Part shown: positions 1-64,000 of the stretch, in pieces
Layout of the letters: every line of letters begins with the position of its first letter
Position numbering within the stretch: the first letter of the stretch is position 1
Assembly (NCBI GenBank): GCA_016214785.1
Contig: JACRNV010000001.1
Span: 240-64,239, forward strand
DNA length: 64,000 bases
Direction of reading: 5' to 3'
Origin: Methanobacteriota archaeon
GTDB lineage: Archaea > Thermoplasmatota > Thermoplasmata > SG8-5 > JACRNV01
Translations under genes and position numbers: made by a program
The notes under the pieces: generated by a model
The model's input: the letters and a program-made list of their open reading frames with translations, nothing else
Database searches by the model: none
Told to the model about the DNA's origin: nothing

Positions 1-145
1 TTAATTTGTCTCCATCAATCTTTATTTCAACATCCTGTCTAGCCTTGAATGGGAAAGCAGAATCATTGTGAACCTTTGCAGGTATGTAAATTATCAACTT
101 TCCTTTTGACGGTCTGATTATTTTTCCTTTTCCTGCAAGTGCCAC
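1..145 (-). CDS. Partial small AbrB/SpoVT-like (swapped-hairpin) protein; its 3' end runs off the left edge
   Basis: Absent from the ORF track because it has no stop in the window. Minus-strand reading from GTG at 145 (GGTGA 5 nt upstream; alternative GTG at 154) gives VALAGKGKIIRPSKGKLIIYIPAKVHNDSAFPFKARQDVEIKIDGDKL..., open to position 1. The strand-loop-strand pattern resembles AbrB/MazE-type domains. Confidence 0.3.
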   Translation of the reverse strand, partial: MALAGKGKIIRPSKGKLIIYIPAKVHNDSAFPFKARQDVEIKIDGDKL

Positions 146-261
146 GTTTATCACCTTATTGTAGATACAAAATAGAACCACAAAGCGATATTAAGATCTG
201 ATTGAACCCATTTTTGATCTACAAACGAAAAGATCTAATCCCACACGGCCATCGGGATTCG

Positions 262-1026
262 ATGGAATTATCCCTAAATCAATCGCCAGCCTCACATTAT
301 AAGAGCAAGGCTCAAATCGCCCGCGTCCTGACCGAAAAATGGTTCCTCGACAACGGTTACTGTCCCGCCTGTCCCTCCGACGCGCTCTCGCAGACGCCCG
401 CGAACGAGAAGGTGGTCGATTTCCGTTGCCCTGATTGCGCATCTTCCTATCAGTTGAAGGCGAAGGGCCACAGGCTGGGAGGGAGCGTTGCCAACGGCGC
501 CTACCAGCCTAAAATCGAGATGATCAGGAACGGCACCGCGCCCAACTGGTTCTTCATGGAGTACGACCGGAAGGACTGGACTGTTGAAAACGTGATGCTT
601 GTTCCCGCGCACTTCGTCACGCCTGAAATCGTGCAGAGGCGCAACCCGCTGAGGCCGACGGCCAGGAGGGCGGGATGGGTCGGTTCGAGCGTTCTCATCG
701 CGAGGCTGCCGTTGGACGCAAGGATTCCAATCATCCTCGATGGCCAGGAAATCCCGAGGGCAGACGTAAGGAAGTCCTTTCAGCGCTTCGAGTTCCTGAA
801 AAACAAGTCTCTGGAATCGAAGGGCTGGCTCGCTGATGTCCTCGCGTGCGTCAGAGAACTTCCAAGGGAATTCTCCCTCAACGACATCTACGCCTTCGAG
901 GGCAAGCTGGCTAAACTTCATCCCGGGAACCGGAACGTGAGGCCCAAGATCAGGCAGCAGCTTCAAATTCTGAGAGACAACGGCATTCTGGAATTCGTCT
1001 CTCCGGGAAAATACCGTTTCTTCTGA
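262..1026 (+). CDS. DpnI-like type IIM (methyl-GATC-directed) restriction endonuclease: PD-(D/E)XK domain plus C-terminal winged helix
   Basis: ORF 202-1026. Start placed at Met21 (262, MELSLNQ) by colinearity with the remembered S. pneumoniae DpnI sequence: YKSKAQIARVLTEKW..YCPAC, VVDFRCPDC..YQLKAK, FVTPEIVQRRNPLRPTARRAGWVG, KIRQQLQILRDNGILEF..GKYR. Confidence 0.85.
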   Translation: MELSLNQSPASHYKSKAQIARVLTEKWFLDNGYCPACPSDALSQTPANEKVVDFRCPDCASSYQLKAKGHRLGGSVANGAYQPKIEMIRNGTAPNWFFMEYDRKDWTVENVMLVPAHFVTPEIVQRRNPLRPTARRAGWVGSSVLIARLPLDARIPIILDGQEIPRADVRKSFQRFEFLKNKSLESKGWLADVLACVRELPREFSLNDIYAFEGKLAKLHPGNRNVRPKIRQQLQILRDNGILEFVSPGKYRFF

Positions 1027-1161
1027 CCGCCACTTTCCCCCACCCCCGCGCAACCCTTATTATGCTCGACGCCGTTGAACGTGCCGAGATGGCAATCCAA
1101 GACATAATCAGGAATGGCGAACCCGCCAGACGCAGCGCGACCCCCGGGCATGGGGTGTGAG

Positions 1162-2520
1162 ATGGACGAGAGGCAGCTCGACCTGCTCATCCGCGAGGGC
1201 GAGGGGCTCCGGGTCGAGTTCAAGGAGTGCTACACTTCGAGGATCGCCCAGGACATCGTCGCGTTCTCGAACACGAAGGGCGGGGCCATCCTCCTCGGAG
1301 TCAGCGACGACAGGACCGTGAGGGGAGCCACCCTCGATGGCAGGCTGAAGGCGCAGATCGCGGGCCTGGGACGCAACTGCGAGCCGGACATCGAGATCGG
1401 TATCGCCCAGGTCGGCGAGGTGGTCGTCATCGAGGCCCCGGAAGGGGACCGTAAGCCGTACTCCTGCAGCGACGGGTACTACCGCAGGCTGGACGGGGTC
1501 ACGCAGAAGATGAGCCAGGAAGAGCTCAGGGTCATGTTCGCGGAGAGCGAGACGCTCCCCTATGAGGAGAGGCTCGCCAGGGGGCTCGGCTTCGATGGCA
1601 TCTCGCAATCGAAGATCGCTGCCTTCACCAGGGAGGCCAGGATCGACATCGGCGAGGCGACGCCGGCGGACTTCCTCCGGAGCCTCAACCTCGCCACGGA
1701 CTCGGGCATCAAGAACGTGGGGGCGCTCTTCTTCGCCACGGACGTGGGCAAGGCCATCCGCCACGCGAGGATAACGCTCCTGGCTTTCAAGGGGACCAAG
1801 AAGCTCGTGATCTACGACCGCAAGGACGTCCAGGACGATCTCCTGACGCAGTTCAATGAAGCGATAACGTTCCTGATGAAGCACCTGAACGTCAGAAGCG
1901 AGATAAAAGGGGTAGACCGGGAGGACATCTACGAGATGCCCATTGAAGCCCTGAGAGAGGCCGTTGTCAACGCCCTCATGCACCGCGATTACTCGATGAC
2001 GGGCACCCAGGTGAACGTCGAGGTCTACGACGACCGGGTCGAGATAATCAGCCCCGGAGGGCTCCCGAAAAAACTCCCGAGGGAGAAGCTGGGCACGATG
2101 TCGGTCCGAAGGAACGAGTTGATAGCGGACATGTTCTCGCGCCTGAGGAAGGTCGAGCGCATAGGCCTGGGAATAAACAAGATGATGACCCTCGCGAAGG
2201 CAGCCGGGCTGAAGGAGCCTTCCTTCGAAGCAAATGGATTTTTCAAGGCAACGTTCTACAGGCCGGAGAAACCAGGCGCACGGGACACCATAAAAGGCAC
2301 GGCAAAGGTCACTGAAAAGGTCACCGTAAGGGTCACCGAAAACCAGCGCGCTATATTGACGGCGATGACAAAGGATCGCCATATCACGGCAAAGGCGCTA
2401 TCCAAGATCGTCGGCATCTCCGAGAGAAAGGTGAAGGAGAACCTCCGCAAGCTCAAGGAGAATGGGCTGCTCAGGCGCGTAGGCCCAGCGAAGGGCGGGC
2501 ACTGGGAAATCGTCGGGTGA
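1162..2520 (+). CDS. AlbA_2 (Schlafen-type) + HATPase_c_4 + C-terminal wHTH protein (the class often annotated RecG-like/putative transcriptional regulator)
   Basis: ORF 1114-2520. Motifs: GLRVEFKE....IAQDIVAFSNTKGGAILLGVSDD (AlbA_2), REAVVNALMHRDYSMTGTQVNVEVYDDRVEIISPGGL (HATPase_c_4), and a C-terminal ITAKALSKIVGISERKVKENLRKLKENGLL wHTH. The start is uncertain: Met at 1114, 1150 or 1162. Confidence 0.8.
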   Translation: MDERQLDLLIREGEGLRVEFKECYTSRIAQDIVAFSNTKGGAILLGVSDDRTVRGATLDGRLKAQIAGLGRNCEPDIEIGIAQVGEVVVIEAPEGDRKPYSCSDGYYRRLDGVTQKMSQEELRVMFAESETLPYEERLARGLGFDGISQSKIAAFTREARIDIGEATPADFLRSLNLATDSGIKNVGALFFATDVGKAIRHARITLLAFKGTKKLVIYDRKDVQDDLLTQFNEAITFLMKHLNVRSEIKGVDREDIYEMPIEALREAVVNALMHRDYSMTGTQVNVEVYDDRVEIISPGGLPKKLPREKLGTMSVRRNELIADMFSRLRKVERIGLGINKMMTLAKAAGLKEPSFEANGFFKATFYRPEKPGARDTIKGTAKVTEKVTVRVTENQRAILTAMTKDRHITAKALSKIVGISERKVKENLRKLKENGLLRRVGPAKGGHWEIVG

Positions 2521-2537
2521 CTCGATCCCCCTCTTGA

Positions 2538-3041
2538 GCCTCGACTTGTGCTCCGAACTGGTTCTTCATGGAGTACGACAGGAAGGACTGGCTGGTGGAG
2601 AACGTCGTGCTGGTGCCCGCGCACTTCGTCACCCCCGAGATCGTGCAGAGGCGCAACCCGCTGAAGCCTACCGCCAGGAGAGCGGGATGGGTCGGTTCGA
2701 ACGTTCTCATTGGCAGATTGCCATTGGACGCAAGGATTCCGATTGTCCTCGACGACCAGGAAATCCCAAGGGCAGACGTAAGGAAGTCCTTTCAGCGCTT
2801 CGAGTTCCTGAAAAATAAATCCCTGGAATCGAAAGGTTGGCTTGCAGATGTCCTCGCTTGCGTCAGAGAACTTCCAAGGGAATTCTCCCTCAACGACATC
2901 TACGCCTTCGAGGGCAAGCTGGCTAAACTTCATCCCGGGAACCGGAACGTGAGGCCCAAGATCAGGCAGCAACTACAAATTTTGCGGGATAACGAGATAC
3001 TGGAGTTCGTATCGCCCGGCAGATATCGGATCAGGGCATGA
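2538..3041 (+). pseudogene. 5'-truncated second copy of the DpnI-like gene (last ~160 codons only)
   Basis: 2556-3038 aligns with 544-1026 at a constant offset of 2012 nt and includes a 113-nt perfectly identical block (847-959 = 2859-2971). The frame is open only from 2538, just after the stop of the upstream gene. There is no N-terminal catalytic half. An in-frame ATG at 2568 could still allow expression of a stand-alone C-terminal fragment. Confidence 0.7.
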
Positions 3042-3165
3042 CCGGGGATCCCATGGGCAGCGCTTAAATACGGACAATCACATGCATATCGCGGTGAGTA
3101 AGTCCCCCCGAAAGGATGACGGTTACGTAAGTGGCCTGTGACGAGTAAGGGAGGGATCGCCACTT

Positions 3166-3600
3166 TCATCTCCCTTCCCTTATCATTCCGAGCGCCTTCC
3201 TCGTTGTTACTACTGGCGCCTTGCCGATCTTGACCAAGGAGAGGAAGTCGCCATCCCCCGTCACGAAGTAATCGGGCCGGCTGGCCAGGACGAAAGCGTA
3301 ATGTATCGCATCTTCCGCGTCGCGCACCATGCGCACGGCGCTGCGCACGTCTTTGGGCGCGCACGCTCCCTGGTGGAATTCCGAGGACATGGCGATGTCG
3401 TAGAGGAACGCCAGCGCGGAGTCAAGGTCCCTGTCGCCGCTGAACTTCCTCGCGACTACAGCCTCGACCTCTTCGAGGATGTCCTGCGAGAGCACAAGAT
3501 GGTACTTGCCGGAGAGGCCCGCGACCAGAAGCTGCCGCTCGTTGCCGTCAAAGAACAGTCCAGAGATGATTGTGTTTGCGTCCAGCGCGATCCTAAGCAT
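3166..3600 (-). CDS. PIN-domain toxin (PIN_3-type)
   Basis: MLRIALDANTIISGLFF... (first acidic residue), then ...VRDAEDAIHYAFVLASRPDYFVTGDGDFL near the C-terminus. It overlaps the upstream antitoxin gene by 8 nt. Confidence 0.8.
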   Translation of the reverse strand: MLRIALDANTIISGLFFDGNERQLLVAGLSGKYHLVLSQDILEEVEAVVARKFSGDRDLDSALAFLYDIAMSSEFHQGACAPKDVRSAVRMVRDAEDAIHYAFVLASRPDYFVTGDGDFLSLVKIGKAPVVTTRKALGMIREGR

Positions 3601-3853
3601 TCTTGGACCAGCGTCTCTTCCTTTCTTCCTTCACATCCTTCTCCAGCATCTCCCTGGTCAGCTTCAGATCCCTCCTGCGCCTGTCGAACGGCTCGAGGGC
3701 GTCGCGGATCTTCCGCTCCGACTTGAGGAGAACGCCATCGTCAAGCTCCACGAAAACCACGCTCGTGCCAGTGTCGAGGCCCAGGCTCTTCCTCATGTCC
3801 GCCGGGATGGTGACCTGGCCCTTCTCCGTTACCCTGGACGTTCCAACGCTCAT
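3593..3853 (-). CDS. AbrB/MazE/SpoVT-family antitoxin
   Basis: MSVGTSRVTEKGQVTIPADMRKSLGLDTGTSVVFVELDDGVLL is the canonical SpoVT-AbrB pattern, followed by a charged tail. The ATG at 3853 is preferred over the TTG at 3868. Its stop overlaps the PIN start. Confidence 0.8.
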   Translation of the reverse strand: MSVGTSRVTEKGQVTIPADMRKSLGLDTGTSVVFVELDDGVLLKSERKIRDALEPFDRRRRDLKLTREMLEKDVKEERKRRWSKNA

Positions 3854-3995
3854 AATGTTGCCTCGCAATATGTATTACTTTCCTTACATATAATACTTTG
3901 GGCAGGTATCGCAAGTCGTAAAACTCTAGACTTCTCTTTTCGAAAAATCGATATGGGCATCGAAAAATCGAAACTTCACGACTTCTGCGAAGATT

Positions 3996-4412
3996 TCAAA
4001 TCTTCCCTGCGAACTCGTCCAGTTTCTTTTCCCATCCCTCCGGCAGGCCGTTGCCGTTCCTGTAGTCGCCGGTGACCTGGTAGTCCAGCTCCGCGACCTT
4101 CTGCATCCCCTTCTTGGCCGCGAGCTCCTCCATCTTCGGGATGCGGCTCTTCCTCGAGGCGTGGGTGTTGACCAGCGCGCACTTCCTCCCGTTCGTCCCT
4201 TCGAGGTCCTTCAGGAAGCGCTTCATGCCGCGGTGGAGGCTGAAGGCCTCCGCGGGCGCGGAGAAGACGTACGTGTCCGCCGGAGGCATGGCCTTGGGGC
4301 TCGCCTCGCTCAGCGTCAGAACCTTGACCTCGCCCTTCAGCTGCGCGGCCAGGCGCTCGACGATTTTCTTCCCGTTCCCGAAGTGCGAGTAGTAGACTAT
4401 GGCGTAGCTCAT
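3996..4412 (-). CDS. Flavodoxin-like protein
   Basis: Start taken at the internal Met (MSYAIVYYSHFGNGKKIVERLAAQL...), which is the typical flavodoxin-fold N-terminus. The upstream 80 codons of ORF 3996-4652 are low-complexity and probably not coding. Confidence 0.55.
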   Translation of the reverse strand: MSYAIVYYSHFGNGKKIVERLAAQLKGEVKVLTLSEASPKAMPPADTYVFSAPAEAFSLHRGMKRFLKDLEGTNGRKCALVNTHASRKSRIPKMEELAAKKGMQKVAELDYQVTGDYRNGNGLPEGWEKKLDEFAGKI

Positions 4413-4663
4413 GCGCTCACCGTGGGTGGAATATGGTTTTGGTATAAAAGGTGGTGTTGGAGAACAAAAGGCCGAGCGAGCAGGCGCTAAACCTCCTATG
4501 CAATCGGTGAAGGTTTGCGCCTCGATGGCTTCGCCATCTTCGGTGAGCCCCGAGTTTCTTGAATCCGAGGGCCTTCTTTGCGAGACCTCATCCGGCGTAG
4601 CGAGGCCCAAGGAAGGGGCTCCGTCGCAAAGTTGATATACCTCCGTCGTCAATATCTATCGCG

Positions 4664-4873
4664 ATGACGTCTGCCGAGCTGCGCTACCTGCTCAGGTCGA
4701 AGGGCCATCTGGAGCTCAAGTACCCGGGCAAGTACGTCGCAATATCTTCTTCGAAGGTCGTAGCGGTCGGGGGCTCCCCCTCGGAAGTCCTCTCGGCGCT
4801 CCCGCCAAAGGGCGCATGCCGCCCGCTCGTGGCCTACATCCCAAAGCCTGCCGACAGGGCGCTGGGACTTTGA
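4664..4873 (+). CDS. Small (69 aa) DUF5678-like protein
   Basis: LELKYPGKYVAISSSKVVAVGGSPSEVLSAL resembles, from memory, the short DUF5678-type proteins that precede clan AA protease genes. Its stop overlaps the next gene's TTG (TTGA). Confidence 0.45.
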   Translation: MTSAELRYLLRSKGHLELKYPGKYVAISSSKVVAVGGSPSEVLSALPPKGACRPLVAYIPKPADRALGL

Positions 4874-5256
4874 TACGCCTCCCCTACGTGGTATGGTGCG
4901 GGAAGCCCAGCCCTGTCGTCGAGGTCACCCTGAAGCGCGGCAAAGACCGCGTGCGCACGACCGCCTACGTCGACACGGGCGCGTCATTCTCGTTCTTCCA
5001 CTCGGACTTCTGCAGCGCGCTAGGGCTGGACCTGAAGAAGGGCGCGAAGATGGAGGTGCGCCTGGGTGACGGGGACAAGATGCCCGTCTACGTCCACAGG
5101 GTCGGGCTGCGGATAGAAACCCTGGAGGTCAGGTGCGACATAGTATTCTCGAAGAGGCTCGGCTCGGGCATAAACATCCTCGGGCGGCAGGGTCTTCTCG
5201 ATAAGTACAAGGTGACGTTCGACGGGAAGAGGAAGGAGATCGTCTGGTACGACTGA
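4870..5256 (+). CDS. Retropepsin-like clan AA aspartic protease
   Basis: Active-site motif AYVDTGASFSFF, then a hydrophobic GINILGRQGLLDKYKVTFD tail. The TTG at 4870 gives a 4-nt overlap with the upstream stop. The ORF-track ATG at 4816 would overlap the upstream gene by 58 nt. Confidence 0.7.
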   Translation: MIRLPYVVWCGKPSPVVEVTLKRGKDRVRTTAYVDTGASFSFFHSDFCSALGLDLKKGAKMEVRLGDGDKMPVYVHRVGLRIETLEVRCDIVFSKRLGSGINILGRQGLLDKYKVTFDGKRKEIVWYD

Positions 5257-5294
5257 GCGAAAACGCCTCAAATTTCACAAAAGATTTCAGGGCA

Positions 5295-5627
5295 TCATCT
5301 CAGGAAGTCCTCGCGCGGCGGGTGGAAGGTCTCGATGACGGCGGTGTCCCTGCGGAACCGCACGCCGTGGGGGACGTTGGGCGGTATCTGCCAGCCGTCC
5401 CCGTCCTTCACGAGCCTCTGTTCCGTGCCGACGGTGAACATCGCCTCGCCGCTGACGATTATGCCGACCTGCTCGTGCAGGTGCGAGTGCACCGGCAGCT
5501 CTGTCCCAGAGTCGAACTCGTACCAGGTCATCATTATCTTCCCCTCCCTTCCGCAGAGGACCCTCTGCCTCGCCCCCGGGAGGATTTCCCTGACGTTCGC
5601 GCCCTTGACGCTGAAGAAGCCCATCAT
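5295..5627 (-). CDS. Cupin_2 domain protein
   Basis: 110 aa with GTELPVHSHLHEQVGIIVSGEAMFTVG....WQIPPNVPHGV, the two cupin His-containing motifs. Confidence 0.7.
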   Translation of the reverse strand: MMGFFSVKGANVREILPGARQRVLCGREGKIMMTWYEFDSGTELPVHSHLHEQVGIIVSGEAMFTVGTEQRLVKDGDGWQIPPNVPHGVRFRRDTAVIETFHPPREDFLR

Positions 5628-5700
5628 TGCACCGGAGGGGGATGCGCGGCGGAACCCATTAAGGTTTGCAGGGGCACGAGTTAACAGTGTTAATATTTGA

Positions 5701-5767
5701 CGCGCGCGTTTATATATTACATTGGTAAAGTACAGTAAACATTAAATGCCCTGTATCCTATATATTT
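5701..5767 (+). promoter_or_regulatory. AT-rich island with two TATA-like boxes upstream of the giant ORF
   Basis: CGCGCGCGTT followed directly by TATATATT (5709-5718 TTTATATATT), and a second TATATATTT at 5759-5767. The flanks are GC-rich. These lie 100-150 nt upstream of the ATG at 5866, and the region is shared with the divergent cupin gene. Confidence 0.35.
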
Positions 5768-5865
5768 GGAGGCCTGCCAGTGATTGGGCCAATGGATAAT
5801 GCGCGCCCGGGAAGGCGCGGCCGGCGGGCGGAAGCAGGCACGTTCATCGTAGGGCGGGTGCAGAC

Positions 5866-8800
5866 ATGAGCGACAGGGAGCGAGGCAGTGGGCTGGTGAC
5901 AAGGGACTCCGGCAAGGTGCTGGCGACGTTGATTCTATTGGCCATGGTGCTGCCATGCTTCTCGGCGGGCGCGCAGGGGAATATTGCCGCTGGCGGCGAC
6001 AAATATATATCAACTCCGGCGACCCCCTCGCCGTCGTGGGCGTCCATTCTCTGCCCGAACGGCGGTGAGACTTTCAAGGGCGGGGACGTCTGCAGCATAG
6101 GCTGGGGCGTGTCCGGCGTGGCGGACCTCGCGGAGAATCCGATCAGATTATACTACTCGATCGACGGAGGGGCGGACTGGACGCTCATCGCGGAGGACGA
6201 GAAAAACGACGGCTCTTTCGAATGGGCGCTGCCGTACCTGACGTCGCAGGACTGCCTCGTGAAGGTCGAAGCGCTCGGCGTTTCGGGGAATGCGGCCATT
6301 GACGCAAGCGACACGGCCTTCGCCATCGACTCGACGCCGCCCTCTGTGAAGGTCACCGCCCCGAACGGGGGCGAGGCGTGGGCCGGCGGCTCCGTAAGGG
6401 AGATAAGGTGGTCGGCCAGCGACGCGGCGGGCCCGGTCAGCATCTCCTATTCGTCCGACGGAGGGCTCGAGTGGCTCGCAATCGCGGCGGGCGAGCCGAA
6501 CGACGGCTCATTCGGATGGGCAGTGCCGGGTGTCACGAGCAGGGACTGCCTCGTGAGGGTCGAGGCTTCGGACGCGGCCGGCAACGCCGGGCGCGACGCG
6601 AGCGACAGGGCATTCACCATAGAATCGACCTGCCCGAGCGTCAGGGTCCTGGGCCCGCGTGCCGGGGAGGCGCTCAGGGGTGGCGCACTCTGCGCGATAG
6701 AATGGGACGCCTACGACAACTTCGCCCTAGGGAGCAACCCGGTCTCGATATACTATTCCGTCGACGGAGGCGCTAACTGGATTCTCATAGCCGCGGGCGA
6801 GCCCAACGACGGCGCCTACGAATGGAAGGCGCCGGCGGTGGACGCGCCCCGGTGCGTTGTCAAGGTCGAAGTGACCGATTCCGCCGGAAAGGTGGGGAGC
6901 GGCGAGGGGGGCGCGTTCTCGGTGAGCTCGCGCGTGGCCTTCAATGCCGTGACCCAGCTGGCATTCGTCCCGGCGGCGGCAGAGGCAGTAGCGGGCATAC
7001 AGGCCGCGCTTGTCGTCCAGGCGCAGAATGCGGCCGGAGCCCCCGAGGACGTGGCCGTCGACACGGTCGTCCAGCTCTTCACCGCGTCGCCGACCGGGGA
7101 GTTCCGGGCCGCGGGGACGCCGATCGCCGTGACCCAGGTGACGATACCGGCATCGTCCAGCACCGCGCCGGTCGATTACTACGACGAGACCGTGGGCGCG
7201 ACCCCATACACGCTGACGGCGGCGGGCGCGGGCCTGGCGAACGGCACTTGCGCCATGCGCGTCAACGTCGCAGAGCCGTACCTGATAGTGGTCTCGCCCG
7301 GCACCGCGACAGTCATAGTCGGAACGCAGCAGCAGTTCACCGCCCAGGCTTTCGACGAGTACGGCAACGAGATAACGGACGCAACACTCATGTGGTCGAC
7401 GGACCTGGGCGTGGTCAACTACGCGGGGACATTCACGGCCCAGACCGCTCCAGGAAACGGGTTCGTCAACGCCTCCCTCGGGGCGGCTACGGGCTCCGCG
7501 CTCGTCGCGGTCGTCCCGAGCGACCTCCACCACATCGAGGTGACGCCATCGCCGGCCACGGTGCCGGTCGGGGGGACGCAGCTCTTCAGGGCGAATGCCT
7601 ACGACATCTACAGCAACAGGCTGTACGGCGTCGGATTCTCCTGGGGCACGAACGTAGGGTCCATCGACGCATCAGGGCTCTTCGCGGCGCAGACCACGCC
7701 CGGCAACGGGACCGTGATCGCGTCCAACGGCTCCATCTCGGGCCAGGCGTCTGTCCGGGTCGCCGCGGGGGCGGCGGACCACATCACCGTCACGCCCCAG
7801 AACGAGACCGTGGCCGTCGGGGACGAGAAGCAGTATGCGGCGGTGGCGTACGACTCCTACGGCAATGCCATCCCGGGCGTGAAGTTCATCTGGAGCACCA
7901 CGGCCGGCTTCATCAACTCGACCGGATACTTCACCGCGAAGAGCACGCCCGGAAACGGCACGGTCACGGCCAGGAACGGAACCCTCAGCGGCTCGACCAA
8001 CGTCAGCGTGAAGATCGGGCGCGTCCACCGCATAGTGGTGACGCCGGGCGCGGCCTCCATCGTCGTCGCGGGGACGCAGCAGTTCAGCGCCGTGGCATAT
8101 GACATGTTCAACAACCTGATAACCGACGTGGCATTCGACTGGGCGTCGGATGTCGGTTCCGTCGATTCGGGAGGCCTCTTCACGGCCCAGACAACGCCGG
8201 GCGCGGGGTTCGTGCAGGCCATGAACAGCTCCGTCGTGGGGACGGCCAACGTGACTGTCTTCACGGGTCCGCTCGACCACATAACCGTGACGCCGGCGAA
8301 CGCGACAGTGAAGGTCGCCTACTCGCAGCAGTTCGACGCGACGGCGTGCGACGCGTTCGGCAACCCGATTTCGGGCATAGGGTTCGCATGGACGACAAAC
8401 GTGGGAGACATCAACTCGACGGGCTTCTTCACGGCGCAGACCGCGCCGGCCACGGGATTCGTGGAGGCGAGGAACGGCTCTCTCACGGCCACGGCGGCTG
8501 TCCAGGTGAAGGCCGGCGACGTCACCTACATCGACATCTCGCCGGACTCGGCCACGGTCGTAGTGGGCGAGACGCTGCAGTTCTCGTACGTGGCATACGA
8601 CGCCTACGGGAACGTCATAACGGACGCGCTGCTCTTCTGGATAACCAACCTCGGCGTCGTCAACTCGACGGGGTTCTACACCGCGCAGACCACGCCCGGA
8701 TATGGCCTCGTGAGCATCACGTCGGGCACGGTCACGGCCTCGGCCAACGTCACGGTCGTCAAAGGGCCGGTCCACCACATACTGGTCAGCCCGAACCCGG

Positions 8801-11800
8801 CGACTGTCGTGGTCGGGAACACGCGCGCCTTCAGCGCGGTGGCGTGCGATGCGTACAACAACACCATATCGGGCGTCATCTTCGCATGGGCCACGGGCGT
8901 CGGCTCCATCGATTCCTCGGGATTCTTCACCGCCCAGACCTTCCCCGGGCTCGGGGACGTCTCCGCGACGAACGGCTCGATAACCGGCAGCGCGCAGGTA
9001 ATCGTGATGCCTGACTCCCTCGACCACATATCCGTGACGCCGAACCCGGCCTCGGTGGTCGCGGGCGGGACGAGGCAGTTCGCGGCCACGGGCTGCGACA
9101 GGTTCGGGAACGAGATTGCCGGGCTGACGTACGCCTGGAGCACCGACGTCGGCTCCATTGACGCAGGCGGGCTCCTGTCGGCGCAAACCACGACCGGGAG
9201 CGGACTTGTCTTCGCGGCGAACGGCTCCATCTCAGGGTCGGCGGCGGTGAATGTCGTCCCTGGCCCGGTCTTCCGCATCGACGTCGTGCCAGGCCCGGCG
9301 ACCGTGACCGTGGGCTCGTCGCTGCAGTTCACGGCCACGGGCTACGACCTTTACAACAACCTGATCCCGGGCATGGCCTTCGACTGGAGCACAAATGCCG
9401 GCTCTGTCGACTCGGGCGGGCTCTTCACCGCCCAGACAACGCCCGGCTCCGGTTACGTGAGGGCGCTGAACGGCTCCGTGAACGGCACGGTCCAGGTGGC
9501 AGTCGTGATTGGAGATGCGGACCACATAGTCGTGCTGCCGAACCCGGTATCTGTAAAGGTGGGGGAGACGCAGCAGTTCTCGGCCACGGCCTACGACGCG
9601 TTCGACAACGTCATAGCCGACGCCGTCTTCACATGGGGTACGTGGCTCGGCATAGTGAATTCCACGGGCTTCTTCACGGCGTACACCATCGCCCGCGTCG
9701 GGCTGGTGAACGCGACGTTCGGCTCGGTCGCCGGCTCGGCTACGGTGGAGGTACTCGCCGACGTCCTGGACCACATCGTCGTGATCCCGTCCACCGTTTC
9801 GGTGACCGTAGGGTTCTCGCAGGCCTTCACGGCGTTGGCCTACGACGTCTACAACAACCCCATCTCTGGCCTCACGTTCCTCTGGAGCACGAACGTCGGC
9901 GTCGTGAACTTCGCGGGCCTCTTCACGGCGCGCACGGCGACGGGCGCGGGCTACGTGAGGGCGGCCGTGGGGGCCATCAACGGCTCCGCGACCGTGATAA
10001 TAGTCCCTGGCCCCGCCCATCACATAAACGTCGTGCCGAATCCGGCGACGGTGCCGGCCGGCGAGGAGCAGCAGTTCACGGCGACGGCGTACGATATCTA
10101 CAACAATCAGATTGCGGGCGCGGTCTTCTCCTGGAGCACGAACGTCGGCGCGATAGACTCGTCGGGGCGGTTCACCGCGCAGGGCACGCCGGCCGTCGGC
10201 AACGTCACGGCGACGAACGGCACCCTCGGCAAGTCGGCGAAGGTCACGGTCGTCCCGGGGAGCGTCGACCACATAGCCGTCGCCCCGAACCCGGTCACGG
10301 TCGTCGTCGGGGGAGAGCAGTCCTTCTCGGCCGTCGCCTATGACAGGTTCGACAACGTCGTCGCAGGGGCGACCTTCATCTGGACGACGAACGTCGGCTT
10401 CGTCGACGCCGGCGGGCACCTGACAGCCAAGACCACTCCTGGAGTAGGCGTGGTCACTGCGATCAGCGGCACGATATCGGGATTCGCGAGCGTCACCGTC
10501 ATCGTCGGCCCGCTCGACCACATCTTCATCTCCCCCGACCCGGCGACGGTCCAGGTCGGCGGCGGCCAGCAGTTCACGGCCGTCGCGTACGACTTCTACA
10601 ACAACGTCCTTTCCGGAGTCGGCTTCGCATGGTCGATCGACATCGGGACAGTGACGCAAACGGGCCTCTTCTCGGCGCCGATCGTCCCCGGCGAGGGCAC
10701 GGTGATTGCTAGCAACGGCTCGGTGTCCGGCACGGCGCAGATATACATCGTCGTGGGGAACGTCAATCACATAATCGTCTCGCCGAACCCCGCGACGGTC
10801 GTTGTGGGGGCCTCCCAGGCCTTCTCGGCCGTCGCATATGATGTCTACGACAACATAATCACGGGAGCGACGTTCATCTGGACGACGAACGTCGGCTCCA
10901 TCGGCTCCGGCGGCGTCCTGACGGCGCAGACCGTCCCCGGCGCAGGCTTCACCCGGGCAAGGAATGGCTCCGTGACTGGCTCGTCGGCAGTAACCGTGGT
11001 CGTGGGCCCTGTGAGCCGCATCACGGTACTTCCGAACCCGACCACCGTGGTTGTCGGGAACACGCGGCTATTCTCGGCGACCGCGTACGATTCCTTCAAC
11101 AACATAGTCCCGAATGCTGTGTTTTCCTGGAGCACCAACGTCGGCGCGATAGACTCCGCAGGGCTGTTCACGGCGCAGACATCCCCGGGCATAGGACTCG
11201 TCACGGCGGCGAACGGCACAATCACCGGCTCCGCGAACGTGACAGTGACGATCGGCCCGATAGACCACATCACGGTCGCCCCGAACCCGGCGAGCGTCCC
11301 GGTCGGGGAGTCGCTCCAGTTCACGGCGGCCGCGTACGACCTCTACAGCAACCCGATAGCGGGCGCCACCTTCACATGGTCGACGAACGCAGGTGTAAGC
11401 GTCGTCAATTCGATGGGCTACTTCACGGCCCAGACCACGCCGACCGCCGGGACTGTGAGCGCCACGAGCGACGCGATAACCGGGAGCGCGAACGTCAACG
11501 TCGTCCCCGGGCCCGTAGCGATACTCTCGGTAGTGCCCGACCCGGTCACGCTCGTCGTCGGTTCCACGCAGGCATTCTCCATACTCGCCTACGACGCGTA
11601 CGGCAACTCCATCTTGAACGTGGAGGCGGTCTGGACCACGAACGTGGGCACGGTCGATTCGAGCGGCCTGCTGACGGCGCAGACCACGCCGGGCTCGGGC
11701 ATCGTGACCGCGCAGAACGGGACGGTCTCGGGCTATGCCAGCGTGACAGTCATCAAGGGGCCGCTCGACCACATCGTCGTGTCGCCCAACCCCTGGACGA

Positions 11801-14800
11801 TGAGCGCCGATGCGAGCAAGCAGTTCGGCGCCGCGGGCTACGACCTCTACGACAACCTGATCGACATAACGCCGGTTTGGGCCGTGAACGGCGGGGGGGC
11901 GGTCAACGCCACGGGGTACTTCGCGGCGCACGCCGTCGGAACATGGACGATTTTCGCTAACGACAGCGGCGTCTCGGGGCAGGCGACTATCACCGTCCTG
12001 CACGGCGCCGCCGTATCCATCGACGTCACGCCGGCCACGGCGACGATAACGGCGGACGACACGGTCCTCTATTCGGCCACGGCCTACGACGCCGACGGCA
12101 ATGCATGGGAGGTCACGACCGGCACGGTCTTCACGCACAACGACCCGAAGGGGGGCATGGTCCAGAACCTCTATTCGGCGGGCCAGGTCGGGACATGGAC
12201 GGTCACCGGCGTGTATTCCGGCCTCACGGATTTCGCCAGCGTCACGGTCAACCCGGGCGCCGCGGCGCTGCTGGTCATGGACTCGCCCTCGGCGGTCGAT
12301 GCGGGCGCGGGCTTCAGCGTCTCGGTCACCGTCTTCGACGGCGACGGCAACGTCAAGACCGACTACCTTGGCACTGTGGGCCTCGGCTCGACCGACCCGT
12401 ACCCAGCGACTCTGCCGGCGGACCACACATTCACGCTGCCGAACGCAGGCACATACTCCTTCACGAACCTCATTTTGTACACCAGGACATCGCAGAACGT
12501 AACCGCGCGGGACACGGCGGTACCGGCCCTGGCGGACACCGACGCGATAGCCGTGCGCGGACCGGCCATCCAGCCCGTCAAGCTCGTCCCGGAGAAGGCC
12601 GAGCCGGGCAACGTCCTGCTGTACAGGATATACTTCAACAACACGGGGGAGAACGCCGCGGCGAACGTGTGGCTGAACGACACGCTTCCGTCGGGAGTTA
12701 CGTTCATCGACGCCTCCGACGGTGGAAGCTACGCCGCTGGCGTCGTTCGCTGGGTCTTTTCAGGCATCCTTCCGGGGATATGGTCAGTTACCGCGAACGT
12801 GAGCGCGAACGCGGGCCTGGCCAACGGCGTGCTCCTGACGAACTGGGCCTATTGCAACCACACCCTGGCCTCGGGCGCGAGGATGCCCGAGACGAGGGCC
12901 AACGCGACGACGAGGATATTCTACCTCCCGCTCATTGACGCGTCCAAGACAGTCGAGCGCATATTCAAGGACATCGTGGTGGACCCGGACCAGTGGGGGC
13001 AGTGCACGGTCGCGAACACGATATCGTACAAGGTGAACATCACGAACCTCCAGAGCATAACCGACTCGGTCGACATGGACAAGACCTCCAAGCTGGGCTG
13101 GCCAATCGCGCTGCTCAACACGGACTGGACCCCCCTCGCGGACACCAACGGGAACTCGTACCCCGACACGGGCAACCTGGCGCCGAGCGGGGGGATGAAT
13201 AGCATCATGGTCAACGTGACTGTGCCCTACAACGCCATCGTGGGCCAGGAGGACATCTCCTACATAATCGGCACGTCCTACAACGACGCCAACATCGTGG
13301 ACGTCGCGCAGATAAACACCACCGTCATACCGCGCGCGCCGGCCGACGTCGTCATGACGATAGACAACTCGGGCTCGATGGCCAACATCGAGGACCAGCA
13401 GAGATGGGTGCCGATGACTCTCGACATATCGTACTGGGCCGCGGGGTGGTCCCAACTGCAGGTAAGGCTGTATTTCACGTCCAACGCTGCGGGCGTCAGC
13501 GGTGGCTGGACCATAGACGACTTCGAGGTGCAGGGGAACAACAACGACACGAGGTTCTTCGACAATTTCGACGGCGTGCCGCGCGGCTGGTCGAACCTCG
13601 TGGCCGACCAATGGGAAACCGGCACGCCCATCGGAGGGACGGACCCGCCGTCGGCGCCGTCCGTACCGAACGTCCTGGGCACGGACGTCCTCAGCGGAGT
13701 AGACGGGAACAACCAGTACCCGAACAACGCCCTCTGGGACGCGATATCGCCTGCGATTGACGTCTCCACCGACACGACGGTGAAGGTGAAGTTCCAATCG
13801 TGGATCGCGGTCGCGGACACGGCCGACCTGTGCTACGTCGAGATCAGGAACGGCGCCACGGCATGGACGAGGATATGGGGATGCTCGAAGATAGAGGTGC
13901 TGAAGTACTGCGCCAGGGACTTCGTCGCCGGGCTCGACCCGAGCGACCGCGTGGCGGTGTACAGCTTCGGCGGCACGGGGAACGAGCAGGTCATACAGAG
14001 CCAGGCGTTCCTGACTATGACCCCCGCGAACAAGGCCACGACTCTGGCCTTGCTCGCTACGTTCACGGCGAACCAGAACACCCCTATATGGGACACCATC
14101 GGGACATCCGTCAGCTACGCGATGACTGGCGGCTGGGACTCCTTCACGCCGCCGCACACGCCAGTGGTCGTGGCCATGACGGACGGCGACGACTGGGGCA
14201 CGGGCGGCAGGGAGACAGGCAGCGAAACGTACGCGCCGGGGGCGCCGTCGAGGGCCACGGCCGGCAACGTGATACGCACGTGGGAGACGAACCCCAGGTC
14301 GGACGGCAACGTATGGGGCAGCCCGGTGAGGACGTACGGCAGCATCTACAGGCTAACGACGGCGGCGCCCCAGGCATGGTCGACCTTCGCGCTCACCGGG
14401 GATGAAGCGACGAGGACCGGCCTGCTGAACGCGCCCTGCGCGGTATTCACCATAGGGCTGGGCTGCAACCCGCAGGGGAGCAACTCGAGCGCCGCCGGCT
14501 ACATCAGCCAGACAGCGCTCGTCGTAGGCGCTCCGGCGGCAGTGAGCACTACTTCGTACGCCTACAACTTCACTTCGGAATACGACCTGAGGCAGGTGGC
14601 CAACACCTCCAAGAACGGCAGCTACTATTTCGCGCCGACGAGCAGCCAGCTGGACGCGATTTACATTCAGATAGCAGCCGCCGTGGCGCAGCTCGGGGGG
14701 ACGGCCGCCGCCGGGGCAAAGGGCACGATATCGGCCGGGGACAGCCTGATGTACAAGCTGTACTACAACAACACGGGCATCGGCGTCGCAGCGGACGTGT

Positions 14801-17800
14801 GGGTCAACGACACCCTGCCGAGCTGCCTCCAGCTCGTGGCCTCCAACGCCACCTGGTCGTTCGTAAACGGCCAGTACTGCTGGCACTTCCTGAACGTGGC
14901 GCCGGGGACGCACTGGTTCTGGATAGAGGTGAAGATAGACAACACCGTGGTGGACAGCCAGAACGTCACCAACGCCGTCTACGTGAATTGCACCGACGCC
15001 GAGGGCAACGCCCTGCCAGGCAGCAACGATACGGCCAGCGTCGACATAGACGAGCCGATACTGTCGGTGGAAAAGGTCGCCAACAGGACCTCCGCCCCGC
15101 CCGGAGGGAGGATCAACTACACCATCTGGTACAACAACACGGGCTCGAGCATGGCACTCTATGTATGGATAAACGACACCTTCGATCCGAACACCGTTTA
15201 CATATCAGACTCCGCGCCGGTCCCGCCCGTGATCAACGGCAACAAGTATTCGTGGAAGGTCTTCAGGGTCATGCCCGGGAGCAACTACTTCAACATCACT
15301 GTGCAGGTCATAAACGGGGCCGCGGGCGGCACCATCATCGGCAACCTGGCGGCCGCCGAGTACACGAACAGCAACAACGTCAAGCACAGCGGCGCCTCGA
15401 ACTCGAACGTTGTGAACACGTCGGTCATCAACACGAGGATCGACGTCGCGAAGACAGTCGATAAGCCGATATCGGACCCGGGCAAGTCCCTCACCTACAC
15501 GATATACTTCAACAACACGGGGACGGACGTCGCCAACAACGTCTGGATAAACGAAACGCTGCCGCTCGATGTGACCTATGTAGCGCAGACCACGGCCTCC
15601 AACGCCACGCACACCCTCGTCAGCTGGGGCGTTAGCGGTCGCTACCTCTGGTTCAACTTCAGCAACGTCCAGCCCGGTAACCACTGGTTCACTATTATTG
15701 CCACGGTCAATTCGGGCACGCCCGACGGGACGTGGATGGACAACTACGTCAACCTGAACTACACGGACGACGTCGGCTTCTGCCTGCCGTACTCGAGCGC
15801 CACCGCCCTCTCGGTCTGCGGCGTCCTCAACGTGACGAAGACGAGCGACCTGACGGTCATACCTTCGACCGGGACGACGGTCATCAGGCTCACCATCCAG
15901 GTCAAGAACTGCCACCCGACGTACGTCATCAACAACGCGAAGGCGAACGACACGCTGCCTCCGGGCATCACGTTCGCCGGGAACGTCGCGGCCTCGAAGG
16001 GCTCGTGGTCGTGGAACGGGACCGTCCTGAACTGGAGCGTCGGCAGCCTCCTGCCGCTCGAGGCGGCGACGATATCGTTCGACGTGTCGATAACGCCCAC
16101 GGGCGTGGGGACGTACCCGATAAACTACGGCGCGTTCGCTAACGGGACGACGGACACGGGCTACCTAGAGAACGCGACCTCCCTGGCTCTCAACGTTACC
16201 GCGCGCAACGCGCCCATCCTCGACTTCTCGCTCTGGCCGTCGTCGGTGATATCTAAATCCGTCGGCTCGTTCTCGCTCAACGTCACGAACATCGGGACGA
16301 CCGGCGGCATGTTCTACAACGCGAGCAACGACGCCATAGAGGTCAGGATTCCGAGCGCCTGGGGGGCGCCCTCGGGCATGTCCGGGCCAGCGAGCTGGGA
16401 ATACCAGTGGAACGGCACTACCCGGATGCTGACGTTCTATTACAACGGCACCCTTTACTACAACTGGGCGTCGGGCACGACGCTCGCGTTCAACTTCGGC
16501 CTCCAGGCGCCCGCGACGCAGAACCACGACGGCTTCCTAACGAACGGAAGCATCCATGATTCCATAGGGACGAAGTACGGCTTCAGCAAGACGCTCTACG
16601 TGGACTCGGTCATCGGCCCGCTTGACCACATCGTCGTCTCCCCCAGCCCGGTATCGGTCCCCGTCGGCGGGACGCAGGCCTTCTCGGCAGCCGCCTACGA
16701 CGCGTATAACAACCAGATAACAGCCGCGACGTTCACGTGGGGCACGAACATGGGCTCCGTGAACGCCACAGGCTTCTTCACGGCGGGAACGTCGGCCGGC
16801 ACGGGTTTCGTGAGCGCGACCTCGGGCTCGGTCACGGGCTCGGCGACGGTGCAGGTCACGGCGGGCCCGGTCCATCACATAACCGTTTCCCCCTCGCCGG
16901 TCTCGGTCGTTGTCGGCGGAACCCAGGCCTTCACGGCGACGGCTTTCGACGTATACGACAATCCCGTCTCGGGCGCGGCCTTCACGTGGGCCACCGACGT
17001 CGGCACGATAAACGCCGCCGGCTCATTCACCGCGCGGAATGCGACGGGCTCGGGCATAGTCAACGCGACCTGCGGCTCTGTAGTCGGCAATGCCTCAGTG
17101 ACACTCATCCCGGCCGCGGTCTATCGTATCGTCGTGACGCCGAACCCGGCCACGGTAGTCGTCGGGGCGGGGCAGCAATTCGCTGCAGTCGCGTACGACG
17201 TCTACAACAACTCGATACCGGGCGTGAGCTACGCCTGGACAACCAGCGTGGGCTCTGTCAACGCGACCGGTTTCTTCACGGCACAGAACGCGCCCGGCGC
17301 CGGCACGGTCACGGCGGCGAGCGGGCCCGTTTCCAACTACACGGACGTCAGCGTCGTTGCGGGCCCGCTCGACCACATCATCGTCACTCCCGATCCTGCT
17401 ACGGTAACCGTGGGGCAGACGAGGCCCTTCGCGGCCGTCGCGTACGATGTTTACAACAACGCCCTTTCAGGCGTCGGTTTCGCGTGGAGCACGAACATGG
17501 GATCGATAGACTCTGCGGGGCTTCTCATAGCCCAGACCACGCCCGGCTCCGGCTACGTCAGCGCGAAGAACGGGAGCGTCTATGGCAATGCGACGGTGAA
17601 CGTCGTAGCCGGCGCGCTCGACCACATCGTCGTCACCCCCGACTCGGTCTCGGTAGTCGTTGGCACGACGCAGCAATTCAACGCGGTAGCGTACGACGCC
17701 TACAACAACCAATTAACGGGCGTGGGATTCGCGTGGAGCACCAATGTCGGCTCCATCGATGCGACCGGACTGCTGACCGCGCGCACAACCCCCGGCAGCG

Positions 17801-20800
17801 GGCAGGTCACGGCTGCGAACGGCACGAAGAGCGACTTCGCGACGGTCGATGTTATCGTCGGCGCGATAGACCGCATTTCCGTGTCCCCCAACCCGGCGAC
17901 AGTTGTCGTCGGAAGGACGAAGGCGTTCACGGGGACGGCCCACGACATCTACAACAACACGATACCGGGCGTCGTCTTCACCTGGACGACGAATGTCGGG
18001 ACCATCGACCCTTACGGTGTGCTGACGGCCCAGACCATGCCGGGCAACGGCACGGTCACCGCTACGAACGGATCCGTCACCGGCTCCGCCTCCGTCAGCG
18101 TCGTGATCGGACCAGCCAGCAGGATAGAGGTCACCCCGAGCTCGGCCACCGTCGTGATAGGGGACACGCGCCAGTTCGCCGCCCAGGCCTTCGACGCGTA
18201 CGACAACCCCATACCTAACGCCACGTTCATCTGGACAACCAACGTGGGGATCGTGAATTCTGCGGGATTGTTCACGGCCCAGACCGTGCCGGCGAACGGC
18301 ACGGTGAGCGCCAGGGTCGGCTCCGTGACTGGCTCTGCCAGCGTGGAGGTGACAATCGGCCCGGTCCATCACATTATCGTGTTGCCAAACCCTGCCTCGG
18401 TCGCGGTCGGCGGGACGGTGTTATTCTCGGCTGCGGCGTACGACGCGTACAACAACCCGATTCCGGGTGTGGCATTCGCCTGGTCCACGAACGTCGGTTC
18501 GATAGACTCCTTCGGTCTCCTGACGGCGCAGATGGTTCCGGGGCTCGGCACGGTGAGCGCGTCGAACGGGTCGGTCGTGGGGGCCGCGAGCGTCGAGATA
18601 GTCGTCGGCGGCATCTACTACGTCACGATCAGCCCGTCGTTCGCCGATGTGGAGGTTGGCGAAGCCCTGCTCTTCGTCGCCACGGCGTACGACTATTACG
18701 ACAACGTCGTGCCCGGTGCGGTCTTCACATGGGCGGCGGACGTCGGCTCCGTCGACGCGTCCGGGCTCTTCGTGGCCCAGACCGTTCCAGGCTCGGGCTA
18801 TGTGACGGCAACGAACGGCACCCAGAGCGCGTCCGCGGCGGTCAACGTCACGCACGGCCCGCTCGACCGCATCGCGGTTTCGCCGGACCCGGTAACGGTC
18901 CCAGTGGGGGCCGCGCAGGCGTTCTCAGCGACCGCGTTCGACGAGTACGGCAACGCGATACCGGGCGTTTCCTACGTATGGACGACCAACGTGGGCACTA
19001 TCGACTCGACCGGCGCGTTCACGGCCAGGACAACGCCAGGGACGGGGTACGTCACGGCGGCTAACGGCACCATCTCGGACTCCGCGACCGTCGAGGTCGT
19101 CGTCGGCCCCATCGACCACATTGTGGTCACTCCAGGGTCAATCTCGATAATCGTCGGCGGCAACCAGAGCTTCTCGGCCGTCGCGTACGACTCATACAAC
19201 AACTCGATACAGGGCGTATCCTTCGTGTGGTCGACGGACGTGGGCAGTGTAGACTCTGCAGGGCATTTCACAGCCCAGACGTTCCCCGGGACGGGCCTTG
19301 TGAACGCTTCGAACGGCACGTTCTCGGGCACGGCGAGCGTGGAGGTCGATCTCGGGCCGGTACATCATATATCCGTATCTCCGGACCCGGCGACCGTCAC
19401 TGTTGGAACGACCATGGCATTCAACGCGACCGCGTACGACCAGTACAACAACGTCATCCCGGGCGTGGACTTCCTCTGGACGACGAACGTGGGCGCGATA
19501 GACGCGGCGGGTACCCTTACAGCGCAGACGACGCCCAGGACAGGCATCGTGACCGCGAGGAACAACACGAGGACCTACTCGGCTTCTGTAACCGTCGTCC
19601 CCGGAGCGGTCCATCACATATCGGTCGCGCCGGGCACGGCGGTCGTCGTGGTGGGCGCCACGAGGTCGTTCAACGCCACCGCCTACGATGTATACAACAA
19701 TGCGATACCGGGCGTGGTCTTCAGCTGGTCCACGGACGTCGGTTCGATAGACCCTGCAGGCACTTTCACGGCTCAGACGACCCCCGCGACCGGCAATGTC
19801 GCGGCGTCGAACTCCTCTGTCACAGGGAGCGCGGGCGTCGATGTAATCGTCGGCCCGCCCCACCACATCGCCGTAACGCCGAACTCCACGGCGGTAACCG
19901 CTGGGCAGGGTAGGCAGTTCTCTGCCGTGGCGTACGACATCTACAACAACACCATTTTCGGCGCGACAATCCTCTGGAGCACCAACGTCGGCTCTATAAA
20001 CTCCACCGGCTACCTGACGGCACAGACGACATCGGCTACGGGCTGGGCCCACGCCACCTGCGGCAATGCTACGGGGAGCGCGGACGTCCAGGTCATCCCG
20101 GAAGCGCTCTATCGCATATCGGTCACACCGAGCCCAGCCACCGTCGTAGTCGGCCAGGCGCAGCAGTTCAACGCCACGGGTTACGATTTTTACAACAACG
20201 CGATACCTGGCATGGCCTTCGCATGGAGCACCAACGTCGGCACGATAGACGCGAACGGCTCCTTCACGGCCAGGATTACTCCGGGAATCGGGACGGTGAC
20301 GGCTCAAAACGGGACAGTCAGCAAGAGCGTGAACGTCACCGTGGCCATCGGCGGAATCGACCACATCGTGGTCGTGCCCGACCCGCTAACCATTACGGTG
20401 GGGGCATCGCAGCAGTTCATCGCAGTGGCCTACGACGCATACAACAATGTCCTGCCGGGCGCGACCTTCGGCTGGGCGACCAACGTCGGGACGATAAATG
20501 CCACTGGATACTACACGGCGCAAATCGTGCCGGGCGCGGGATTCGTCACGGCAACGAACGGCACCGTTAGTAAAACGGTCACAGTAACCGTGGTTCACGG
20601 GCCGCTCGACCACATAACCGTCATGCCGACCCCGCTCTCGATAACGGTCGGCGGGGCGCAGGACTTCACGGCGACGGCCTACGACGCATACAGCAATGCC
20701 ATATCAGGCGTCGGGTTCGCGTGGTCCACCGACGTCGGCACCGTCGATGTGGCCGGGCACTTCACTGCAAGCACCATCCCGGGAATAGGCACCGTCACGG

Positions 20801-23800
20801 CGACCAACGGGTCCGTGTCGGGCTCCGCCGCAGTCACCGTCCTGGTAGGCTCGATTGTCAGGATATCGGTCGTTCCCAACTCCGTTGCCGTGACCGTGGG
20901 CTCGACGCTCGCGTTCACGGCGATCGCGTTCGACAGCTTCAACAACGCGATTTCGGGCGTGGAATTCGTCTGGGCTACTGACGTTGGCTCAATAAGTGCC
21001 GGCGGCCAGTTCACCGCCCAGCTCGCGCCTGGCGCGGGCACCGTCACGGCGAGCAACGGGAGCGTGACCGGGACTTCGAACGTCACCGTTGTCGTCGGCA
21101 GCATCTACTACATATCCATCAGCCCGCTCCTGACATCCTTGAAGGTCGGGGAGAGCAGGCAGTTCACGGCCACGGCCTACGACTTCTACAACAACGTCGT
21201 TCCTGGCGTGTCGTTCGCATGGACTACCGACGTGGGGTCGATAAGCCCCACGGGCCTATTCACGGCGCAGACCGCGCCAGGCTCCGGGACTGTCACGGCC
21301 ACGAACGGCTCGGTCCACAACCACGCAATCGTGGACGTCCTGGCGGGGGACCTGCACCACATAGCGGTCTCTCCGAGCCCCGTCTCCATCGTCGTGGGCG
21401 GCAGCCAGCAGTTCACGGCGGTCGCATACGACGCCTACGGCAACGCATTGCCCGCTGTGGCCTTTGCATGGGCCAGCGACATGGGCTCGATAGACTCGGC
21501 GGGCCTGCTGGCGGCGCGCACGACCACTGGGTCCGGGACGGTCACGGCCTCCAACGGGACGGTAAGCGGCAGCGCTAACGTGACTCTCACCCCGGGCCCG
21601 CTCCATCACGTCATCGTAACACCTGACCCGGTCACCGTCATAATCAATGGGCTTGTCCAGTTCGTCGCGACGGCATACGACTCCTACAACAACACGATAC
21701 CCGTCGTCGCGTTCGCTTGGTCGACCACGGCCGGCGCCATCGATTCGGCGGGCAATCTCGTCGCTCAGGCGTTCCCTGGCTCGGGGACGGTAACGGCCTC
21801 GAACGGCTCGTTCTCGGACTCTGCCAGCGTCGAGGTCGTCAACGTGCCGATTGACCATATCGTCGTCGTGCCGGACCCGGCCAATGTAACGGTGGGCACA
21901 GCCCAGGCATTCACGGCGATAGCGTTCGACGCGCTCAACAACCCCATCTCCGGCGTCCTATTCGTGTGGACGACGAACGTCGGGGCCATTGACCAGCAGG
22001 GGAGGCTGGCGGCGCAGACGACGCCAGCGACGGGCTTTGTGATGGCCAGGAACGGCACGCTTACCTATTCAACCACGGTGAACGTCGTGCCCGGGGCGGT
22101 CTGCCGCGTCTCGATCAGCCCGGCCAGCGCGAATGTCACGGTCGGTTCCTCTATAGCGTTTACGGCCACTGCCTACGATGTGTATGACAACGCCGTCCCA
22201 GGCGCGACCTTTGCCTGGGCGACGAACGCGGGCACTGTCACCGGCATTGGGATATTCACCGCACAGACGACGCCGGGCGCGGGCACGGTGACGGCGTCTA
22301 ACGGGACCGCCAGCGCGACGGCGAACGTGCAGGTTGCCATAGGCCCCGTGGACCACATAGTCGTCACGCCGGACCCGGCGACGATAACGGTCGGGGCGTT
22401 CTTGCAGTTCTCAGCGACGGCCTACGATGCTTACAATAACCTCGTGGTCGGCGCGGCCTTCTCGTGGAGCACGAACGTCGGGCTCGTCAATGCGACGGGG
22501 TACCTGACTGCGCAGACCGCGCCGGCCGCGGGATGGGTGCGCGCGACGGCCAGCTCCGTCGTTGGCAGCGCCAGCGTCCAGGTCGCTGTCGGCCCGCTGC
22601 ACCACATCACCGTCACTCCTAGCTCGGTCAATGTCATAGTCGGCGGCTCCCAGCAATTCAACGCCGTGGCGTACGACATCTACGGCAACGTCATCGCAGG
22701 CGCGGGCTTCACGTGGAGCACAAACGTCGGGACCGTGGACCCCACGGGGCTGCTGGCCGCGCAATCGACCCCTGGCAGCGGCTTTGTCGGGGCGGCGAAC
22801 GGTTCCATCGTAGGTTCCGCGGCCGTCACCGTGGTCAGCGTCGCCATAGACCACATCCTCGTCGCGCCAAGCCCGGCCACCGTAGTCGTGGGCGCGTCGC
22901 AGGCATTCACGGCGGTCGCCTACGACGCCTCGAACAACCCGATAGGGGGCGTCATTTTCACGTGGGCCACGAACGTCGGCGCCATAAATGCGGCAGGGCT
23001 ATTCACCGCGCAGGGGGCGCCAGGGAACGGCACGGTAACGGCCACGAATGGCTCGGTGACAGGCTCGGCGCCCGTCAGCGTTGTGAGCGTGGCAATCGAC
23101 CATATCGTCGTATCTCCAAACCCGGCAACGGTAGCCGTTGGAGGCACGCAGTCATTCACCGCCACGGCCTACGACGCGCTCGGGAACGCCATCCCGGGAG
23201 TGCTATATGCGTGGACGACCGGTGTCGGTGCAGTAGATCAGCTAGGCTTCTTCACTGCCCAGACGCACCCGGGAATTGGGACGGTGACGGCGACGAACGG
23301 GTCGGTTAGCGCATCGGCCTACGTCAACGTCGTGCCGGGGACGCTCGATCACATAGTGATAGTTCCCGACCCGGCATCAGTGACGGCAGGTGGAACCAAA
23401 GCCTTCATAGCTGTAGCGTTCGATGCCTTCAACAATGTCATCCCTGGCGTCGGGTTCTCATGGTCGGCAAACATCGGCACGATAGACGCAGCGGGAGTGC
23501 TATCTGCCCAGACTGCCGCCGCCACTGGAACGGTGACGGCGTCTAACGGCACGGTCGGCTGGTCCGCCATCGTCAGCGTGATTCCGGGGCCCGTGAGCTA
23601 TATCATGGTAACGCCGAACCCCGCATCGGTCGTCGTGGGCGGGACGCAGGCCTTCGCCGCGTCGGCCTACGACGCCTACGGCAACGCGATATTCGGCATT
23701 TCATTCTCGTGGACGACCGACGTCGGGGCCATCAACTCCGGCGGGCTCTTCACCGCTCAGGCAGCGCCGGGCAGCGGCACCGTCACGGCGGCCAACGGGA

Positions 23801-26800
23801 CAGTCTCGGGCTCGGCCAACGTGACCGTGACGGGCGCTTCCATCGACCACATCGCAGTTACGCCAAACCCGGTGTCGGTCGTTGCCGGGGGCTCGCAGGC
23901 CTTCGCGGCAGTGGCCTACGACCTATACGGCAACGCGATACCCGGCGTTCAGTTCTCTTGGGCGACGGACGTCGGCTCCATAGATGCCGCGGGCCTGTTC
24001 ATTGCGAGGACGCTGCAGGGCTTGGGCGTCGTGACCGCGTCGAACGGGTCTGTCAGCGCGTCGGCGACTGTGAATGTCGTCCCCGGCCCGCTCGACCACA
24101 TCTTCGTCATACCGGACCCGGCATACGTCATTGTGGGCGGTTCGAGGGCATTCAACGCGATAGCCTTCGATGTGTACGGCAATGCGATTTCCGGCGTATC
24201 CTTTGCCTGGACGACCGACGTGGGCGCCATCACCGCGGCGGGCGCCTTCACCGCGCAGTTGGTGGCGGCCAGCGGAATCGTCACGGCGACGAACGGCTCC
24301 GCAAGCTACTCCGCCACGGTCAATGTCCTGCCCGGCCCGGTAGCCTCCATAATCGTAAGCCCGGACCCGGCTTCGGTCATCGTCGGAGGTACGGCTTCCT
24401 TCACGGTCGTGGCCTACGACGCCTATGGCAACATCGTGACCAACGCCCAGCTAGCCTGGTCCACGAACGTGGGCACGATAACGACCACGGGCCTCCTCAC
24501 GGCGCAGACCGTGCCGGGAGCCGGGACGGTAACGGCCTCCAACGGGACCGTGAGCGATTCCGCAGCCGTGAACGTGCTCGTGGGCGCCTTGCACCACATA
24601 ATAGTCTCCCCAGGCCCAGTGAACGTCACCGTTGGCGCGAGCCAGCCGTTCACGGCCGTCGCATACGACCAGTACGGCAACGTCATCGCAGGCGTGGCGT
24701 TCGCATGGGGCGCGAACGTCGGAGCAATTGACGCATCGGGCGTTCTCACGGCAAGGACCACGCCGGGCGCGGGCATCGTCACTGCATCGAACGGGACGGT
24801 CGGCGGCAATGCAAATGTCAATATCGTTGCCGGGCCGCTCCACCACATCGCAGTAGGCCCGGACACGGCCAATGTAATCGTGAACGGGCTGCTGCAGTTC
24901 GTCGCAACCGCCTACGATGTGTACAACAACACGCTGACGGGCATCGGCTTCGCCTGGGGCACCGATGTTGGTACAATCAGTACGACCGGCCTCTTCACTG
25001 CGTGGCTGACGCCCGCAACTGGCACAGTGACCGCGACAAACGTCTCCATATCGGGCTCAGCCAGCGTCACGGTTACCAATGCCGTAGTCGACCATATAAT
25101 CGTCATGCCCGACCCGGCCACGGTCGTGGTCGGCGGCACTCTGGCATTCACAGCCATCGCGTACGACGCATTCAACAACGCCATCTCAGGCATTACCTTC
25201 GTCTGGACGACCGATGTCGGCACCGTCAGCTCTACGGGTGTCCTCACAGCACAGGTGACGCCGGGCGCGGGCACTGTCACTGCGACCTACGGCGCCGTAT
25301 CGGACTCCGCGTCCGTGGCGGTAATGATCGCGAACATCGACCACATTGTCGTTGCGCCGAACCCCGTCTCAGTCGAGGCGACCGGTACGCAGGCCTTCAC
25401 AGGGACCGCATATGACGTGTACGGCAATGCAATAACAGGGGTCAGCTTCGTTTGGACGACGGACATCGGAACCATCGATTCGTCCGGGCTCTTCACGGCG
25501 CGGGCGCTCCAGGGCATCGGGCACGTCCTCGCCGCCAACGGCACTGTCAGCGGCGAGGCGCACGTCGACGTAGTCCCCGGGCCGCTGGACCACATAGTGA
25601 TCGTGCCAGACCCCGCCTACGTTGTAGTGGGTGGCACGAGGGCGTTCATCGCGGTCGCATTCGACGCCTACGGCAACGCGCTGTCCGGCATGAGCTATGT
25701 GTGGACCACCGACATGGGCTCCATCGGCGCCTCCGGCCTCTTCACGGCGCGGCTGCAGACTGGGACGGGCACAGTGACGGCGACGAACGGCTCTGTCAGC
25801 CATTCCGCAGTCGTGTATGTCGTACCCGGCGCGATCGACCATATAATCGTCACGCCAAACCCGGCATCGGTCGTCGTCGGCGGCTCGGTCGCATTCACGG
25901 CGACGGCATACGATGCGCAGGATAACCAAATATCGGACGCAATATTCACATGGACCACGGACGCGGGCTCGGTCGGCGCGACCGGCCTGCTGACCGCGCG
26001 CACGACTCCTGGGTCCGGCACCGTCACAGCCACTAACGGCACGGTTTCGGGCTCGGCAATCGTGAACGTCCTGGTCGGAAGCGTCGATCACATCGCAGTT
26101 TCCCCCGACCCGGTTACGGTTGTTGTTGGCAGCTCCCAGCAGTTCACGGCAGTGGCATACGATGTCTACAACAACGTCGTGTCTGGTGCAGTCTTTCTGT
26201 GGGCAACGAACGTAGGTTCTGTGGTCGGCACGGGCCTGCTGACGGCGCAGACCGCGCCCGGCTCGGGTACGGTCACAGCATCCAACGGCACGGTGAGCAG
26301 CTCGGCGAACGTCACTGTCGTTCATGGCGTCATCGACCACATCATCGTCTCCCCCAGCCCGGCCAGCGTTGCAGCGGGAGGCACGAAATCTTTCACTGCC
26401 GTTGCCTATGACTTCTACGACAATCAGATAGAGGGCGCGAGCTTCGCGTGGTCCACGAATGTGGGCGTCATGAACACGACGGGCTTCTACGTGGCCCAGA
26501 CTGCGATTGGGACAGGTGTGGTGACAGCGACGAGCGGTGGCGTAAGCGGCTCCGCGATCGTGAATGTGACGCCAAGCAACCTGCACCATATAACGGTCGC
26601 GCCCAACCCGGCCACGGTGGTTGTGGGCGGGACGCAGGCATTCTCCGCAGTCGCGTACGACATTTATAACAATGTAATATCGGGAGCAGGGTTCGTCTGG
26701 GGGACCAATGTCGGTTCCATTGACGGCCTAGGCGCACTGACCGCTAGGACAACCCCCGCCCAGGGGACGGTCATCGCCATCAACGGCTCGGTGAGCGGCA

Positions 26801-28815
26801 GCGCGAACGTTTCCGTGATCGCGGGGCCGGTCGATAACATCGTCGTGACCCCGGACCCTGTGAACGTCATAGTCAACGGCGTGTTGGCCTTCACGGCGAC
26901 GGCCTACGACTCTTACGGCAACACGGTGGCAGGCGCATCGTTCGCCTGGTCGGCCAACATCGGCTCCATCGATTCCTCCGGCGTCTTCACAGCCCCTCCG
27001 ACCGTTACCATAGGCGGGGTCACTGCGACCAACGGCACGGTCTCGGGCTCCGCGAGCGTCTCTGTCATAGCCGCCACGGTCGACCACATTGTGGTCACGC
27101 CAGACCCGGCAACGGTGGCGGTGGGCGGCACGCAATTATTCGCCGCCACAGCCTACGACGCGCTCGACAACGTCATCTCGGGCGTGCTGTTCGCTTGGGG
27201 CACCGACATGGGGACGATCGACGCCGCGGGCAAGCTCACCGCCAGGACGACCCCCGGCTCGGGGACGGTCACGGCCACGAACGGCTCCGTCAGCGACTCT
27301 GCCGTCGTCAATGTCATGGTCGGCCCGATAGACCACATAACAGTGGCTCCCAGCCCCGTGACGGTAACTGTCGTGGAGTGCCAGCAGTTCACGGCGACGG
27401 CATACGACGCATATGACAACCTTGTCTCAGGCGCTGTGTTCTCATGGAGCACGAACGTCGGGTTGATAAACTCCACCGGCTACCTTACAGCGCAGATGAC
27501 GCCGGGGGCCGGATGGGCCCGTGCAGCGAGCGGGGGCGTTACGGGCAGCGCCTCGGTGGATGTGGTCCCTGGCGCGATGAATCACATCGCCGTGACGCCG
27601 GACCCGGTCAACGTTATCATAAACGGCGTCCTGCAGTTCAGCGCCGTCGCCTATGATGTCTATGACAATGCCATCCCTGGAGTTACCTTCCTGTGGTCGA
27701 CAGATGTCGGCTCCGTGACCCCGACTGGCCTCTTCACTGCGCAAGGCTCCGTTGGCACGGGTGTGGTAACTGCCGTGAACGGCTCCTTTTCGGATTCGGC
27801 CCAGGTGAACGTAGTCAACGTTGCGATAAAGAGCATCGTCGTCTCGCCCGACCCCGCTTCGGTTGTGATAGGCGGCTCGACCAACTTCACCGCCACGGCC
27901 TACGACGACTTCGGCAACGCCATATACGGCATAGTTTTCGCATGGTCGACGGACGTCGGCGTCATAGACACGTCCGGCCACTTCACGGCGCAGGCCGTCC
28001 CGGGAGCGGGCTCGGTGACTGCTATGAACGGGTCGGTGACAGGCAGCTCGTACATCTCCGTGGCCGAGCACTCGTTCCAGGTAAGCCTCATCTGGGGCTG
28101 GAACCTCGTATCGCTCCCCCTGATTCAGAACGACACTGACATACGCACCGTCCTCTCCTCCATTGACGGCAAATGGGACAGGGCCATGTGGTACGACCCA
28201 TGGTACCCGGCGAACCTGTGGAAGCAGTACAACGTCAACTGGTCCCCGTCGCTGAACGACCTGACGCAGCTCAACCACACGATTGCCTTCTGGCTGCACA
28301 TGGTCATGAACGCCACGCTCACCGTGTACGGCTCGCTGCCGTCGAACATGAGCATAGCCCTGCACGCGGGCTGGAACATGGTCGGCTACCCCGTCATCGA
28401 CGACAGCTCCTACACGATTGGAATGCTGAGGGCGGAGACTGGCGCGGCAATCGTCGAGGGCTTCGACCGAAACGCCACGTATCTCACGAGGATACTCGCC
28501 GACAACTACGTGATGAAGAAAGGGGAGGGATACTGGGTGTACATCCCGAGCCCGACATTCTGGAACGTGGTCAACTCCATGCCGGGCAACCCGGGCGCTC
28601 CCTCCGGGGGGACCGGCGGTGATAACATCGCCTCATCGACGCCGGTGGGCGCCGACCCCCCCGCGCAGTCATCCTTCGATGGAATCAGGGACGTGGGATT
28701 CGATGGGATGCTCGTGAGCGCGGCCGTCGATGGCACGCTCCTCCTTGCAGCGCTCTCGGTATCGCTTTGGCTCCTGCTCCGGTTGAGGGGATGCCGCCGG
28801 AAAGGGGACGGGTGA
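5866..28815 (+). CDS. Giant (7,649 aa) secreted, C-terminally membrane-anchored multi-Ig surface protein (Big_2 x66, DUF11 x5, VWA)
   Basis: Single uninterrupted ORF. It has an N-terminal signal-like segment (KVLATLILLAMVLPCFSAGAQG) and a C-terminal TM plus basic tail (LLLAALSVSLWLLLRLRGCRRKGDG). Recognisable domain repeats run throughout (see the repeat features). All overlapping off-frame ORFs are Arg/Gly/Asp-rich artefacts. Confidence 0.9.
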   Translation: MSDRERGSGLVTRDSGKVLATLILLAMVLPCFSAGAQGNIAAGGDKYISTPATPSPSWASILCPNGGETFKGGDVCSIGWGVSGVADLAENPIRLYYSIDGGADWTLIAEDEKNDGSFEWALPYLTSQDCLVKVEALGVSGNAAIDASDTAFAIDSTPPSVKVTAPNGGEAWAGGSVREIRWSASDAAGPVSISYSSDGGLEWLAIAAGEPNDGSFGWAVPGVTSRDCLVRVEASDAAGNAGRDASDRAFTIESTCPSVRVLGPRAGEALRGGALCAIEWDAYDNFALGSNPVSIYYSVDGGANWILIAAGEPNDGAYEWKAPAVDAPRCVVKVEVTDSAGKVGSGEGGAFSVSSRVAFNAVTQLAFVPAAAEAVAGIQAALVVQAQNAAGAPEDVAVDTVVQLFTASPTGEFRAAGTPIAVTQVTIPASSSTAPVDYYDETVGATPYTLTAAGAGLANGTCAMRVNVAEPYLIVVSPGTATVIVGTQQQFTAQAFDEYGNEITDATLMWSTDLGVVNYAGTFTAQTAPGNGFVNASLGAATGSALVAVVPSDLHHIEVTPSPATVPVGGTQLFRANAYDIYSNRLYGVGFSWGTNVGSIDASGLFAAQTTPGNGTVIASNGSISGQASVRVAAGAADHITVTPQNETVAVGDEKQYAAVAYDSYGNAIPGVKFIWSTTAGFINSTGYFTAKSTPGNGTVTARNGTLSGSTNVSVKIGRVHRIVVTPGAASIVVAGTQQFSAVAYDMFNNLITDVAFDWASDVGSVDSGGLFTAQTTPGAGFVQAMNSSVVGTANVTVFTGPLDHITVTPANATVKVAYSQQFDATACDAFGNPISGIGFAWTTNVGDINSTGFFTAQTAPATGFVEARNGSLTATAAVQVKAGDVTYIDISPDSATVVVGETLQFSYVAYDAYGNVITDALLFWITNLGVVNSTGFYTAQTTPGYGLVSITSGTVTASANVTVVKGPVHHILVSPNPATVVVGNTRAFSAVACDAYNNTISGVIFAWATGVGSIDSSGFFTAQTFPGLGDVSATNGSITGSAQVIVMPDSLDHISVTPNPASVVAGGTRQFAATGCDRFGNEIAGLTYAWSTDVGSIDAGGLLSAQTTTGSGLVFAANGSISGSAAVNVVPGPVFRIDVVPGPATVTVGSSLQFTATGYDLYNNLIPGMAFDWSTNAGSVDSGGLFTAQTTPGSGYVRALNGSVNGTVQVAVVIGDADHIVVLPNPVSVKVGETQQFSATAYDAFDNVIADAVFTWGTWLGIVNSTGFFTAYTIARVGLVNATFGSVAGSATVEVLADVLDHIVVIPSTVSVTVGFSQAFTALAYDVYNNPISGLTFLWSTNVGVVNFAGLFTARTATGAGYVRAAVGAINGSATVIIVPGPAHHINVVPNPATVPAGEEQQFTATAYDIYNNQIAGAVFSWSTNVGAIDSSGRFTAQGTPAVGNVTATNGTLGKSAKVTVVPGSVDHIAVAPNPVTVVVGGEQSFSAVAYDRFDNVVAGATFIWTTNVGFVDAGGHLTAKTTPGVGVVTAISGTISGFASVTVIVGPLDHIFISPDPATVQVGGGQQFTAVAYDFYNNVLSGVGFAWSIDIGTVTQTGLFSAPIVPGEGTVIASNGSVSGTAQIYIVVGNVNHIIVSPNPATVVVGASQAFSAVAYDVYDNIITGATFIWTTNVGSIGSGGVLTAQTVPGAGFTRARNGSVTGSSAVTVVVGPVSRITVLPNPTTVVVGNTRLFSATAYDSFNNIVPNAVFSWSTNVGAIDSAGLFTAQTSPGIGLVTAANGTITGSANVTVTIGPIDHITVAPNPASVPVGESLQFTAAAYDLYSNPIAGATFTWSTNAGVSVVNSMGYFTAQTTPTAGTVSATSDAITGSANVNVVPGPVAILSVVPDPVTLVVGSTQAFSILAYDAYGNSILNVEAVWTTNVGTVDSSGLLTAQTTPGSGIVTAQNGTVSGYASVTVIKGPLDHIVVSPNPWTMSADASKQFGAAGYDLYDNLIDITPVWAVNGGGAVNATGYFAAHAVGTWTIFANDSGVSGQATITVLHGAAVSIDVTPATATITADDTVLYSATAYDADGNAWEVTTGTVFTHNDPKGGMVQNLYSAGQVGTWTVTGVYSGLTDFASVTVNPGAAALLVMDSPSAVDAGAGFSVSVTVFDGDGNVKTDYLGTVGLGSTDPYPATLPADHTFTLPNAGTYSFTNLILYTRTSQNVTARDTAVPALADTDAIAVRGPAIQPVKLVPEKAEPGNVLLYRIYFNNTGENAAANVWLNDTLPSGVTFIDASDGGSYAAGVVRWVFSGILPGIWSVTANVSANAGLANGVLLTNWAYCNHTLASGARMPETRANATTRIFYLPLIDASKTVERIFKDIVVDPDQWGQCTVANTISYKVNITNLQSITDSVDMDKTSKLGWPIALLNTDWTPLADTNGNSYPDTGNLAPSGGMNSIMVNVTVPYNAIVGQEDISYIIGTSYNDANIVDVAQINTTVIPRAPADVVMTIDNSGSMANIEDQQRWVPMTLDISYWAAGWSQLQVRLYFTSNAAGVSGGWTIDDFEVQGNNNDTRFFDNFDGVPRGWSNLVADQWETGTPIGGTDPPSAPSVPNVLGTDVLSGVDGNNQYPNNALWDAISPAIDVSTDTTVKVKFQSWIAVADTADLCYVEIRNGATAWTRIWGCSKIEVLKYCARDFVAGLDPSDRVAVYSFGGTGNEQVIQSQAFLTMTPANKATTLALLATFTANQNTPIWDTIGTSVSYAMTGGWDSFTPPHTPVVVAMTDGDDWGTGGRETGSETYAPGAPSRATAGNVIRTWETNPRSDGNVWGSPVRTYGSIYRLTTAAPQAWSTFALTGDEATRTGLLNAPCAVFTIGLGCNPQGSNSSAAGYISQTALVVGAPAAVSTTSYAYNFTSEYDLRQVANTSKNGSYYFAPTSSQLDAIYIQIAAAVAQLGGTAAAGAKGTISAGDSLMYKLYYNNTGIGVAADVWVNDTLPSCLQLVASNATWSFVNGQYCWHFLNVAPGTHWFWIEVKIDNTVVDSQNVTNAVYVNCTDAEGNALPGSNDTASVDIDEPILSVEKVANRTSAPPGGRINYTIWYNNTGSSMALYVWINDTFDPNTVYISDSAPVPPVINGNKYSWKVFRVMPGSNYFNITVQVINGAAGGTIIGNLAAAEYTNSNNVKHSGASNSNVVNTSVINTRIDVAKTVDKPISDPGKSLTYTIYFNNTGTDVANNVWINETLPLDVTYVAQTTASNATHTLVSWGVSGRYLWFNFSNVQPGNHWFTIIATVNSGTPDGTWMDNYVNLNYTDDVGFCLPYSSATALSVCGVLNVTKTSDLTVIPSTGTTVIRLTIQVKNCHPTYVINNAKANDTLPPGITFAGNVAASKGSWSWNGTVLNWSVGSLLPLEAATISFDVSITPTGVGTYPINYGAFANGTTDTGYLENATSLALNVTARNAPILDFSLWPSSVISKSVGSFSLNVTNIGTTGGMFYNASNDAIEVRIPSAWGAPSGMSGPASWEYQWNGTTRMLTFYYNGTLYYNWASGTTLAFNFGLQAPATQNHDGFLTNGSIHDSIGTKYGFSKTLYVDSVIGPLDHIVVSPSPVSVPVGGTQAFSAAAYDAYNNQITAATFTWGTNMGSVNATGFFTAGTSAGTGFVSATSGSVTGSATVQVTAGPVHHITVSPSPVSVVVGGTQAFTATAFDVYDNPVSGAAFTWATDVGTINAAGSFTARNATGSGIVNATCGSVVGNASVTLIPAAVYRIVVTPNPATVVVGAGQQFAAVAYDVYNNSIPGVSYAWTTSVGSVNATGFFTAQNAPGAGTVTAASGPVSNYTDVSVVAGPLDHIIVTPDPATVTVGQTRPFAAVAYDVYNNALSGVGFAWSTNMGSIDSAGLLIAQTTPGSGYVSAKNGSVYGNATVNVVAGALDHIVVTPDSVSVVVGTTQQFNAVAYDAYNNQLTGVGFAWSTNVGSIDATGLLTARTTPGSGQVTAANGTKSDFATVDVIVGAIDRISVSPNPATVVVGRTKAFTGTAHDIYNNTIPGVVFTWTTNVGTIDPYGVLTAQTMPGNGTVTATNGSVTGSASVSVVIGPASRIEVTPSSATVVIGDTRQFAAQAFDAYDNPIPNATFIWTTNVGIVNSAGLFTAQTVPANGTVSARVGSVTGSASVEVTIGPVHHIIVLPNPASVAVGGTVLFSAAAYDAYNNPIPGVAFAWSTNVGSIDSFGLLTAQMVPGLGTVSASNGSVVGAASVEIVVGGIYYVTISPSFADVEVGEALLFVATAYDYYDNVVPGAVFTWAADVGSVDASGLFVAQTVPGSGYVTATNGTQSASAAVNVTHGPLDRIAVSPDPVTVPVGAAQAFSATAFDEYGNAIPGVSYVWTTNVGTIDSTGAFTARTTPGTGYVTAANGTISDSATVEVVVGPIDHIVVTPGSISIIVGGNQSFSAVAYDSYNNSIQGVSFVWSTDVGSVDSAGHFTAQTFPGTGLVNASNGTFSGTASVEVDLGPVHHISVSPDPATVTVGTTMAFNATAYDQYNNVIPGVDFLWTTNVGAIDAAGTLTAQTTPRTGIVTARNNTRTYSASVTVVPGAVHHISVAPGTAVVVVGATRSFNATAYDVYNNAIPGVVFSWSTDVGSIDPAGTFTAQTTPATGNVAASNSSVTGSAGVDVIVGPPHHIAVTPNSTAVTAGQGRQFSAVAYDIYNNTIFGATILWSTNVGSINSTGYLTAQTTSATGWAHATCGNATGSADVQVIPEALYRISVTPSPATVVVGQAQQFNATGYDFYNNAIPGMAFAWSTNVGTIDANGSFTARITPGIGTVTAQNGTVSKSVNVTVAIGGIDHIVVVPDPLTITVGASQQFIAVAYDAYNNVLPGATFGWATNVGTINATGYYTAQIVPGAGFVTATNGTVSKTVTVTVVHGPLDHITVMPTPLSITVGGAQDFTATAYDAYSNAISGVGFAWSTDVGTVDVAGHFTASTIPGIGTVTATNGSVSGSAAVTVLVGSIVRISVVPNSVAVTVGSTLAFTAIAFDSFNNAISGVEFVWATDVGSISAGGQFTAQLAPGAGTVTASNGSVTGTSNVTVVVGSIYYISISPLLTSLKVGESRQFTATAYDFYNNVVPGVSFAWTTDVGSISPTGLFTAQTAPGSGTVTATNGSVHNHAIVDVLAGDLHHIAVSPSPVSIVVGGSQQFTAVAYDAYGNALPAVAFAWASDMGSIDSAGLLAARTTTGSGTVTASNGTVSGSANVTLTPGPLHHVIVTPDPVTVIINGLVQFVATAYDSYNNTIPVVAFAWSTTAGAIDSAGNLVAQAFPGSGTVTASNGSFSDSASVEVVNVPIDHIVVVPDPANVTVGTAQAFTAIAFDALNNPISGVLFVWTTNVGAIDQQGRLAAQTTPATGFVMARNGTLTYSTTVNVVPGAVCRVSISPASANVTVGSSIAFTATAYDVYDNAVPGATFAWATNAGTVTGIGIFTAQTTPGAGTVTASNGTASATANVQVAIGPVDHIVVTPDPATITVGAFLQFSATAYDAYNNLVVGAAFSWSTNVGLVNATGYLTAQTAPAAGWVRATASSVVGSASVQVAVGPLHHITVTPSSVNVIVGGSQQFNAVAYDIYGNVIAGAGFTWSTNVGTVDPTGLLAAQSTPGSGFVGAANGSIVGSAAVTVVSVAIDHILVAPSPATVVVGASQAFTAVAYDASNNPIGGVIFTWATNVGAINAAGLFTAQGAPGNGTVTATNGSVTGSAPVSVVSVAIDHIVVSPNPATVAVGGTQSFTATAYDALGNAIPGVLYAWTTGVGAVDQLGFFTAQTHPGIGTVTATNGSVSASAYVNVVPGTLDHIVIVPDPASVTAGGTKAFIAVAFDAFNNVIPGVGFSWSANIGTIDAAGVLSAQTAAATGTVTASNGTVGWSAIVSVIPGPVSYIMVTPNPASVVVGGTQAFAASAYDAYGNAIFGISFSWTTDVGAINSGGLFTAQAAPGSGTVTAANGTVSGSANVTVTGASIDHIAVTPNPVSVVAGGSQAFAAVAYDLYGNAIPGVQFSWATDVGSIDAAGLFIARTLQGLGVVTASNGSVSASATVNVVPGPLDHIFVIPDPAYVIVGGSRAFNAIAFDVYGNAISGVSFAWTTDVGAITAAGAFTAQLVAASGIVTATNGSASYSATVNVLPGPVASIIVSPDPASVIVGGTASFTVVAYDAYGNIVTNAQLAWSTNVGTITTTGLLTAQTVPGAGTVTASNGTVSDSAAVNVLVGALHHIIVSPGPVNVTVGASQPFTAVAYDQYGNVIAGVAFAWGANVGAIDASGVLTARTTPGAGIVTASNGTVGGNANVNIVAGPLHHIAVGPDTANVIVNGLLQFVATAYDVYNNTLTGIGFAWGTDVGTISTTGLFTAWLTPATGTVTATNVSISGSASVTVTNAVVDHIIVMPDPATVVVGGTLAFTAIAYDAFNNAISGITFVWTTDVGTVSSTGVLTAQVTPGAGTVTATYGAVSDSASVAVMIANIDHIVVAPNPVSVEATGTQAFTGTAYDVYGNAITGVSFVWTTDIGTIDSSGLFTARALQGIGHVLAANGTVSGEAHVDVVPGPLDHIVIVPDPAYVVVGGTRAFIAVAFDAYGNALSGMSYVWTTDMGSIGASGLFTARLQTGTGTVTATNGSVSHSAVVYVVPGAIDHIIVTPNPASVVVGGSVAFTATAYDAQDNQISDAIFTWTTDAGSVGATGLLTARTTPGSGTVTATNGTVSGSAIVNVLVGSVDHIAVSPDPVTVVVGSSQQFTAVAYDVYNNVVSGAVFLWATNVGSVVGTGLLTAQTAPGSGTVTASNGTVSSSANVTVVHGVIDHIIVSPSPASVAAGGTKSFTAVAYDFYDNQIEGASFAWSTNVGVMNTTGFYVAQTAIGTGVVTATSGGVSGSAIVNVTPSNLHHITVAPNPATVVVGGTQAFSAVAYDIYNNVISGAGFVWGTNVGSIDGLGALTARTTPAQGTVIAINGSVSGSANVSVIAGPVDNIVVTPDPVNVIVNGVLAFTATAYDSYGNTVAGASFAWSANIGSIDSSGVFTAPPTVTIGGVTATNGTVSGSASVSVIAATVDHIVVTPDPATVAVGGTQLFAATAYDALDNVISGVLFAWGTDMGTIDAAGKLTARTTPGSGTVTATNGSVSDSAVVNVMVGPIDHITVAPSPVTVTVVECQQFTATAYDAYDNLVSGAVFSWSTNVGLINSTGYLTAQMTPGAGWARAASGGVTGSASVDVVPGAMNHIAVTPDPVNVIINGVLQFSAVAYDVYDNAIPGVTFLWSTDVGSVTPTGLFTAQGSVGTGVVTAVNGSFSDSAQVNVVNVAIKSIVVSPDPASVVIGGSTNFTATAYDDFGNAIYGIVFAWSTDVGVIDTSGHFTAQAVPGAGSVTAMNGSVTGSSYISVAEHSFQVSLIWGWNLVSLPLIQNDTDIRTVLSSIDGKWDRAMWYDPWYPANLWKQYNVNWSPSLNDLTQLNHTIAFWLHMVMNATLTVYGSLPSNMSIALHAGWNMVGYPVIDDSSYTIGMLRAETGAAIVEGFDRNATYLTRILADNYVMKKGEGYWVYIPSPTFWNVVNSMPGNPGAPSGGTGGDNIASSTPVGADPPAQSSFDGIRDVGFDGMLVSAAVDGTLLLAALSVSLWLLLRLRGCRRKGDG
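6052..6930 (+). repeat. Three ~98-aa N-terminal beta modules with an Asp-box-like motif
   Basis: The pattern GGE.(W/F).GG....I.W.....-I(S/Y)YS.DGG..W..IA.GE.NDG(S/A)..W..P.V.S..C.V.VEA.D.AGN....SD.AF.I occurs three times. Confidence 0.7.
7270..12255 (+). repeat. Big_2-like Ig array 1: 20 tandem units (17 of 83 aa, one of 85 aa, two divergent of 82/84 aa)
   Basis: Unit consensus is GP.DHI.V.P.PATV.VG..QQF.A.AYD.YNN.I.G..F.W.T.VG.ID..G.FTAQT.PG.G.V.A.NGS..GSA.V.V. Unit starts verified at 7270, 7519 and 11005 (7270+249n); later units start at 11509, 11758 and 12004. Confidence 0.9.
13345..14690 (+). other. von Willebrand factor A (VWA) domain with intact MIDAS, interrupted by a ~168-aa jelly-roll insert (13381-13885)
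   Basis: DVVMTIDNSGSM (DxSxS) ... [insert] ... KIEVLKYCARDFVAGLDPSDRVAVYSFGG ... NTPIWDTIG ... VVVAMTDGDD. Confidence 0.75.
14715..16190 (+). repeat. Four DUF11 (conserved repeat domain) units; a fifth lies at ~12560-12950
   Basis: GDSLMYKLYYNNTGIGVAADVWVNDTLPSCLQLV, GGRINYTIWYNNTGSSMALYVWINDTFDPNTVYI, GKSLTYTIYFNNTGTDVANNVWINETLPLDVTYV, ...NNAKANDTLPPGITFAGNV; the upstream unit reads GNVLLYRIYFNNTGENAAANVWLNDTLPSGVTFI. Confidence 0.75.
16615..28068 (+). repeat. Big_2-like Ig array 2: 46 tandem units, each 83 aa / 249 nt
   Basis: I parsed the translation into 46 consecutive 83-aa units. Unit starts were confirmed on the DNA at 16615, 16864, 21346, 23089, 23836, 24583, 25330, 26575 and 27820, all equal to 16615+249n. 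Confidence 0.9.
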
Positions 28816-28875
28816 AGGGAAGCGCCCTCAAGCTGCGACAAAATGTGAATCGCAAACGGCCAAAGGGGCCGGAGC

Positions 28876-31800
28876 TTAGAGGGTGCGGGCCAGCTCTTCG
28901 GACTTACCAGCCTCGAGAAGCCTTCCGGCCTTCCTGAACAAGGCCGCGCTCTCCGCCGCCGTCGCGCGCCCCTTCCCTGCCTCGCCCTGGGCGGCGAGGG
29001 CCCTGGCGCTGGCCCTAAGGAGGGAAGCGCGCGAAAGCTCGGCCTCGATGCCTTTCTGTCCGGCATTCAGGGCCAGCTCCGAATCGAGAATGCCATGCGC
29101 CCGCGCGTGGTCGCCAGATTTCAGCGCCTCACAGGCCTTGAGCCTGGCCACGGTAGCCTGGAAGTCCGGCCTCCCGATCTTTGCCGAGAGGGCATCGAGT
29201 TCGCGAAACGCCTCGGTGACATCCGGGACGGCAGAGAGATCGACCAGTTCTGCAAGCGAGCTGAACTTCTCCACTATAAGGTCGCACCTGCGCGCTATCT
29301 CGAGCGACATGTTGTAGTGCTCGATCGCGCCGTCGCGCTCCCCATTCGCCGAAAGGATGTTGCCTAGCATGAGGTGGGCGATTGAAACGCCCATGTCGTA
29401 GCCAAGTGGCTCCCACTCCCCCAGGCTCTTGAGGGCGCAGTCCTCGGCCTCGCCGAGGTTGCCGAGGTTGATGTGCACTATCGCCAGGTCGGAGTACGAC
29501 CAGCCGATTCCCAGCTTGCCGTCGTAGCCTTGCCGCAAGGCCAGCGCCTCCGATTGCGTGGCGAGCGCCTCCTCGTTCCTGCCGGTCATCGACAGGGCGT
29601 AGCCCAGGTTCCCCAAGGCCATGGCCATCATAGGATCGTTCCCGAGCCTGCGGCCGATGGCGAGGGCGCTGCGGTGGCACTCTGTGGCCCTCTCGGGCAT
29701 GTTGAAGTCCGCGCTCGCGTTCCCGAGGTTGATGTATATGGAGAACATCCCGAAGACGTCCCCCATCCTTTCCCGGAGGGCGAGGGCCTTCTCCTGCATC
29801 TTGATGGCGGAGGCGAACTCGCCGTGGGAGTGCCGCATCGAGCCCATCTGCTCGTAAGCCGAGGCCAGGATTCGCGCGTCCCCGAGCCCCTCGGCGATTT
29901 CGATGGCCTTAATTACGAGCGGGACGGCGTCGGCATAGCCGCCCAGGCCATCGCGGACTTGCCCCAGGGTAATATGCACCTTCGCCACGGTACGCCTATC
30001 GCTCACGGCGGAGAGCTTCTCCAGCGCCAGAGAGGCGAGCTCGGAAGCCTCCTTCGGGTCGGTGTCGTGGACGTCAAGCGCCTGACGGGAGTAGAATTCC
30101 GCGGCCGCCTCGGGGCCTGCGCGCGGGGCCATGACGGAGCCGAGCCCGAGGAGCCTGGAGACTTCCTTTCTGTCCCTCAGATGGAAGGCGATCTCGTCCA
30201 TCTTCAGGATTATCCTGATGTAGCCGTCCGGGTCGGAGGAGTGCGCGGCCAGCAGCGCTCCGTACTCGGCCATCGCAAGCGGGGGCTCGCCGAGGCTCTT
30301 GTAGCAGTCGCCGATGCGCTCGCGCAGGACGCTCTCTGTCCCGGGCGGGACGGCTCCGGCCTTCGGGAGGAAGCCCAGAGCAGACTTGTAAAGTTCGAGC
30401 GCCTGCTCGGCGGCGAAGCTCCCCTCGGCCTTTTCGCCGGACCGGAAGGAGTATTCGAAGGCCTTGCGGTGCTCGGAGGTGCGCGAGAAGTGCCTGGCCA
30501 GCTCGTAGAGTACGTCGTCAGTGGCGCCCGCGTGCCTGGCCTCATAGTACTCGCCCAGGGATTTGTGGTGCGCGGACTTCCACCTCCCGGATATGCCGCG
30601 GTAGACCACGTCCTGGAAGAGCGCGTGGGAGAACCGCCCCCTCCCCTCGTCGCCGAGGACGATGCCCGCCTCCCTGAGCTTCGCCAGCGCCCGGGAGGCG
30701 CTCTTCAGGGTAGCATTCGACAGCGCGGCGTCGATGTCGAACTCGCGGCCCAGGCAAGACGCATACTCGGCCATGGACATGGCGTCCGGCTCGAGCGCCG
30801 AGAGGCGCGCCTGAACGACGGCCTCGACGGAGTCGGGGATGGCGCAGTCCTCGCGCACGAGGCTGTAGGCCCCGGCCTTAAAGGAGATGCTCCCCTCGTC
30901 GCGCATCCGGCGCAGCGTCTCGACGATGAAGAAGGGGTTGCCGCCTCCCTGCTCCGAGAGGCGGGACAGGAACTCTGCCGGGAAGTCGTTGGGCTCGAAA
31001 AGGGAGCGCGCTATGCCCGCGGCGGCCGGCGTGTCGAGCCTCCCGAGCCTGAGCTCGGCGATGCCCAGCCCGGCGATGGACGCCCGACCCTCCTCCGGGC
31101 GGCGCGTGGCCACGATGAGCGCGCCCAGCCCCGCTGCGTTCCTGGCGACGTAGCCTAGCACGAAAAGCGAGGATTCGTCGGCCCAGTGGACGTCCTCGAG
31201 CACTAACAGGAGCGGCCTCTCCCGGGCGAGGCCGGCGACGAGCTTCTGCGCGCCCTCGGCTATCCGCGCGCGCTCCCCTTCCAGGCTCACCCCCTCGTGT
31301 TCCCTGCGCACGGCGAACCTGCGCTCCAGGAGGGGGATGAGCGCCCCCTTGACCGGCGAGAGGTAGCCGTCCCGCCCGTTCCATTTCTCGATCACCGCGC
31401 CGAATTTCGATTCGAGGTCGTGCGCGGCGAGCCTCAGGGCGTGGCGCATCTCCGGATGCTCTGCCTCTTTCACGACGGCAGCGAGGAAGAGGCGCTCCTC
31501 GTGCTCGATTAGAATCTTCATATCCCCGTACTCGAGCCTGCCGAGCGAGCCCTTGCCCGAGCCGCCCTGGAACGAATCGCGGACGAAGCCCTGGACGGCG
31601 GAGAGCATGCCGGCGAGAGCGCCCGCGCCCTCGTCCCTGGAACCGGGCGAGACCGCGGCAATGAGCTGGCCGGCGGGGTCGATGGCGAAGACCTTCGAGA
31701 AGGACGCGTGCTCCCCGGTATCGAAGAGCGCCTCGCCGCCGTGCCCTGCGAACGCCGACGATATGAGGAGGAAGGGATGCCCAGAGTCGGCGGCCGCGGC

Positions 31801-31995
31801 GCCCATAAGAACGCGCGCGCCTCGTTCAAGCGCATAGGCGCGGAGCTCGCCGACGAGCGTCGACTTGCCTATGCCGGCTTCGCCGGAAACGATGATGGAC
31901 GAGCCCTTGCCGCCGACGGCGTCGTCCAGCATCTTCTTGAGGCTCTGGAGCTCCGATTCCCTGCCGACGAGCCTGGGCGCGGACACGATTTGCAT
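28876..31995 (-). CDS. AAA_16 (STAND-type) P-loop NTPase with C-terminal TPR array and a Roadblock/LC7-like insertion
   Basis: RLVGRESELQSL..GKGSSIIVSGEAGIGKSTL (Walker A), PLLLVLEDVHWADESS (Walker B), and about 600 aa of TPR-like helical repeats. Start placed at Met29 (31995); the alternative start is 32079. Confidence 0.8.
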   Translation of the reverse strand: MQIVSAPRLVGRESELQSLKKMLDDAVGGKGSSIIVSGEAGIGKSTLVGELRAYALERGARVLMGAAAADSGHPFLLISSAFAGHGGEALFDTGEHASFSKVFAIDPAGQLIAAVSPGSRDEGAGALAGMLSAVQGFVRDSFQGGSGKGSLGRLEYGDMKILIEHEERLFLAAVVKEAEHPEMRHALRLAAHDLESKFGAVIEKWNGRDGYLSPVKGALIPLLERRFAVRREHEGVSLEGERARIAEGAQKLVAGLARERPLLLVLEDVHWADESSLFVLGYVARNAAGLGALIVATRRPEEGRASIAGLGIAELRLGRLDTPAAAGIARSLFEPNDFPAEFLSRLSEQGGGNPFFIVETLRRMRDEGSISFKAGAYSLVREDCAIPDSVEAVVQARLSALEPDAMSMAEYASCLGREFDIDAALSNATLKSASRALAKLREAGIVLGDEGRGRFSHALFQDVVYRGISGRWKSAHHKSLGEYYEARHAGATDDVLYELARHFSRTSEHRKAFEYSFRSGEKAEGSFAAEQALELYKSALGFLPKAGAVPPGTESVLRERIGDCYKSLGEPPLAMAEYGALLAAHSSDPDGYIRIILKMDEIAFHLRDRKEVSRLLGLGSVMAPRAGPEAAAEFYSRQALDVHDTDPKEASELASLALEKLSAVSDRRTVAKVHITLGQVRDGLGGYADAVPLVIKAIEIAEGLGDARILASAYEQMGSMRHSHGEFASAIKMQEKALALRERMGDVFGMFSIYINLGNASADFNMPERATECHRSALAIGRRLGNDPMMAMALGNLGYALSMTGRNEEALATQSEALALRQGYDGKLGIGWSYSDLAIVHINLGNLGEAEDCALKSLGEWEPLGYDMGVSIAHLMLGNILSANGERDGAIEHYNMSLEIARRCDLIVEKFSSLAELVDLSAVPDVTEAFRELDALSAKIGRPDFQATVARLKACEALKSGDHARAHGILDSELALNAGQKGIEAELSRASLLRASARALAAQGEAGKGRATAAESAALFRKAGRLLEAGKSEELARTL

Positions 31996-32196
31996 ATAGG
32001 ATAGATAGATAATAAGCGTTTTCGCCAACTGACCACATTGCGGCCACCTCTTCTCAGTTCCCTTATCCCCTCTGACCACCCTGTAAGGTCATCGGAGGTG
32101 TCACAGTTGCTCGAATACGTGTACCTGGCAATGGAGGCGACGAGGGCGGTCAGGAAGAGCAAGAACGTCCCAGTCATCTAAAACCCTTACATGATT

Positions 32197-33027
32197 TTAC
32201 TTTGACAGAACTTCCCTGTAGCGCTTGAGCGGACCCTTGTAATGGCCTGTGCCGCGGAGCTTCCCCGCGTATATGGCCTTCGTCGGGCAGAGGTTGAAGC
32301 ACGCCCAGCAGCCCATGCATTTTTCCTCGTCGAAGGCAGGCGTGGACGAGAGCTCTATGGCCACATAGGGGCAGGCTCTTGCGCACGTCCCGCACTTCGT
32401 GCAGAGCGCTGCGTCGACGGACTTCGGGCCCTGAGCCTTCTTCGAGCGCTCCCTCGAAAGGGAAGGCATGATCCTGAACGCGAAAGGGGTCTTGACGATC
32501 ACGGGAACGGCCTCCTTGCCATCGGCTATTCCGGCCAGCGCTATCCTCAGGCCCGAGATGAAGTCGTCGAGCGCGCGCATCTCGCTCTCGAGCGGCAGGG
32601 AGGCGTCCCTCGGGCGCCCCTGCGCGACGATGGGCGGGTAGCTGTCCGGCGCCTTCAGAACATGGCAGCCGACGACGACGAACCCCTTCTCGGTCGCGGC
32701 CCTCGCGATGCTGGCCGGCGTCTTGCCGGGCATCCCCCCGTGGGTGACGAGGACGAATGCGGCCTTTCCGTTTACGCCGGTGAGCGAGCGCATGAAGCTG
32801 CGCATCAGCATCGGCTCCTCCAGCCAATCAGTCGGGGAGGCAAAGCCCGCGAAATCGTAATTGGAGAAGTCGGGGGCACCGTTTCGCACGTCGTGGAGCG
32901 CGAATTCGAACCCGAGGTGCCTGGCGACGTATTCCGCGGCCAGGCGCGTGTTCCCAGTGGCCGAGTAACAGCAGACGATGCCTTTCACGGGCGTGAGATG
33001 GAGGGGGGTGGATAATAATTTTCCCAT
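32197..33027 (-). CDS. Flavodoxin-like + 2x[4Fe-4S] ferredoxin-domain protein (EFR1-like)
   Basis: N-terminal GIVCCYSATGNTRLAAEYVA (flavodoxin-like). C-terminal CTKCGTCARACP ... CMGCWACFNLCP (two CxxCxxCxxxCP motifs). Start is either ATG 33027 or GTG 32988. Confidence 0.7.
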   Translation of the reverse strand: MGKLLSTPLHLTPVKGIVCCYSATGNTRLAAEYVARHLGFEFALHDVRNGAPDFSNYDFAGFASPTDWLEEPMLMRSFMRSLTGVNGKAAFVLVTHGGMPGKTPASIARAATEKGFVVVGCHVLKAPDSYPPIVAQGRPRDASLPLESEMRALDDFISGLRIALAGIADGKEAVPVIVKTPFAFRIMPSLSRERSKKAQGPKSVDAALCTKCGTCARACPYVAIELSSTPAFDEEKCMGCWACFNLCPTKAIYAGKLRGTGHYKGPLKRYREVLSK

Positions 33028-33085
33028 GATCGGCGCGCTGGATAATTTTATATCGCGCCCCTCATTATTGCCGCAAGGCGGTTTT

Positions 33086-34585
33086 ATGGACAGGGGACTG
33101 CAGGACCTCAGGGCAAGGCTCGCCGAGATAACGGACCTCAACCACGCGGCCAGCGTGCTGAGCTGGGACCAGATGACGTACATGCCCCCGGGCGGGGCGG
33201 AGGCCCGCGCCAGGCAGACGGCCATGCTGCAGAGGCTCGCACACGAGAAGGCGACGGACCCGGCGCTCGGGAGGCTCCTCGATTCCCTGCGCCCGCTCGA
33301 GAATAAGCTCGGTTACGATTCCGACGACGCCTCTCTTATTAGGGTTGCGAGGCGCAACTACGACATAGTCACCAAGGTGCCGATCGAGTTCGCAGCGAGG
33401 ATGTTCCTTCTGCAGGCCGAATCATACGAAGCGTGGGCGCGCGCCCGACCGAAGAACGACTTCAAGGGCGTCTATCCATATCTGGAGAAGGTCATGGCGT
33501 ACTCCCGGGAGTACTCGGAGTTCTTCCCCGGCTACGGCCACGTCATGGACCCGCTGATAAGCAACTTCGACTACGGCGTGAAGGCCAGGACTATAAGAAA
33601 GGTCTTCAGGGAGCTGCGCGCGGAGCTCGTGCCGCTGGTCAGGAAGATAAGGGACGCGGAGCAGGTCGACGACTCCTGCCTGCACGGCAAGTTCCCAACG
33701 GACCTGCAGGCGAAGTTCAACAGGCTCGTCGCCGAGCGCATGGGCTACGACTTCCAGCGCGGGCGCATCGACGAGACGCCGCACCCTTTCACGACCAACT
33801 TCTCCATCGGCGACGTGCGCATCACGACGCGCTACCACGAGGATTACCTCGGCGCCGCGCTCTTCAGCACGATCCATGAAACAGGCCACGCGCTCTACGA
33901 GCAGGGGCCGGACCCGGCGCTGGAGGGGCTGCTGGGCACGGGCGCGGGGATGGGCATCCACGAGAGCCAGTCGCGCCTCTGGGAGAACCAGGTCGGGCGC
34001 AGCATGGAGTTCTGGAAGTACTTCTATCCAGCCCTGAGAAAGGCCTTCCCGGAGAAGTATAAGGGCGTCAGGCTCCCCGACTTCTACAGGGCCATCAACC
34101 GGGTCGAGCCGTCCCTGATAAGGGTGGCGGCCGACGAGGTGACGTACAACCTGCACATCATGATAAGGTTCGACCTGGAGTGCGCGCTCATGGAGGGCAA
34201 ACTCTCGGTCAAGGAGCTGCCGGAGGCGTGGAACGACAGGTATCTGTCCGACTTGGGCGTGAGCTCGAAGACGTACGCCGACGGCGTCATGCAGGACGTC
34301 CACTGGTTCAGCGCATACATCGGCTACTTCCAGAGCTACGCGCTCGGGAACCTGCTGAGCGCGCAGCTCTACGACGCCGCGCTCAAGGCGAAGCCGGCCA
34401 TCAGGTCCGAGATAGCGACCGGGAAGTTCTCGACGTTGCTCGGTTGGCTGCGCAAGAACGTCCACAGGCACGGGCTCAAGTTCACGACCGACGAGCTGCT
34501 GGAGCGCTGCGGCGTCGGCGGCATCGAGGTCGGCCCGTTCATGGACTACCTGAGGAAGAAGTACAAGGGCGTCTACGGCCTATAG
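33086..34585 (+). CDS. M32 carboxypeptidase (Taq-type metallocarboxypeptidase)
   Basis: HETGHALYEQG (HExxH), GMGIHESQSRLWEN, and an N-terminal LNHAASVLSWDQMTYMPPGG. Start at the internal Met at 33086 (MDRGLQDL). Confidence 0.9.
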   Translation: MDRGLQDLRARLAEITDLNHAASVLSWDQMTYMPPGGAEARARQTAMLQRLAHEKATDPALGRLLDSLRPLENKLGYDSDDASLIRVARRNYDIVTKVPIEFAARMFLLQAESYEAWARARPKNDFKGVYPYLEKVMAYSREYSEFFPGYGHVMDPLISNFDYGVKARTIRKVFRELRAELVPLVRKIRDAEQVDDSCLHGKFPTDLQAKFNRLVAERMGYDFQRGRIDETPHPFTTNFSIGDVRITTRYHEDYLGAALFSTIHETGHALYEQGPDPALEGLLGTGAGMGIHESQSRLWENQVGRSMEFWKYFYPALRKAFPEKYKGVRLPDFYRAINRVEPSLIRVAADEVTYNLHIMIRFDLECALMEGKLSVKELPEAWNDRYLSDLGVSSKTYADGVMQDVHWFSAYIGYFQSYALGNLLSAQLYDAALKAKPAIRSEIATGKFSTLLGWLRKNVHRHGLKFTTDELLERCGVGGIEVGPFMDYLRKKYKGVYGL

Positions 34586-34688
34586 ACGGAAGATGCCCCG
34601 TGGAAATGGCCCGGAAAGCTCACACTCGTCGGAGGCTCCCTCCCCTTAAGGTTATATCCGCCCTCGGCATTGTCGCGCGGGGGCCGAC

Positions 34689-35654
34689 ATGACAAAGCAG
34701 AGGGTCACGGGAATAAAGGACGGGGAAAAGGTCGACAGCTACTTCTCGGTGAAGTTCAAGAAGCCGCTGAGGGACTACAAGTACGGGCTGATGTTCGAGA
34801 TCAGGCTCGCCGACCTCTCGGGGGAGATGACAGCCAAGTACTGGGGGGACGCCGACCGCGCAGATATGGAGGCGCTTCACAGAACCATCTCCACCGGCGA
34901 CGTGGTGAAAGTCGCCGGCGAGGCCAGAGAATTCAACGGGCAGCTGGAGATCGGCATCGGTAAGGGTACCGGTGGCGTTCTGAAGGCGCTCAAGCAAGGG
35001 GAGTACGACCGCGCCGAGCTGCTCGCGCGGGCGCCCAGGGACCCTGAGGAGATGTTCTCCGAGCTCAAGGCCGTCTTGGGGACAATCCGTGATAAAGACA
35101 TTTCAGCCATCGTCAAATCCTTTTCGGACGACCGCGACTGGGCCGCCAAACTCAAGGCCGCGCCGGCGTCGATGCTCATGCACTCCAACTACATCGGCGG
35201 CCTGCTGGAGCACACGCTGAACGTCGTCAAGCTCTGCGATTCCGCGGCCGCGCTCTTTCCCAAGCTCGATAGGGACTACGCCATCGCCGGAGCGTTCCTT
35301 CACGACATAGGAAAAATCGTCGAGCTGGAGATGACGAGCAACATCGACGTCACCGAGGCGGGCATGCTGCGCGGCCACACGGTGCTCGGAGAGGAGGAGC
35401 TGAACAGGCGCATCGCGAAGATACATGACTTCCCCGAGAGAACCAAGCTCAAGCTCGACCACATCGTCCTCAGCCACCACGGCAAGAAGGAGTGGGGCGC
35501 GCCCAAGGAGCCGCAGACGCCCGAGGCCGTGCTCGTGCACCTCGCGGACCTCATGGACGCGCAGCTCCACCAGTACATTAGGATAAAGGAAGAGGCGAGC
35601 ACCGAGGACAAGTGGGTGTGGGACAAGAGGCTCGGGCACGTCTACCTGGGGTAG
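34689..35654 (+). CDS. OB-fold + HD-domain nuclease (YhaM-like 3'-5' exoribonuclease family)
   Basis: N-terminal OB-like segment (GDVVKVAGEAREFNGQLEI), then HSNYIGGLLEHTL ... AGAFLHDIGK ... LSHHGKKEWG (HD motifs). Confidence 0.65.
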   Translation: MTKQRVTGIKDGEKVDSYFSVKFKKPLRDYKYGLMFEIRLADLSGEMTAKYWGDADRADMEALHRTISTGDVVKVAGEAREFNGQLEIGIGKGTGGVLKALKQGEYDRAELLARAPRDPEEMFSELKAVLGTIRDKDISAIVKSFSDDRDWAAKLKAAPASMLMHSNYIGGLLEHTLNVVKLCDSAAALFPKLDRDYAIAGAFLHDIGKIVELEMTSNIDVTEAGMLRGHTVLGEEELNRRIAKIHDFPERTKLKLDHIVLSHHGKKEWGAPKEPQTPEAVLVHLADLMDAQLHQYIRIKEEASTEDKWVWDKRLGHVYLG

Positions 35655-35665
35655 ATATTCTTTCT

Positions 35666-36814
35666 TCAACGGCGCTTCCTGTGGAGGCTTTGGACGAGGG
35701 TTGGCAGGAATACGGCCAGCACGATGACGCCGAGTGCCGCGACCAACGTGGTCACGTCCCCGACCGGTGCGGCCTGGACCGTGATATTCCACCCGGCCCT
35801 GGTGGATGGCAGGGGCATATCGTTGATGCTGAGCATGGCGCTGACGTTGTGGTATCCCTTTTCAGCGACCCATGTATGGCTGACGTTGGTATAGGAGTTT
35901 GAATCAAGCGAAATGTCGGTCATGTTCCAGATTTCCTCATAATCCAGATATAGCATCAGGCTGATGTTGCTCACGGCCACAGACCCGTTGTTGAAAATCA
36001 TCACCGTGACCGTTATGTCCTTGTCCTCGACAAATTCGTCGCCCGTGATTGAGACGTTCGTGATTTGCAGGTCCGGGGGTTGCACAGATATGCTTCTGGT
36101 CACGCGGGTGTTCATGAGCGCCGCCCCGCTTATGGCCAGCATGGCGCTGATGCTGCGATATCCTTTTTTGGCGACCCATGTATGGCTGATGTTGGTATAG
36201 GAGTTTGAATCAAGCGAAATGTCGGTCATGTTCCAGATTTCCTCATAATCCAGATATAGCATCAGGCTGATGTTGCTCACAATCATCGACCCGTTGTTGA
36301 AAATGGTCACCGTGGCCGTTACGTCCTTATACTCGACAACTTCATCGCCCGAGATTGAGACGTTCGTAATTTGTAGGTCGGGGGGGTTTGGGGTTTGCAC
36401 GGATATGCTTCTGGTCACGCGGGTGTTCATGAGCGCCGCGCCGCTCACGCTCAGCATGGCGCTGATGTTGTGGTTTCCTCGCTTGGCAAACCATGTATGC
36501 TCGATGCTCACCGAGGAGTTGGCGCCGACCGCGATGCCCATCATGCCCCAGAACTCCTCGAAATCCTGGCTCAGCGACAGGGTTATGTTGCCTGCAGGCG
36601 CAGAACCGTTATTGAGGATGGTCATCGCAGCCGTTATGTTGTCGTGCTCGACGAAAACATTGCTCGAAAGAGTGAAATCGGAGATAGTCACATCCGCAGA
36701 GGGCTGCGGTTGCGGCGGACCCGGCTGCGCGATAGCAAATTGCGGCGCGATCAATGCAATAGCAAACAGCAGAGCGGCGATTGTTATCACTGAGGTACAT
36801 AGGAACTTCGACAT
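35666..36814 (-). CDS. Secreted CARDB-like triple-repeat protein with C-terminal TM anchor
   Basis: Signal peptide MSKFLCTSVITIAALLFAIALIAPQFAIAQ, three ~102-aa CARDB-like units (DLQITNVSI.GDE.VE.KD.T.TV.IFNNGS...), and a C-terminal TTLVAALGVIVLAVFLPTLVQSLHRKRR. Confidence 0.7.
   Translation of the reverse strand: MSKFLCTSVITIAALLFAIALIAPQFAIAQPGPPQPQPSADVTISDFTLSSNVFVEHDNITAAMTILNNGSAPAGNITLSLSQDFEEFWGMMGIAVGANSSVSIEHTWFAKRGNHNISAMLSVSGAALMNTRVTRSISVQTPNPPDLQITNVSISGDEVVEYKDVTATVTIFNNGSMIVSNISLMLYLDYEEIWNMTDISLDSNSYTNISHTWVAKKGYRSISAMLAISGAALMNTRVTRSISVQPPDLQITNVSITGDEFVEDKDITVTVMIFNNGSVAVSNISLMLYLDYEEIWNMTDISLDSNSYTNVSHTWVAEKGYHNVSAMLSINDMPLPSTRAGWNITVQAAPVGDVTTLVAALGVIVLAVFLPTLVQSLHRKRR
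35867..36478 (-). repeat. Two near-identical 306-nt tandem units inside the CARDB gene (a third, diverged unit follows to ~36700)
   Basis: A ~108-nt stretch (GACCCATGTATGGCTGA(C/T)GTTGGTATAGGAGTTTGAATCAAGCGAAATGTCGGTCATGTTCCAGATTTCCTCATAATCCAGATATAGCATCAGGCTGATGTTGCTCAC) recurs at 35867 and 36173 with a single mismatch. Confidence 0.85.
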
Positions 36815-36817
36815 TCT

Positions 36818-37627
36818 TCATCCCTCCATCGCTTTCCTGTTTGCCAGGAATAGGGCCATGTAAAAGAAGACAATCCCGTAGGCGACAACCACAGCCACGC
36901 CGACGTAGAAGTCCGGTGAAAAGCTTGAGACACTTTCCATGGCGGAGCCACTGAGGATGCCGAGCACGTCGGTTATCAGGCTGCCGTTGTATGTCAGTAT
37001 GAACCATGGGTCCACGTCCGCTATATTCAGGACCTGAGACACTATGGGGAGGATCATCATGAGGACGAAGAATCCCGCCAGCATTGCCGTTATGGATTTT
37101 TTCAAAAGGCAGCTGAAGAAATAGCAGAAGCTGACAGCGGCGCTCGCGTAAAGAAGGCTGATGAGGAACGATTTCGCGAAGCCGAGCGAGATTTCGCCGA
37201 ACCCGTAAATCTGCCCAATCTCCAGTGCTGTGACGAGATAATAGCACGCGACGGCCAGCCAGGTCGCTAGGAGCGCGGCGATGTACTTGCCGGCGAAGAT
37301 GGAGGTGCGTCTCTGGGGCGTGGAGAAGAGCGAGAGGCCGGTCCTCTTCTCGAACTCGGTGACCACGGAATCTCCCGCGAACATGGCCGCGGATATCACA
37401 ACGAAGGTGCTGATGAATAGCAGATTGCGAGAGGCGAACTCGTTCGCCGTGTCCGGGTAGTCCTCGTCGAAGAGCGGGGGGATGGCGTAGAACACTATGG
37501 GCAAGAGCGTCGCCAGGACGACCACGAGCGCCAGCCGCCTGCGGCTCACATGCTTTTTTATTTCGAAGCGGGCGTTAATATACACGTGAAATAAATCACT
37601 AACCGTATCTTCATTTGTAGACATCAT
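36818..37627 (-). CDS. ABC-2 type transporter permease
   Basis: 269 aa with about 6 hydrophobic segments. Its start abuts the stop of the ATPase gene, and its stop lies 3 nt from the CARDB gene start. Confidence 0.7.
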   Translation of the reverse strand: MMSTNEDTVSDLFHVYINARFEIKKHVSRRRLALVVVLATLLPIVFYAIPPLFDEDYPDTANEFASRNLLFISTFVVISAAMFAGDSVVTEFEKRTGLSLFSTPQRRTSIFAGKYIAALLATWLAVACYYLVTALEIGQIYGFGEISLGFAKSFLISLLYASAAVSFCYFFSCLLKKSITAMLAGFFVLMMILPIVSQVLNIADVDPWFILTYNGSLITDVLGILSGSAMESVSSFSPDFYVGVAVVVAYGIVFFYMALFLANRKAMEG

Positions 37628-38569
37628 TTAACTCACCCCCCTCTCGTCGCTCATCACGGATATGTAGAAGTCCTCGAGGCTCACAACCTCCGGTGTGTAG
37701 GAGACGATGTGGTGCCCTGCTTTCATAAGGTCTGACAGGATTTGATAGCTTGTATCGGGGGAGCCATCGTACCCTATCTGGACCGAGCCATTCTTAACAC
37801 TGACGCCCTTCACTCCTGCGACGGTCTCTATTTTCTTCGCCTCCGTTTCGGACAGCGGGTTCGTGAACCTGACGATTATGCTTTTCCCACCCGCCTTGCT
37901 CCTGATGTTGTGGACCGTGTCGTGGGCGACCACCCTGGCCTTGTCGAGGAATATGACGCTGTCGCAGGTGTCGCCGACCTCCTGCAGCAGGTGGGAGCTC
38001 AGGAAGATCGTCATGCCGCCCTTCTGGAACTCCCTCAACAGCTCGCGCACCTCCTTTATGCCTTTGGGGTCCAGGCCTATCACGGGCTCGTCGAGTATCA
38101 GAATCTCCGGCTCGTGGAGGATGGCCTTGGCGATGGCCAGCCGCCTCTGCATCCCTGTGCTGAAGGCGCCTATCTTCGTCCGCTCCTTGTCGGCCAGCCT
38201 CACCGATTTCAACGTCTCCCGTATCCGTTCGTCTATCTTGCCGCGCTCCATGCCGTATATCCTGCCGAAATACGTCAGCATCTCGCGCGGCGTCAGGTAG
38301 TCGTATATCCCAGGGATCTCCACCAGGGCGCCGACCGCCTTCAGGGATTCCTTGGGATTCTCGTTGACGTCCAGACCGTTGATGAAGGCATGGCCGGACG
38401 TCGGGTAGAGCAGGTTCGTCAGAATCTTGATAGTCGTGGTCTTCCCCGAGCCGTTCGGCCCGAGATATCCCACGATCTCGCCCTTTTTTATCGACAGGGA
38501 GATGCCGTCCAGGACTCTGACGTTCTTCGAATAGCACTTGACGAGGTTCTCGGTCTTGATGACGTCCAT
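37628..38569 (-). CDS. ABC transporter ATP-binding protein
   Basis: GPNGSGKTTTIKIL (Walker A), FSTGMQRRLAIAKAIL (signature), ILILDEP (Walker B). Confidence 0.9.
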   Translation of the reverse strand: MDVIKTENLVKCYSKNVRVLDGISLSIKKGEIVGYLGPNGSGKTTTIKILTNLLYPTSGHAFINGLDVNENPKESLKAVGALVEIPGIYDYLTPREMLTYFGRIYGMERGKIDERIRETLKSVRLADKERTKIGAFSTGMQRRLAIAKAILHEPEILILDEPVIGLDPKGIKEVRELLREFQKGGMTIFLSSHLLQEVGDTCDSVIFLDKARVVAHDTVHNIRSKAGGKSIIVRFTNPLSETEAKKIETVAGVKGVSVKNGSVQIGYDGSPDTSYQILSDLMKAGHHIVSYTPEVVSLEDFYISVMSDERGVS

Positions 38570-38644
38570 GGGGAATCACTGAAGGAGCCATCGCCCCGGA
38601 GGTAGATACCCTTTTTCCGTAATCGTTCCAAACTCTTTCCCAAT

Positions 38645-38971
38645 TCATTCCCACGTAATCTTGAACAGGATCGCAAGGGCCACGGACTCGATTAGGTTGG
38701 TGATCAGAAAGCCGAACGGATCTCCCTGTGAGCCGTTTTGGATCGCTCCTGAGGAATCGATTGAGAACACAATCATGAACAGCATGGAGAACACGTCCCT
38801 CAGAAGGAACATCGACCCGAAGAAGAGGAGGCCGACCGCGAACTTGGACTTCGTTTTCCTATAACTTTTCCAGTAGACCGAGAGCAACCCGAGAAGGAGG
38901 CCGATGTTTATCAGCCCGACTATCGTCCCTACCGCCCAGACCAGCAACTCGTAATCCATTTCACTCACCAC
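38645..38971 (-). CDS. Small integral membrane protein (3 predicted TM segments), function unknown
   Basis: Hydrophobic segments LLVWAVGTIVGLINIGLLLGLLSVYW, FAVGLLFFGSMFLLRDVFSMLFMIVF and FGFLITNLIESVALAILF. It is positioned between the wHTH and ABC genes. Confidence 0.55.
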   Translation of the reverse strand: MVSEMDYELLVWAVGTIVGLINIGLLLGLLSVYWKSYRKTKSKFAVGLLFFGSMFLLRDVFSMLFMIVFSIDSSGAIQNGSQGDPFGFLITNLIESVALAILFKITWE

Positions 38972-39275
38972 CCTTATTCCTGTCCACGCTTATCTTGTTA
39001 TTCCCAAGTTGTTCCAAAATCTCCTCGAACATCTTGTAGTTCTCCTCCATCACCGGCGTGAGGAAATACATGTTGCCGTACTTGTCGCCCGTCGGGGATA
39101 CGAGTTTGTCCTTCTCCAGGACCTCGATATGGTGCCTCGCCGTCGTGTAGTCCACGCCGAGCATCTCGCAGAGCTGGTGCGCGTTGTAGGGCCTCTTGTG
39201 CAAGGCCTCGATAATCTTGGCGCGGTTGAGACCACCTTTCGTGCCAGCTATAAGCCACCAGAGCAGTTTCTTCAT
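38961..39275 (-). CDS. Winged helix-turn-helix transcriptional regulator (ArsR-like)
   Basis: NRAKIIEALHKRPYNAHQLCEMLGVDYTTARHHIEVLEKDKLV. First gene of the wHTH-membrane-ABC-CARDB string. Confidence 0.7.
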   Translation of the reverse strand: MKKLLWWLIAGTKGGLNRAKIIEALHKRPYNAHQLCEMLGVDYTTARHHIEVLEKDKLVSPTGDKYGNMYFLTPVMEENYKMFEEILEQLGNNKISVDRNKGGE

Positions 39276-39299
39276 TATGACAGACGATTGGAGCGGCTT

Positions 39300-39307
39300 T
39301 ATTTAAA
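39300..39307 (-). promoter_or_regulatory. Canonical archaeal TATA box (TTTAAATA on the minus strand) 24 nt upstream of the wHTH start codon
   Basis: The plus strand reads TATTTAAA at 39300-39307 and the ATG is at 39275. This spacing fits a leaderless or near-leaderless transcript. Confidence 0.55.
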
Positions 39308-39381
39308 CCCATCTCCGGTACGCCAAATAGAGGTACGATGAGCCATGGAAACAATATAATCGTGCAAGTGATTCAGATTCC

Positions 39382-40386
39382 GTGCATTTCGCAATAGAAC
39401 TATCAGGTGAGAACCTCGCTCTCGCCCGCGCAGAGGCCAGGGGGGCAATAGCCGCAATCACTGGAAAAGAGGTTGAACTTACATTTGATGGGACTGGCGC
39501 ATTCTTCGAGTACAGGAAAGACGTCAGCGCATCATTGGCTGAGCGCCTGGCGCTCGCCTGGCACGTCGGCGAGGTTCAGGCGAGCGCAGGAACGATAGAG
39601 GATGCAATCGACGCCGCGCCATGCAAGGTCGATAAGACAATCACGGCGAGGGCGCGGGCCAAGCGATTGACAAACGAATGGGGCGCCGGGGACGGGGCGC
39701 GCGCTGAAGCGGAGTTGGGAGAGGCGGTCGCGAAGCTGCACAAGGTGCGGATGAAAGCGCCCGACATCGAGTACAGGCTGCTCCTCGGCGAGAAAGTCCA
39801 TCTGTGCAAGCTGAAGGAGAGCATCGACCGCGCGTCGTTCGAGGCCAGGTCGCCGACGAAGCGGCCGTTCTTCCATCCGACGACGCTGCACCCGAGAATA
39901 GCGAGGGCGCTGGTGAACCTGAGCCGCGTCAAGGAGGACGGCAAGCTCCTTGACCAGTTCTGCGGCACCGGCGGTATTTTGATTGAAGCCGTGCTCGTCG
40001 GGGCGAGGGCCATGGGCTCGGACATCGACCGGAAAATGATAGACGGGGCAAGGCTCAACGCCGCCCACTACGGATTAAAGTTCGCGCAGCTCAAAGTGGC
40101 CGATTTCTCGGAGGCAGTGCAGTTGTTCGGGAAGGTCGATGCCATAGCGACAGACCTGCCCTACGGGAGGGCGTCCTACACCGCGAGGCGGAAGCCGGAC
40201 AAGGTCATGGAAGAGTTCGTTCAAATGCTTCCAGACCTCCTTACCAGAGGCGGTTTCGCGGCGATATCGTACAACTTTCCGATAGACGAAATGCTCGTTC
40301 CCGAGGGCTTGTCCATAATCGAGGAATTGCCGATAAGGGTACATAAATCGCTGACGAGGCACTTTACCGCCCTCTTTAGGGAATGA
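39382..40386 (+). CDS. trm11: THUMP-domain tRNA (guanine(10)-N2)-methyltransferase (Trm11/TrmG10 family)
   Basis: GTG start. LLDQFCGTGGILIEAVLVGA (SAM motif I), ATDLPYGRAS (D/N-PPY-like motif IV), and an N-terminal THUMP-sized region. Confidence 0.8.
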   Translation: MHFAIELSGENLALARAEARGAIAAITGKEVELTFDGTGAFFEYRKDVSASLAERLALAWHVGEVQASAGTIEDAIDAAPCKVDKTITARARAKRLTNEWGAGDGARAEAELGEAVAKLHKVRMKAPDIEYRLLLGEKVHLCKLKESIDRASFEARSPTKRPFFHPTTLHPRIARALVNLSRVKEDGKLLDQFCGTGGILIEAVLVGARAMGSDIDRKMIDGARLNAAHYGLKFAQLKVADFSEAVQLFGKVDAIATDLPYGRASYTARRKPDKVMEEFVQMLPDLLTRGGFAAISYNFPIDEMLVPEGLSIIEELPIRVHKSLTRHFTALFRE

Positions 40387-41956
40387 CCTGAATTGCGGCT
40401 GTCAGCCTTACTGTCTTCCCGATGCCGCCGCCGTCAGCGTCTGTGCGCCAGGAGTTGAAGACGACGGTCACGTTCCCCGTGCCGACGTACCTCGGCGGGA
40501 CGACGACGACCACGCGCACGAGCGTCGCCCCCGAGGAGTTCTGGTAGACGTTCAGGGAGTTCGTGGAATTGTTGGCGGCCGTGAAATAGACCGACCATCC
40601 CAGGCCGGCCAGGTCGCCGAGCTCGCTGCCGACGCTGACGTTCTCGCGCACGTTCCCGGCGTTCACCACCCAGACGTCGAATGAGACGTTCGACGGGAGC
40701 GTCTGCGATGTGCGGACGCTGAGGTCGAACTGGAAGGATGTGTTGTCGTAGTCGGGGGCGCCATTTCTATCAGGGTAGACGGCGAAGCTGTAGTCGTTCG
40801 GCATCGTGCCCATGGGCACCGCTACGAAGCACGTGACGAGTATGAAGACCATGAACCCCCCGACGACCTTTCGCTTCGTGTCGAGCGGCGTCACGTCGTT
40901 GAGCGGCGGGGGGTGCCTTATCCCGCCGACGAAGAATATGAAGAGCGCGAGTATCAGCCAGCTGAAGAAGAAGAACCCGAGTATGAGCAGGAGCGCGAGC
41001 ATGGCATACCCGAGCCACTTCGCCCTGTCGCCGAAGAGGGCGCGCGCGACGTGCCCGCCGTCGAGCTGGCCGACGGGAAGGAGGTTTATCGCGGTCACGA
41101 AGAGCCCCACCCAGCCCGCGAAGGCCGTGGGATGTATCGGGGCGGTCCCGGGGAGCGGGACTATCGCCATCAGGACGGAGAAGAGGAGCGAAGTGCCCAG
41201 GTATTCGCCGCCGCCGGAGTTCACTATCGGGATGCCAGGGTCGGCCGTGCACAGGTACAGACCAAGGAGGACCAGGGGCACGGAGATGGCGAAGCTCGCC
41301 AGCGGGCCCGCGCAGCCGACGTCGAGCATCGCCTTCTTCGACGGTATGGGTTCCCTGAGGCTTATGAGCGCGCCGAACGTCCCCAGCGGCGGGAAGCTCG
41401 GTATGAAGAACGGCAGCGACGCCGCGATGCCGTGCCTGCGCGCGGCGAAGTAGTGGCTGAGCTCGTGCAGCCCCAGGAGGGCCATGAGCGGGATTGTGAA
41501 CGTGAGCGCGCCCCACATGAAGGCCTGGGACGTCCACGGGCTCTCCCAGCCTTTGTAGGACGAGTAGAGGAACGCACCTGCGACGAGGGTGGTGACGATG
41601 GTGGCGACGAAGAATATGGCGTTTACCCACACGCCAAAGGGCCGCGCCTTCGGCGCTCTGACGACGTGGATTACGTGCTCGCCACGCTCGTAGACCAGCA
41701 CGGGAGTGTAGCCATGCGCCCTCATCTCCTTGCGCAGCTCGTCGTACTTGGGCTCCAGCGTAGCAGTGTCGATGTTGCAGAAGAGGGAGACGGTGCCGTA
41801 GGCCACGCGCACCTCGTATATCGGGAAGTGCTTGCCCACCATGGCCTTTATCATCTCGATCTCGGGCATGGTGTTCCAGTCCGCTGGGGGCGGCGGTGGA
41901 GGGGGAGGCGAAGGGGGCGGCTGCGATTGGTACTGGACGCTCGGCTCTGCCATCAC
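40376..41956 (-). CDS. M50 site-2 protease family intramembrane metalloprotease with C-terminal extracytoplasmic Ig-like domain
   Basis: HELSHYFAARRHG (HExxH), NLLPVGQLDGGHV, and multiple TM segments. The N-terminus carries a polyproline run (PPPSPPPPPPPPADW). Confidence 0.85.
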   Translation of the reverse strand: MMAEPSVQYQSQPPPSPPPPPPPPADWNTMPEIEMIKAMVGKHFPIYEVRVAYGTVSLFCNIDTATLEPKYDELRKEMRAHGYTPVLVYERGEHVIHVVRAPKARPFGVWVNAIFFVATIVTTLVAGAFLYSSYKGWESPWTSQAFMWGALTFTIPLMALLGLHELSHYFAARRHGIAASLPFFIPSFPPLGTFGALISLREPIPSKKAMLDVGCAGPLASFAISVPLVLLGLYLCTADPGIPIVNSGGGEYLGTSLLFSVLMAIVPLPGTAPIHPTAFAGWVGLFVTAINLLPVGQLDGGHVARALFGDRAKWLGYAMLALLLILGFFFFSWLILALFIFFVGGIRHPPPLNDVTPLDTKRKVVGGFMVFILVTCFVAVPMGTMPNDYSFAVYPDRNGAPDYDNTSFQFDLSVRTSQTLPSNVSFDVWVVNAGNVRENVSVGSELGDLAGLGWSVYFTAANNSTNSLNVYQNSSGATLVRVVVVVPPRYVGTGNVTVVFNSWRTDADGGGIGKTVRLTAAIQVIP

Positions 41957-42060
41957 GTTCCATAACCGGGACGAGGTAGATAAGGATTTTCGATGAAAGG
42001 TGCACCAGGTATGAATAATTATTATATACGAGGGAGAAATTGCCCCAACTGGTGAATCAA

Positions 42061-45018
42061 ATGAAGCGAGCGTGCATAATTCTGGCAGTCATCGTGTTGA
42101 TTGCCAGCATTCTCGTCGCAATACCGAGCAACGTGGGGAACGTGGAAGGGAGCGCCGGGAGACGGAACGGAGTTCAATTCACTTTAGTCCCCGCCTTCAG
42201 GATCGAGAGCAGTGGGGACTTCGCGGCCCATGCGAGCAGCGGAGATGGCAGCATGGGGAATCCGTGGATAATCGAGTTCATCGAGGTAAATGGTTCGGGC
42301 CTCGGGTATTGCATTTACGTGGGGAACACGTCGACCACCTCTTTCATAATACGGAACTCCTACCTGCACAATGCAAGTGGGAACGGTGCAAATTACTTTT
42401 GGAATTCTGGGATAGTCCTCTATAATGTGGCGTTCGGCACGCTTTTTAACAATACGCTCTCGGGCAATGACGACGGCATCCATGTCGAATCTTCAGGTAA
42501 CGTTGCAATCACCAATAATACGGCAACCTCGAACTTGGACGATGGCATCTTCATCAAATATTGTTCCAGCTCCGTCCCGTTGACCGGCAACAATGCATCA
42601 GGAAACAGCTATGGCATCTATCTTCAGCAATGCAGCGGAAACAACGTGAACGGTAACACGGCGAACTCGAACTCCATGAGAGGGATAATGCTCTATCAGT
42701 CCCATGGAAACACGGTAAATGGCAACACTGCGTGTTCCAACGGTTATTTTGGTATACAAATAGATAATTCGAATAACACCAATTGCGATAACAACAACGC
42801 CTCTTTTAATGGTGCCGAGGGCATTGATTTATGGGCGGCGAACAATACCGAGCTATCCGGCAACACCATATCCGGCAATGGAATGGGCATCAACAGCGTG
42901 CTATCAACTTACAATAACATTCAGACGAACACGTTTACCAACGATGGGATTTACATCTATGGAAGCCTCTCGCATTGGAACACTCACACGATAACGGGTT
43001 CGAATACAGTGAACGGCAAAGCCGTATATTATTGGAATGGCGTGACAAATAACATAGTGCCTGCCGGTGCCGGGGAAGTGATTTTGGTCGGTTGCAGTAA
43101 CGTAACCGTGGACGGGCAGAACGTGAGCAACGGGGACGTAGGAATCGAGATAGGGTTCTCGAATAACATCACGGTCACCAATAACACCGTTTTATCCAAC
43201 TCCAATGAAGGAATTTATGTCTGCAGCTCGAACAACAATACGTTTATGAACAATACGGCATCGTCGAACGTGAAGTCTGGAATTTTGTTATCTGGCTCAG
43301 GCAACAACTTGTTGAGCAACAATACACTATCATCGAACAGCCAGAGTGGAATAAACATTCTGTCTAGCTCATCCAACCTCAATACGATAAGAAACAATAC
43401 CATTTCAAACAATCAGGTTGGGATAAGCGACTCGGGGGCGGCATCCAACAACAAGATTTATCATAACGACTTCATCAACAACACCGAGCAAGCTGAAGAT
43501 TACGCTACGAACCAGTGGGACAACGGCTATCCCTCAGGCGGGAACTACTGGAGAGACTACAACGGCACCGACTTAAAATACGGCCCGGGGCAGAACATCA
43601 CGGGGGCGGACGGCATAGGCGACACCCCATGGAACATATCGGGCAGCGCAGGCGCCAAAGACAACTTCCCTCTTATGACCCCCGCGGACGCGAACGACAT
43701 CTTGGCTCCTAACTCCACGGCCACCCCCGCAGTAATGTATTGGAACAATGCCTCTCAGGTGAACGTCACGGCCACGGCCCATGACACGCGCAGCAACGTT
43801 TCCAGCGTGGAGCTGTGGTACAGCTTCAACGGCGGGGCGTACTCTCTGTTAAACTCCGACAACGCGACCCCCTGGGTGTGGAACTTCACATGGCCGAGCG
43901 GAGAGGGGAACTATTCTTTCTACACGCGAGCGAACGATTTGGCTGGGAATTACGAAGCCGCTCACTCGACCGCGGACAGCGCGGCCGGCTACGATGGAAC
44001 AGCACCCACTAGCTCTATCGGTCCTATAACGAAATACTGGCAGACTGGGAGCAGCGTGCCGCTGACGGCGAGCGCAAGCGATAGCACCAGCGGCGTGCAG
44101 AACGTGACGCTGTGGTACAGGCAATCGGCTGATAATTCAACATGGAGCTCATGGAAGCAGTTCAACACAACATCCTCTCTCTACTCGTACAATTTCACAT
44201 TCCCGGACGGCGAGGGATACTACGAAGTGTATTCAACGGTCAACGACACCGCCAACAATACCGAGGCTGCACCATCGACGCCTGACACTCGCTTCGCGTA
44301 TGATTCCACAACTCCAACTATAACGGACGGAAGCGGCAGCGCGGGGACTACTGGCGATACCTTCGTCATTCGCTCAACGGTGACAGACAACCTCAACCTA
44401 TCAGCGGTCAACATCGTGTACTGGTTTGGCACGGGCGCTGCGACGAACTCCACTGCGAACCATTCCTCAGCGAATGGCTACGAGTTGAATGTCAGCCTGC
44501 CATCGAACAGTCTTGATGTAGTATACTACCGCATTGAAGCTTCTGACAGAGCGGGCAATTGGCTCTCCACTTCCGTAAAGAATGTGACGATTTCTGATAA
44601 CGACCTGCCAGCAGCTGAAGCCGGCGCGGACCAGACTGCGCAGCTTGGCGTTTCCATAGCCTTCAACGGGGCAGCCTCAACCGACAACATCGGAGTCGCG
44701 AACTACACATGGACGTTCAACGACGGGGCACAAAACGTCGTGCTATACGGCGCGACAGCATCGCACGCTTTCACTGTCGCAGGGAATTTTTCCATCGTGC
44801 TGACCGTGAAGGACGCCGCCGGGAACAGCGCAACCGATTCTCTCACGGTTACAGTCGCGCAGTCATCTGGCAGCCCATCGGGCGACTCCGGGCTCGGTAA
44901 CTACCTGTGGATTATTGTAGTGATAGTAATCATTGCAGTCGTTGCTGTCGTCGCAGTCATCTTCCTCAGGAAGGGCAAGGGGCCCAAGGCCGCTCCGCCG
45001 CAGGAGCCGCCGCAGTAA
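42061..45018 (+). CDS. NosD-like right-handed parallel beta-helix surface protein with Ig-like modules, a PKD domain and a C-terminal TM anchor
   Basis: N-terminal TM/signal (MKRACIILAVIVLIASILVAIP). PbH1-type repeats (NNT.SGN..GI....S.NN). KIYHNDFINN...WDNGYPSGGNYWRDY (NosD-like). PKD (YTWTFNDGAQ...ASHAFTVAGNFSIVLTVKDAAGNS). Anchor LWIIVVIVIIAVVAVVAVIFLRKGKG. Confidence 0.8.
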   Translation: MKRACIILAVIVLIASILVAIPSNVGNVEGSAGRRNGVQFTLVPAFRIESSGDFAAHASSGDGSMGNPWIIEFIEVNGSGLGYCIYVGNTSTTSFIIRNSYLHNASGNGANYFWNSGIVLYNVAFGTLFNNTLSGNDDGIHVESSGNVAITNNTATSNLDDGIFIKYCSSSVPLTGNNASGNSYGIYLQQCSGNNVNGNTANSNSMRGIMLYQSHGNTVNGNTACSNGYFGIQIDNSNNTNCDNNNASFNGAEGIDLWAANNTELSGNTISGNGMGINSVLSTYNNIQTNTFTNDGIYIYGSLSHWNTHTITGSNTVNGKAVYYWNGVTNNIVPAGAGEVILVGCSNVTVDGQNVSNGDVGIEIGFSNNITVTNNTVLSNSNEGIYVCSSNNNTFMNNTASSNVKSGILLSGSGNNLLSNNTLSSNSQSGINILSSSSNLNTIRNNTISNNQVGISDSGAASNNKIYHNDFINNTEQAEDYATNQWDNGYPSGGNYWRDYNGTDLKYGPGQNITGADGIGDTPWNISGSAGAKDNFPLMTPADANDILAPNSTATPAVMYWNNASQVNVTATAHDTRSNVSSVELWYSFNGGAYSLLNSDNATPWVWNFTWPSGEGNYSFYTRANDLAGNYEAAHSTADSAAGYDGTAPTSSIGPITKYWQTGSSVPLTASASDSTSGVQNVTLWYRQSADNSTWSSWKQFNTTSSLYSYNFTFPDGEGYYEVYSTVNDTANNTEAAPSTPDTRFAYDSTTPTITDGSGSAGTTGDTFVIRSTVTDNLNLSAVNIVYWFGTGAATNSTANHSSANGYELNVSLPSNSLDVVYYRIEASDRAGNWLSTSVKNVTISDNDLPAAEAGADQTAQLGVSIAFNGAASTDNIGVANYTWTFNDGAQNVVLYGATASHAFTVAGNFSIVLTVKDAAGNSATDSLTVTVAQSSGSPSGDSGLGNYLWIIVVIVIIAVVAVVAVIFLRKGKGPKAAPPQEPPQ

Positions 45019-45055
45019 CCATATTCATTTATACCGCCCGGGCAATCGCGCCCCC

Positions 45056-46024
45056 ATGCCCAGATGCTCGCAGTGCAGGGAGCCAGCCGTGATTTTCGTC
45101 AGGTACAGCGGCAGGCACCTCTGCGCAAGGCACTTCTGCGGCTTCCTCGAGCAGCGCGTGGCGAAGGAGGTGCGCTCCATGGGCAAGCTGCCTCGCGGCT
45201 CCAAGATGGCGTGCGCGGTCTCCGGCGGCAAGGACAGCACCGTCATGCTGCACCTCATGCGCGGGCTCCTCCACCCAAGGGGCGGCGTCGAGCTGGAGGC
45301 GATAATCGTCGACGAGGGCATAAGGGGCTACCGCGCCGGAGGCATCGCAGTCGCAAAGCGCGAGTGCAGGCGCCTCGGCGTGCCGCTGACAGTCGTGAAG
45401 TTCAAGGAACTGGCTGGCTGTACCCTTGACCAAGCTGCGAGGCGCATGCCTGGTACTATCCCATGCGCCGTTTGCGGCGTCTGGCGCAGGCAGGCACTGA
45501 ACAGAGCGGCGAAGGAGATGGGTGCGAGCAGGCTAGCGCTCGGCCACAACCTCAACGACGTCGCCGGCTCCGTCCTGATGAACGTGTGCAGGGCGGACGT
45601 CGAGCGGCTCGCGCGCATGGCCCCGCACGGAAAGGTGCAGCCGGGGCTCGTCCCGAGGATGTTGCCGTTGCGGTGGATACCCGAGGAGGAGGTCAAGCTC
45701 TACTCGTACATCAAGGGATTGAACGTCCTAGAGGCCGAGTGCCCGTACGCCGAGCGCGCCGAGCGCGGGAAGTTCGTCCGCTTCCTCGCCGGGATGGAGG
45801 ACGCGAGGCCGGGCACGAGGCATTCGGTGCTCGGGTTCTGGGAGGGGGTGAGGGAGTGCGTTCAAGCGTCCCGCCCTCCGGCGAGTTTGAAGGAGTGCCC
45901 CCGATGCGGCGAGCCTACCGTATCGCGGCTGTGCAAGGGTTGCGAGCTGACCGCGCAGTACATCCATGCGAGGGGGGATGGCAGGACGGCCCTGCCCGGG
46001 AAGGGGCGCAGAAAAGCCCGATAA
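45056..46024 (+). CDS. TtuA/Ncs6-family tRNA 2-thiolation PP-loop ATPase
   Basis: N-terminal Zn-finger CSQC...CARHF, PP-loop AVSGGKDS, CAVCGVWRR (cluster ligands), and a C-terminal CPRCGEP...CKGC. Start at the internal Met at 45056. Confidence 0.8.
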   Translation: MPRCSQCREPAVIFVRYSGRHLCARHFCGFLEQRVAKEVRSMGKLPRGSKMACAVSGGKDSTVMLHLMRGLLHPRGGVELEAIIVDEGIRGYRAGGIAVAKRECRRLGVPLTVVKFKELAGCTLDQAARRMPGTIPCAVCGVWRRQALNRAAKEMGASRLALGHNLNDVAGSVLMNVCRADVERLARMAPHGKVQPGLVPRMLPLRWIPEEEVKLYSYIKGLNVLEAECPYAERAERGKFVRFLAGMEDARPGTRHSVLGFWEGVRECVQASRPPASLKECPRCGEPTVSRLCKGCELTAQYIHARGDGRTALPGKGRRKAR

Positions 46025-46076
46025 CAAAGCCAATCGCATGCTGGCTTCGGCCGCGCCACTGGAACGATGTCGGAGA

Positions 46077-46103
46077 TTTTAAATAGGGCTTCCGGAATAT
46101 AAG
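46077..46103 (+). promoter_or_regulatory. TATA-like boxes upstream of the Roadblock gene
   Basis: TTTTAAATA at 46077-46085 and AATATAA at 46096-46102, ending 43 and 26 nt upstream of the ATG at 46129. Confidence 0.35.
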
Positions 46104-46128
46104 AGGATGTACATAGGGGCGAGTTTCA

Positions 46129-46497
46129 ATGTCTAGCGTTGGGGATATCAAGAACGAGCTCAAAAAGCTCAGCACGGAGCACAAGATAGAGATTTCAGCG
46201 ATAGTCTCGCGCAGCGGCGTGCCAATCGCGTGGAACGTCCCCGACGAGTCGATGGTCGAGACATTCGCCACTCTGTCCGCGACCATAGTCGGCGCTGCCG
46301 AGGTCGTCTACACCGGATTGGGCAAGGCCCCCCCGAAAAGAATAATGATAGACTCGGACGGCGGGACGTTCATAGCGACCCCGATAGGGACGAAAGCGCT
46401 GCTCGTCGGCATAAGCAGCAACAGGGACCGGGCATCGCTCTCTTCCGGCCTGGACGCGGTGGCCAACGCCGTGAAGGGGGTGCTGAGCAGTGAATAG
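46129..46497 (+). CDS. Roadblock/LC7 (MglB-like) family protein
   Basis: 122 aa. IEISAIVSRSGVPIAWNVPDESMVETFATLSATIVGAAEVVYTGLG...RIMIDSDGGTFIATPIGTKALLVGISS fits the Robl_LC7 alpha-beta-alpha pattern. Confidence 0.7.
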   Translation: MSSVGDIKNELKKLSTEHKIEISAIVSRSGVPIAWNVPDESMVETFATLSATIVGAAEVVYTGLGKAPPKRIMIDSDGGTFIATPIGTKALLVGISSNRDRASLSSGLDAVANAVKGVLSSE

Positions 46498-48004
46498 CCT
46501 GGAGTACATCCCCGAGGAGGTCCGCGAGTTCTTTTCGAAGGAGGGGGGGCGCTCCCTGCTCGTCGGCGGCATGCCCGGCACTGGCAAGACCACGTTCGCC
46601 CTGCAGCTCCTCGAGGGCCTGACGGCGCCGGAGCGTGGCCTCTATCTCACTACCAGGGTGTCGGACGAGTCGCTCTACAAGCAGTTCCCGTGGCTCAAGG
46701 ACAAGGAGATGAAGGCCCGCATCGTCGATTCGAGCAGGATGCTCCTCGACGCGCTGACCCCGCCGGAGGAGGAGCAGAAGCCGGCCGACCCGAACAAGAC
46801 GCGCATCGTCGCCTCCAGCAAGGACTTCCTCCAGTCAATCGGCGACAAGGGCCTCTCGCCGCCGTCCAGGGTCGACAGGACCAGGCTGCGCATCCTGACC
46901 GAGCGCATGAGGATCCCGGAGGTGGAGCGCATCTACGACAGCATAGAGACAATCCTCCCGGAGAAGCCCACGCTGGTCATAGACAGCGTCGAGGGGATCA
47001 CCGGCAAGTACGGCGTCGACCAGGAGGATTTCATATTCACCCTGCAGAAGGACCTTGCCGAGCACTCGAACACGAACATCGTCTTCGTGACCGAGAAGTC
47101 GGAGCCAGACCCGGTCGAGTTCCTCGTAGACGGCGTCATACGCTTCAGGAACGAGGTGTTCGAGGACAAGCGCGTGCGCCACATGACGATAATGAAGCTC
47201 AGGGCGACGGAGATAAAGCAGCCGGCCTACCTCGTAACACTCAAGGACGGGCGGTTCCGCAGCTTCAGGCCGTTCGGCCCCGTCTACAAACCAGGGCGCT
47301 GGACGCCATTCCCGGACACGGACACGCACTACAGCACGGGAATTCCGGACCTAGACTCGCTCCTAGGCGGCGGGTACGCGAAGGGGAGCTACAACGTCAT
47401 CGAGGTCGACCTCAACGTTCCCGATGACGAATACCAGCTCGTGCTGCGCCCGATACTCCTCAACTTCCTCATGCACGAGCGCGGCATCGTCGCCGTCCTG
47501 AACGGCGGCTCGCACTCCCAGGCCATGAAGGAGGACCTGGCGAGGTTCATGCCCGAGGAGCAGTTCGACAGGCTCGTCAGGGTCGCGGACTACTTCATCA
47601 CCCAGACCAACCTCCCGTACGTCATGGCGCTCGGCCGGCGCGAGGAGGCCCTGCGCATATGGCGCGCGAACCAGGAGTTCCTGCGCGGGAAGGATAACAA
47701 GCCCATCATGGACTACACGGGCTTCGACACGCTCGAGTACCTGCAGGGCGGCGAGGTCGCCATCAAGGGGCTGCTCGAGGCCGTCTCGCACATCAAGATA
47801 TCCAACGATATAGGCGTGGGCGTCCTGAAGCCCGGCCTGAAGTCGGCGCAGGAGATAGTGAACATGGCCGACACGTACCTGAGGGTCACGGACATAGACC
47901 GCAGGCCCTGCATCTACGGGCTCAAGCCGAAGACCATCCTCTACGCGCTGGTGCCCGACGAAGAAAAGGGAATACCGCACGTCAAGCTCGAGCCTGTCGT
48001 TTGA
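46490..48004 (+). CDS. GvpD/KaiC-like two-domain RecA-superfamily ATPase (second domain has a degenerate P-loop)
   Basis: GTG start overlapping the Roadblock stop by 8 nt. Domain 1: LLVGGMPGTGKTTFALQLL (Walker A) and PTLVIDSVEG (Walker B). Domain 2: STGIPDLDSLLGGGYAKGSYNVIEVDLNVPDDEY, a KaiC-like entry motif without GKT. Confidence 0.7.
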   Translation: MNSLEYIPEEVREFFSKEGGRSLLVGGMPGTGKTTFALQLLEGLTAPERGLYLTTRVSDESLYKQFPWLKDKEMKARIVDSSRMLLDALTPPEEEQKPADPNKTRIVASSKDFLQSIGDKGLSPPSRVDRTRLRILTERMRIPEVERIYDSIETILPEKPTLVIDSVEGITGKYGVDQEDFIFTLQKDLAEHSNTNIVFVTEKSEPDPVEFLVDGVIRFRNEVFEDKRVRHMTIMKLRATEIKQPAYLVTLKDGRFRSFRPFGPVYKPGRWTPFPDTDTHYSTGIPDLDSLLGGGYAKGSYNVIEVDLNVPDDEYQLVLRPILLNFLMHERGIVAVLNGGSHSQAMKEDLARFMPEEQFDRLVRVADYFITQTNLPYVMALGRREEALRIWRANQEFLRGKDNKPIMDYTGFDTLEYLQGGEVAIKGLLEAVSHIKISNDIGVGVLKPGLKSAQEIVNMADTYLRVTDIDRRPCIYGLKPKTILYALVPDEEKGIPHVKLEPVV

Positions 48005-50474
48005 GCTCTTCGATATGTTCCTCGGCCAGCTTCGCCTCTCCGAGCGAGCCTATTGCCTTGTAATGGTCCAGGGCCATCATGAAGTTCTGCAGCGCGCACG
48101 CCGCGTCCCCCATGGCCTTGTAGGTGAGGCCGAGCTCGTAGTAGGACAGCGCAAGGTCGTACGGGATGTTCAGCATCTCCATGATGACGATGCCCTTGTT
48201 CAGGTTCTCGATGGACCTGTCCCACTCCTTCTTGAGCCTGTAGATGATGCCGAAGTTCTTGAAGACGCCGTTCATGCCTATCTTGTCGTCCGTCGATTCG
48301 CATATCTTGAGGCTGCGGGCGCAATACTCCTCGGCCCTTTCCAGCTCGCCCTTCATGGCCAGAGCCTCGGCCGCGTTGAAGAGCGACCAGGCTATGAAGT
48401 TCCTGTTCCCCAGCTTCTCGGAGGTTAGGCGGCACTTCTCGAACGCCTCGATTGCCTTGTCCCAGTTCCTCGTGTGCAGGTAAGAGTCGCCGAGGTTGTT
48501 GTAGGCGCGCATTATCTCGACGTGGTCGCCTATCTCATCGAGGTCCTTGATGCTCATGGTGTAGTATCCGACGGCCTTCTCCTGCTCGCTGCGCTGGTTG
48601 TAGACGTTGCCGAGGTCTATGTTCACGCGGGCGATGGCGTGCTTGTCCCCTATCTTGGTGGAGTGGGCGATGCTCTGGTTGTAGTGCTGGATGGCGTCGT
48701 CGACCTGGCCCCTGCGCCAGTGTATGTAGCCGAACCCCCTCTCGATGTCGGCGACGCCGGCGGTATCACCAGTCTGCTGGCATATGACCAGAGCCTCGGA
48801 ATAGAGCCTCTCCGAGTCGGAATACTCCGCGCGCTGCTTGTGCATGTCCGCGAGCTTGCGCAGCGACGCGGACATCATCTGCCTGTCCCCTTTCGACCTC
48901 GCGGCGTCGATGGCTTGGCGGAAGTGCGGCATTGCGGCATAGGGGTTGCCGAGGTCGTAGCACAGGTCGCCGCAGGCGATTGCCAGCCTGATGCTCTCGG
49001 CGGGCTTGTCGATCGCGCTGGACGGTTCGAGCTGCGACAGCAGCTTTAGGGCAGTGGCGTAGTAGTCGAGCGCTTCCTCCAGCGCCAGGAGCTTCTTCGC
49101 CTTGTCGCCGGCGGCGACGCTGTACTTGAAGGTCTTCGCCCCGTCCTTCCCGAGGTAGAAGTGCCTGGCCAGCGAGTAGACGACCTCCTCCAGCCTGCCG
49201 GTGTAGACGAGCTCCATGGCCTCGCCGACCTTCTTGTGCATGAGCCGCGCGCGCGACTTGCTCTGCCCCTCGTACATGCTGCTCGCGGTCTGCTTGTGGT
49301 CGAAGACATAAATCTCGTCCGAGGTCGACCTGTCCTCGCGGATGATTCCGACGGCCATGAGCTTGTCCAGGGAGTCCAGGAGGGTCTCGGAGTCCATCTC
49401 GGTGACCTTGTGGAGCACGTCGAAGTTGAACTGCGTGCCTATCACGGCCGCGTACATGAGGACCTTGCGGGTGTTGTCGTCCATGCGCGCTATCCTGCGG
49501 GCCGTGACGTCCTTGATGGTGCTCGGTATCCTGATCGTCGAGAGATCGACCCCGGCGTCCCAGACGTAGGAATCGGGCTTGATGACGCCCTCCTCTATGA
49601 GCGAGTGGAGCACCTCCTCGACGAAGAAAGGATTTCCCTCGCTCTCGTCGTAGAGCTTGCGCAGGAAGTGCTGGGGGATGTCCTCGATGCCGAGGATGGA
49701 CTTGACCAGCGCGCTCATGTCGTCGTTCCCGAGCCGCGCAAGGGTCATGGTCTCGTAGAGCCTCTCCTTGCTCATCTTCCTCTGCATATCGAGGAGCGGG
49801 TGCGAGCCGCCTGGGACGTCCCTTAGTTCCTCGGGCCTGTAGGCGCAGCATATCATCACGCGCGAGTTCCTAGTGTTCCTCGTGACATAGTGAAGGAGCT
49901 GCAGCGAGCCGGAGTCGGCCCACTGCAGGTCGTCTATGAAGAGCAAGACCGGCGACTCGTCCGCGATGCGGACGAGAATCTGGTTGAAGGTGTCGAACAT
50001 CCTGTCGCGCTCGGCCTGCACGCCCATGCCCGTTCCGGTGCGCTCGGCGAGCATCGATAGCCCGATGGGTATGCCGCCCTCGACGTTGTCCGGCGCCATG
50101 CGGCCGCCGCTGCGCGCCATCCCCGCGAGCCCGAGCGGAACGGAGCCGTAATCGAGCTCGTCGTCAACCTGCGACGCCGGCGGCCTGACGTAGCCCCTGA
50201 GCGCCTCGAAGAACGGCAGGTAAGGGTCGACGTCCTGCTGCGCGATGCACCTGCCAGTCAGGAACTTGAAACCCTTGGCGGAGGCGTGCCTGCCCGCCTC
50301 CGCGACGATGCGCGTCTTTCCGACGCCGGCCTCCCCCTCGACGAAAGTGAGACTGCCCTTGCCAGCGGCAGCGGCATCGACCCTCTCCTTGAGGAGCGCA
50401 AGCTCCTTGGTCCTGTCGATGAATTCCGCGGAGTGCTGAGCGGTCGTCTTTCCAATCCCCATCATGCAGATCAC
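47982..50474 (-). CDS. AAA_16 (STAND-type) P-loop NTPase with C-terminal TPR array
   Basis: FIDRTKELALLKERV..GKGSLTFVEGEAGVGKTRI (Walker A), PVLLFIDDLQWADSGS (Walker B), and a long TPR region. Its 3' end overlaps the convergent GvpD-like gene by 23 nt. Confidence 0.8.
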   Translation of the reverse strand: MICMMGIGKTTAQHSAEFIDRTKELALLKERVDAAAAGKGSLTFVEGEAGVGKTRIVAEAGRHASAKGFKFLTGRCIAQQDVDPYLPFFEALRGYVRPPASQVDDELDYGSVPLGLAGMARSGGRMAPDNVEGGIPIGLSMLAERTGTGMGVQAERDRMFDTFNQILVRIADESPVLLFIDDLQWADSGSLQLLHYVTRNTRNSRVMICCAYRPEELRDVPGGSHPLLDMQRKMSKERLYETMTLARLGNDDMSALVKSILGIEDIPQHFLRKLYDESEGNPFFVEEVLHSLIEEGVIKPDSYVWDAGVDLSTIRIPSTIKDVTARRIARMDDNTRKVLMYAAVIGTQFNFDVLHKVTEMDSETLLDSLDKLMAVGIIREDRSTSDEIYVFDHKQTASSMYEGQSKSRARLMHKKVGEAMELVYTGRLEEVVYSLARHFYLGKDGAKTFKYSVAAGDKAKKLLALEEALDYYATALKLLSQLEPSSAIDKPAESIRLAIACGDLCYDLGNPYAAMPHFRQAIDAARSKGDRQMMSASLRKLADMHKQRAEYSDSERLYSEALVICQQTGDTAGVADIERGFGYIHWRRGQVDDAIQHYNQSIAHSTKIGDKHAIARVNIDLGNVYNQRSEQEKAVGYYTMSIKDLDEIGDHVEIMRAYNNLGDSYLHTRNWDKAIEAFEKCRLTSEKLGNRNFIAWSLFNAAEALAMKGELERAEEYCARSLKICESTDDKIGMNGVFKNFGIIYRLKKEWDRSIENLNKGIVIMEMLNIPYDLALSYYELGLTYKAMGDAACALQNFMMALDHYKAIGSLGEAKLAEEHIEELKRQARA

Positions 50475-50582
50475 TTGCCAGAAGCCCGATGGGCCAAAAA
50501 GGGAGAACGGATTTAAGGGTTGCGGTCGCCGCGCGTCCCGACATAGGAAGTATAATAATGCCGTACCGAGATTCCATCTCCG

Positions 50583-51482
50583 ATGGGTGCACTCGACAGC
50601 GCGGTCAGGGCCATAGCCTCAATGCGCGTGCGTGGCGCGGGGAGGATCGCGCGCTGCGCGGCGGAGGCGCTCGGCAGGCACGCAACCACTTTGCATTCCA
50701 ACAATGTTGCCGCCTTCAGGAGGGAGATGAAGGCGGCTGCGAAGAAGCTCATAGACGCGAGGCCCACGGCAGTTTCACTGTCGAACGCGGTCGGTCTGGT
50801 CATGCGCGCCATGCCCAGGAAAGGGACGGTCGAGGGCGCGAGGAAGGCCATAGTATGCGCGAGCCGCGAGTTCTGCAAGGCCTCGGACAGCGCCGTGGAA
50901 AAGGTCGGTGAGAAGGGCGCGGGGCTCGTCCCAACGAGCGGGAAGGTCATGACCATCTGCAACAGCTCCGCCGTGGTTTCTGTGCTCGTCCATGCCGGGA
51001 AGGCGGGCAAAGGGTTCGAGGCCTATGCCTGCGAGACGCGCCCGAAGTTCCAGGGGCGCATCACGGCCAGGGAGCTCGCGCGGAACGGCGTCCCGACGAC
51101 AATCATTGTCGATTCAGCATCGCGCTATCTCTTCGACGGCGTCAAGGCCGTGTTCGTCGGCGCCGACGCCGTCGAGTGGGACGGCAGCGTCGTGAACAAG
51201 ATAGGCACGCTGCAGCTCGCCGCGTGCGCGAGGGATTTCAAGGTGCCGTTCTACGTCTGCGCGGAGAGCTACAAGTTCTGCCCCCCCAGCCAGGCTGGGG
51301 CGCGCAGGCCAATCGAGGAGCGCGACCCGCGCGAGGTCGCGAGCATCCCGGGCGTGAGGGTGAGGAACCCGGTCTTCGACCGCACGCCGCCCGAAATGAT
51401 CGCGCGCATCATAACCGAGCACGGCGCCATCAGGCCTCGCGATACCGAGATTTACGTCGGGAAGCATCTGGAGGGCCTGTGA
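50583..51482 (+). CDS. e2b2: Ribose-1,5-bisphosphate isomerase (eIF-2B alpha/beta/delta-like, e2b2)
   Basis: IASMRVRGAGRIARCAAEAL, ARPTAVSLSNAV, CETRPKFQGR, VGADAVEWDGSVVNKIGT. It lies immediately upstream of the AMP phosphorylase gene. Confidence 0.8.
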   Translation: MGALDSAVRAIASMRVRGAGRIARCAAEALGRHATTLHSNNVAAFRREMKAAAKKLIDARPTAVSLSNAVGLVMRAMPRKGTVEGARKAIVCASREFCKASDSAVEKVGEKGAGLVPTSGKVMTICNSSAVVSVLVHAGKAGKGFEAYACETRPKFQGRITARELARNGVPTTIIVDSASRYLFDGVKAVFVGADAVEWDGSVVNKIGTLQLAACARDFKVPFYVCAESYKFCPPSQAGARRPIEERDPREVASIPGVRVRNPVFDRTPPEMIARIITEHGAIRPRDTEIYVGKHLEGL

Positions 51483-51499
51483 GCCGGAGGTGAAGAGCG

Positions 51500-53044
51500 A
51501 TGATACTGAAGCCGTCGATAATAAACGTGGACGTGGGCGAGAACAGGGCGATACTGAGCGAGAAGGACGCGCGAGACCTAGGCGTGCGCTCGCTGGACCG
51601 CGTGAAGCTCATCGCGCCCGAGCTGAGCGTCACTGCCATCGTCGGGACGAGCTCGACGATGGTGAAGGAGGGGAGCGTAGGCCTGATGTGCGCGCACGAG
51701 TGCTACGCGCAACTCAGCAGCCTCCAGAATATAGAGATAGTGCCTACCACGAGGCCCGACTCGGTCGAGATCATAAAGAAGAAGATGGACGGCAAGGTCC
51801 TCACCTCGCCGGAGGTGCGCACTATCGTGAAGGACATAGTGAGCCACAACCTGTCCGACGTGGAGCTGGCCGCCTACATCGTGTCCACCCAGATACGCGG
51901 GATGAACCTCGACGAAGTGACGGAGCTCACGAAATCGATGGTCGAGACCGGCACGACGATCGAGCTCGACAAGCACCCCATCTTCGACTTCCACAGCATC
52001 GGCGGCGTCCCGGGCAACAAGATAACGATGCTCGTCGTCCCCATTGTAGCCGCTGCGGGGCTGCAGATACCTAAGACGTGCTCGCGCGCCATCAGCAGCG
52101 CGTGCGGGACCGCGGACATCTTCGAGGTGCTGGCGAACGTCTCGCTCAGCAAGCAGCAGATAAAGGACATCACGCAGAGCATCGGCGGCGTCATAGCCTG
52201 GGGCGGGTACGTCAACCTAGCCCCGGCCGACGACCTCATCATCCGTGTCGAGTACCCGCTCTCGATAGACCCGTACGCGCAGGTCATAGCCTCGGTTCTG
52301 GCGAAGAAGAAGGCCGTGGGCGCGGACTACTTCCTCCTGGACATACCAACCGGGCCGCACACCAAGGTGCCCGACTTCGACCTCGCCAGGCGCTACGCCC
52401 ACGATTTCATCGAGGTGGGGCGCAGGCTGGGCATCAAGGTCGAGTGCGCCATCACCTACGGCGGGCAGCCGATTGGCACGCACATCGGCCCCGCGCTGGA
52501 GTCCAGGGAGGCGCTCATGGCCCTGGAAGGGATTTGCCAGTCGACGAGCGTGGTCGAGAAGGGATGCTCGATGGCCGGGCTCCTCCTCGAGATGGGGGGC
52601 GTGGCCGACGGCAATGGCAAGGACATGGCCAGGGAGATACTGACCAGCGGCAGGGCGCTGGCCAAGCTGCGCGAGATAATCGGCGCGCAGGGCGGCAACC
52701 CGGACGTGAAATCGGGCGATATCATGCCAGGAAAGTTCCAAGCCACCATAGACTCGCAGACCGAGGGTTACGTTACGGCGATAAACAACAAGGACCTCGT
52801 GAAGATAGCGCGCGCGGCCGGAGCCCCGAAGGACAAGGGGGCGGGACTGATACTCCTGAAGAAGCGCGGCCACCAGGTCAAGCGCGGGGAGCCGGTGTTC
52901 GAGGTCTACGCCGACGTGGAAATCAAGCTCGACGCTGCGAGGAAGCAGGCACAGCGCCTCACGCCCATAACCGTCGAGGGAATGGTGCTCGAACGCATAC
53001 CGTCGCGGCGGACGACGATAGTCGACTACACGAAGACAGAGTAG
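51500..53044 (+). CDS. deoA: AMP phosphorylase (thymidine-phosphorylase-family, DeoA type)
   Basis: An N-terminal extra domain (ILSEKDARDLGV...DRVKL), then LSDVELAAYIVSTQIRGMNLDEVTELTKSM and FDFHSIGGVPGNKITMLVVPIVAAAG. Confidence 0.85.
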   Translation: MILKPSIINVDVGENRAILSEKDARDLGVRSLDRVKLIAPELSVTAIVGTSSTMVKEGSVGLMCAHECYAQLSSLQNIEIVPTTRPDSVEIIKKKMDGKVLTSPEVRTIVKDIVSHNLSDVELAAYIVSTQIRGMNLDEVTELTKSMVETGTTIELDKHPIFDFHSIGGVPGNKITMLVVPIVAAAGLQIPKTCSRAISSACGTADIFEVLANVSLSKQQIKDITQSIGGVIAWGGYVNLAPADDLIIRVEYPLSIDPYAQVIASVLAKKKAVGADYFLLDIPTGPHTKVPDFDLARRYAHDFIEVGRRLGIKVECAITYGGQPIGTHIGPALESREALMALEGICQSTSVVEKGCSMAGLLLEMGGVADGNGKDMAREILTSGRALAKLREIIGAQGGNPDVKSGDIMPGKFQATIDSQTEGYVTAINNKDLVKIARAAGAPKDKGAGLILLKKRGHQVKRGEPVFEVYADVEIKLDAARKQAQRLTPITVEGMVLERIPSRRTTIVDYTKTE

Positions 53045-53183
53045 ACCGGTAAGCTGCACGTTTTGCTCCCAGTTCTTGTCCCGTATCACTTTATGTACAA
53101 TTTCGCGCGCGCGTTCGACCACAACTCTTTTATTCATAGTTCGCAGTGAGGTGGACAGCAGCATCTTGAGCGGAGGGGGTCAA

Positions 53184-56100
53184 ATGACCAAAATCACTGG
53201 TAGCGTAGGGGCTAGTGTGGGAACGATAATGGCGGCTGTTCTGGCGCTCGTATTTCTGTGCTCGGCGCTGAGCCCAGCCGTGTCTGCGAAATCTGCGGCA
53301 GCGCCGGCGGCGATTGCTGCTGATGATAAGACCGGCCAAGCGACCACGGGTCCGGTTGGCCCGATGGCGCCTGAAAAGCAGGCGGACAGCGCCCAGCGCG
53401 TCGAATGGGCGCCAAAGGTGACGGAACAAAGGGATGCTATAAAACGGGATTTTGGAGAACCGGCTCCCACTATAGAATCGAAGATCAAGGCAAACGGGAT
53501 TGAGGCAGCTCCTGCTCTCTCGCAGCCAGCGGCCGCGCCCAGCGAACAAGCGAGCAAGCCATCGCTCTCTTCTCCTCCTGCCATCAATCAGGTTCAGCCC
53601 CGGTTGCGAGAACAGAGGGAAACCCCGACTCATGTACCTAACATCGTGGCATCCTCGCAGCCGAGCGATGGCATGACGGCCGCTCGCTCAACCCTTGCCG
53701 CCGGAAATCCCGGAAGGACCCCCGCCCGGGAGATACCACAGCCTACAGTCAATGCGAAGACGAATGTCATAATCGTGTGCGCAGACGATTACCCAGCCAC
53801 TCTGATATCCCAGTTGCAGGGCCATGGCAACATAGGAACTGTCGATTTCTGGAATGCGGCATCCACCACTCCAACCGCGGCGGATTTATTGCCCTACGAC
53901 GTCGCAATCACTTTCTCAAATTCTCCATACTCTAATCCTGTGGCCATTGGCAACGTCTTTGCAGACTATATCGATGGAGGCGGGAGCTTAGTAGCGGCTA
54001 CTTTTTGCTTGTACGATGCAGGTAGTAATTTTGGGATAAGCGGTCGGATAGTTAGCGATGGATACCTGCCTTTCATCTCAAACGATACAGGCAATTACTA
54101 TTCCTGGAGCACGCTAGGAACCTATAACGCAAGCCACCCGTTGATGGGCGGCGTGAGCGCAGTCACAGATTACTACCGCGATTACGTTTCTTTAGATCCA
54201 TCCGCGGAATTTGTCGCTTCATGGGCAGACGGGGCCGGGTTTGTGGCAGTCAAAGGAAATGTGGTAGGGATCAATTCGTATCCCGGCCCATATTACGATG
54301 CTACTGGTGACATTTGGAATTTGTTCTGCAATGCAGTCCTATACTTGAATCCCCAGACATATAGACTCACTTTGATGCCCGGCGTCGTTAACAAGATAGC
54401 TAAAACAGGACAGGTGTTCAACATCTCAATGGCATTGCAGAACACGGGGCTCAACAATGACACATACGACTTATCCTTCGCCAACGACACATGGCCTGTA
54501 TCATTCTTGGACGCAACAGGGACGACCCCGATAGCGTCGATAGGTCCAGTGGGTAGCTTTGGCTGGGAATATTTCACGGTCAGGGTTACGGTGCCAGGGA
54601 CGGCCGTGACTGGCGATTTTGACGAGTTCGAAGTCAATGCGACCTCCCAGAATGATACTGCGATTTCTGAGATATCTCTAGTCAACGTAACTTGCTTCAA
54701 TGGCATTGCCGTAGGCATCTACGACCACCCGGACGTGAGCGACATCTCATATTGGACCGACGGAAACGGGAACTCCTGGGCCGATTACCAGGGTGTCGTC
54801 GATAGCGACCTGCAAGGCAGGTTCATGAGCTTCATCATTACCGAACTTAGCCCGTGGACGCTTGAGCTTCTAGACGTCATCGTCCTTCCAGACAATGCAA
54901 TACCCGATGCGGACCTGGCAGCCGTTAACGCGTGGTTCTTGCCGGGCAAGGGCATCATCGCCGTCGACAGCGCGGCCTGCTTCGCGACCTATTCGGGCTA
55001 CATGTTCCCGGCTGGCGCAGGCACCAATGGCAATGGCGTATACTGGGATTACAACACAAATGAGAACGACCAGTGTATCTTGATGCCCCATAAGATTACA
55101 GAGTCCTATGAGATCAACGACATTTACAGCTCTATGGGAGGAGACGCCCAATATTACAACTCGATGCTTCCTTTGGACGCACTGGCGCTCACCACCCAGA
55201 AATGGAACAGCGAGTATGTTTATGCGGTCGCGAGGGAAGTCCCCGGTGCGGGAAGGATAGTGGGCTTGGGCCCATATGACTCTCACCCAGACGGGACCGA
55301 TGAATTGATAAGGGACGCGATAGAATGGTCGGCGAGCCTGGGCTATTACAGCGTCGTCGCCCAGCCTGGGAACCAGGAAGGGTACGGTTCCGGCGGCGAG
55401 ACCGTGGACTTCACGGTGACGGTCCTGAACACGGGGACAAGCGCCGATACATACGACCTTACGGCGACGGGTTCCGTCTGGACCGCCGAGATATACGACG
55501 CGACCGGAACGACCGTGATATCGTCCATAGGGCCAATATCGGCGGGCGCGTCGGCGGATTTCATCGTCAGGGTGTCGATTCCCGGCGGGTCGTCAATGGG
55601 CGCCTTCGACGAGGCGAGCATCCACATCGAATCGCAGAGCCAGCCATCCGCAAACGACACAGCAACGGTCAGAACACAGGTGCCTTATGTTGGCGAATGG
55701 TTCGACGGCCTCGAGTCGGGGATGGCCGATTGGACGGTGGACGACATCAGCCACGTCGTGCCCTCGACCACGTGGGAGACGGGAGACCCGACGGGATATC
55801 CACCTATCTCTCCGTATGATGGGACAAGCTGCGCTGGGACTAACCTGCTCGATTACTATTACATTGGAGCGGACACCGTCCTCGAATCACCTTATTTAAC
55901 TCTCGAGGCGGGCGGTGTGTTGCTGTCTGAGGAGTTCGGTTCAGGAACTATGCCTCCTGCTGGGTGGTCACACATACCGAACAATGCTTATACATGGTTT
56001 ATCGAAACTAATACGCCACATTCGGCCCCATATTATGCAGATTGCCAGTACGACCCTGCACTCAATACCCAAGACGAGTGGCTGATATCGCCTCCGCTTG

Positions 56101-59100
56101 ACCTCACAGGGTGCACGGGAACGGAACTTAGGTTCTGGTGGTACATGAGCTACTATTGGGGCGTCAACCCGTATGACAATTACGACCTCAATGTGTATGT
56201 GAGCACGAACGATTGGGCGACCTCGACCTTCATGTGGAACGAGGACGGCCTCTCATTCTCGAATTGGGTTTGGTACGACACCGACATGGGACTGCCGCTC
56301 GACCTGTCGGCCTTTGACGGTATGAGCAACGTGGAGATAGGATTCCAGTACTCGGGTGCGGACGGCGCGGAGCTGGCTCTCGATGACATTACAGTAACAA
56401 CGACGGCAGGCAGCTGCAACATGTCCTTCTTCCAGTGGTATGACATCGATACGAACGACGGCGGTTTCGTTGAAATCTCCGTCGACAACGGGCCATGGAC
56501 CCAAATCGATCCGGTCGCGGGATACCCGGTTACTGGCAACGCTGGCGGGTACGTGACCAATTGCTACGCAGGCGCAAGCGGCGCATGGTATTACGAGGTT
56601 TACGATGTGTCGTCGTATGTTGGCTCCACCGTGAGATTCGGCTTCCACTTCGCGAGCGAGACCATGAACAGCAACTGGGGATGGTACATCGACGATGCGT
56701 TCGTCGGAGGCACACCATATTCCATGGACGCCACTCCACCTCTGCAGGCCGGGTTTGGCGACCCGGGCGACTCTGTATTCTACACAGTCGATGTGAGCAA
56801 TACTGGGTATATCTTCGATACGTACGACCTCAGCGTGGTTGTGAACACGACCGAAGTCTGGTTCTACGACCTGGGGATGAGCCCGATCACGTCGATAGGC
56901 TCCATATCCGCAGGCAGTTCGGCCTCGTTCATCGTAGAAATCGTGATACCCGGCGCGAACGCGCCTGGGGCTTGGGACGGCGCAGTTATTCAGGCCACTT
57001 CGCAGAACGACTTGAATGTGTTCGACCAATGTGAGATAATCACGCAAACCCTGGCGCAGTTCCTCCTGGTCGACGACGACGGCGGCCTTATCACTGAAAT
57101 GTGGTACGACCAGGCTTTCGTCGACAATGGCTGGGCATACGACTACTGGAACACGGGCTTCATGGGCGTCCCATCGGCTTCGGTTCTCGCGCTGTTCGAC
57201 GCCGTCGTTTGGGGCACCGGGGACAATAGTGGCGGCTATGTCGGCGGCCAGCCATTTGACACTCTGTCGGTGGATGAGATGAATGAAATCACTACGTTCC
57301 TCGACAATGGTGGCAGGATGTACCTGTCAAGCGCCGGGTGCGGCGCAGACGCCTTCTTCAACGGATGGGATGGATGGCTCGGCGCTTATTTCGGCGCTTT
57401 CCCATACAATCTTGATGTGGGCACAAGTTATGAGCTAATCGGGGAGCCATACGATCTCATCGGCGACGGCCTCGACTACTTCATGCACCAAGGTGACGCG
57501 GATCCCGAAGTCCAGGGAATCCTCGGGATGAACGCGCCCTTCGGCGCCCCCACATCCACAGCATGGATAATGTCGGACATGGGGGATTTCGCAGCAATCA
57601 AGACTCCTACTTTCACATACAGAACTGTCCTAAGTGGCTACGAGTTCGCGGACATCGACGGGCAAGCCAACAGGGCCATGACGCTCAGCAGGATCATCAA
57701 CTGGCTGCTATTGCCCGACTATGTATTGGCCGCACCGAGCTACCAGGAGTACGCGGCGGGGGCGGATACGACGGTCATCTACCCCATGACGATTACCAAT
57801 CTCGGCATGCTCGATGACACATTTGACCTGAGCATCGCCCCCGCTCCTCTGTGGACAACCGAAATAAGGGACGAGACCGGCACCATTGTCATAACCGACA
57901 GCGGGTTCGTGCCTGGGGGAAGTATGTTCAACTTCACCATTGCCGTGCAGATTCCGATTGGCGCTGTGCCTTCGTACAGCAGCCAGGCCACACTGAACGT
58001 CTCCTCTCAAAACCAGCCTGGCGTTTACGCGCTCGCAGACGTTTGGACTTACTGCTACGTGACGCCCCCGACGACCGACGATTTCGAGGGCGGTACCTTC
58101 GACAGCATGAGGGCCATGACATTCGGCAATATAACGACGCAATGGGAGCAGGGCGACCCGTCGAGCTTCCCGTCTGGCCCGGGCAGCGCGTATTCTGGCG
58201 CGAACTGCTGGGGCACGAACCTGCTCGCCAATTACACGCCAGGCACTGATTCCTGTCTCTACACGCATTACTACAACCTGAGCCTGGCGCAGAGCGCTAA
58301 CATGACGTTCTGGCAATGGTACAGCATGGACCCGAACGATGGCGGATGGGTTGAAATCAGCACAGACTTCACGCAGACATGGACACAAATCCGTCCAGTG
58401 GGCGGATATGGCGGCACGAACTGGTACGGCATCGAAAGTTACCTCGGCACAAGCGGAGGCTGGCAGCAGGGCTTGTTCAACCTCTCGGATTACGTGGGCA
58501 AGGTCGTAATACTGAGGTTCAAGTTTGCCTCGACCCCGATGACCCCTATCACGTTTGCGGGATGGTACATTGACGATGTGTCTGTCGATGCAATCTTACC
58601 GACCCGGGGCGTGTTGGTCTCGCCGGCCTCGGCGATGCAGATATGCGTGCCGGGCGCGAATGCCGATTACCAGCTGACGGTCAAGAACATCGGGACAAGC
58701 GGCGACGACACATTCGACCTGACGGCCGCGAGCTCGAATGGATGGCCGGCGGGCACATATGACCTCGGGATGAACCCAATCAGCAGCCTCGGTCCGCTGG
58801 CATATGGCGCGTCGGAGAACATCATCGTCAGGCTGACGGTGCCGCTTGTTTCGTCACCCGGGCAGTCGGACGATACACTTGTAACGGCCACTTCGCAGAA
58901 TGACTCGGCGGCGAACGACACTGCGCTGCTGACGTCACAGGTCCTGGCGCCGATACTGCTGGTGGACGACGACCTCGGGATAATGTCGCAATCCTGGTAC
59001 GAGTCGGCGCTGACGGATTCCGGCTTCGCTTTCAACAAGTGGGACGTCAGCGTGTTCGGAGCCCCGGCGCTCGGCGACCTGGCGCAGTACGATGGCGTGG

Positions 59101-62100
59101 TCTGGCTGACCGGCAACGCCTACGGTTTCAACGGCAACAGCCTAACGTTCGATGACAGGGTGGCACTGGGCCAGTACATGGCGGCTGGCGGTAACGTTTA
59201 CCTTTCCGGCTCCATGGTCCCCATGGAAGCCCACGACTACGGATGGGAAGGGTGGCTTAGCAACTACTTCGGGGCCGCTGCGGTGAACGCGTCCATGGGC
59301 TCGCAGGGGTGGGGGTGGGAGATGTTCGGCACGGTCCCGCAATCCATCGAGGGCGTGGCCGGCGACCCGATAGGGGACGGCATGACGCTTGCGCCGCACA
59401 TGGGAGATTACTGCCCCGCGCTATGGGGAACGTACACTATCATGCAGACAGCGTCCCCGATGGCCAGCTACTCGTTCAACTTCAATCCCGGCCTGCCCGG
59501 AGGGACGGAAGGGGCCATGATCAGAATGGACAGCGGCATTCACAGGGCCGTGTACTCGTCCTTCGACTTTGCCGAGGTCAACAACAACTTGGCAAGGGCG
59601 GGCCTGATGTACGAAATCCTCAGATGGATGCTTTCCAGAAAGCCTGTCGTGGAGAATGCGTTGCTCGATGGCGCCCCCTTCGAATCCGTGTACCCTGGTG
59701 CCATGGTCACGCTCACGGCGGTCGTGAACACGACGATGACCGGCGGTTACAACGTCGCTGGCGCGAACTGCACCTTCGGTCCCTTGGCTTGGCCTGGAGC
59801 GCCGATGGCTGCCCAGGACGGGTCGTTCGACTCGCCGGTCGAGACGGCGACGCTGACAATCGATACGACCGCAGCCGCGGACGGCATCTACTATCTCTAC
59901 GTCTACGGCTGGGACGAAGTGCCCAACTACAACGACACGTCGCAGGCCTACGCGATCCTGCTTGTCGATTCGACGCCGCCCGACAGCAACGTCGTGCAGA
60001 CTGGGTCGTACTGGCGCAGCGCGAACCCCGACGCGGTCACGATATCGGCGACGGACAACCTGTACGTACCCGTACTGGAGGAGAACTTCGACGGCGGCGC
60101 CTTCCCGCCCGCCGGATGGAGCACGGCTGGAATATGCAGTGCGTATACTATTTTGCCGATGCTGACCCACTACTGGGCGCAGTACGACGACGCGGTCATC
60201 GGAGTGCCGATTTCATACTCTCCGCCTGATTGCGCTGGGGTTTGGTGGAGCGACGGGAGTGGCGGCGACCCGCCGGCAGGCGATCAGAACGAATGGCTGA
60301 TATCGCCGAGCATCGATGCGTCTGGTTTGACTAACATGCAACTCACCTTCTGGTCGGTCTACACGATGATGAGGTACGGGGCGGCAGACGGCGCCCACGA
60401 TTACGTGCGGGTCTCGGTGGACAATGGTTCGAGCTGGACCATAGTCGCGGACCTGGCGCATGACGCGGCCTTCGACTTCGACGGGTGCTCGGGAGGATGG
60501 ATCGGCAACTCGAGTTGGAACTATTATGACTTCCCCATCTCCATAGACCTGAGTTCCTATGCCGGCAACCCGAACGTGCTGGTGGCATGGAACTACGTCT
60601 ATGATTCCGCGTCGCCTGGAGGCCGGGGAATCTGGATGGTCGACGACGTATCGATACAGATGTCGGGCGTCGCAAGCGTCGATTTGTGGTACAGGTACAG
60701 CGCGGACAATGCGACGTTCGGGCCTTGGTCTCTCTTCGGCACTTCGACGTTGCCGCCGTTTGACTTCGCGTTCGATTGGCCTGATGGCCAAGGGTATTAC
60801 GAGTTCTACTCCGTCGCCACCGATCTCGCTGGAAACACCGAGGCAGCGCCCGCAGGGGCCGACGCGATATACGCATACGAGACGACGGTCCCCTCGAGCA
60901 ACGTCGTTCAGAACGCCGGCTACTTAAACTACGGCGCCGGTTTGACCATCGACGGCACCGCCAGCGACTCTCCGAGCGGCGTGGATTTCGTCCAGCTATG
61001 GTCTCGCGTCTCGAACGACAATTCCACATGGTCTCCCTGGAGCCTCGCGATGGCCGATTACCTAGCGCCGTACCAGTGGGACTTCGTGGCGCCCCAGGAC
61101 GGGTACTACGAGTTCTACAGCCGCGCCATGGACTTCGCAGGCAACTACGAGGCGGCGCCCGGCGCGGCGGACGCTGCGGGAGCGTTCGATATTTCTCCCC
61201 CGACGAGCAATGCCGTGCAGGGCCCTCAGTATGCATGGAACACTGGACCGATGACTGTTCAGGCTGCCGCCGATGACATGTACGTATTCCTCAACGAAAA
61301 GTTCGAGGGCACGTTCCCGCCCGCGGGCTGGAGCGTCGACACACTGGCCGGCCTGGGATGGGAGCGGAACGACTGGTGGGGTGACGGCAACTACGTGACC
61401 GGAGGTGGCGACTACTGCGCCGACGTAAACAGCGACGCGTACGGTACTTCCCTAGAGTCTGTGCTCTACACGCCAACGCTAACCTTTGGCGGTCTGCCAC
61501 CGAGCACTCCCTTGTACCTGGAATACGATGCAAATTTCCAGTGTTACATCACTGATGATCAGGGATGGACAGAAATAAGCATCGATGGAGGAACGAGCTG
61601 GACGACCCTCCTCTACTGGAACGAGGACCATCCCCCGGGAGGCACGTACGTGGCTCCTGGAGTGCACGTGAGCATCGACATCTCCGCGTACGCGGGCGAG
61701 CCCAGCGTCCAGTTCAGGTTCTATTACTATGCACCGGACTGGGACTGGTACTGGCAGCTCGACAACGTCGTCATCCAAGTGCCGCAGAGCGTCGCACAGG
61801 TGGAGCTGTTGTACAGGTCCTCCCTAGACAACGCCACTTGGGGCGCATGGACGTCCTTCGGCAACGACAGCGCCGCCCCGTATTCGTGGGACTTCAGCTG
61901 GCCCGACGGGGACGGATTCTACGAGTTATACACTATCGCGACCGACAACATGGGCTGGGCGGAATTGCCACCGTTGATGGCAGACGCATCCTATTTGTAC
62001 GATACCACAGCTCCAACGATCGCCTCGACCCTCCCGGCTGACGGGAATCCGAGCTGGAGCATCGCCGCTGGAACATACTCTATCCAGTTCAGCGAGCTAA

Positions 62101-64000
62101 TGAACGTCCTTGCCGGCGCGCCCCCGAACACGAATCTGCCTATCACAGGATGGGCTTGGGACGGGGCCGGGATGTGGCTCAACGGGACGTACACTGCACT
62201 CGCGGTCAGCACGCTTTACTGGGTCGACTTGGCGGGGCTCGGATACACCGATGCAATTGGAAACGCCCTCGGTGGCGACACGAACAAGTCCTTCACGACG
62301 GCCGCAGGTCCGTGGGCCGCAGTCACGAGCCCCTCGGGGCCGAGCGTCGATACAATGCCCACGATACTGTACGATTTCGGGTCCAGCCCGACCAGCGTCG
62401 AGATATACAACACGTCGGACGGAGGCGCCACGTGGACCCTGTGGGGCACTGACGCAACGGTTGACGGCACATGGACTCCCGGATCGAGCTTGTCCATCGA
62501 TGGCCCGTATTACTGGAGCGCGAGGGCGTTGGACGGCGCGAACGACGAACCGGTCCCGTCCAGCCCGGTCGACATCGAGCACGGGCCTTACATCCTGGAC
62601 ACGACATCGCCGTCGAGCTCCGTCGACCCAGTGGCGCCATTCTGGGGTAATACCATACCGACCACATTCTTCGCCACAGCCTCGGATGGCCTAACCAGTG
62701 TCGCCTATGTCGAATTCTGGTACGCCTATTCAGCAGACAACATAACCTGGGGTGGCTTAACGATGTTCGACAACGATACCGCCGCACCGTGGTCAGCGCC
62801 CTTCACTTTCCCAGACGGCGAAGGCTATTACGCCTTCGTATCCCGCGCAGGCGACATATTGGGGAACTATGAGGGATTGCCCGGCACTTTGGACGCGGAA
62901 TGCGGGTACGACATAACAACCCCTAACAGCGATGCAATCTATGCGGCGCCTTACGTGAAGACCTTGCCGACCGAGACAATCGACGCGAACGCGAACGACG
63001 CGCTCAGTGGCGTCGCCTCGGTCGAGTTGTGGTACAGGTTCTCGGCCGACAATGCGACGTGGGGCTCCTGGACGATGTTCGGAACAGATACGGCAGCCCC
63101 CTGGCAATGGGACTTCGACTGGCCGATGGGCGTGGGCTACTACCAGTTTTACACGGTGGCACATGACATTGCCTCCAACGCCGAGGCGCCGCCAGCGCTT
63201 CCCGACGCCGAGTACCAGTGGTTCCCGCCATTCCCGGTAAGCGTCGTGGAGAGGACTGCGGCATATTGGCACAACACCAATCCCGCGATGATCACTGCCA
63301 ACGTGACTGTAACCGCCAACCCGGTTGATTACGTCGAGCTATGGTACAGGTTCAGCTCAAACAACGCGACCTGGGGCTCATGGGCATATGGCTTGAACGA
63401 CACGGACGGCGCCCCCTGGCAATGGAGCTTCGGCTGGCCCGATGGCGAGGGATATTACGAGTTCTACAGCAGGGCGGCAGACACGACGGGAAACTACGAG
63501 CCCGCTCCGACATCCGCAGATGCGCAATATGCATGCGACGCGACGGTTCCAGCGAGCTCGGTCAATGCCGCAGGCGCATACTGGCGTACATCTCAGCCTC
63601 ACACGCTGACCGCGAGCGCGAGCGACGGCCTTTCCAGCGTGTCGTACGTTGAGCTCTGGTACAGGTATTCCGCAAACAACGCGACATGGGGCGCCTGGGC
63701 GCTGTTCGGCAACGACACACTCGTTCCATGGTTATGGGTATTCACATGCCCCGATGGCGACGGGTTCTACGAGTTCGCGTCGGCAGCCGGTGACATCGTA
63801 GGCAACTACGAGGGCGCGCCATCCGCGGCGGATGCCGCATACGGATACGACACGGCTGGGCCAACGAGCTCTTGCGACGTGACCGGGCCGTACTGGTACT
63901 CCTCGATGCCTATATCCATATCGATAACTGCGACCGATGGAACCAGCGGCGTCAACAGGGTGCAGCTATGGGGCAGGTTCAGCGCGGACAACGCGACCTG
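53184..64000 (+). CDS. Second giant secreted multidomain protein, 5' part only (>3,605 aa; ORF open at the window end)
   Basis: Not in the ORF track because there is no stop. I translated 53184-64000 by hand and found no stop codon. GGAGGGGG lies 4 nt upstream of the ATG. Signal peptide MTKITGSVGASVGTIMAAVLALVFLCSALSPAVSA, then an Ala/Pro-rich linker, then repeated recognisable modules (see findings). Confidence 0.85.
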   Translation, partial: MTKITGSVGASVGTIMAAVLALVFLCSALSPAVSAKSAAAPAAIAADDKTGQATTGPVGPMAPEKQADSAQRVEWAPKVTEQRDAIKRDFGEPAPTIESKIKANGIEAAPALSQPAAAPSEQASKPSLSSPPAINQVQPRLREQRETPTHVPNIVASSQPSDGMTAARSTLAAGNPGRTPAREIPQPTVNAKTNVIIVCADDYPATLISQLQGHGNIGTVDFWNAASTTPTAADLLPYDVAITFSNSPYSNPVAIGNVFADYIDGGGSLVAATFCLYDAGSNFGISGRIVSDGYLPFISNDTGNYYSWSTLGTYNASHPLMGGVSAVTDYYRDYVSLDPSAEFVASWADGAGFVAVKGNVVGINSYPGPYYDATGDIWNLFCNAVLYLNPQTYRLTLMPGVVNKIAKTGQVFNISMALQNTGLNNDTYDLSFANDTWPVSFLDATGTTPIASIGPVGSFGWEYFTVRVTVPGTAVTGDFDEFEVNATSQNDTAISEISLVNVTCFNGIAVGIYDHPDVSDISYWTDGNGNSWADYQGVVDSDLQGRFMSFIITELSPWTLELLDVIVLPDNAIPDADLAAVNAWFLPGKGIIAVDSAACFATYSGYMFPAGAGTNGNGVYWDYNTNENDQCILMPHKITESYEINDIYSSMGGDAQYYNSMLPLDALALTTQKWNSEYVYAVAREVPGAGRIVGLGPYDSHPDGTDELIRDAIEWSASLGYYSVVAQPGNQEGYGSGGETVDFTVTVLNTGTSADTYDLTATGSVWTAEIYDATGTTVISSIGPISAGASADFIVRVSIPGGSSMGAFDEASIHIESQSQPSANDTATVRTQVPYVGEWFDGLESGMADWTVDDISHVVPSTTWETGDPTGYPPISPYDGTSCAGTNLLDYYYIGADTVLESPYLTLEAGGVLLSEEFGSGTMPPAGWSHIPNNAYTWFIETNTPHSAPYYADCQYDPALNTQDEWLISPPLDLTGCTGTELRFWWYMSYYWGVNPYDNYDLNVYVSTNDWATSTFMWNEDGLSFSNWVWYDTDMGLPLDLSAFDGMSNVEIGFQYSGADGAELALDDITVTTTAGSCNMSFFQWYDIDTNDGGFVEISVDNGPWTQIDPVAGYPVTGNAGGYVTNCYAGASGAWYYEVYDVSSYVGSTVRFGFHFASETMNSNWGWYIDDAFVGGTPYSMDATPPLQAGFGDPGDSVFYTVDVSNTGYIFDTYDLSVVVNTTEVWFYDLGMSPITSIGSISAGSSASFIVEIVIPGANAPGAWDGAVIQATSQNDLNVFDQCEIITQTLAQFLLVDDDGGLITEMWYDQAFVDNGWAYDYWNTGFMGVPSASVLALFDAVVWGTGDNSGGYVGGQPFDTLSVDEMNEITTFLDNGGRMYLSSAGCGADAFFNGWDGWLGAYFGAFPYNLDVGTSYELIGEPYDLIGDGLDYFMHQGDADPEVQGILGMNAPFGAPTSTAWIMSDMGDFAAIKTPTFTYRTVLSGYEFADIDGQANRAMTLSRIINWLLLPDYVLAAPSYQEYAAGADTTVIYPMTITNLGMLDDTFDLSIAPAPLWTTEIRDETGTIVITDSGFVPGGSMFNFTIAVQIPIGAVPSYSSQATLNVSSQNQPGVYALADVWTYCYVTPPTTDDFEGGTFDSMRAMTFGNITTQWEQGDPSSFPSGPGSAYSGANCWGTNLLANYTPGTDSCLYTHYYNLSLAQSANMTFWQWYSMDPNDGGWVEISTDFTQTWTQIRPVGGYGGTNWYGIESYLGTSGGWQQGLFNLSDYVGKVVILRFKFASTPMTPITFAGWYIDDVSVDAILPTRGVLVSPASAMQICVPGANADYQLTVKNIGTSGDDTFDLTAASSNGWPAGTYDLGMNPISSLGPLAYGASENIIVRLTVPLVSSPGQSDDTLVTATSQNDSAANDTALLTSQVLAPILLVDDDLGIMSQSWYESALTDSGFAFNKWDVSVFGAPALGDLAQYDGVVWLTGNAYGFNGNSLTFDDRVALGQYMAAGGNVYLSGSMVPMEAHDYGWEGWLSNYFGAAAVNASMGSQGWGWEMFGTVPQSIEGVAGDPIGDGMTLAPHMGDYCPALWGTYTIMQTASPMASYSFNFNPGLPGGTEGAMIRMDSGIHRAVYSSFDFAEVNNNLARAGLMYEILRWMLSRKPVVENALLDGAPFESVYPGAMVTLTAVVNTTMTGGYNVAGANCTFGPLAWPGAPMAAQDGSFDSPVETATLTIDTTAAADGIYYLYVYGWDEVPNYNDTSQAYAILLVDSTPPDSNVVQTGSYWRSANPDAVTISATDNLYVPVLEENFDGGAFPPAGWSTAGICSAYTILPMLTHYWAQYDDAVIGVPISYSPPDCAGVWWSDGSGGDPPAGDQNEWLISPSIDASGLTNMQLTFWSVYTMMRYGAADGAHDYVRVSVDNGSSWTIVADLAHDAAFDFDGCSGGWIGNSSWNYYDFPISIDLSSYAGNPNVLVAWNYVYDSASPGGRGIWMVDDVSIQMSGVASVDLWYRYSADNATFGPWSLFGTSTLPPFDFAFDWPDGQGYYEFYSVATDLAGNTEAAPAGADAIYAYETTVPSSNVVQNAGYLNYGAGLTIDGTASDSPSGVDFVQLWSRVSNDNSTWSPWSLAMADYLAPYQWDFVAPQDGYYEFYSRAMDFAGNYEAAPGAADAAGAFDISPPTSNAVQGPQYAWNTGPMTVQAAADDMYVFLNEKFEGTFPPAGWSVDTLAGLGWERNDWWGDGNYVTGGGDYCADVNSDAYGTSLESVLYTPTLTFGGLPPSTPLYLEYDANFQCYITDDQGWTEISIDGGTSWTTLLYWNEDHPPGGTYVAPGVHVSIDISAYAGEPSVQFRFYYYAPDWDWYWQLDNVVIQVPQSVAQVELLYRSSLDNATWGAWTSFGNDSAAPYSWDFSWPDGDGFYELYTIATDNMGWAELPPLMADASYLYDTTAPTIASTLPADGNPSWSIAAGTYSIQFSELMNVLAGAPPNTNLPITGWAWDGAGMWLNGTYTALAVSTLYWVDLAGLGYTDAIGNALGGDTNKSFTTAAGPWAAVTSPSGPSVDTMPTILYDFGSSPTSVEIYNTSDGGATWTLWGTDATVDGTWTPGSSLSIDGPYYWSARALDGANDEPVPSSPVDIEHGPYILDTTSPSSSVDPVAPFWGNTIPTTFFATASDGLTSVAYVEFWYAYSADNITWGGLTMFDNDTAAPWSAPFTFPDGEGYYAFVSRAGDILGNYEGLPGTLDAECGYDITTPNSDAIYAAPYVKTLPTETIDANANDALSGVASVELWYRFSADNATWGSWTMFGTDTAAPWQWDFDWPMGVGYYQFYTVAHDIASNAEAPPALPDAEYQWFPPFPVSVVERTAAYWHNTNPAMITANVTVTANPVDYVELWYRFSSNNATWGSWAYGLNDTDGAPWQWSFGWPDGEGYYEFYSRAADTTGNYEPAPTSADAQYACDATVPASSVNAAGAYWRTSQPHTLTASASDGLSSVSYVELWYRYSANNATWGAWALFGNDTLVPWLWVFTCPDGDGFYEFASAAGDIVGNYEGAPSAADAAYGYDTAGPTSSCDVTGPYWYSSMPISISITATDGTSGVNRVQLWGRFSADNAT
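59970..64000 (+). repeat. Eight copies of a 104/105-aa beta module (V(E/D)LWYR(Y/F)S.(D/N)NATWG.W..FG.D...PW.W.F.WPDG.GYYEFYS.A.D..GNYE..P), the last five tandem
   Basis: VxLW landmarks lie at 60678, 60990, 61800, 62709, 63021, 63333, 63648 and 63960, with spacings of 312/315 nt except where other domains are inserted. The array continues beyond the window. Confidence 0.8.

Follow-up and report, generated by a model that had tools for sequence, protein, structure and literature searches.

We propose, with a probability of roughly 0.7, that a single gene in an archaeon of Thermoplasmata type, as yet uncultured, codes for a giant fibre of the cell surface, acidic and N-glycosylated, that serves as an adhesin or tether. 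The gene lies in the window, as we call the whole 64,000-nt stretch of DNA that was analysed. The original prediction had already read its product as a surface fibre, and this reading agrees with what the translation holds: a Sec-like signal, 66 units of Big_2 type, a hydrophobic anchor that leads into a basic tail and an excess of glycosylation sequons. The domain map of that prediction proved correct in nearly every respect, and its counts of repeats and domains all hold. It is from sequence that we infer both adhesion and glycosylation, the latter being predicted from motifs.

The giant gene and its genomic context

The open reading frame (5866..28815, + strand) starts with ATG and comprises 7,649 codons and a stop; the predicted protein has a mass of 776 kDa and a pI of 4.3. 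A candidate promoter was read from the sequence in the 238-nt intergenic region upstream, where TTTATATAT (5709..5717, +), an archaeal TATA-box-like element by inferred function, is the sole match to the AT-rich consensus in positions 5200-6000. The scans for tRNAs and Rfam families revealed nothing connected with the gene. An AMP phosphorylase equivalog (680 bits vs a cutoff of 535) adjoins a ribose-1,5-bisphosphate isomerase-like gene, and this context supports the archaeal origin that had been claimed, as does the fact that the best 79 of the 329 loci matching the C-terminal domain described below all come from Thermoplasmata/Methanomassiliicoccales-type MAGs. An M32 peptidase gene is also among the neighbours. 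The possibility of a foreign island, virus or plasmid was ruled out by the neighbour-like GC3 of the giant gene and by the flanking archaeal housekeeping genes.

A frame of this length might also stem from faulty assembly or belong to a pseudogene in decay, as a chimeric or mis-joined repeat array that has stayed open by chance. The exact protein sequence occurs once in a collection of 15 billion proteins, on one contig of 64,993 nt and as a singleton cluster, so that exact matching in this collection found no independent re-assembly of the gene; in addition, an insert in one of its domains (see below) is unique among the relatives of that domain. However, several lines of evidence make this explanation extremely improbable. 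First, the sole stop in the translation is the terminal one, the probability of meeting no stop across 7,649 codons is ~1e-87 given the base composition of the frame itself, and the other five frames of the same span hold 48-406 stops each; the uninterrupted frame reported earlier is therefore intact. Second, GC3 (0.84) is uniform along the gene and resembles that of neighbouring genes, the 83-aa register of the repeats is strict across 66 units, and the frame of the interrupted domain is restored exactly after the insert. Third, five independent ortholog fragments from other assemblies (P0043, P0050, P0020, P0003 and P0004, of which P0003 and P0020 come from contigs of 1.4-2 kb) are colinear with the protein at 46-56% identity and reproduce most of its domain junctions, namely those of tip and array 1, of array 1, Ig unit and DUF11, of VWA and DUF11, and of array 2, C-terminal domain and anchor. 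The worry that repeats had been collapsed was also examined. Judged by their sequences, the units are old and divergent, and collapse is unlikely because they share ~50% amino acid and at most ~71% nucleotide identity, while exact internal repeats reach 25 nt at most.

Putative export signal and distal tip

The N-terminus is signal-like, as had been predicted: a heuristic reading of the translation places a putative Sec-type signal peptide at aa 1-36 (5866..5973, +), with a charged n-region, the hydrophobic VLATLILLAMVLPCF and then SAGA/QG. It is followed by three Ig-like modules of ~100 aa (aa 58-354; 6037..6927, +). Here, the S-x-D-G-G-x-x-W motifs at aa 98, 196 and 298 bear out the three Asp-box beta modules of the original prediction, and Pfam matches were obtained to Big_7 (7.4e-11), Reelin_subrepeat-B (1.2e-7) and Kre9_KNH (2.1e-5). 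The fragment P0043 is colinear with this tip at 51% identity and also keeps the beta-rich spacer behind it, which has no Pfam match (aa 355-471; 6928..7278, +). A sequence search of PDB with the N-terminal 470 aa returned nothing significant. The sequence thus indicates that the tip of the fibre is not bare, since its N-terminal end bears the three Asp-box modules, and their position makes a second, distal binding site possible.

Two stalks of Big_2-like units

An HMM built from the giant protein itself found 66 units with a strict period of 83 aa and recovered exactly the predicted counts of 20 and 46. The distal stalk (aa 472-2141; 7279..12288, +) consists of 20 units, the final two of which are divergent, and the proximal stalk (aa 3586 to ~7403-7409; 16621..28074, +) consists of 46. 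Both arrays exceed the gathering cutoff of Pfam Big_2 (PF02368; 22.8 bits), with 37.9 bits (1.8e-9) for the first and 93.5 bits (7.5e-27) for the second, and the unit consensus has the typical Big_2 motif ..W.S.N..VA.VD..G.VTA..G. Among 1.84 billion representative proteins, the giant protein has the most copies of this unit (66), the runner-up having 54. Neither higher-order periodicity nor a gradient of similarity between neighbours was detected in the arrays, which gives no sign of recent expansion. The protein contains 161 N-x-S/T sequons, compared with 90 +/- 9 in shuffled sequences, and a sequon at unit position 68 is present in 49 of the 66 units; this excess and conservation support surface exposure.

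Two further spacer units interrupt the modular order. One (aa 2142-2235; 12289..12570, +) is kept in P0050 and L005 and occurs in three copies in P0035; the other, beta-rich and without a Pfam match (aa 3446-3585; 16201..16620, +), has a homologue in L005 that directly adjoins the C-terminal domain. No family match was found for these two or for the spacer at aa 355-471, and the label "Ig-like" that all three had been given was not substantiated.

The fibrillar adhesin class has reportedly been defined by Monzon and Bateman. Operationally, its members are recognised by stalk repeats, by at least one recognised adhesive domain and by an export signal with a surface anchor. In the giant protein, the tandem array provides the stalk repeats and the VWA domain the adhesive domain, while the Sec-like N-terminus and the C-terminal hydrophobic helix with its basic tail, read from the sequence and an AlphaFold2 model, are candidates for signal and anchor.

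A VWA domain with a MAM-like insert between the stalks

The VWA domain was found in two pieces. The N-terminal piece (13336..13392, +) contains beta1 and the MIDAS motif DNSGS (aa 2500-2504; nt 13363-13377), and the C-terminal piece (aa 2673-2947; 13882..14706, +) contains the MIDAS Thr, in NTPIWD, and Asp, in TDG (aa 2772-2774). Directly after DxSxS, the domain is split by a 163-aa MAM-like jelly roll (aa 2510-2672; 13393..13881, +) located in the beta1-alpha1 loop. The MIDAS is complete, and alignment A4 shows no variation in T-P-I-W-D and T-D-G. The native VWA had no Pfam VWA match at E <= 0.01; with the insert removed, it matched VWA_2 (9.5e-5, 23.4 bits vs 27) and VWA (3.9e-4, 21.1 bits vs 23.8), both below the gathering cutoffs. 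However, its C-terminal piece is 34% identical to the VWA of P0001 (E 4e-27), and the VWA domains of the homologues P0001 and P0002 pass the Pfam thresholds. The predicted VWA with MIDAS is therefore upheld by its full set of metal-site residues and by homology, its own Pfam score being sub-threshold.

The insert matched Pfam InhA-like_MAM (PF20773) at 8.5e-6 with 25.8 bits, just under the gathering cutoff of 26.9, and a rearranged MAM construct scored 22.5 bits as a single stretch. P0001, P0002 and 12 relatives from metagenomes all lack it, and their DxSxS leads straight into helix alpha1. Thus, as read from sequence, the jelly roll is not a separate module but a MAM-like domain within the VWA beta1-alpha1 loop. 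AlphaFold2 gave a model of VWA and insert, from a four-sequence alignment, of very low confidence (mean pLDDT 34), in which nothing beyond the order of secondary structures was compatible with a Rossmann-like fold. Sequence searches of PDB with the VWA (insert removed) and with the MAM insert found nothing significant, and homologue searches with the head region found at least two proteins and at least one protein. Ahead of the VWA lies a beta-rich domain (aa 2346-2490; 12901..13335, +) without a Pfam match; in P0002 and L092 a homologue likewise stands ahead of the VWA, and P0045 has six copies. It had been called a NEW3-like Ig domain, a label that was not confirmed, as aa 2351-2500 gave no NEW3 match up to E = 1.

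The VWA is flanked by DUF11 units. Over the whole protein, DUF11 (PF01345) matched at 6.4e-33 (113.9 bits vs a cutoff of 24.6) in five stretches, arranged as one plus four in line with the original prediction, and TIGR01451 matched at 2.3e-35 (120.4 bits vs a cutoff of 24). Unit a spans aa 2236-2345 (12571..12900, +; Pfam DUF11 4.6e-8; K2239, D2272 and N2326), and the block of four, recognised by Pfam DUF11, TIGR01451 and alignment of the triad, spans aa 2948-3445 (14707..16200, +). P0020 is colinear with this block at 46% identity; a sequence search of PDB with the block gave nothing significant. DUF11 now goes by the name of CLIPPER, a CnaA-like isopeptide domain that builds the stalks of fibrillar adhesins, archaeal ones included; K715, D748 and N806 of 9IFR form its reference triad (PMC12617251). 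In the giant protein, the triad columns keep Lys, Asp (Glu in unit d) and Asn in all five units, with spacings in units a-d of 30-34 residues from K to D and 54-63 from D to N; the triad of unit e was assigned from the alignment alone, and the Lys of unit b lies a few columns off that of the other units. With isopeptide bonds predicted in this way, the CLIPPER units would form a reinforced stalk and would not be ligand binders. Because the triads are kept, the head is reduced to the VWA and its MAM-like insert, flanked by reinforced stalk modules. The mid-fibre head that had been described thus stands in its position between two stalks, but DUF11 drops out of it as a stalk domain and the jelly roll becomes part of the VWA.

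These modules also bear on the idea that the protein is a protective or structural coat, a halomucin-like glycocalyx or spacer that would shield a wall-less cell, hold water and ions or keep viruses and particles away, without a specific ligand. The protein is very acidic and rich in sequons, its stalk is huge and repetitive, no catalytic domain was found by Pfam, and halomucins, for which a protective role has been proposed, are among the huge proteins of archaea (PMC11573180). However, the complete MIDAS motif is conserved, the CLIPPER triads suggest load bearing, and discrete non-repeat modules are present at the tip and in mid-fibre, as in adhesins, with no mucin-like low-complexity sequence. 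We therefore consider a coat rather unlikely.

The C-terminal domain, linker and putative anchor

Behind the proximal stalk lies a C-terminal beta domain (CTD; aa 7404-7569; 28075..28572, +) that appears to consist of two pseudo-repeated halves, each starting with GWN[LM]V[SG]xP. Its block-mean pLDDT in AlphaFold2 was 85-98, and at least 93 in every block except one. No Pfam or NCBIfam match was found for this domain, and a Foldseek search of its model against PDB and BFVD gave no match at E <= 1e-3. The novel C-terminal beta domain of the original prediction is therefore a confidently folded model without a counterpart in these four databases. The predicted Gly/Pro linker likewise appeared as a disordered Gly/Pro/Ser/Asp segment (aa 7570-7623; 28573..28734, +), identified from its composition and a pLDDT below 50.

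The chain ends, as had been expected, with a putative transmembrane (TM) segment and a basic tail. The hydrophobic anchor core TLLLAALSVSLWLLL (aa 7624-7638; 28735..28779, +) lies in a helix that AlphaFold2 predicted at aa 7624-7642; it is only ~15 residues long, and the anchor is a heuristic call. A similar feature is present in P0003, P0004, L033, L004, L012, L022, L016 and L002. The predicted cytoplasmic tail, RLRGCRRKGDG (aa 7639-7649; 28780..28812, +), was read from the translation. The absence of a PGF-CTERM motif was corroborated: there is no PGF motif in the tail, and NCBIfam sorting domains were matched neither by the CTD with the tail nor, at E <= 10, by the 42-aa tail. The tails of relatives show sub-threshold resemblance to the LPXTG, MYXO-, PEP- and GlyGly-CTERM models of NCBIfam. 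Anchored relatives carry an SSG motif, a TM segment and a basic tail, whereas the giant protein lacks the SSG motif.

A CTD family across the lineage

The CTD family comprises 17 database proteins and 329 gene matches in GTDB genomes; the window contains no further CTD gene. In the MAGs of Thermoplasmata, the domain lies at the extreme C-terminus in 86 of 97 ORFs, and 71 of the 77 complete ORFs have signal-like N-termini. The passengers include NosD/beta-helix and BNR proteins, CARDB, peptidases, GH18, a nuclease and an amidase, and the clients also include a gingipain-type C25 peptidase (P0030). By sequence and distribution, the CTD has been shown to be a shared C-terminal module of the secreted proteins of this lineage. 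It precedes a TM helix in seven of the proteins examined, namely the giant protein and six of the 97 genome ORFs, which speaks for a function in the mature protein and against a cleaved signal. From its position and distribution, the CTD probably docks secreted proteins to a component of the envelope.

One C-terminal module with many unrelated secreted passengers and many paralogues per genome is also characteristic of the T9SS CTD, SLH, PGF-CTERM/archaeosortase and GlyGly-CTERM/rhombosortase systems, from which the present CTD (~165 aa) differs in having no match in sequence or fold; in particular, no Pfam, NCBIfam or Foldseek match linked it to the T9SS C-terminal sorting domain. The tail layout of the anchored relatives and the C25 peptidase among the clients are further points in common with such systems. 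As a tentative and still doubtful extension, the CTD might characterise a surface-display or sorting system that has not been described before and by which sediment Thermoplasmata dock secreted enzymes and adhesins, dozens in each genome, to the envelope of their probably wall-less cells. A minority would also be anchored by the signal of SSG motif, TM segment and basic tail, on which an enzyme similar to rhombosortase or archaeosortase could act; among the clients, the giant protein would be the largest, and its MAM-in-VWA head would be a new composite metal-dependent binding site.

The distribution of anchors could alternatively suggest a cellulosome-like scaffold, in which the anchored CTD and long stalk recruit the CTD enzymes of the lineage through CTD-CTD or stalk contacts. 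Just six of the 97 CTD proteins have an anchor of their own while the rest end 4-6 residues after the domain, and the CTD itself resembles an internal pseudo-dimer. However, no pairing of the cohesin/dockerin kind is apparent, the stalk is made of ordinary Big_2-like units and nothing points to contacts between CTDs, which leaves a scaffold very improbable.

Proposed mode of action and comparison with known systems

As a surface fibre, the protein might work as follows. The chain would be exported by its Sec signal and kept in the membrane by the C-terminal hydrophobic helix and positive-inside tail, and the flexible linker of ~55 aa would raise the folded CTD as far as the cell envelope. The 46 proximal units would form a rod of ~160-200 nm bearing a mechanically reinforced mid-module, in which the VWA metal-ion site, as recognised at the sequence level, and the adjacent MAM-like jelly roll are flanked by five CLIPPER/DUF11 domains; another 20 units would add ~70-90 nm, capped by the three Asp-box modules. 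Ligand capture may be metal-dependent at the VWA/MAM face, possibly with a second event at the tip, so that the cell could be tethered, over a reach of up to ~0.3 µm, to particles, polymers or other cells, with the load borne by the CLIPPER domains.

Two non-stalk modules that lie spatially apart could also be read as a contact device that bridges the cell to a specific partner, such as a syntroph, host or prey, and giant surface proteins of other archaea have been discussed as mediators of cell-cell contact (bioRxiv 10.64898/2026.08.03.742440; PMC10266531). However, nothing within the window indicates a partner, and the CTD secretome consists mostly of hydrolases and beta-helix proteins, which fits a detritus-degrading lifestyle (PMC9123169). 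Such a device, which is a sub-case of adhesion and inseparable from it here, seems unlikely.

The adhesin or tether that we favour has close parallels among the fibrillar adhesins of bacteria (SiiE, MpIBP and the LapA type). Common to both are stalks in which tens of Ig-like units of Big_2 type follow each other in tandem with divergent neighbours, and non-repeat modules for binding, VWA among them; the giant protein would also resemble them in its predicted export signal, its putative surface anchor and a rod extending over hundreds of nm. In contrast, the giant protein is archaeal, its putative anchor is a C-terminal membrane helix after the CTD and not an LPXTG motif, T1SS retention module or outer-membrane anchor, and its binding module lies between two stalks, with a second set of modules at the tip. 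RTX-type families, a trait of LapA and MpIBP together with a C-terminal T1SS signal, were not among the Pfam matches over the whole protein, which ends in a predicted TM anchor. The Gram-positive pilus tip adhesins RrgA and GBS104 resemble it in having a MIDAS-bearing VWA among isopeptide-type Ig domains, which in these adhesins are CnaA/CnaB domains, on the shared principle of mechanically locked modules that hold an adhesive domain (GBS104-like_Ig, PDB 3TXA, is listed in Table 1 of PMC12617251). However, the giant protein is a single chain and not a sortase-assembled pilus, its isopeptide bonds are predicted only, and its VWA carries the MAM-like jelly roll and has no PDB sequence match.

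In archaea, proteins longer than 5,000 aa are few (PMC11573180), and the original prediction had placed this protein at the extreme end of prokaryotic sizes. It is indeed rare for archaea, but precedent exists, since Methanobacteriales have adhesin-like proteins (ALPs) of more than 8,000 aa (bioRxiv 10.64898/2026.08.03.742440). ALPs are repeat-rich and membrane-anchored linear strings of Ig-like "Big" and accessory domains (bioRxiv 10.64898/2026.08.03.742440; PMC11532034), a build that the translation suggests for the giant protein too. The likeness is one of functional analogy. The giant protein differs in its lineage, which is of Thermoplasmata type, in its repeat family, the 83-aa Big_2-like unit, and in its modules, with a VWA/MAM/CLIPPER mid-module and a CTD, the latter not being described for ALPs. 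Halomucin and other huge archaeal proteins share with it a length above 5,000 aa, acidity, probable glycosylation and, as predicted here, an extracellular location (PMC11573180). However, they mostly carry Laminin_G_3 or Big_3_5 (PMC11573180), neither of which Pfam found in the giant protein, and its architecture is that of a stalked adhesin.

The giant protein is thus a further case of the giant Ig-repeat adhesin-like proteins known from bacteria and archaea and involves no new principle. As a nearly fully parsed gene, it provides a concrete example of the largest surface structure in uncultured sediment Thermoplasmata. SG8-5 ("Ca. Proteinoplasmatales") and its relatives, which belong to these archaea, are active degraders of detrital protein (PMC9123169), and the finding is relevant to how sediment Thermoplasmata hold onto particles and keep exoenzymes at their surface. 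The CTD, which is lineage-wide and unannotated, marks out the secretome that these archaea keep at their surface, and it lends itself to curation as a family, to structure determination and to binding studies.

Integrity and domain organization of the giant gene

The giant gene occupies window positions 5866-28815 on the forward strand and is 7,649 codons long, exactly the position and length of the original prediction. The ORF listing and the translation of this span revealed an ATG start and a single, terminal stop. From the ORF's own base composition, one stop would be expected per ~39 codons and the probability of 7,649 open codons by chance is ~1e-87, while the other five frames contain 48-406 stops over the same span. 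Because its GC3 of 0.84 matches that of the neighbouring genes, we consider the gene native to the contig. The public protein collection contains the identical 7,649-aa product a single time, on one 64,993-nt contig, with no independent re-assembly there.

A repeat HMM bootstrapped from one unit of the protein identified 66 copies repeating strictly every 83 aa, of which 20 lie at aa 472-2141 (array 1) and 46 at aa 3586-7409 (array 2), and both this HMM and Pfam bore out the 20 + 46 Big_2-like units originally counted. The units aligned to the HMM showed a mean identity of 50% (range 25-67%), with no gradient of similarity between neighbours and little difference between the arrays. At the DNA level, the closest two units share ~71% identity, and no exact internal repeat is longer than 25 nt; owing to this divergence, the 66 units are not liable to collapse or chimeric joining during assembly. 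The arrays also show no sign of recent expansion. In addition, five colinear fragments, each from other assemblies, matched the protein: P0043 at aa 60-1038 (51% identity; tip, spacer and array 1), P0050 at aa 1534-2422 (56%; array 1, Ig, DUF11 and the next domain), P0020 at aa 2739-3210 (46%; VWA and two DUF11 units), and P0003 at aa 7222-7586 (53%) and P0004 at aa 7326-7575 (50%), both covering array 2, the C-terminal beta domain (CTD), the linker and the anchor. Therefore, most junctions of the architecture are replicated elsewhere. The coverage by close relatives lacks aa 2423-2738, from DxSxS through the insert to helix alpha1, and aa 3211-3585, running through the final DUF11 units to where array 2 begins.

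Most of the predicted domain order was recovered, and the finding is real and its reading largely correct. The three Asp-box modules carry SxDGGxxW at aa 98, 196 and 298, with Pfam matches to Big_7, Reelin-B and Kre9_KNH. The three spacers termed Ig-like, before and after array 1 and before array 2, are beta-rich and kept in relatives, although none has a family match in Pfam. The domain preceding the VWA domain had been labelled NEW3-like, a label left unsupported by the absence of a Pfam match; the domain itself is real, with homologues ahead of the VWA domain in P0002 and the locus L092 and six copies in P0045. AlphaFold2 agreed with the proposed C-terminal layout of beta domain, Gly/Pro linker, transmembrane (TM) helix and basic tail, with block-mean pLDDT values of 85-98 at aa ~7404-7563 and <50 at aa ~7573-7621, and a helix at aa 7624-7642. 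The reported absence of a PGF-CTERM also held, as the tail lacks PGF and has no curated sorting-domain match in NCBIfam.

A VWA domain split by a MAM-like insert

A VWA domain with a metal-ion site (MIDAS) had been predicted; the domain and its metal-site residues are present, but the domain is split by an inserted one. In the native protein, the VWA domain has no Pfam match, whereas without aa 2513-2672 matches to VWA_2 (9.5e-5) and VWA (3.9e-4) emerged, slightly below gathering cutoffs. The removed piece matched InhA-like_MAM at 8.5e-6, slightly under the Pfam cutoff (25.8 vs 26.9 bits). The VWA domains of P0001 and P0002 score above Pfam cutoffs and pass from DNSGSM to helix alpha1 within a few residues, and the giant protein aligns with both on either side of the insert. 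Among the 12 metagenome relatives of this VWA subfamily that were examined, none had the insert or a MAM match, and the domain was contiguous in all. The MAM-in-VWA insert is the one unique feature of the giant protein.

The metal-site residues are complete (DNSGS at aa 2500-2504, the Thr of NTPIWD and the Asp of TDG) and invariant in the alignment, and ligand binding would be metal dependent. Given the known topology of VWA domains, a jelly roll placed in the beta1-alpha1 loop would sit beside the MIDAS face; the AlphaFold2 model of VWA plus MAM, with a mean pLDDT of 34, is too poor to show the geometry of the insert. The insert (window 13393-13881) may also be a circular permutation of the InhA-like_MAM profile: the native sequence begins with the match to profile positions ~100-177, and an artificial re-ordered construct gave a single stretch over profile positions 48-163, both below the gathering cutoff.

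DUF11 units as stalk domains, probably reinforced

The predicted 1 + 4 DUF11 units were confirmed by PF01345 (6.4e-33) and TIGR01451 (2.3e-35). DUF11 was recently renamed CLIPPER, a CnaA-like domain with an Asp-catalysed Lys-Asn isopeptide bond (crystal structure 9IFR, K715/D748/N806; PMC12617251). In all five units, Lys, Asp (Glu in one) and Asn fall in single alignment columns at comparable spacing; the units are of the stalk type and probably locked by isopeptide bonds. Because all five keep the triad, the middle of the fibre reads as a VWA/MAM binding module held on both sides by mechanically reinforced domains, a clamped-VWA logic common to the pilus tip adhesins RrgA and GBS104. The original prediction had described a head of three kinds of binding domain (VWA, jelly roll and DUF11). 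We read the DUF11 units as stalk rather than as a third kind of binding domain, and the jelly roll lies inside the VWA domain.

Size and evolution of the architecture

The unit family is common: its profile, searched against 1.84 billion representative proteins, matched 25,296 of them at E <= 1e-3. The giant protein (P0021 in this search) led by a wide margin (66 matched stretches, 6,395 bits). By bit score, P0022 came second (4,834 aa, 38 stretches, 1,761 bits); P0031 (5,095 aa) had more stretches (54) but a lower score. Further long unit proteins measured 5,978 aa (25 stretches) and 6,713 aa (26 stretches). A length of 3.5-4.5 nm for each Ig-like unit would give ~160-200 nm for the proximal stalk, ~70-90 nm for the distal one and ~0.3 µm for the fibre as a whole, in agreement with the earlier length estimate. 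Few archaeal proteins exceed 5,000 aa (PMC11573180), and adhesin-like proteins of Methanobacteriales can exceed 8,000 aa (bioRxiv 10.64898/2026.08.03.742440). The window protein is a very large new giant Ig-repeat adhesin-like surface protein, of a type already known. Its sequence has an excess of sequons, and the protein is predicted to be exported, membrane anchored and glycosylated.

The lineage's building plan, in which a passenger is followed by a Big_2-like stalk and the CTD, was seen in smaller relatives such as P0030. This complete 2,678-aa protein contains a gingipain-type Peptidase_C25, fn3, a beta-propeller and a NosD beta-helix as well as ~10 Big_2-like units of the same type, and carries its CTD at the extreme C terminus, without a TM helix; it parallels the bacterial gingipains, which carry a T9SS C-terminal domain. 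In L005 (L005:3-4454, Thermoplasmata archaeon RS_9_71, 5'-truncated), the same stalk units, Ig unit and DUF11s are found, and the last Ig-like unit is fused directly to the CTD, without VWA/MAM or a second array. Because smaller relatives share the passenger-stalk-CTD design, the giant looks like an elaboration of a common plan, and the comparison suggests that the proximal 46-unit stalk and the VWA module were additions to a simpler one. To our knowledge, no giant Ig-repeat adhesin-like surface protein has been described before in this lineage.

Genomic neighbourhood

Upstream of the giant gene lie DpnI-like, Schlafen/AlbA, PIN and cupin genes. The Schlafen/AlbA_2-HATPase_c_4-wHTH gene (1114-2520) stands between a complete DpnI-like gene (202-1026) and an additional copy of the latter's C-terminal half (2568-3041), and the DNA repeat 538-837/2550-2849 is 87% identical; the arrangement at 202-3041 may be a trace of insertion or duplication in a restriction/defence island. 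An Rfam DUF3800-X RNA motif (3092-3162, forward strand; 55.3 bits vs 38.2 gathering) lies between the DpnI fragment and the PIN-domain gene (3166-3600, reverse strand).

The nearer downstream genes encode a STAND AAA_16-TPR ATPase, an M32 carboxypeptidase, an HD/OB nuclease, a CARDB protein with an ABC-2 transporter, an M50 protease, a NosD/PKD protein and a KaiC/GvpD-like ATPase. Two large ATPases of the STAND type, AAA_16 + TPR, are encoded in the window (28876-32079 and 47982-50474, both reverse strand); one is convergent with the giant gene, their stops only 60 nt apart, and no link in function to the giant gene was evident. An operon-like trio (35666-38569, reverse strand) of ABC ATPase, ABC-2 permease and 382-aa CARDB-domain protein is another envelope-associated set near the giant gene. 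The 992-aa NosD/beta-helix + PKD surface protein (42040-45018, forward strand) lacks a CTD and coincides with a local GC dip (0.50 vs ~0.61 around); it may have been horizontally acquired. Farther downstream, a ribose-1,5-bisphosphate-isomerase-like gene adjoins that of AMP phosphorylase (TIGR03327 equivalog, 680 bits vs 535 cutoff), a pair that forms an archaeal salvage pathway. Several window proteins had their best matches in the fetched Thermoplasmata loci, at up to 65% identity. No dedicated secretion or processing partner adjoining the giant gene was evident among the annotated neighbours.

The C-terminal domain family

The most novel element of the giant protein is the CTD (aa 7404-7569), for which there was no match in Pfam or NCBIfam and none at E <= 1e-3 with Foldseek in PDB or BFVD. 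Its model is beta-rich with two short helices and divides into two similar halves that both start with GWN[LM]V[SG]xP. The CTD was found behind Kelch, beta-helix/NosD, DUF11 or Big_2-like regions in 17 database proteins, and a search of one genome per GTDB species gave 329 matches. The best 79 of these 329 loci came from 17 MAGs, each labelled Thermoplasmata, Thermoplasmatota, Methanomassiliicoccales, Ca. Proteinoplasmatales or unclassified euryarchaeote, with up to a dozen copies per MAG among these 79 alone; at the same loci, 86 of 97 ORFs have their stop 4-6 residues after the end of the CTD. A crude heuristic identified a signal-like N terminus in 71 of the 77 CTD ORFs complete at the 5' end. 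The passengers include NosD/beta-helix (20/50), BNR, CARDB, FG-GAP, peptidases M14 and C25, GH18, endonuclease I, amidase_3 and cyclophilin.

In six CTD ORFs and the window protein, the CTD is followed by a ~50-aa acidic/Gly/Pro linker, a TM helix and a basic tail. Because it precedes a membrane anchor, the CTD is unlikely to be a cleaved export signal; it more likely acts in the mature protein at the envelope level, where it would have a docking role. Just ahead of the helix, five of the six anchored ORFs (L033, L004, L012, L022 and L016, in the last ~40 codons), as well as P0003 and P0004, carry [AVT]-S-S-G(G), whereas the window protein has V-D-G-T (region compared, 28690-28812). This combination of SSG, TM helix and Arg/Lys tail has the three-part layout of sorting signals of the exosortase, archaeosortase and rhombosortase types, and the tails of the relatives scored below NCBIfam thresholds for LPXTG (15.3 vs 15.9) and GlyGly-CTERM (13.6 vs 15.5).

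The giant protein itself is of a kind that a specialist would expect, and the undescribed, lineage-wide CTD family is what most merits further work. The features of the family point to a shared module for surface retention or sorting that would serve the secretome of this lineage.

Follow-up and report, generated by a model that had tools for sequence, protein, structure and literature searches.

Strict length-keeping in a long and diverged array of Ig-like domains in a giant, putatively surface-anchored archaeal protein

How does a string of more than sixty protein domains drift so far apart in sequence and yet hold the length of nearly every domain to the residue? The question is raised by one gene in a 64,000-nucleotide stretch of contig JACRNV010000001.1 (the window), from an assembly labelled Methanobacteriota archaeon. 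Its product, P0001, contains two arrays of Ig-like units (Table 1). An original prediction, made from the letters of the DNA, held that length in these arrays is conserved much more strictly than sequence, that this points to structural selection on length, for example a regular rod, and that the arrays are no recent amplification and are less likely to have collapsed in assembly.

Anatomy of the protein and phasing of its units

Array 2 falls apart as predicted, with cuts at 16615+249n, each unit opening with G-P-x-D-H-I and the last ending at 28068. Array 1 has the same pitch of 83 aa and, again as claimed, departs from it only in unit 17 and in the divergent pair that closes it. The further claim, that 63 units of 249 nt stand in register, holds inside each array; a global register of both is ruled out, because (16615-7270)/249 is not an integer.

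It might be supposed that indels within units had cancelled one another out. None were found to do so: run without guidance, MAFFT fits all 63 exact units into 83 columns and opens no gap. Eight of these columns are invariant (P10, D29, N33, W42, G47, G53, A57 and G64) and nine further columns are conserved at 90% or more, so that indels cannot have compensated one another between these anchors. When P0001 is searched with a profile, neighbours lie 83 apart in 62 of 63 cases and 85 apart in one. Unit 17 is the sole off-length canonical unit among the 64 of P0001 (66 with the divergent pair). Its insertion lies in the N-x-G...G loop, and its counterpart in L001, an orthologue described below, has 83 aa.

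Table 1. Features of P0001, in window coordinates
Feature	Position	Strand	Evidence or remark
Giant putative surface protein P0001, 7,649 aa	5866-28815	+	single ORF, no internal stop
N-terminal region	5866-7269	+	Pfam Big_7 43 bits, Kre9_KNH 25.6 bits
Array 1, units 1-16, each 83 aa / 249 nt	7270-11253	+	phasing, MAFFT, profile search
Array 1, unit 17, 85 aa	11254-11508	+	2-aa insertion, loop at unit positions 47-53
Array 1, unit 18, 83 aa	11509-11757	+	
Two divergent Ig units closing array 1, 82 and 84 aa	11758-12003, 12004-12255	+	strongly conserved in orthologue L001
Central non-array module	12256-16614	+	Pfam DUF11 95 bits; TIGR01451
Array 2, 46 consecutive units of 83 aa / 249 nt	16615-28068	+	Pfam Big_2 42.6 bits (three units)
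C-terminal beta-rich domain of ~165 aa, then Gly/Pro/Ser linker	28069-28698	+	
Hydrophobic C-terminal segment, basic tail RLRGCRRKGDG, stop codon	28699-28815	+	inspection, Kyte-Doolittle 1.95

The fold of the units is a familiar one. AF2 models them as Big_2-like beads with minimal loops (pLDDT 98 and pTM 0.78 for three units, 94 and 0.54 for six, from input alignments A2 and A4, of 415 and 1,079 columns, that are not strictly register-true, MAFFT having slid some rows by whole units). Strands are parted by loops of 2-4 residues, save for one conserved 12-residue loop per bead, and the last strand passes through a 5-residue linker, the G-P-x-D-H junction, and leads straight to strand one of the bead that follows. 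The top Foldseek matches are the tandem Big_2 domains of LigA (8gyr; E 1e-11, TM 0.49 on target) and FdeC (4e9l), and there are others to Nup210, titin and the S-layer proteins SbsC, Sap and EA1. A profile search of the PDB reaches LigA at E 2e-3. Three units of array 2 match Pfam Big_2 (PF02368) over model positions 4-79 with E 6e-11, their score lying well over the gathering threshold of 22.8 bits; three units of array 1 fall below it, at 16.5 bits. By these profile and fold matches the beads are classed as a divergent subfamily of Big_2. Acidic residues are scarce in them (D 4.3%, E 0.6%), there is next to no Cys, and 77% of the units, in both species, carry an N-x-S/T sequon at position 70.

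Do the beads stack against one another in any fixed manner? APC-corrected mutual information between adjacent units peaks at 0.166, as against 0.13-0.15 at lags 2-6, a difference that cannot be told from none in a small sample of 125 pairs, and so neighbouring units give no sequence evidence for or against a co-evolving inter-domain interface. Some hinge flexibility between beads is likely, judging from the drop in pTM to 0.54 when six units are modelled.

The N-terminal region comprises three Ig-like modules of ~100 aa (Big_7 or Kre9-KNH-like) and one further beta domain, and is presumed to be the distal tip. Within it aa 18-36 are hydrophobic, with a Kyte-Doolittle peak of 2.25 at aa 18. The central module has further beta domains, repeats of the DUF11 type and a VWA domain with the DxSxS motif DNSGS. 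Pairwise alignment with L001 shows that a 166-aa insert, at ~13381-13878, interrupts this VWA domain. Split in this way, the copy in the window stays below the Pfam threshold; it aligns to the VWA of L001 with DNSGS and DGDD kept, and the orthologous segment of L001 scores 38.8 bits against PF00092, over a cut-off of 23.8. The C-terminal beta-rich domain matches no family in Pfam or NCBIfam; it recurs at the end of P0009 and within P0003 (46% identity). The hydrophobic segment after it (~aa 7612-7636) is presumed from its composition to be a membrane anchor, as the N-terminal one is presumed to be a signal. Sorting by PGF-CTERM was considered and rejected, the motif being absent from the C-terminus.

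Age of the units and soundness of the assembly

Arrays of repeats as large as these commonly come out mis-assembled in metagenome bins. That general expectation is all that speaks for reading the array as an artefact of assembly, or else as a very recent, homogenising expansion, and nothing in the window backs it. Over all pairs of units, amino acid identity averages 51% (range 35-68%) and nucleotide identity 59%, never above 70.7%; no exact repeat is longer than 25 nt. Four independent Logan contigs from the same run (X1) tile positions 8500-28400 with 0 mismatches, one of them covering 9,047 nt, or 36 units, and their depth is flat, at 10-16x, over both arrays and the central module. Identical pieces occur in a second sample, and the contigs of the second and a third sample show 0 differences, short as they are. 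Low identity between units, the Logan contigs and the positional orthology described below refute both forms of the idea, which I regard as having next to no chance of being true. The original prediction was right that collapse is unlikely.

It was right too that the array is no recent amplification. Neighbouring units had been put at 50-65% identity by hand alignment, broadly what is found, the measured values being slightly lower (41-65%, mean 51%). Third codon positions agree between units in 45% of cases, where composition alone would give 37%; synonymous sites are thus close to saturation. A comparison of dN with dS was run (NG86 medians of 0.45 and 1.23), values that are unreliable because of that saturation under strong GC3 bias and are of use only as a sign of it. 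Since no two units share more than 25 consecutive identical bases, unequal crossing-over and slippage have no substrate to act on.

Then there is the evidence from relatives. The units are positionally orthologous to those of a genome whose central module is 56% identical to the one in the window. The single near-full orthologue found, L001, comes from the MAG Methanobacteriota archaeon SF.bin11. It shares the architecture of P0001 and its pitch of 83 aa: 18 + 2 units are followed by a central module and this by 47 units or more, a lower bound because its 3' end lies outside the locus, downstream of position 112845 on the reverse strand of contig JAEHCQ010000001.1. Canonical units of L001 number 65, of which 63 have 83 aa and two have 82. 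When array 1 is set against L001 unit by unit, every one of the 18 diagonal pairs scores above zero, 9 of them being the top match among 65 candidates; in array 2, the score of the unit-level alignment is 47.5, where the null gives 32.6 +/- 2.9. Two fragments, P0020 and P0027, map one to one onto units lA01-06 and lA06-09, and positional orthology spans at least four lineages in all. The N-terminal regions are collinear as well, at 45% identity with 6 gap events. Copy number, which the original prediction suggested comparing among orthologues, is constant in array 1 at 18 + 2 and off by a few whole units in array 2; the only change seen is that whole units come or go in the third of array 2 nearest the membrane. 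Further afield, a homologue search with the C-terminal region returned only P0001 itself and an unrelated 4,989-aa beta-helix protein sharing the C-terminal domain, one with the central region only DUF11 giants of different architecture, and a metagenome scan with the two-species central alignment no relative.

The deficit of indels and its possible causes

Over 129 units and ~4,400 inferred substitutions (a tree of 53.4 substitutions per site) there have been three small indels. Between P0001 and L001, gap events number 2 over 3,652 aligned residues of the arrays, 13 over 1,370 of the central module and 6 over 457 of the N-terminal region; per aligned residue they are thus 17-24x rarer in the arrays than in the parts of this protein pair that do not repeat. 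Among 59 homologous arrays P0001 has the lowest rate of off-length units per substitution: 0.50 per 1,000 substitutions, 3.5x below the next-lowest diverged array (1.74) and ~18x below the median of the 58 in other proteins (~9). This comparison rests on off-mode spacing; hmmalign counts of indel features were set aside, as they favour P0001, from which the profile was built. That length is held far more strictly than sequence is thus borne out.

Must there be any need for a constant pitch? An alternative view is that the uniformity is passive, the residue of one 83-aa founder and of ordinary purifying selection on a compact beta-sandwich. In many homologous arrays a single period does prevail (P0004 and P0006, 87 aa; P0012 and P0015, 84 aa; P0023 and P0036, 85 aa), and several keep to theirs well (18 of 19 in P0008, 42 of 50 in P0015). 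Loops in the AF2 model are already minimal, so that deletions would break strands, and the three indels sit where a generic constraint of the fold would permit them, in the 4-residue loop at positions 50-53 or in the linker. Against this, 40-85% of spacings stand at the mode in other arrays of similar divergence (mean identity 0.4-0.6), compared with 98% here, and there is the margin, given above, by which off-length units per substitution fall below the next-lowest array and the median. The deficit is present in L001 too. Moreover, homologous domains in other proteins range from 79 to 93 aa, and so the exclusion of insertions here calls for more than the fold to explain it. I take the passive account to be improbable, though it is the likeliest of the rivals. 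P0001 is in any case the extreme of a continuum and no separate class.

I propose instead, with a probability of about 0.6, that the arrays form the fibrillar-adhesin-like stalk of a giant, membrane-anchored archaeal surface protein, a stalk unable to recombine and under strong selection against indels. The host is an uncultured groundwater archaeon, and the protein would be N-glycosylated. From the distal end towards the membrane would come a signal-like N-terminus with the Ig-like tip, 18 + 2 Big_2-like beads, the central DUF11/VWA module, 46 beads, the uncatalogued beta domain and a C-terminal transmembrane anchor, the VWA perhaps serving as a metal-dependent module that binds a ligand. The beads would stem from old duplications and have diverged since, their number and order largely frozen. 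If each bead is a minimal version of its fold, selection would purge nearly all small indels, and substitutions at the surface could accumulate freely while length stays fixed. The outcome would be a semi-rigid rod of constant pitch, some 230-300 nm long if a bead spans 3.5-4.5 nm, that might keep the VWA module and the tip at set distances from the cell. Divergence between neighbours may also guard against misfolding between domains. Of the original prediction, then, the strictness of length and the age of the array stand; as the reason for that strictness, a strictly regular rod is plausible on the models.

Another way to account for a constant pitch is that a higher-order assembly demands it: many copies of the protein, or a partner such as an S-layer or another fibre, would pack against it staggered or antiparallel, and beads of one length would be needed to keep them in register, as the super-repeats of titin match the thick filament. 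Extreme invariance of length alongside free surface substitution would fit, as would a glycan sequon conserved, once per unit, at the same position and the Foldseek matches to S-layer proteins of similar beads. Surfaces so poorly conserved (51% identity) speak, though, against a specific lateral interface that repeats along the array, and parallel in-register homo-oligomers need no equal unit lengths at all. Nor is there evidence of oligomerisation, and identity plotted against lag between units shows no periodic super-repeat. I consider such packing very unlikely. At its most elaborate, the idea turns the two arrays into a molecular ruler calibrated by length, more than a generic spacer: 18 + ~46 beads, individually conserved and non-interchangeable, would keep an obligatory 83-residue pitch so that many copies, or a partner lattice, could pack staggered into a periodic sheath or canopy outside the cell. 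This too is a long shot; if true, it would be the first archaeal counterpart of the register principle of titin and the thick filament.

Comparison with known systems

The fibrillar adhesins, a class defined in PMC8286594, count VWA among their adhesive and Big_2 among their stalk domains. P0001 has tandem stalk domains, in its 18 + 2 and 46 Ig units, and an adhesive domain, recognised through the VWA of the orthologous segment in L001. With Leptospira LigA/LigB, E. coli FdeC and intimin/invasin it shares the plan of a long single chain, in P0001 putatively at the cell surface, with a tandem stalk of Big_2 type and an adhesive module of VWA type, and LigA and FdeC are the best sequence and fold matches of its beads. 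It differs from the bacterial proteins in being archaeal; in having a putative C-terminal transmembrane helix in place of an outer-membrane barrel, sortase motif or T1SS; in placing two stalks around a central adhesive module, where theirs is one stalk below an N-terminal head; in its 64 canonical beads, or 66 with the divergent pair, to the 12-13 of the Lig proteins; and in a bead length that is almost invariant.

Periscope Proteins (SasG, Rib, Sgo_0707 SHIRT arrays; PMC8201768) likewise have a rod-like stalk of tandem domains that sets the projection of a binding module. Their repeats are near-identical in DNA and vary in number between strains, breaking the rule that neighbouring domains diverge. 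P0001 obeys the rule and lies in the opposite evolutionary regime. Its repeats are not highly similar in DNA, by the identities given above; they cannot recombine, and distant relatives largely share their number and order.

The giant repeat adhesins resemble P0001 in overall size and number of beads, and like it are presumed to act as long spacers in adhesion or biofilm formation. Salmonella SiiE, one of them, has 53 BIg domains. Another, from Mobiluncus mulieris, has 7,651 aa and 51 Ig-like domains (PMC10619420), and Marinomonas MpIBP has ~120 Ca2+-binding BIg repeats (PMC5550230). The repeats of MpIBP are near-identical, those of P0001 ~51% identical and, compared with Ca2+-clamped BIg repeats, poor in acid. 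I reject a Ca2+-clamped adhesin of the RTX/T1SS type for P0001, as it has no RTX repeats and few acidic residues; its single GGxGxD match lies within the Gly-rich linker, and the C-terminus is a hydrophobic helix with a basic tail.

Titin I65-I70 (3b43) and the other Ig/Fn3 strings of eukaryotes share with P0001 diverged neighbours and positional orthology between species. Titin belongs to an unrelated lineage and Ig subtype, and P0001 gives no evidence of a partner filament that sets a period. Domain and linker lengths vary more in titin.

Giant surface proteins made of Ig beads are common, and attention has gone mostly to arrays of near-identical, fast-changing repeats. P0001 presents the opposite case, a very long array (64 canonical units, at least 65 in L001) that is old, non-recombining and positionally conserved, and whose indels are rarer, by one to two orders of magnitude, than those in the domains flanking it or in homologous arrays. 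It is thus well suited to asking what governs how far tandem domains put up with indels, and whether constant pitch matters to the mechanics or packing of fibres at the cell surface. To our knowledge, archaeal surface appendages of this kind have barely been described, and P0001 documents, in an uncultured groundwater archaeon, a fibrillar-adhesin-like architecture with two stalks around a VWA/DUF11 module. It calls for no new fold and no new mechanism: the proposed stalk is of a familiar adhesin type, kept to length with unusual strictness.

Two arrays of an 83-residue unit

All of the repeats lie within one open reading frame, that of the giant surface protein P0001. Cutting array 2 every 249 nt from 16615 yields the 46 units that had been predicted, each opening with a junction like G-P-x-D-H-I, and the off-length units of array 1 are likewise those foreseen, one of 85 residues and two divergent ones at the end. 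With a profile made from the units, neighbors prove to be spaced by 83 residues in 62 of 63 cases and by 85 in the other. The original prediction placed 63 units in register across both arrays. They do share the unit throughout, but the two arrays stand apart by a distance that 249 does not divide, so no single register runs through both. Unguided MAFFT aligns the 63 exact units in 83 columns with zero gaps. Eight columns are invariant (P10, D29, N33, W42, G47, G53, A57, and G64) and conservation reaches 90% or more in a further nine. Anchors so fixed exclude compensating indels within units, a possibility raised earlier.

Features of P0001 and of neighboring genes in the window
Feature	Position	Strand	Description
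P0001 ORF	5866-28815	+	7,649 codons
Array 1, first 16 units	from 7270	+	83 residues each
Array 1, 85-residue unit	11254-11508	+	
Array 1, next unit	11509-11757	+	83 residues
Array 1, two divergent Ig units closing the run		+	82 and 84 residues
VWA insert	13381-13878		166 residues
Array 2	16615-28068	+	46 successive 83-residue units, ending exactly at 28068
Whole-unit block duplications in array 2	23836-25827; 21346-24831		
C-terminal beta domain	28069-28560		~165 aa (GWNLVSLPL...GEGYWVYIP)
Paralogous STAND-type NTPases	28876-32079; 47982-50474	-	AAA_16 and TPR arrays; flank the surface-protein region
CARDB-domain protein gene	35666-36814	-	Contains the next feature
306-bp tandem repeat	35870-36591		2.3 copies, 81% matches
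GvpD/KaiC-like ATPase	46490-48004		
Second giant surface-protein gene	53076-63998	+	>3,600 codons, open at window end; built differently, with jelly-roll/MAM-like and Ig-like modules in repeats and many sequons

Could the array be an artifact of assembly or the product of recent amplification? Both are excluded. The sequence is present in three groundwater-metagenome runs, all of one study. In the best run, four Logan contigs tile 8500-28400 with zero mismatches, one of them covering 9,047 nt (36 units). Read depth is flat, at 10-16x, across both arrays and the central module, and a second sample gives many short contigs identical to the window. The tiling and the depth dispose of assembly collapse, which had already been judged less likely. 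The "joints" reported in the contig comparison, whose sides measure just 20-42 nt, are cross-hits from one unit to another.

As to amplification, amino acid identity over all pairs of units averages 51% (35-68%) and nucleotide identity 59%, with a maximum of 70.7%. Identity shows no periodic rise with the lag between units, and exact repeats in the 20.8-kb region reach 25 nt at most. Neighbors had been put at about 50-65% identity; the strong divergence stands, but the measured span is 41-65% (mean 51%). Third codon positions are 45% identical, against 37% predicted from composition alone, so synonymous sites are close to saturation, and a formal dN/dS between units is untrustworthy. Such divergence, with the positional orthology described below, bears out the prediction that amplification was not recent: the array is ancient and recombination-inert.

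Units conserved by position

A search with the non-repeat center of P0001 recovered one locus, L001, from the MAG Methanobacteriota archaeon SF.bin11, and the comparison rests on this one long orthologue. Its ORF, of at least 7,248 codons and cut by the end of the locus, has the layout of P0001: a similar N-terminus, then 18 canonical and 2 divergent units (the same numbers as in array 1), a central module, and at least 47 further units, against 46. The central modules of the two proteins can be aligned over their full length, with 56% identity. Every canonical unit of its first array (18/18) has 83 residues. Only two in its second have 82, one short by a residue in the 50-53 loop and the other in the linker.

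In array 1, all diagonal scores against L001 are positive after row and column effects are removed, and 9 of the 18 units have their same-numbered counterpart as top match among 65 candidates. The diagonal of array 2 is kept to about unit 26-31 and is offset thereafter by 3-4 units; the unit-level alignment scores 47.5, compared with 32.6 +/- 2.9 for shuffled orders. P0020 and P0027, metagenomic fragments from further lineages, map one to one onto array-1 units 1-6 and 6-9, with 61-83% identity and a spacing of exactly 83 residues. The array is positionally conserved, and the duplications that produced its units are therefore older than these lineages.

There is no homogenization among units, and the changes seen add or remove whole units. 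Within array 2, the unit tree pairs B30 with B36 and B31 with B37 (support 0.92 and 0.97); B20 is sister to B33. The block duplications, together with the offset in the matching part of L001, confine turnover to the membrane-proximal part, in whole units.

Small indels are suppressed

A tree of 129 units totals 53.4 substitutions per site, corresponding to about 4,400 for all 83 sites, and carries only three small indel events. Between P0001 and L001 there are 6 gap events in 457 aligned residues of the N-terminal region (45% identity), 13 in 1,370 of the central module (56%), and 2 in 3,652 of the positionally orthologous array units (52-56%), a rate per residue 17-24 times lower in the arrays than elsewhere in the same pair of proteins. 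Small indels are strongly suppressed, and length, as predicted, is kept far more strictly than sequence.

Perhaps uniform length needs no more than passive inheritance and the ordinary constraint of the fold. That view must explain why related arrays are so much less clean. Among 1.84 billion representative proteins, a profile search identified 19,037 with this type of domain, and the best 150, ranked by a profile made from P0001 itself, contain 59 arrays (that of P0001 included) in which 10 or more units are adjacent. Their units vary in length between 79 and 93 residues and even further, and many of these proteins prefer a period of 87, 84, 85, or 86. At comparable divergence, 40-85% of spacings fall at the mode in other arrays, versus 98% in P0001. 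Normalized by tree length, off-length units per 1,000 substitutions number 0.50 in P0001, 1.74 in the diverged array that comes next, and about 9 in the median array, making P0001 3.5-18 times cleaner. Only P0012 is lower, with no off-length units, and its units are near-identical (92% mean identity). P0001 is thus the extreme of a continuum rather than a different category, and I consider passive inheritance unlikely to suffice.

A proposed stalk of minimal beads

Pfam Big_2 matches three array-2 units at 42.6 bits, with array-1 units below threshold; judged by sequence, these are true Big_2 domains, if weak ones. The closest solved sequences are Leptospira LigA and Nup210, and Foldseek ranks first the tandem Big_2 domains of LigA, the FdeC adhesin, Nup210, a phage SU10 tail protein, and S-layer proteins. 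AlphaFold2 (pLDDT 98 and pTM 0.78 for three units, 94 and 0.54 for six) predicts eight or nine short strands per unit, with connecting loops of 2-4 residues except for a conserved 12-residue loop bearing D29, N33, and G37. Five residues link the last strand (73-82) to the first of the next unit. Slack exists only in the 50-53 loop and the linker, and all three tolerated indels fall there.

I propose that these minimal beads form a semi-rigid stalk. At an estimated 3.5-4.5 nm per bead, a figure taken from Ig-bead adhesins in general, the stalk would be some 230-300 nm long, and both its N-terminal tip and the VWA/DUF11 module would be displayed at fixed distances from the membrane. Loops already at their minimum would leave no room for deletions. 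To exclude insertions as well would take some further constraint, be it the straightness and pitch of the rod, a need for tight loops that resist proteases, or packing against neighbors or glycans. That lateral packing imposes a requirement for register is attractive but unsupported, a test for covariation between units being negative or underpowered, and seems very improbable. The strong structural selection on unit length that had been predicted is upheld in substance by the suppression of indels, and a rod would be its plausible form.

The rest of the protein begins with a signal-like hydrophobic segment and Ig-like modules. The central module holds DUF11-type repeats and a VWA domain, which in L001 is uninterrupted and passes PF00092. 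The window's copy keeps DNSGS and DGDD but is split by the insert, absent from L001, which directly follows the DxSxS loop and has a weak, sub-threshold InhA-like MAM match. After array 2 come a beta domain outside the catalogued families (Pfam, NCBIfam), a Gly/Pro/Ser linker, a hydrophobic helix, and a basic tail. The same beta domain ends P0009 (2,678 aa, ten 83-aa units) and occurs at 46% identity in P0003, a 4,989-aa beta-helix protein; it is probably a membrane-proximal module common to archaeal surface proteins. P0001 has 161 N-x-S/T sequons, and an N-G-S/T sequon stands at unit position 70 (70-72) in 77% of units in both species. Junction position 5 is His in 70-85% of units. Neither RTX repeats nor a PGF-CTERM motif was found in the P0001 sequence.

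Fibrillar adhesins are defined by their domains: tandem stalk domains, among which Big_2 is listed, and an adhesive domain, for which the list includes VWA (PMC8286594). By that definition P0001 classes as a fibrillar-adhesin-like archaeal protein, and its predicted architecture is that of a giant Ig-stalk surface adhesin, a known type. P0001 is distinctive in combining very many beads with deep divergence, positional orthology, and a length that is conserved almost absolutely. Adjacent domains as a rule diverge to avoid misfolding (PMC8201768), and the divergence between neighboring units fits this. Periscope Proteins, surface stalk proteins whose near-identical repeats vary in number between strains, break that rule, whereas P0001 obeys it.

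Follow-up and report, generated by a model that had tools for sequence, protein, structure and literature searches.

A longin-topology module of the Roadblock/longin superfamily inserted in the ATPase domain of a Thermoplasmatota STAND protein

Introduction

Roadblock and longin domains are ancient platforms for the regulation of small GTPases. Both also serve in roles unrelated to GTPases, as in dynein LC7 and the longin domains of SNARE proteins. The Roadblock/LC7 family (PF03259) includes MglB, a free protein of ~120 aa. Longin domains, which are regarded as a hallmark of Asgard archaea and eukaryotes, are found in VAMP7, Sec22b, Ykt6, AP sigma/mu, zeta-COP, TRAPPC1/4, Mon1-Ccz1, and a longin protein of Lokiarchaeota (8yqg). 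The longin order of structural elements differs from the Roadblock order by the loss of the N-terminal helix and the gain of an extra C-terminal helix (PMC10933270).

Several described systems combine such modules, or NTPases of similar layout, in other ways. Ragulator-Rag, TRAPP, and the Streptomyces conservon (CvnA-D) bring together receptors, Roadblock/longin modules, and Ras-like GTPases; none of them includes a STAND ATPase. STAND proteins of the MalT, AfsR, and TOMM kinase/cyclase type consist of an AAA_16 ATPase with Walker A and Walker B (hhhhDDxxWxD) motifs, a GNPFF motif, a helical region, and a TPR sensor, and carry an HTH, SARP, cyclase, or kinase effector. In the AAA+ ATPases RuvBL1 and RuvBL2 (Pontin and Reptin), a whole domain is located between Walker A and Walker B.

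Here, we analyze a gene from a Thermoplasmatota archaeon that was originally predicted to encode a STAND-TPR NTPase with a Roadblock/LC7-like domain inserted between the Walker motifs. The gene lies within a window of 64,000 nucleotides, the whole stretch of DNA that was analyzed. In the literature we found no description of a STAND ATPase with a Roadblock/longin module in its nucleotide-binding domain, in agreement with the original prediction, which had not recognized the arrangement as described.

Results

The ORF containing the insert spans positions 28876-32079 on the minus strand and is longer than the likely coding gene. The gene probably starts from the ATG at 31995, thus occupying 28876..31995 (-) and encoding 1039 aa (1036 aa in the database gene call). 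Judging by its sequence, it encodes a MalT/AfsR-type STAND ATPase that comprises an AAA_16 domain, the inserted Roadblock/longin-type module, and a C-terminal TPR sensor, and that lacks an N-terminal effector domain. The AAA_16 match (72.2 bits with a cut-off of 32.6) begins 8 residues after the protein start. A motif search located the Walker A motif (P-loop) GEAGIGKS at residues 38-45 (31861..31884, -) and the Walker B motif LLLVLEDVHWAD, which fits hhhhDDxxWxD, at residues 262-273 (31177..31212, -). In the family alignment, G41, G43, and K44 of the former and D268 and W271 of the latter are invariant. The second half of the NTPase domain and the helical/winged-helix region, delineated by the second AAA_16 stretch and BLASTP, cover residues 227 to ~520 (30436..31317, -) and contain GNPFF, a motif typical of STAND proteins of the MalT/AfsR type; NCBIfam shows partial matches to AfsR and, at residues 239-534, to the AAA_16 region of TOMM kinase/cyclase. 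The TPR sensor array follows at residues ~560-1008 (28972..30318, -), where TPR_12 (89 bits), TPR_10, and TPR_1 exceed their cut-offs and TPR_MalT (42.5 bits) is slightly under its cut-off of 45 bits. The whole protein has ~2000 homologs, and the named ones come exclusively from Thermoplasmata/Thermoplasmatota MAGs.

In contrast to the MalT/AfsR/TOMM-type STANDs, the protein has no separate effector domain (HTH, SARP, cyclase, kinase, nuclease, protease, or TIR) detectable by Pfam, NCBIfam, or PADLOC. The STAND-TPR architecture, together with a large expansion of paralogs and their tandem arrays of four genes on one contig, resembles antiviral STAND (Avs-like) proteins, in which case the insert would be an element for recognition of phage proteins or an effector. 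Such a defense function is hardly credible. PADLOC yields generic TPR models and a weak match to mad8 (E 3.6e-4) and no Avs model, nuclease, protease, and TIR effectors are all missing by Pfam, and the genes around 28876-31995 are housekeeping genes. Moreover, the family is retained at 3-26 copies per genome in all 20 relatives searched from the order to which the window belongs, whereas defense islands are patchy.

The gene is positioned tail-to-tail with a giant ORF of 7649 aa that ends at 28815, and the distance of 60 nt was reported correctly in the original prediction. This ORF has a terminal TM helix and a short tail without the module. A functional link between STAND genes and giant ORFs as a rule was rejected: only 2 of the 14 STAND genes checked abut an ORF of at least 1300 aa, the genome containing 44 such ORFs. 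The giant ORF next to this gene looks incidental.

The boundaries of the insert were derived from comparison with the module-less AAA_16-TPR paralog (830 aa) encoded in the same window at 47982..50474 (-). The distance between K44 and D268 is 224 aa, and the corresponding distance in the paralog, from K53 to D182, is 129 aa, in accordance with the initial estimate. The AAA_16 profile covers the paralog in a single stretch and is split on the insert-bearing protein, where residues 8-82 match profile positions 1-73 and a later stretch matches the remainder. BLASTP aligns residues 9-85 with residues 18-95 of the paralog and residues 231-304 with residues 145-218; therefore, residues 86-230 stand opposite a Gly/Pro-rich, disordered-looking linker of 49 aa. 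The segment initially singled out, 31324-31707, makes up the core of the insert (residues 97-224). Structural models, their comparison by Foldseek and VIA, the profile of the insert, and a transitive link to Robl_LC7 (see below) delineate an autonomous inserted domain of ~135 aa at residues ~94-226 (31318..31716, -). The insertion point is the loop that leads from strand 2 to the helix preceding Walker B, and the domain is joined to the ATPase by two flexible linkers.

The insertion is not common to all AAA_16 proteins. It is absent from the paralog in the window, from a second paralog of this genome, and from every bacterial relative found; the latter need only ~150-200 aa to span query residues 9-302, and the MalT/AfsR/TOMM-type STANDs have a short linker in place of the 135-aa module. 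The two module-less paralogs group together (97/90) in an unrooted tree affected by long branches, which is compatible with either gain or loss of the module.

The fold was predicted with AF2 monomer models for the insert alone (pLDDT 82, pTM 0.77) and for residues 1-340 (pLDDT 82, pTM 0.58); in the latter the linkers have low pLDDT, and it is uncertain how the module is oriented with respect to the ATP site. The predicted order of elements is strand-strand-helix-strand-strand-strand-helix-helix, starting with strands and ending with two helices, and is identical to that of longin domains. Foldseek matches of the insert-only model are confined to folds of the Roadblock/longin superfamily, with a probability of 1.0 for zeta-COP, Sec22b, VAMP7, AP sigma, LAMTOR, and MglB. 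By VIA, the best matches over the entire insert are longin domains: that of VAMP7 has a Z-score of 13.3, the top five (Z 13.3-12.0) cover model residues 11-141, and longin matches overall have Z 10-13.3, rmsd 2.4-3.2 Å, and 7-14% identity over ~120-130 aligned residues. The Roadblock and MglB structures score Z 9-9.6 and align to model residues 9-117 only; the core shared with MglB/Roadblock-LC7 (Z 9.2-9.6) consists of a five-stranded sheet and the central helix.

Based on these models, the insert was shown to belong to the Roadblock/longin superfamily and to have the longin topology. Thus, the original prediction of a Roadblock/LC7-like insert holds at the level of the superfamily, similarity to Roadblock/LC7 being observed by Foldseek, by VIA, and in the Robl_LC7 matches of stand-alone relatives, but the classic Roadblock order helix-strand-strand-helix-strand-strand-strand gives way to the longin variant: the predicted structure has no N-terminal helix and has two C-terminal ones. 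Unlike known longin domains, the module is found in Thermoplasmatota rather than in Asgard archaea or eukaryotes, and in the context of an insertion into a STAND ATPase.

Two readings of the insert follow from comparisons of this kind. Longin and Roadblock folds fall into a wider PAS/profilin-like class of alpha/beta sandwiches where ligand binding is common (PMC3521125), so the module might be a PAS/GAF/profilin-like sensor of a small molecule or peptide, adding a second input to that of the TPRs. This is highly improbable given that the 50 best VIA matches are longin, Roadblock, or related platform proteins, with not a single PAS or GAF ligand-binding domain among them, and that the conserved residues, as judged from per-element conservation, appear to lie on a helix face rather than to form a pocket-like set.

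The other reading is suggested by RuvBL1/2, the best full-length Foldseek matches of the model of residues 1-340 (E ~5e-5). Their domain II occupies the same topological site between Walker A and Walker B. By analogy, and given that Roadblock/longin domains are ancestrally NTPase regulators (PMC3521125), the module could act in cis as a lid or autoinhibitory plug over nucleotide exchange or oligomerization, with no outside partner. However, RuvBL carries an OB-fold at this site, its ATPase comes from a different clade, and the TM scores are just ~0.3; the likeness is best described as an architectural analogy, and the insert is not homologous to domain II. The flexible low-confidence linkers and the pTM of 0.58 speak against fixed packing on the ATPase core, and in module-less paralogs this site is taken by a short, disordered-looking linker. 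The module also occurs in many proteins without an ATPase, and hence its conserved face must have a portable function. Regulation solely in cis is accordingly unlikely.

At the sequence level, neither Pfam nor NCBIfam gives a relevant match for the insert: with queries of 128 and 141 aa, Robl_LC7 was not matched in Pfam even at E<=1 to 5. In PDB sequences, phmmer with the insert and hmmsearch with a profile of 24 copies gave no significant match; those to MglB (E 0.3) and TRAPPC1 (E 0.75) are suggestive at most. The link to Robl_LC7 is provided by six stand-alone module proteins from sister genomes. They match the profile of the insert at ~1e-41 to 1e-44 and Robl_LC7 at E 2e-6 to 2e-4 over profile positions 11-90; two of the six (27.9 and 25.5 bits) pass the gathering cut-off of 23 bits, and the other four score 21.3-22.7 bits. 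The sequence link of the insert to Robl_LC7 is transitive, and four of the six proteins that provide it are borderline cases. Matches to longin models of Pfam are sub-threshold and were obtained only for a stand-alone paralog (Fuz_longin_1, E 0.006; Intu_longin_1, E 0.03). In an Atlas feature search, the cluster at rank 11 (score 0.88), which serves as a lead only, bears the name Roadblock/LAMTOR2; Fuz_longin_1 is present in 22% of its members.

A likeness of the insert to the stand-alone classic Roadblock/LC7 protein of the window (122 aa; 46129..46497, +; Robl_LC7, 38.7 bits) had also been proposed. It finds support in a weak hhalign match between the insert family and a Roadblock alignment built from relatives (P 5e-4, probability 31%), which covers strand 1, strand 2, and the helix and is supporting evidence rather than proof. 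The Roadblock protein itself is outside the gene family of the insert, as jackhmmer started from the insert fails to recruit it.

Jackhmmer identified 24 copies of the module in this Thermoplasmatota genome of 2.2 Mb, 15 of them inside STAND ATPases. Among the other copies, some form cytoplasmic tails, located behind the TM helix of two giant surface proteins with Big_1/PKD domains or, in another protein, behind HisKA_7TM; further ones accompany a DUF835 domain, an AAA_14 domain, or zinc ribbons, and some occur in small soluble proteins. Worldwide, the family comprises 6380 clusters at 50% identity; at present, these ~6,400 clusters are named merely "TPR protein" or "hypothetical". The module is therefore shown to be a large, mobile, and uncurated domain family to which the insert is homologous.

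Conservation in the family alignment is highest in the insert. Its central helix (residues 124-142; 31570..31626, -) has the highest per-element conservation, 3.15 bits, compared with 1.6-1.8 bits for the C-terminal helices, and the motif GMLxAVQxFVxDSF is present in all 24 genomic copies. In all architectures, the conservation maxima are the central helix and strand 3. In the MglA-MglB complex this region is also the GTPase-contact face. In Roadblock proteins, it is the region of dimerization (PMC10933270).

The module family is linked with Ras-like GTPases by genome co-occurrence and gene order. In a sample of 151 genomes of the phylum, both the module and Ras were found in 28, the module only in one, Ras only in two, and neither in 120, so that Ras-like GTPases are present in 28 of 29 module-bearing genomes (kinship being ignored). 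The copy numbers of the two correlate (rho 0.66). The co-occurrence could instead mark lineages that are richer in signaling overall. Of 43 module genes outside the STAND type in five relatives with good assemblies, 15 are within 10 kb of a Ras gene, mostly as immediate neighbors, with ~10% expected. This genome encodes ~11 Ras-like GTPases, and a pair of their genes immediately precedes, on the upstream side, a giant gene whose product ends in the module. The GTPases linked to the module score as Ras/Roc rather than MglA. A candidate Rag-like Roadblock domain in the ~104-aa C-terminal extension of "long" Ras paralogs was rejected: the extension looks helical by eye, and the module profile does not recruit it.

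STAND-borne copies differ in this respect. In the five relatives from the order of the window, 4 of 53 STAND-type copies are within 10 kb of a Ras gene, which is about the background level, and one of the four is actually a gene with a C-terminal module; no Ras/MglA-like gene was found on the contig containing the window. In two other families of the phylum, a STAND[module]-TPR gene and a gene for a TPR-Ras fusion form a divergent pair, separated by 70 and 158 nt. Thus, proximity to a small-GTPase gene in the MglA-MglB style does not exceed background for STAND copies of the order, but adjacency is seen for non-STAND copies and for these two pairs. The gene considered here, in contrast to that of MglB, has no adjacent GTPase gene, and its module is enclosed in an ATPase domain; a link to small GTPase genes in the wider family, and stand-alone relatives passing the Robl_LC7 cut-off, are features shared with MglB/Roadblock-LC7.

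The distribution of neighbors fits, in part, a homotypic adaptor: the module would pair with the modules of receptor tails or zinc-ribbon proteins and recruit the STAND protein to activated receptors, by analogy with death-fold or TIR domains in recruitment mode, and GTPases would not be direct partners of the STAND copies. The distance of STAND copies in the order from Ras genes, the terminal modules of the two giant surface proteins and the HisKA_7TM protein and those of small soluble proteins, and the conservation of the Roadblock dimer interface in every architecture are in its favor. However, the Ras genes flanking receptor-tail copies place GTPases within that very network, the divergent pairs from two other families join STAND[module] to TPR-Ras genes, and in this genome no STAND gene adjoins a module-tailed receptor gene. 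Pairing alone, without GTPases as direct partners of the STAND copies, seems rather doubtful.

Discussion

Since the protein has no effector domain elsewhere, and considering the fold, sequence bridge to Robl_LC7, mobility, Ras link, and conservation of the module, we favor its interpretation as a dimerizing GTPase-docking or output module that may relay the STAND switch to Ras-like GTPases; sequences and predicted structures give this reading a probability of about 0.5. Points against it are the background-level proximity of STAND copies in the order to Ras genes, the contig lacking such a gene, the transitive nature of the Robl_LC7 link, the uncertain orientation of the module, and the GTPase-independent roles that Roadblock and longin domains also have. 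As a docking or output element of the STAND protein, the module would pair with a second copy through the conserved face of the central helix and strand 3. The second copy could be supplied by an adjacent protomer of an ATP-driven oligomer, or in trans by receptor tails or small zinc-ribbon proteins. The resulting pair would form a two-module platform of the kind used by Roadblock/longin proteins to bind and regulate small GTPases. The cell's Ras-like GTPases would then receive, or themselves gate, the signal that comes from the ATP switch and from ligand sensing by the TPRs.

A broader scenario, which we put forward tentatively and as less probable, is a signaling network of non-Asgard archaea, the Thermoplasmatota, built on one Roadblock-type module of longin topology. 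Giant surface proteins and 7TM receptors would have the module for a cytoplasmic tail, with pairs of Ras-like GTPases next to them, and ATP-driven oligomerization of effector-less STANDs carrying the same module would assemble or dismantle the two-module GTPase platform, thus relaying an ATP switch to a GTP switch. The combination of membrane receptors, Roadblock/longin modules, and Ras-like GTPases in conserved neighborhoods resembles Ragulator-Rag, TRAPP, and the conservon in logic only. If the scenario is true, the network would be a prokaryotic counterpart of eukaryotic platforms of the Ragulator/TRAPP type, and the module an extant intermediate between the Roadblock fold and the longin fold.

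In summary, a very large uncurated branch of the superfamily, with longin topology, exists in another archaeal phylum, where it is associated with surface receptors and an expanded set of Ras-like GTPases. Its combination of sequence affinity to Roadblock with the longin order of strands and helices bears on the origin of longin from Roadblock, and ~6,400 protein clusters could gain annotation from the family. The module is a candidate answer to the question of the output of effector-less STAND-TPR proteins. The presence of the same module in an ATPase core and near Ras genes suggests that two types of molecular switch are linked in a way not yet described, and the insert-bearing STAND protein offers a tractable case for the cross-talk of ATP and GTP switches.

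Insertion Site and Distribution

The ORF that holds the insert occupies 28876-32079 on the minus strand, and translation from its first ATG, at 31995, gives a protein of 1039 aa; in the public gene call, P0002, the protein has 1036 aa and is otherwise identical. A motif search places Walker A (GEAGIGKS) at residues 38-45 and Walker B (LLLVLEDVHWAD) at residues 262-273, with K44 and D268 separated by 224 residues vs. 129 for their counterparts K53 and D182 in the paralogue at 47982-50474 (minus strand). The original prediction had put these spacings at about 224 and 128 aa, correctly; the segment that it singled out (31324-31707) corresponds to residues 97-224. Pfam AAA_16 matches the paralogue in a single piece and the focal protein in two, the first at residues 8-82 (profile positions 1-73) and the second further on. 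In the BLASTP alignment, focal residues 9-85 and 231-304 align with the paralogue, and residues 86-230 face its 49-aa Gly/Pro-rich linker. This linker (paralogue residues 96-144; 50043-50189, minus strand) lies at the exact insertion site and looks disordered; it may be an ancestral loop or a scar of module loss.

The insertion is not common to all AAA_16 proteins. The module is present in 15 AAA_16-type ORFs of the window's genome and missing from two clear paralogues, 47982-50474 in the window and 3876-6218 on contig C64. In a search of prokaryotes with each species represented by a single genome, the only full-length matches to contain the module were those from Thermoplasmata-type MAGs (loci L080-L087). 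All bacterial AAA_16 relatives found there span query residues 9-302 in just ~150-200 residues and, therefore, lack the module. In the tree of the ATPase parts both module-less paralogues fall in one group (97/90); one gain or one loss of the module suffices, and the tree fits either direction. Four module-containing STAND-TPR genes (1014-1117 aa) stand head to tail in one array on contig C20 (9682-22755, minus strand), which shows recent tandem amplification of the family.

Conservation and Predicted Fold of the Insert

The insert is a real, conserved, autonomous domain. About 2000 relatives of residues 1-340 were found; the best 120 span 86-100% of the query, and hence include the insert, and all hits with organism names are Thermoplasmata, Thermoplasmatota, or Methanobacteriota MAGs. 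Across 36 aligned sequences, conservation is highest in the insert, whose motifs include DADIFAGMLSAVQxFVxDSF and GLGRLEYGDMKILIEH. Structure models of residues 1-340 (mean pLDDT 82, pTM 0.58) and of the insert alone (mean pLDDT 82, pTM 0.77) have the same order of elements: strand, strand, long helix, three strands, and two helices. Model confidence is low at the joints between the insert and the ATPase core.

With the insert alone, Foldseek returned exclusively Roadblock/longin-superfamily proteins at probability 1.0, among them zeta-COP, Sec22b, the VAMP7 longin domain, AP sigma and mu, TRAPP and LAMTOR subunits, Rag C-terminal domains, and MglB. VIA, a fold search independent of Foldseek, compared the model with 48,161 chains and matched VAMP7 longin (Z 13.3, model residues 5-141), Sec22b (Z 12.9, residues 11-141), and a Lokiarchaeota longin domain (Z 10.7, residues 7-141); the classic Roadblock proteins MK-D1 Roadblock3, MglB, and 3kye scored 9.2-9.6 over residues 9-117 only. 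The predicted topology of the insert is that of longin, judged by the published description of the longin arrangement, which lacks the Roadblock N-terminal helix and has gained a further C-terminal one (PMC10933270). Ligand-binding PAS or GAF domains are absent from the 50 best VIA matches, and a ligand sensor seems highly improbable.

For the whole 1-340 model, RuvBL1/2 were the best Foldseek matches and longin domains came next. RuvBL1/2 are AAA+ ATPases in which an inserted domain separates Walker A from Walker B. A module working purely in cis as a lid, comparable to RuvBL domain II, would agree with this match; its recurrence outside ATPases (see below) is the other side of the balance, and we consider such a lid distinctly unlikely.

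Relation to Roadblock/LC7 Proteins

Pfam and NCBIfam models did not match the insert itself, and profile searches with the module against PDB sequences gave nothing significant. Jackhmmer over six-frame ORFs of the window's genome converged on 24 module copies. In sister genomes, the profile of these copies (A3) picks up small stand-alone proteins, ~175 aa in length and ending in a zinc ribbon, with E-values of ~1e-41 to 1e-44, and the same loci were recovered independently by a Pfam Robl_LC7 search. In a direct scan, six of these stand-alone proteins matched Robl_LC7 at E 2e-6 to 2e-4, two of them above the curated cut-off (27.9 and 25.5 bits vs. 23), and all six aligned to profile positions 11-90, i.e., without the first helix. 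The strand-strand-helix likeness to Roadblock, originally aligned by eye, was recovered by hhalign on exactly that segment when the insert family was compared with a Roadblock alignment from relatives, although the match is weak (probability 31%, P 5e-4). Because the stand-alone relatives match both Robl_LC7 and the insert profile, and given the hhalign match, the insert is a divergent member of the Roadblock/LC7 lineage with a longin helix arrangement.

A Mobile Module

The module is a mobile domain. Besides the 15 copies inside AAA_16-type STAND proteins, the 2.18-Mb genome has two genes on contig C54 whose products, a 2522-aa CarboxypepD_reg/PKD protein and a 1722-aa Big_1/Invasin protein, end in the module directly behind a TM helix and basic residues. 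Other copies stand behind a HisKA_7TM membrane domain (C2), between DUF835 and TPRs (C41), behind an AAA_14/ATPase_2 domain (C32), with zinc ribbons (C38, C42, and C44), and behind unknown N-termini (C11 and C35). HMMER over 1.84 billion representative proteins yielded 6380 module clusters at E<=1e-3, of which 4541 reach E<=1e-10, including stand-alone proteins of 135-160 aa and giants with two or three copies; Pfam was blank on the module in 10/10 representatives tested. All 20 relatives searched from the window's order contain 3-26 copies per genome, and the module is present in 29 of 151 sampled genomes of the phylum (23/96 genera). In giants of ~2100-2400 aa (P0123, P0134, P0136, and similar), two or three tandem modules occupy the middle of the protein, preceded by CARDB-type domains and followed by a C-terminal DUF5915.

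Genomic Surroundings

The tail-to-tail 60-nt gap between the focal gene and the 7649-aa ORF (5866-28815, plus strand) is real. The proximity looks incidental, because the product of this ORF terminates with a TM helix followed by a short basic tail without a module, the genome contains 44 ORFs of 1300 aa or more (by estimate, roughly 15% of coding capacity), and only 2 of the 14 STAND genes inspected have one next to them. On its other flank, the focal gene is bordered by genes for a 4Fe-4S protein, an M32 carboxypeptidase, and an HD-domain protein. A second giant ORF (53076-63998, plus strand; >3641 aa) runs off the window. At 46129-48004 (plus strand), a gene for a classic Roadblock/LC7 protein (122 aa, Robl_LC7 38.7 bits) runs 8 nt into the start of the next gene, which encodes a 504-aa GvpD/KaiC-like two-domain P-loop ATPase; thus, the Roadblock protein is partnered here by a RecA-type ATPase, not a small GTPase.

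Association with Ras-like GTPases

The window's genome contains 11 strong Ras-family genes (E<=1e-28; among others at C5:15730-17357, C19:17735-19150, C39:12260-13126 and 17040-17672, C54:17430-18744, and C67:117654-119790), most in tandem pairs, and a weaker match (E 1.2e-8) adjoining a classic Roadblock gene on C26. To our knowledge, some 11 such genes is an unusual number for a non-Asgard archaeon. The pairs mostly combine a long and a short member, the long one with a conserved, helical-looking C-terminal extension of ~104 aa that has no Pfam match. One pair (271 and 152 aa) lies directly upstream of, and co-oriented with, the 1722-aa module-ending gene. The whole cluster (C54:11892-31045; loci L005, L006, and L020) is on one strand, in the order 2522-aa surface protein (TM helix and module tail), 897-aa NosD/beta-helix protein, aspartate dehydrogenase, 217-aa unknown protein, the two Ras-like proteins, and the Big_1/Invasin protein (TM helix and module tail).

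Of the 51 Ras genes in five well-assembled relatives, 25 have a module gene no more than 10 kb away. With module genes classed by open-frame length and ~10% expected within 10 kb of Ras by chance, this proximity was observed for 9/12 giant genes (over 1130 aa) and 6/31 small or middle-sized ones, several at just ~100-300 nt; pooled, these non-STAND classes give 15/43 (binomial P 7e-6, kinship ignored). For STAND-sized genes (900-1130 aa) the count is 4/53 (binomial P 0.8, kinship ignored), one of the four being a 1084-aa frame whose module is really C-terminal. Thus, STAND copies of the window's own order in the five relatives show no Ras adjacency beyond chance, and the window's contig carries no Ras gene. 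A divergent arrangement of an AAA_16[module]-TPR gene and a gene for a 335-aa TPR-Ras fusion, with gaps of 70 and 158 nt, is conserved in two genomes that belong to two other families (L160:1234-4983 on G029:C60; L161:1-3868 on G050:C122). Across the phylum sample, 28 genomes encode the module as well as Ras (E<=1e-15), 1 encodes only the module, 2 encode only Ras, and 120 encode neither; copy numbers correlate (rho 0.66). Because of the kinship among these genomes, the Fisher P exaggerates the association. The Ras adjacency is real for the module family and some STAND lineages. A homotypic adaptor, in which modules would pair without GTPase contact, would suit the STAND copies of the window's order and has this adjacency to account for; it is the strongest of the alternatives, albeit still unlikely.

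Possible Function and Novelty

In MglA-MglB and longin platforms, the helix face of the dimer holds the GTPase. Conservation of the module is highest in the central helix (3.15 bits per column) and in strands 3 and 4, and lowest in the C-terminal helices (1.6-1.8 bits). In Roadblock proteins, the central-helix region forms the dimer (PMC10933270). Pfam, PADLOC, and NCBIfam revealed no effector domain in the focal protein, and an antiviral STAND is the least probable reading of all. Because of this conservation pattern, the Roadblock dimer/GTPase precedent, and the lack of an effector domain, we suggest, with a probability of about one half, that the module is a docking or output element. Held on flexible linkers, it would pair with a second module, either on a neighbouring protomer of an ATP-driven oligomer or in trans on receptor tails or zinc-ribbon proteins, and the two together would serve the co-occurring Ras-like GTPases as a platform.

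Full-text literature searches found no report of a Roadblock/longin domain inside a STAND or AAA_16 ATPase, or of the module family in Thermoplasmatota; they retrieved general Roadblock/longin papers and Asgard work. Surkont and Pereira-Leal reported one Rab-like gene each from a Thermoplasmatales archaeon and Aciduliprofundum (PMC4915359). The focal protein joins two known elements, a fold superfamily and an ATPase class, in a way not described before, within a large uncurated family. The architecture of DUF835 and module recurs, in C41:5400-7172 (locus L015, with TPRs added) and in protein P0164. This pairing may give a clue to the role of DUF835, an archaeal domain that is still uncharacterised.
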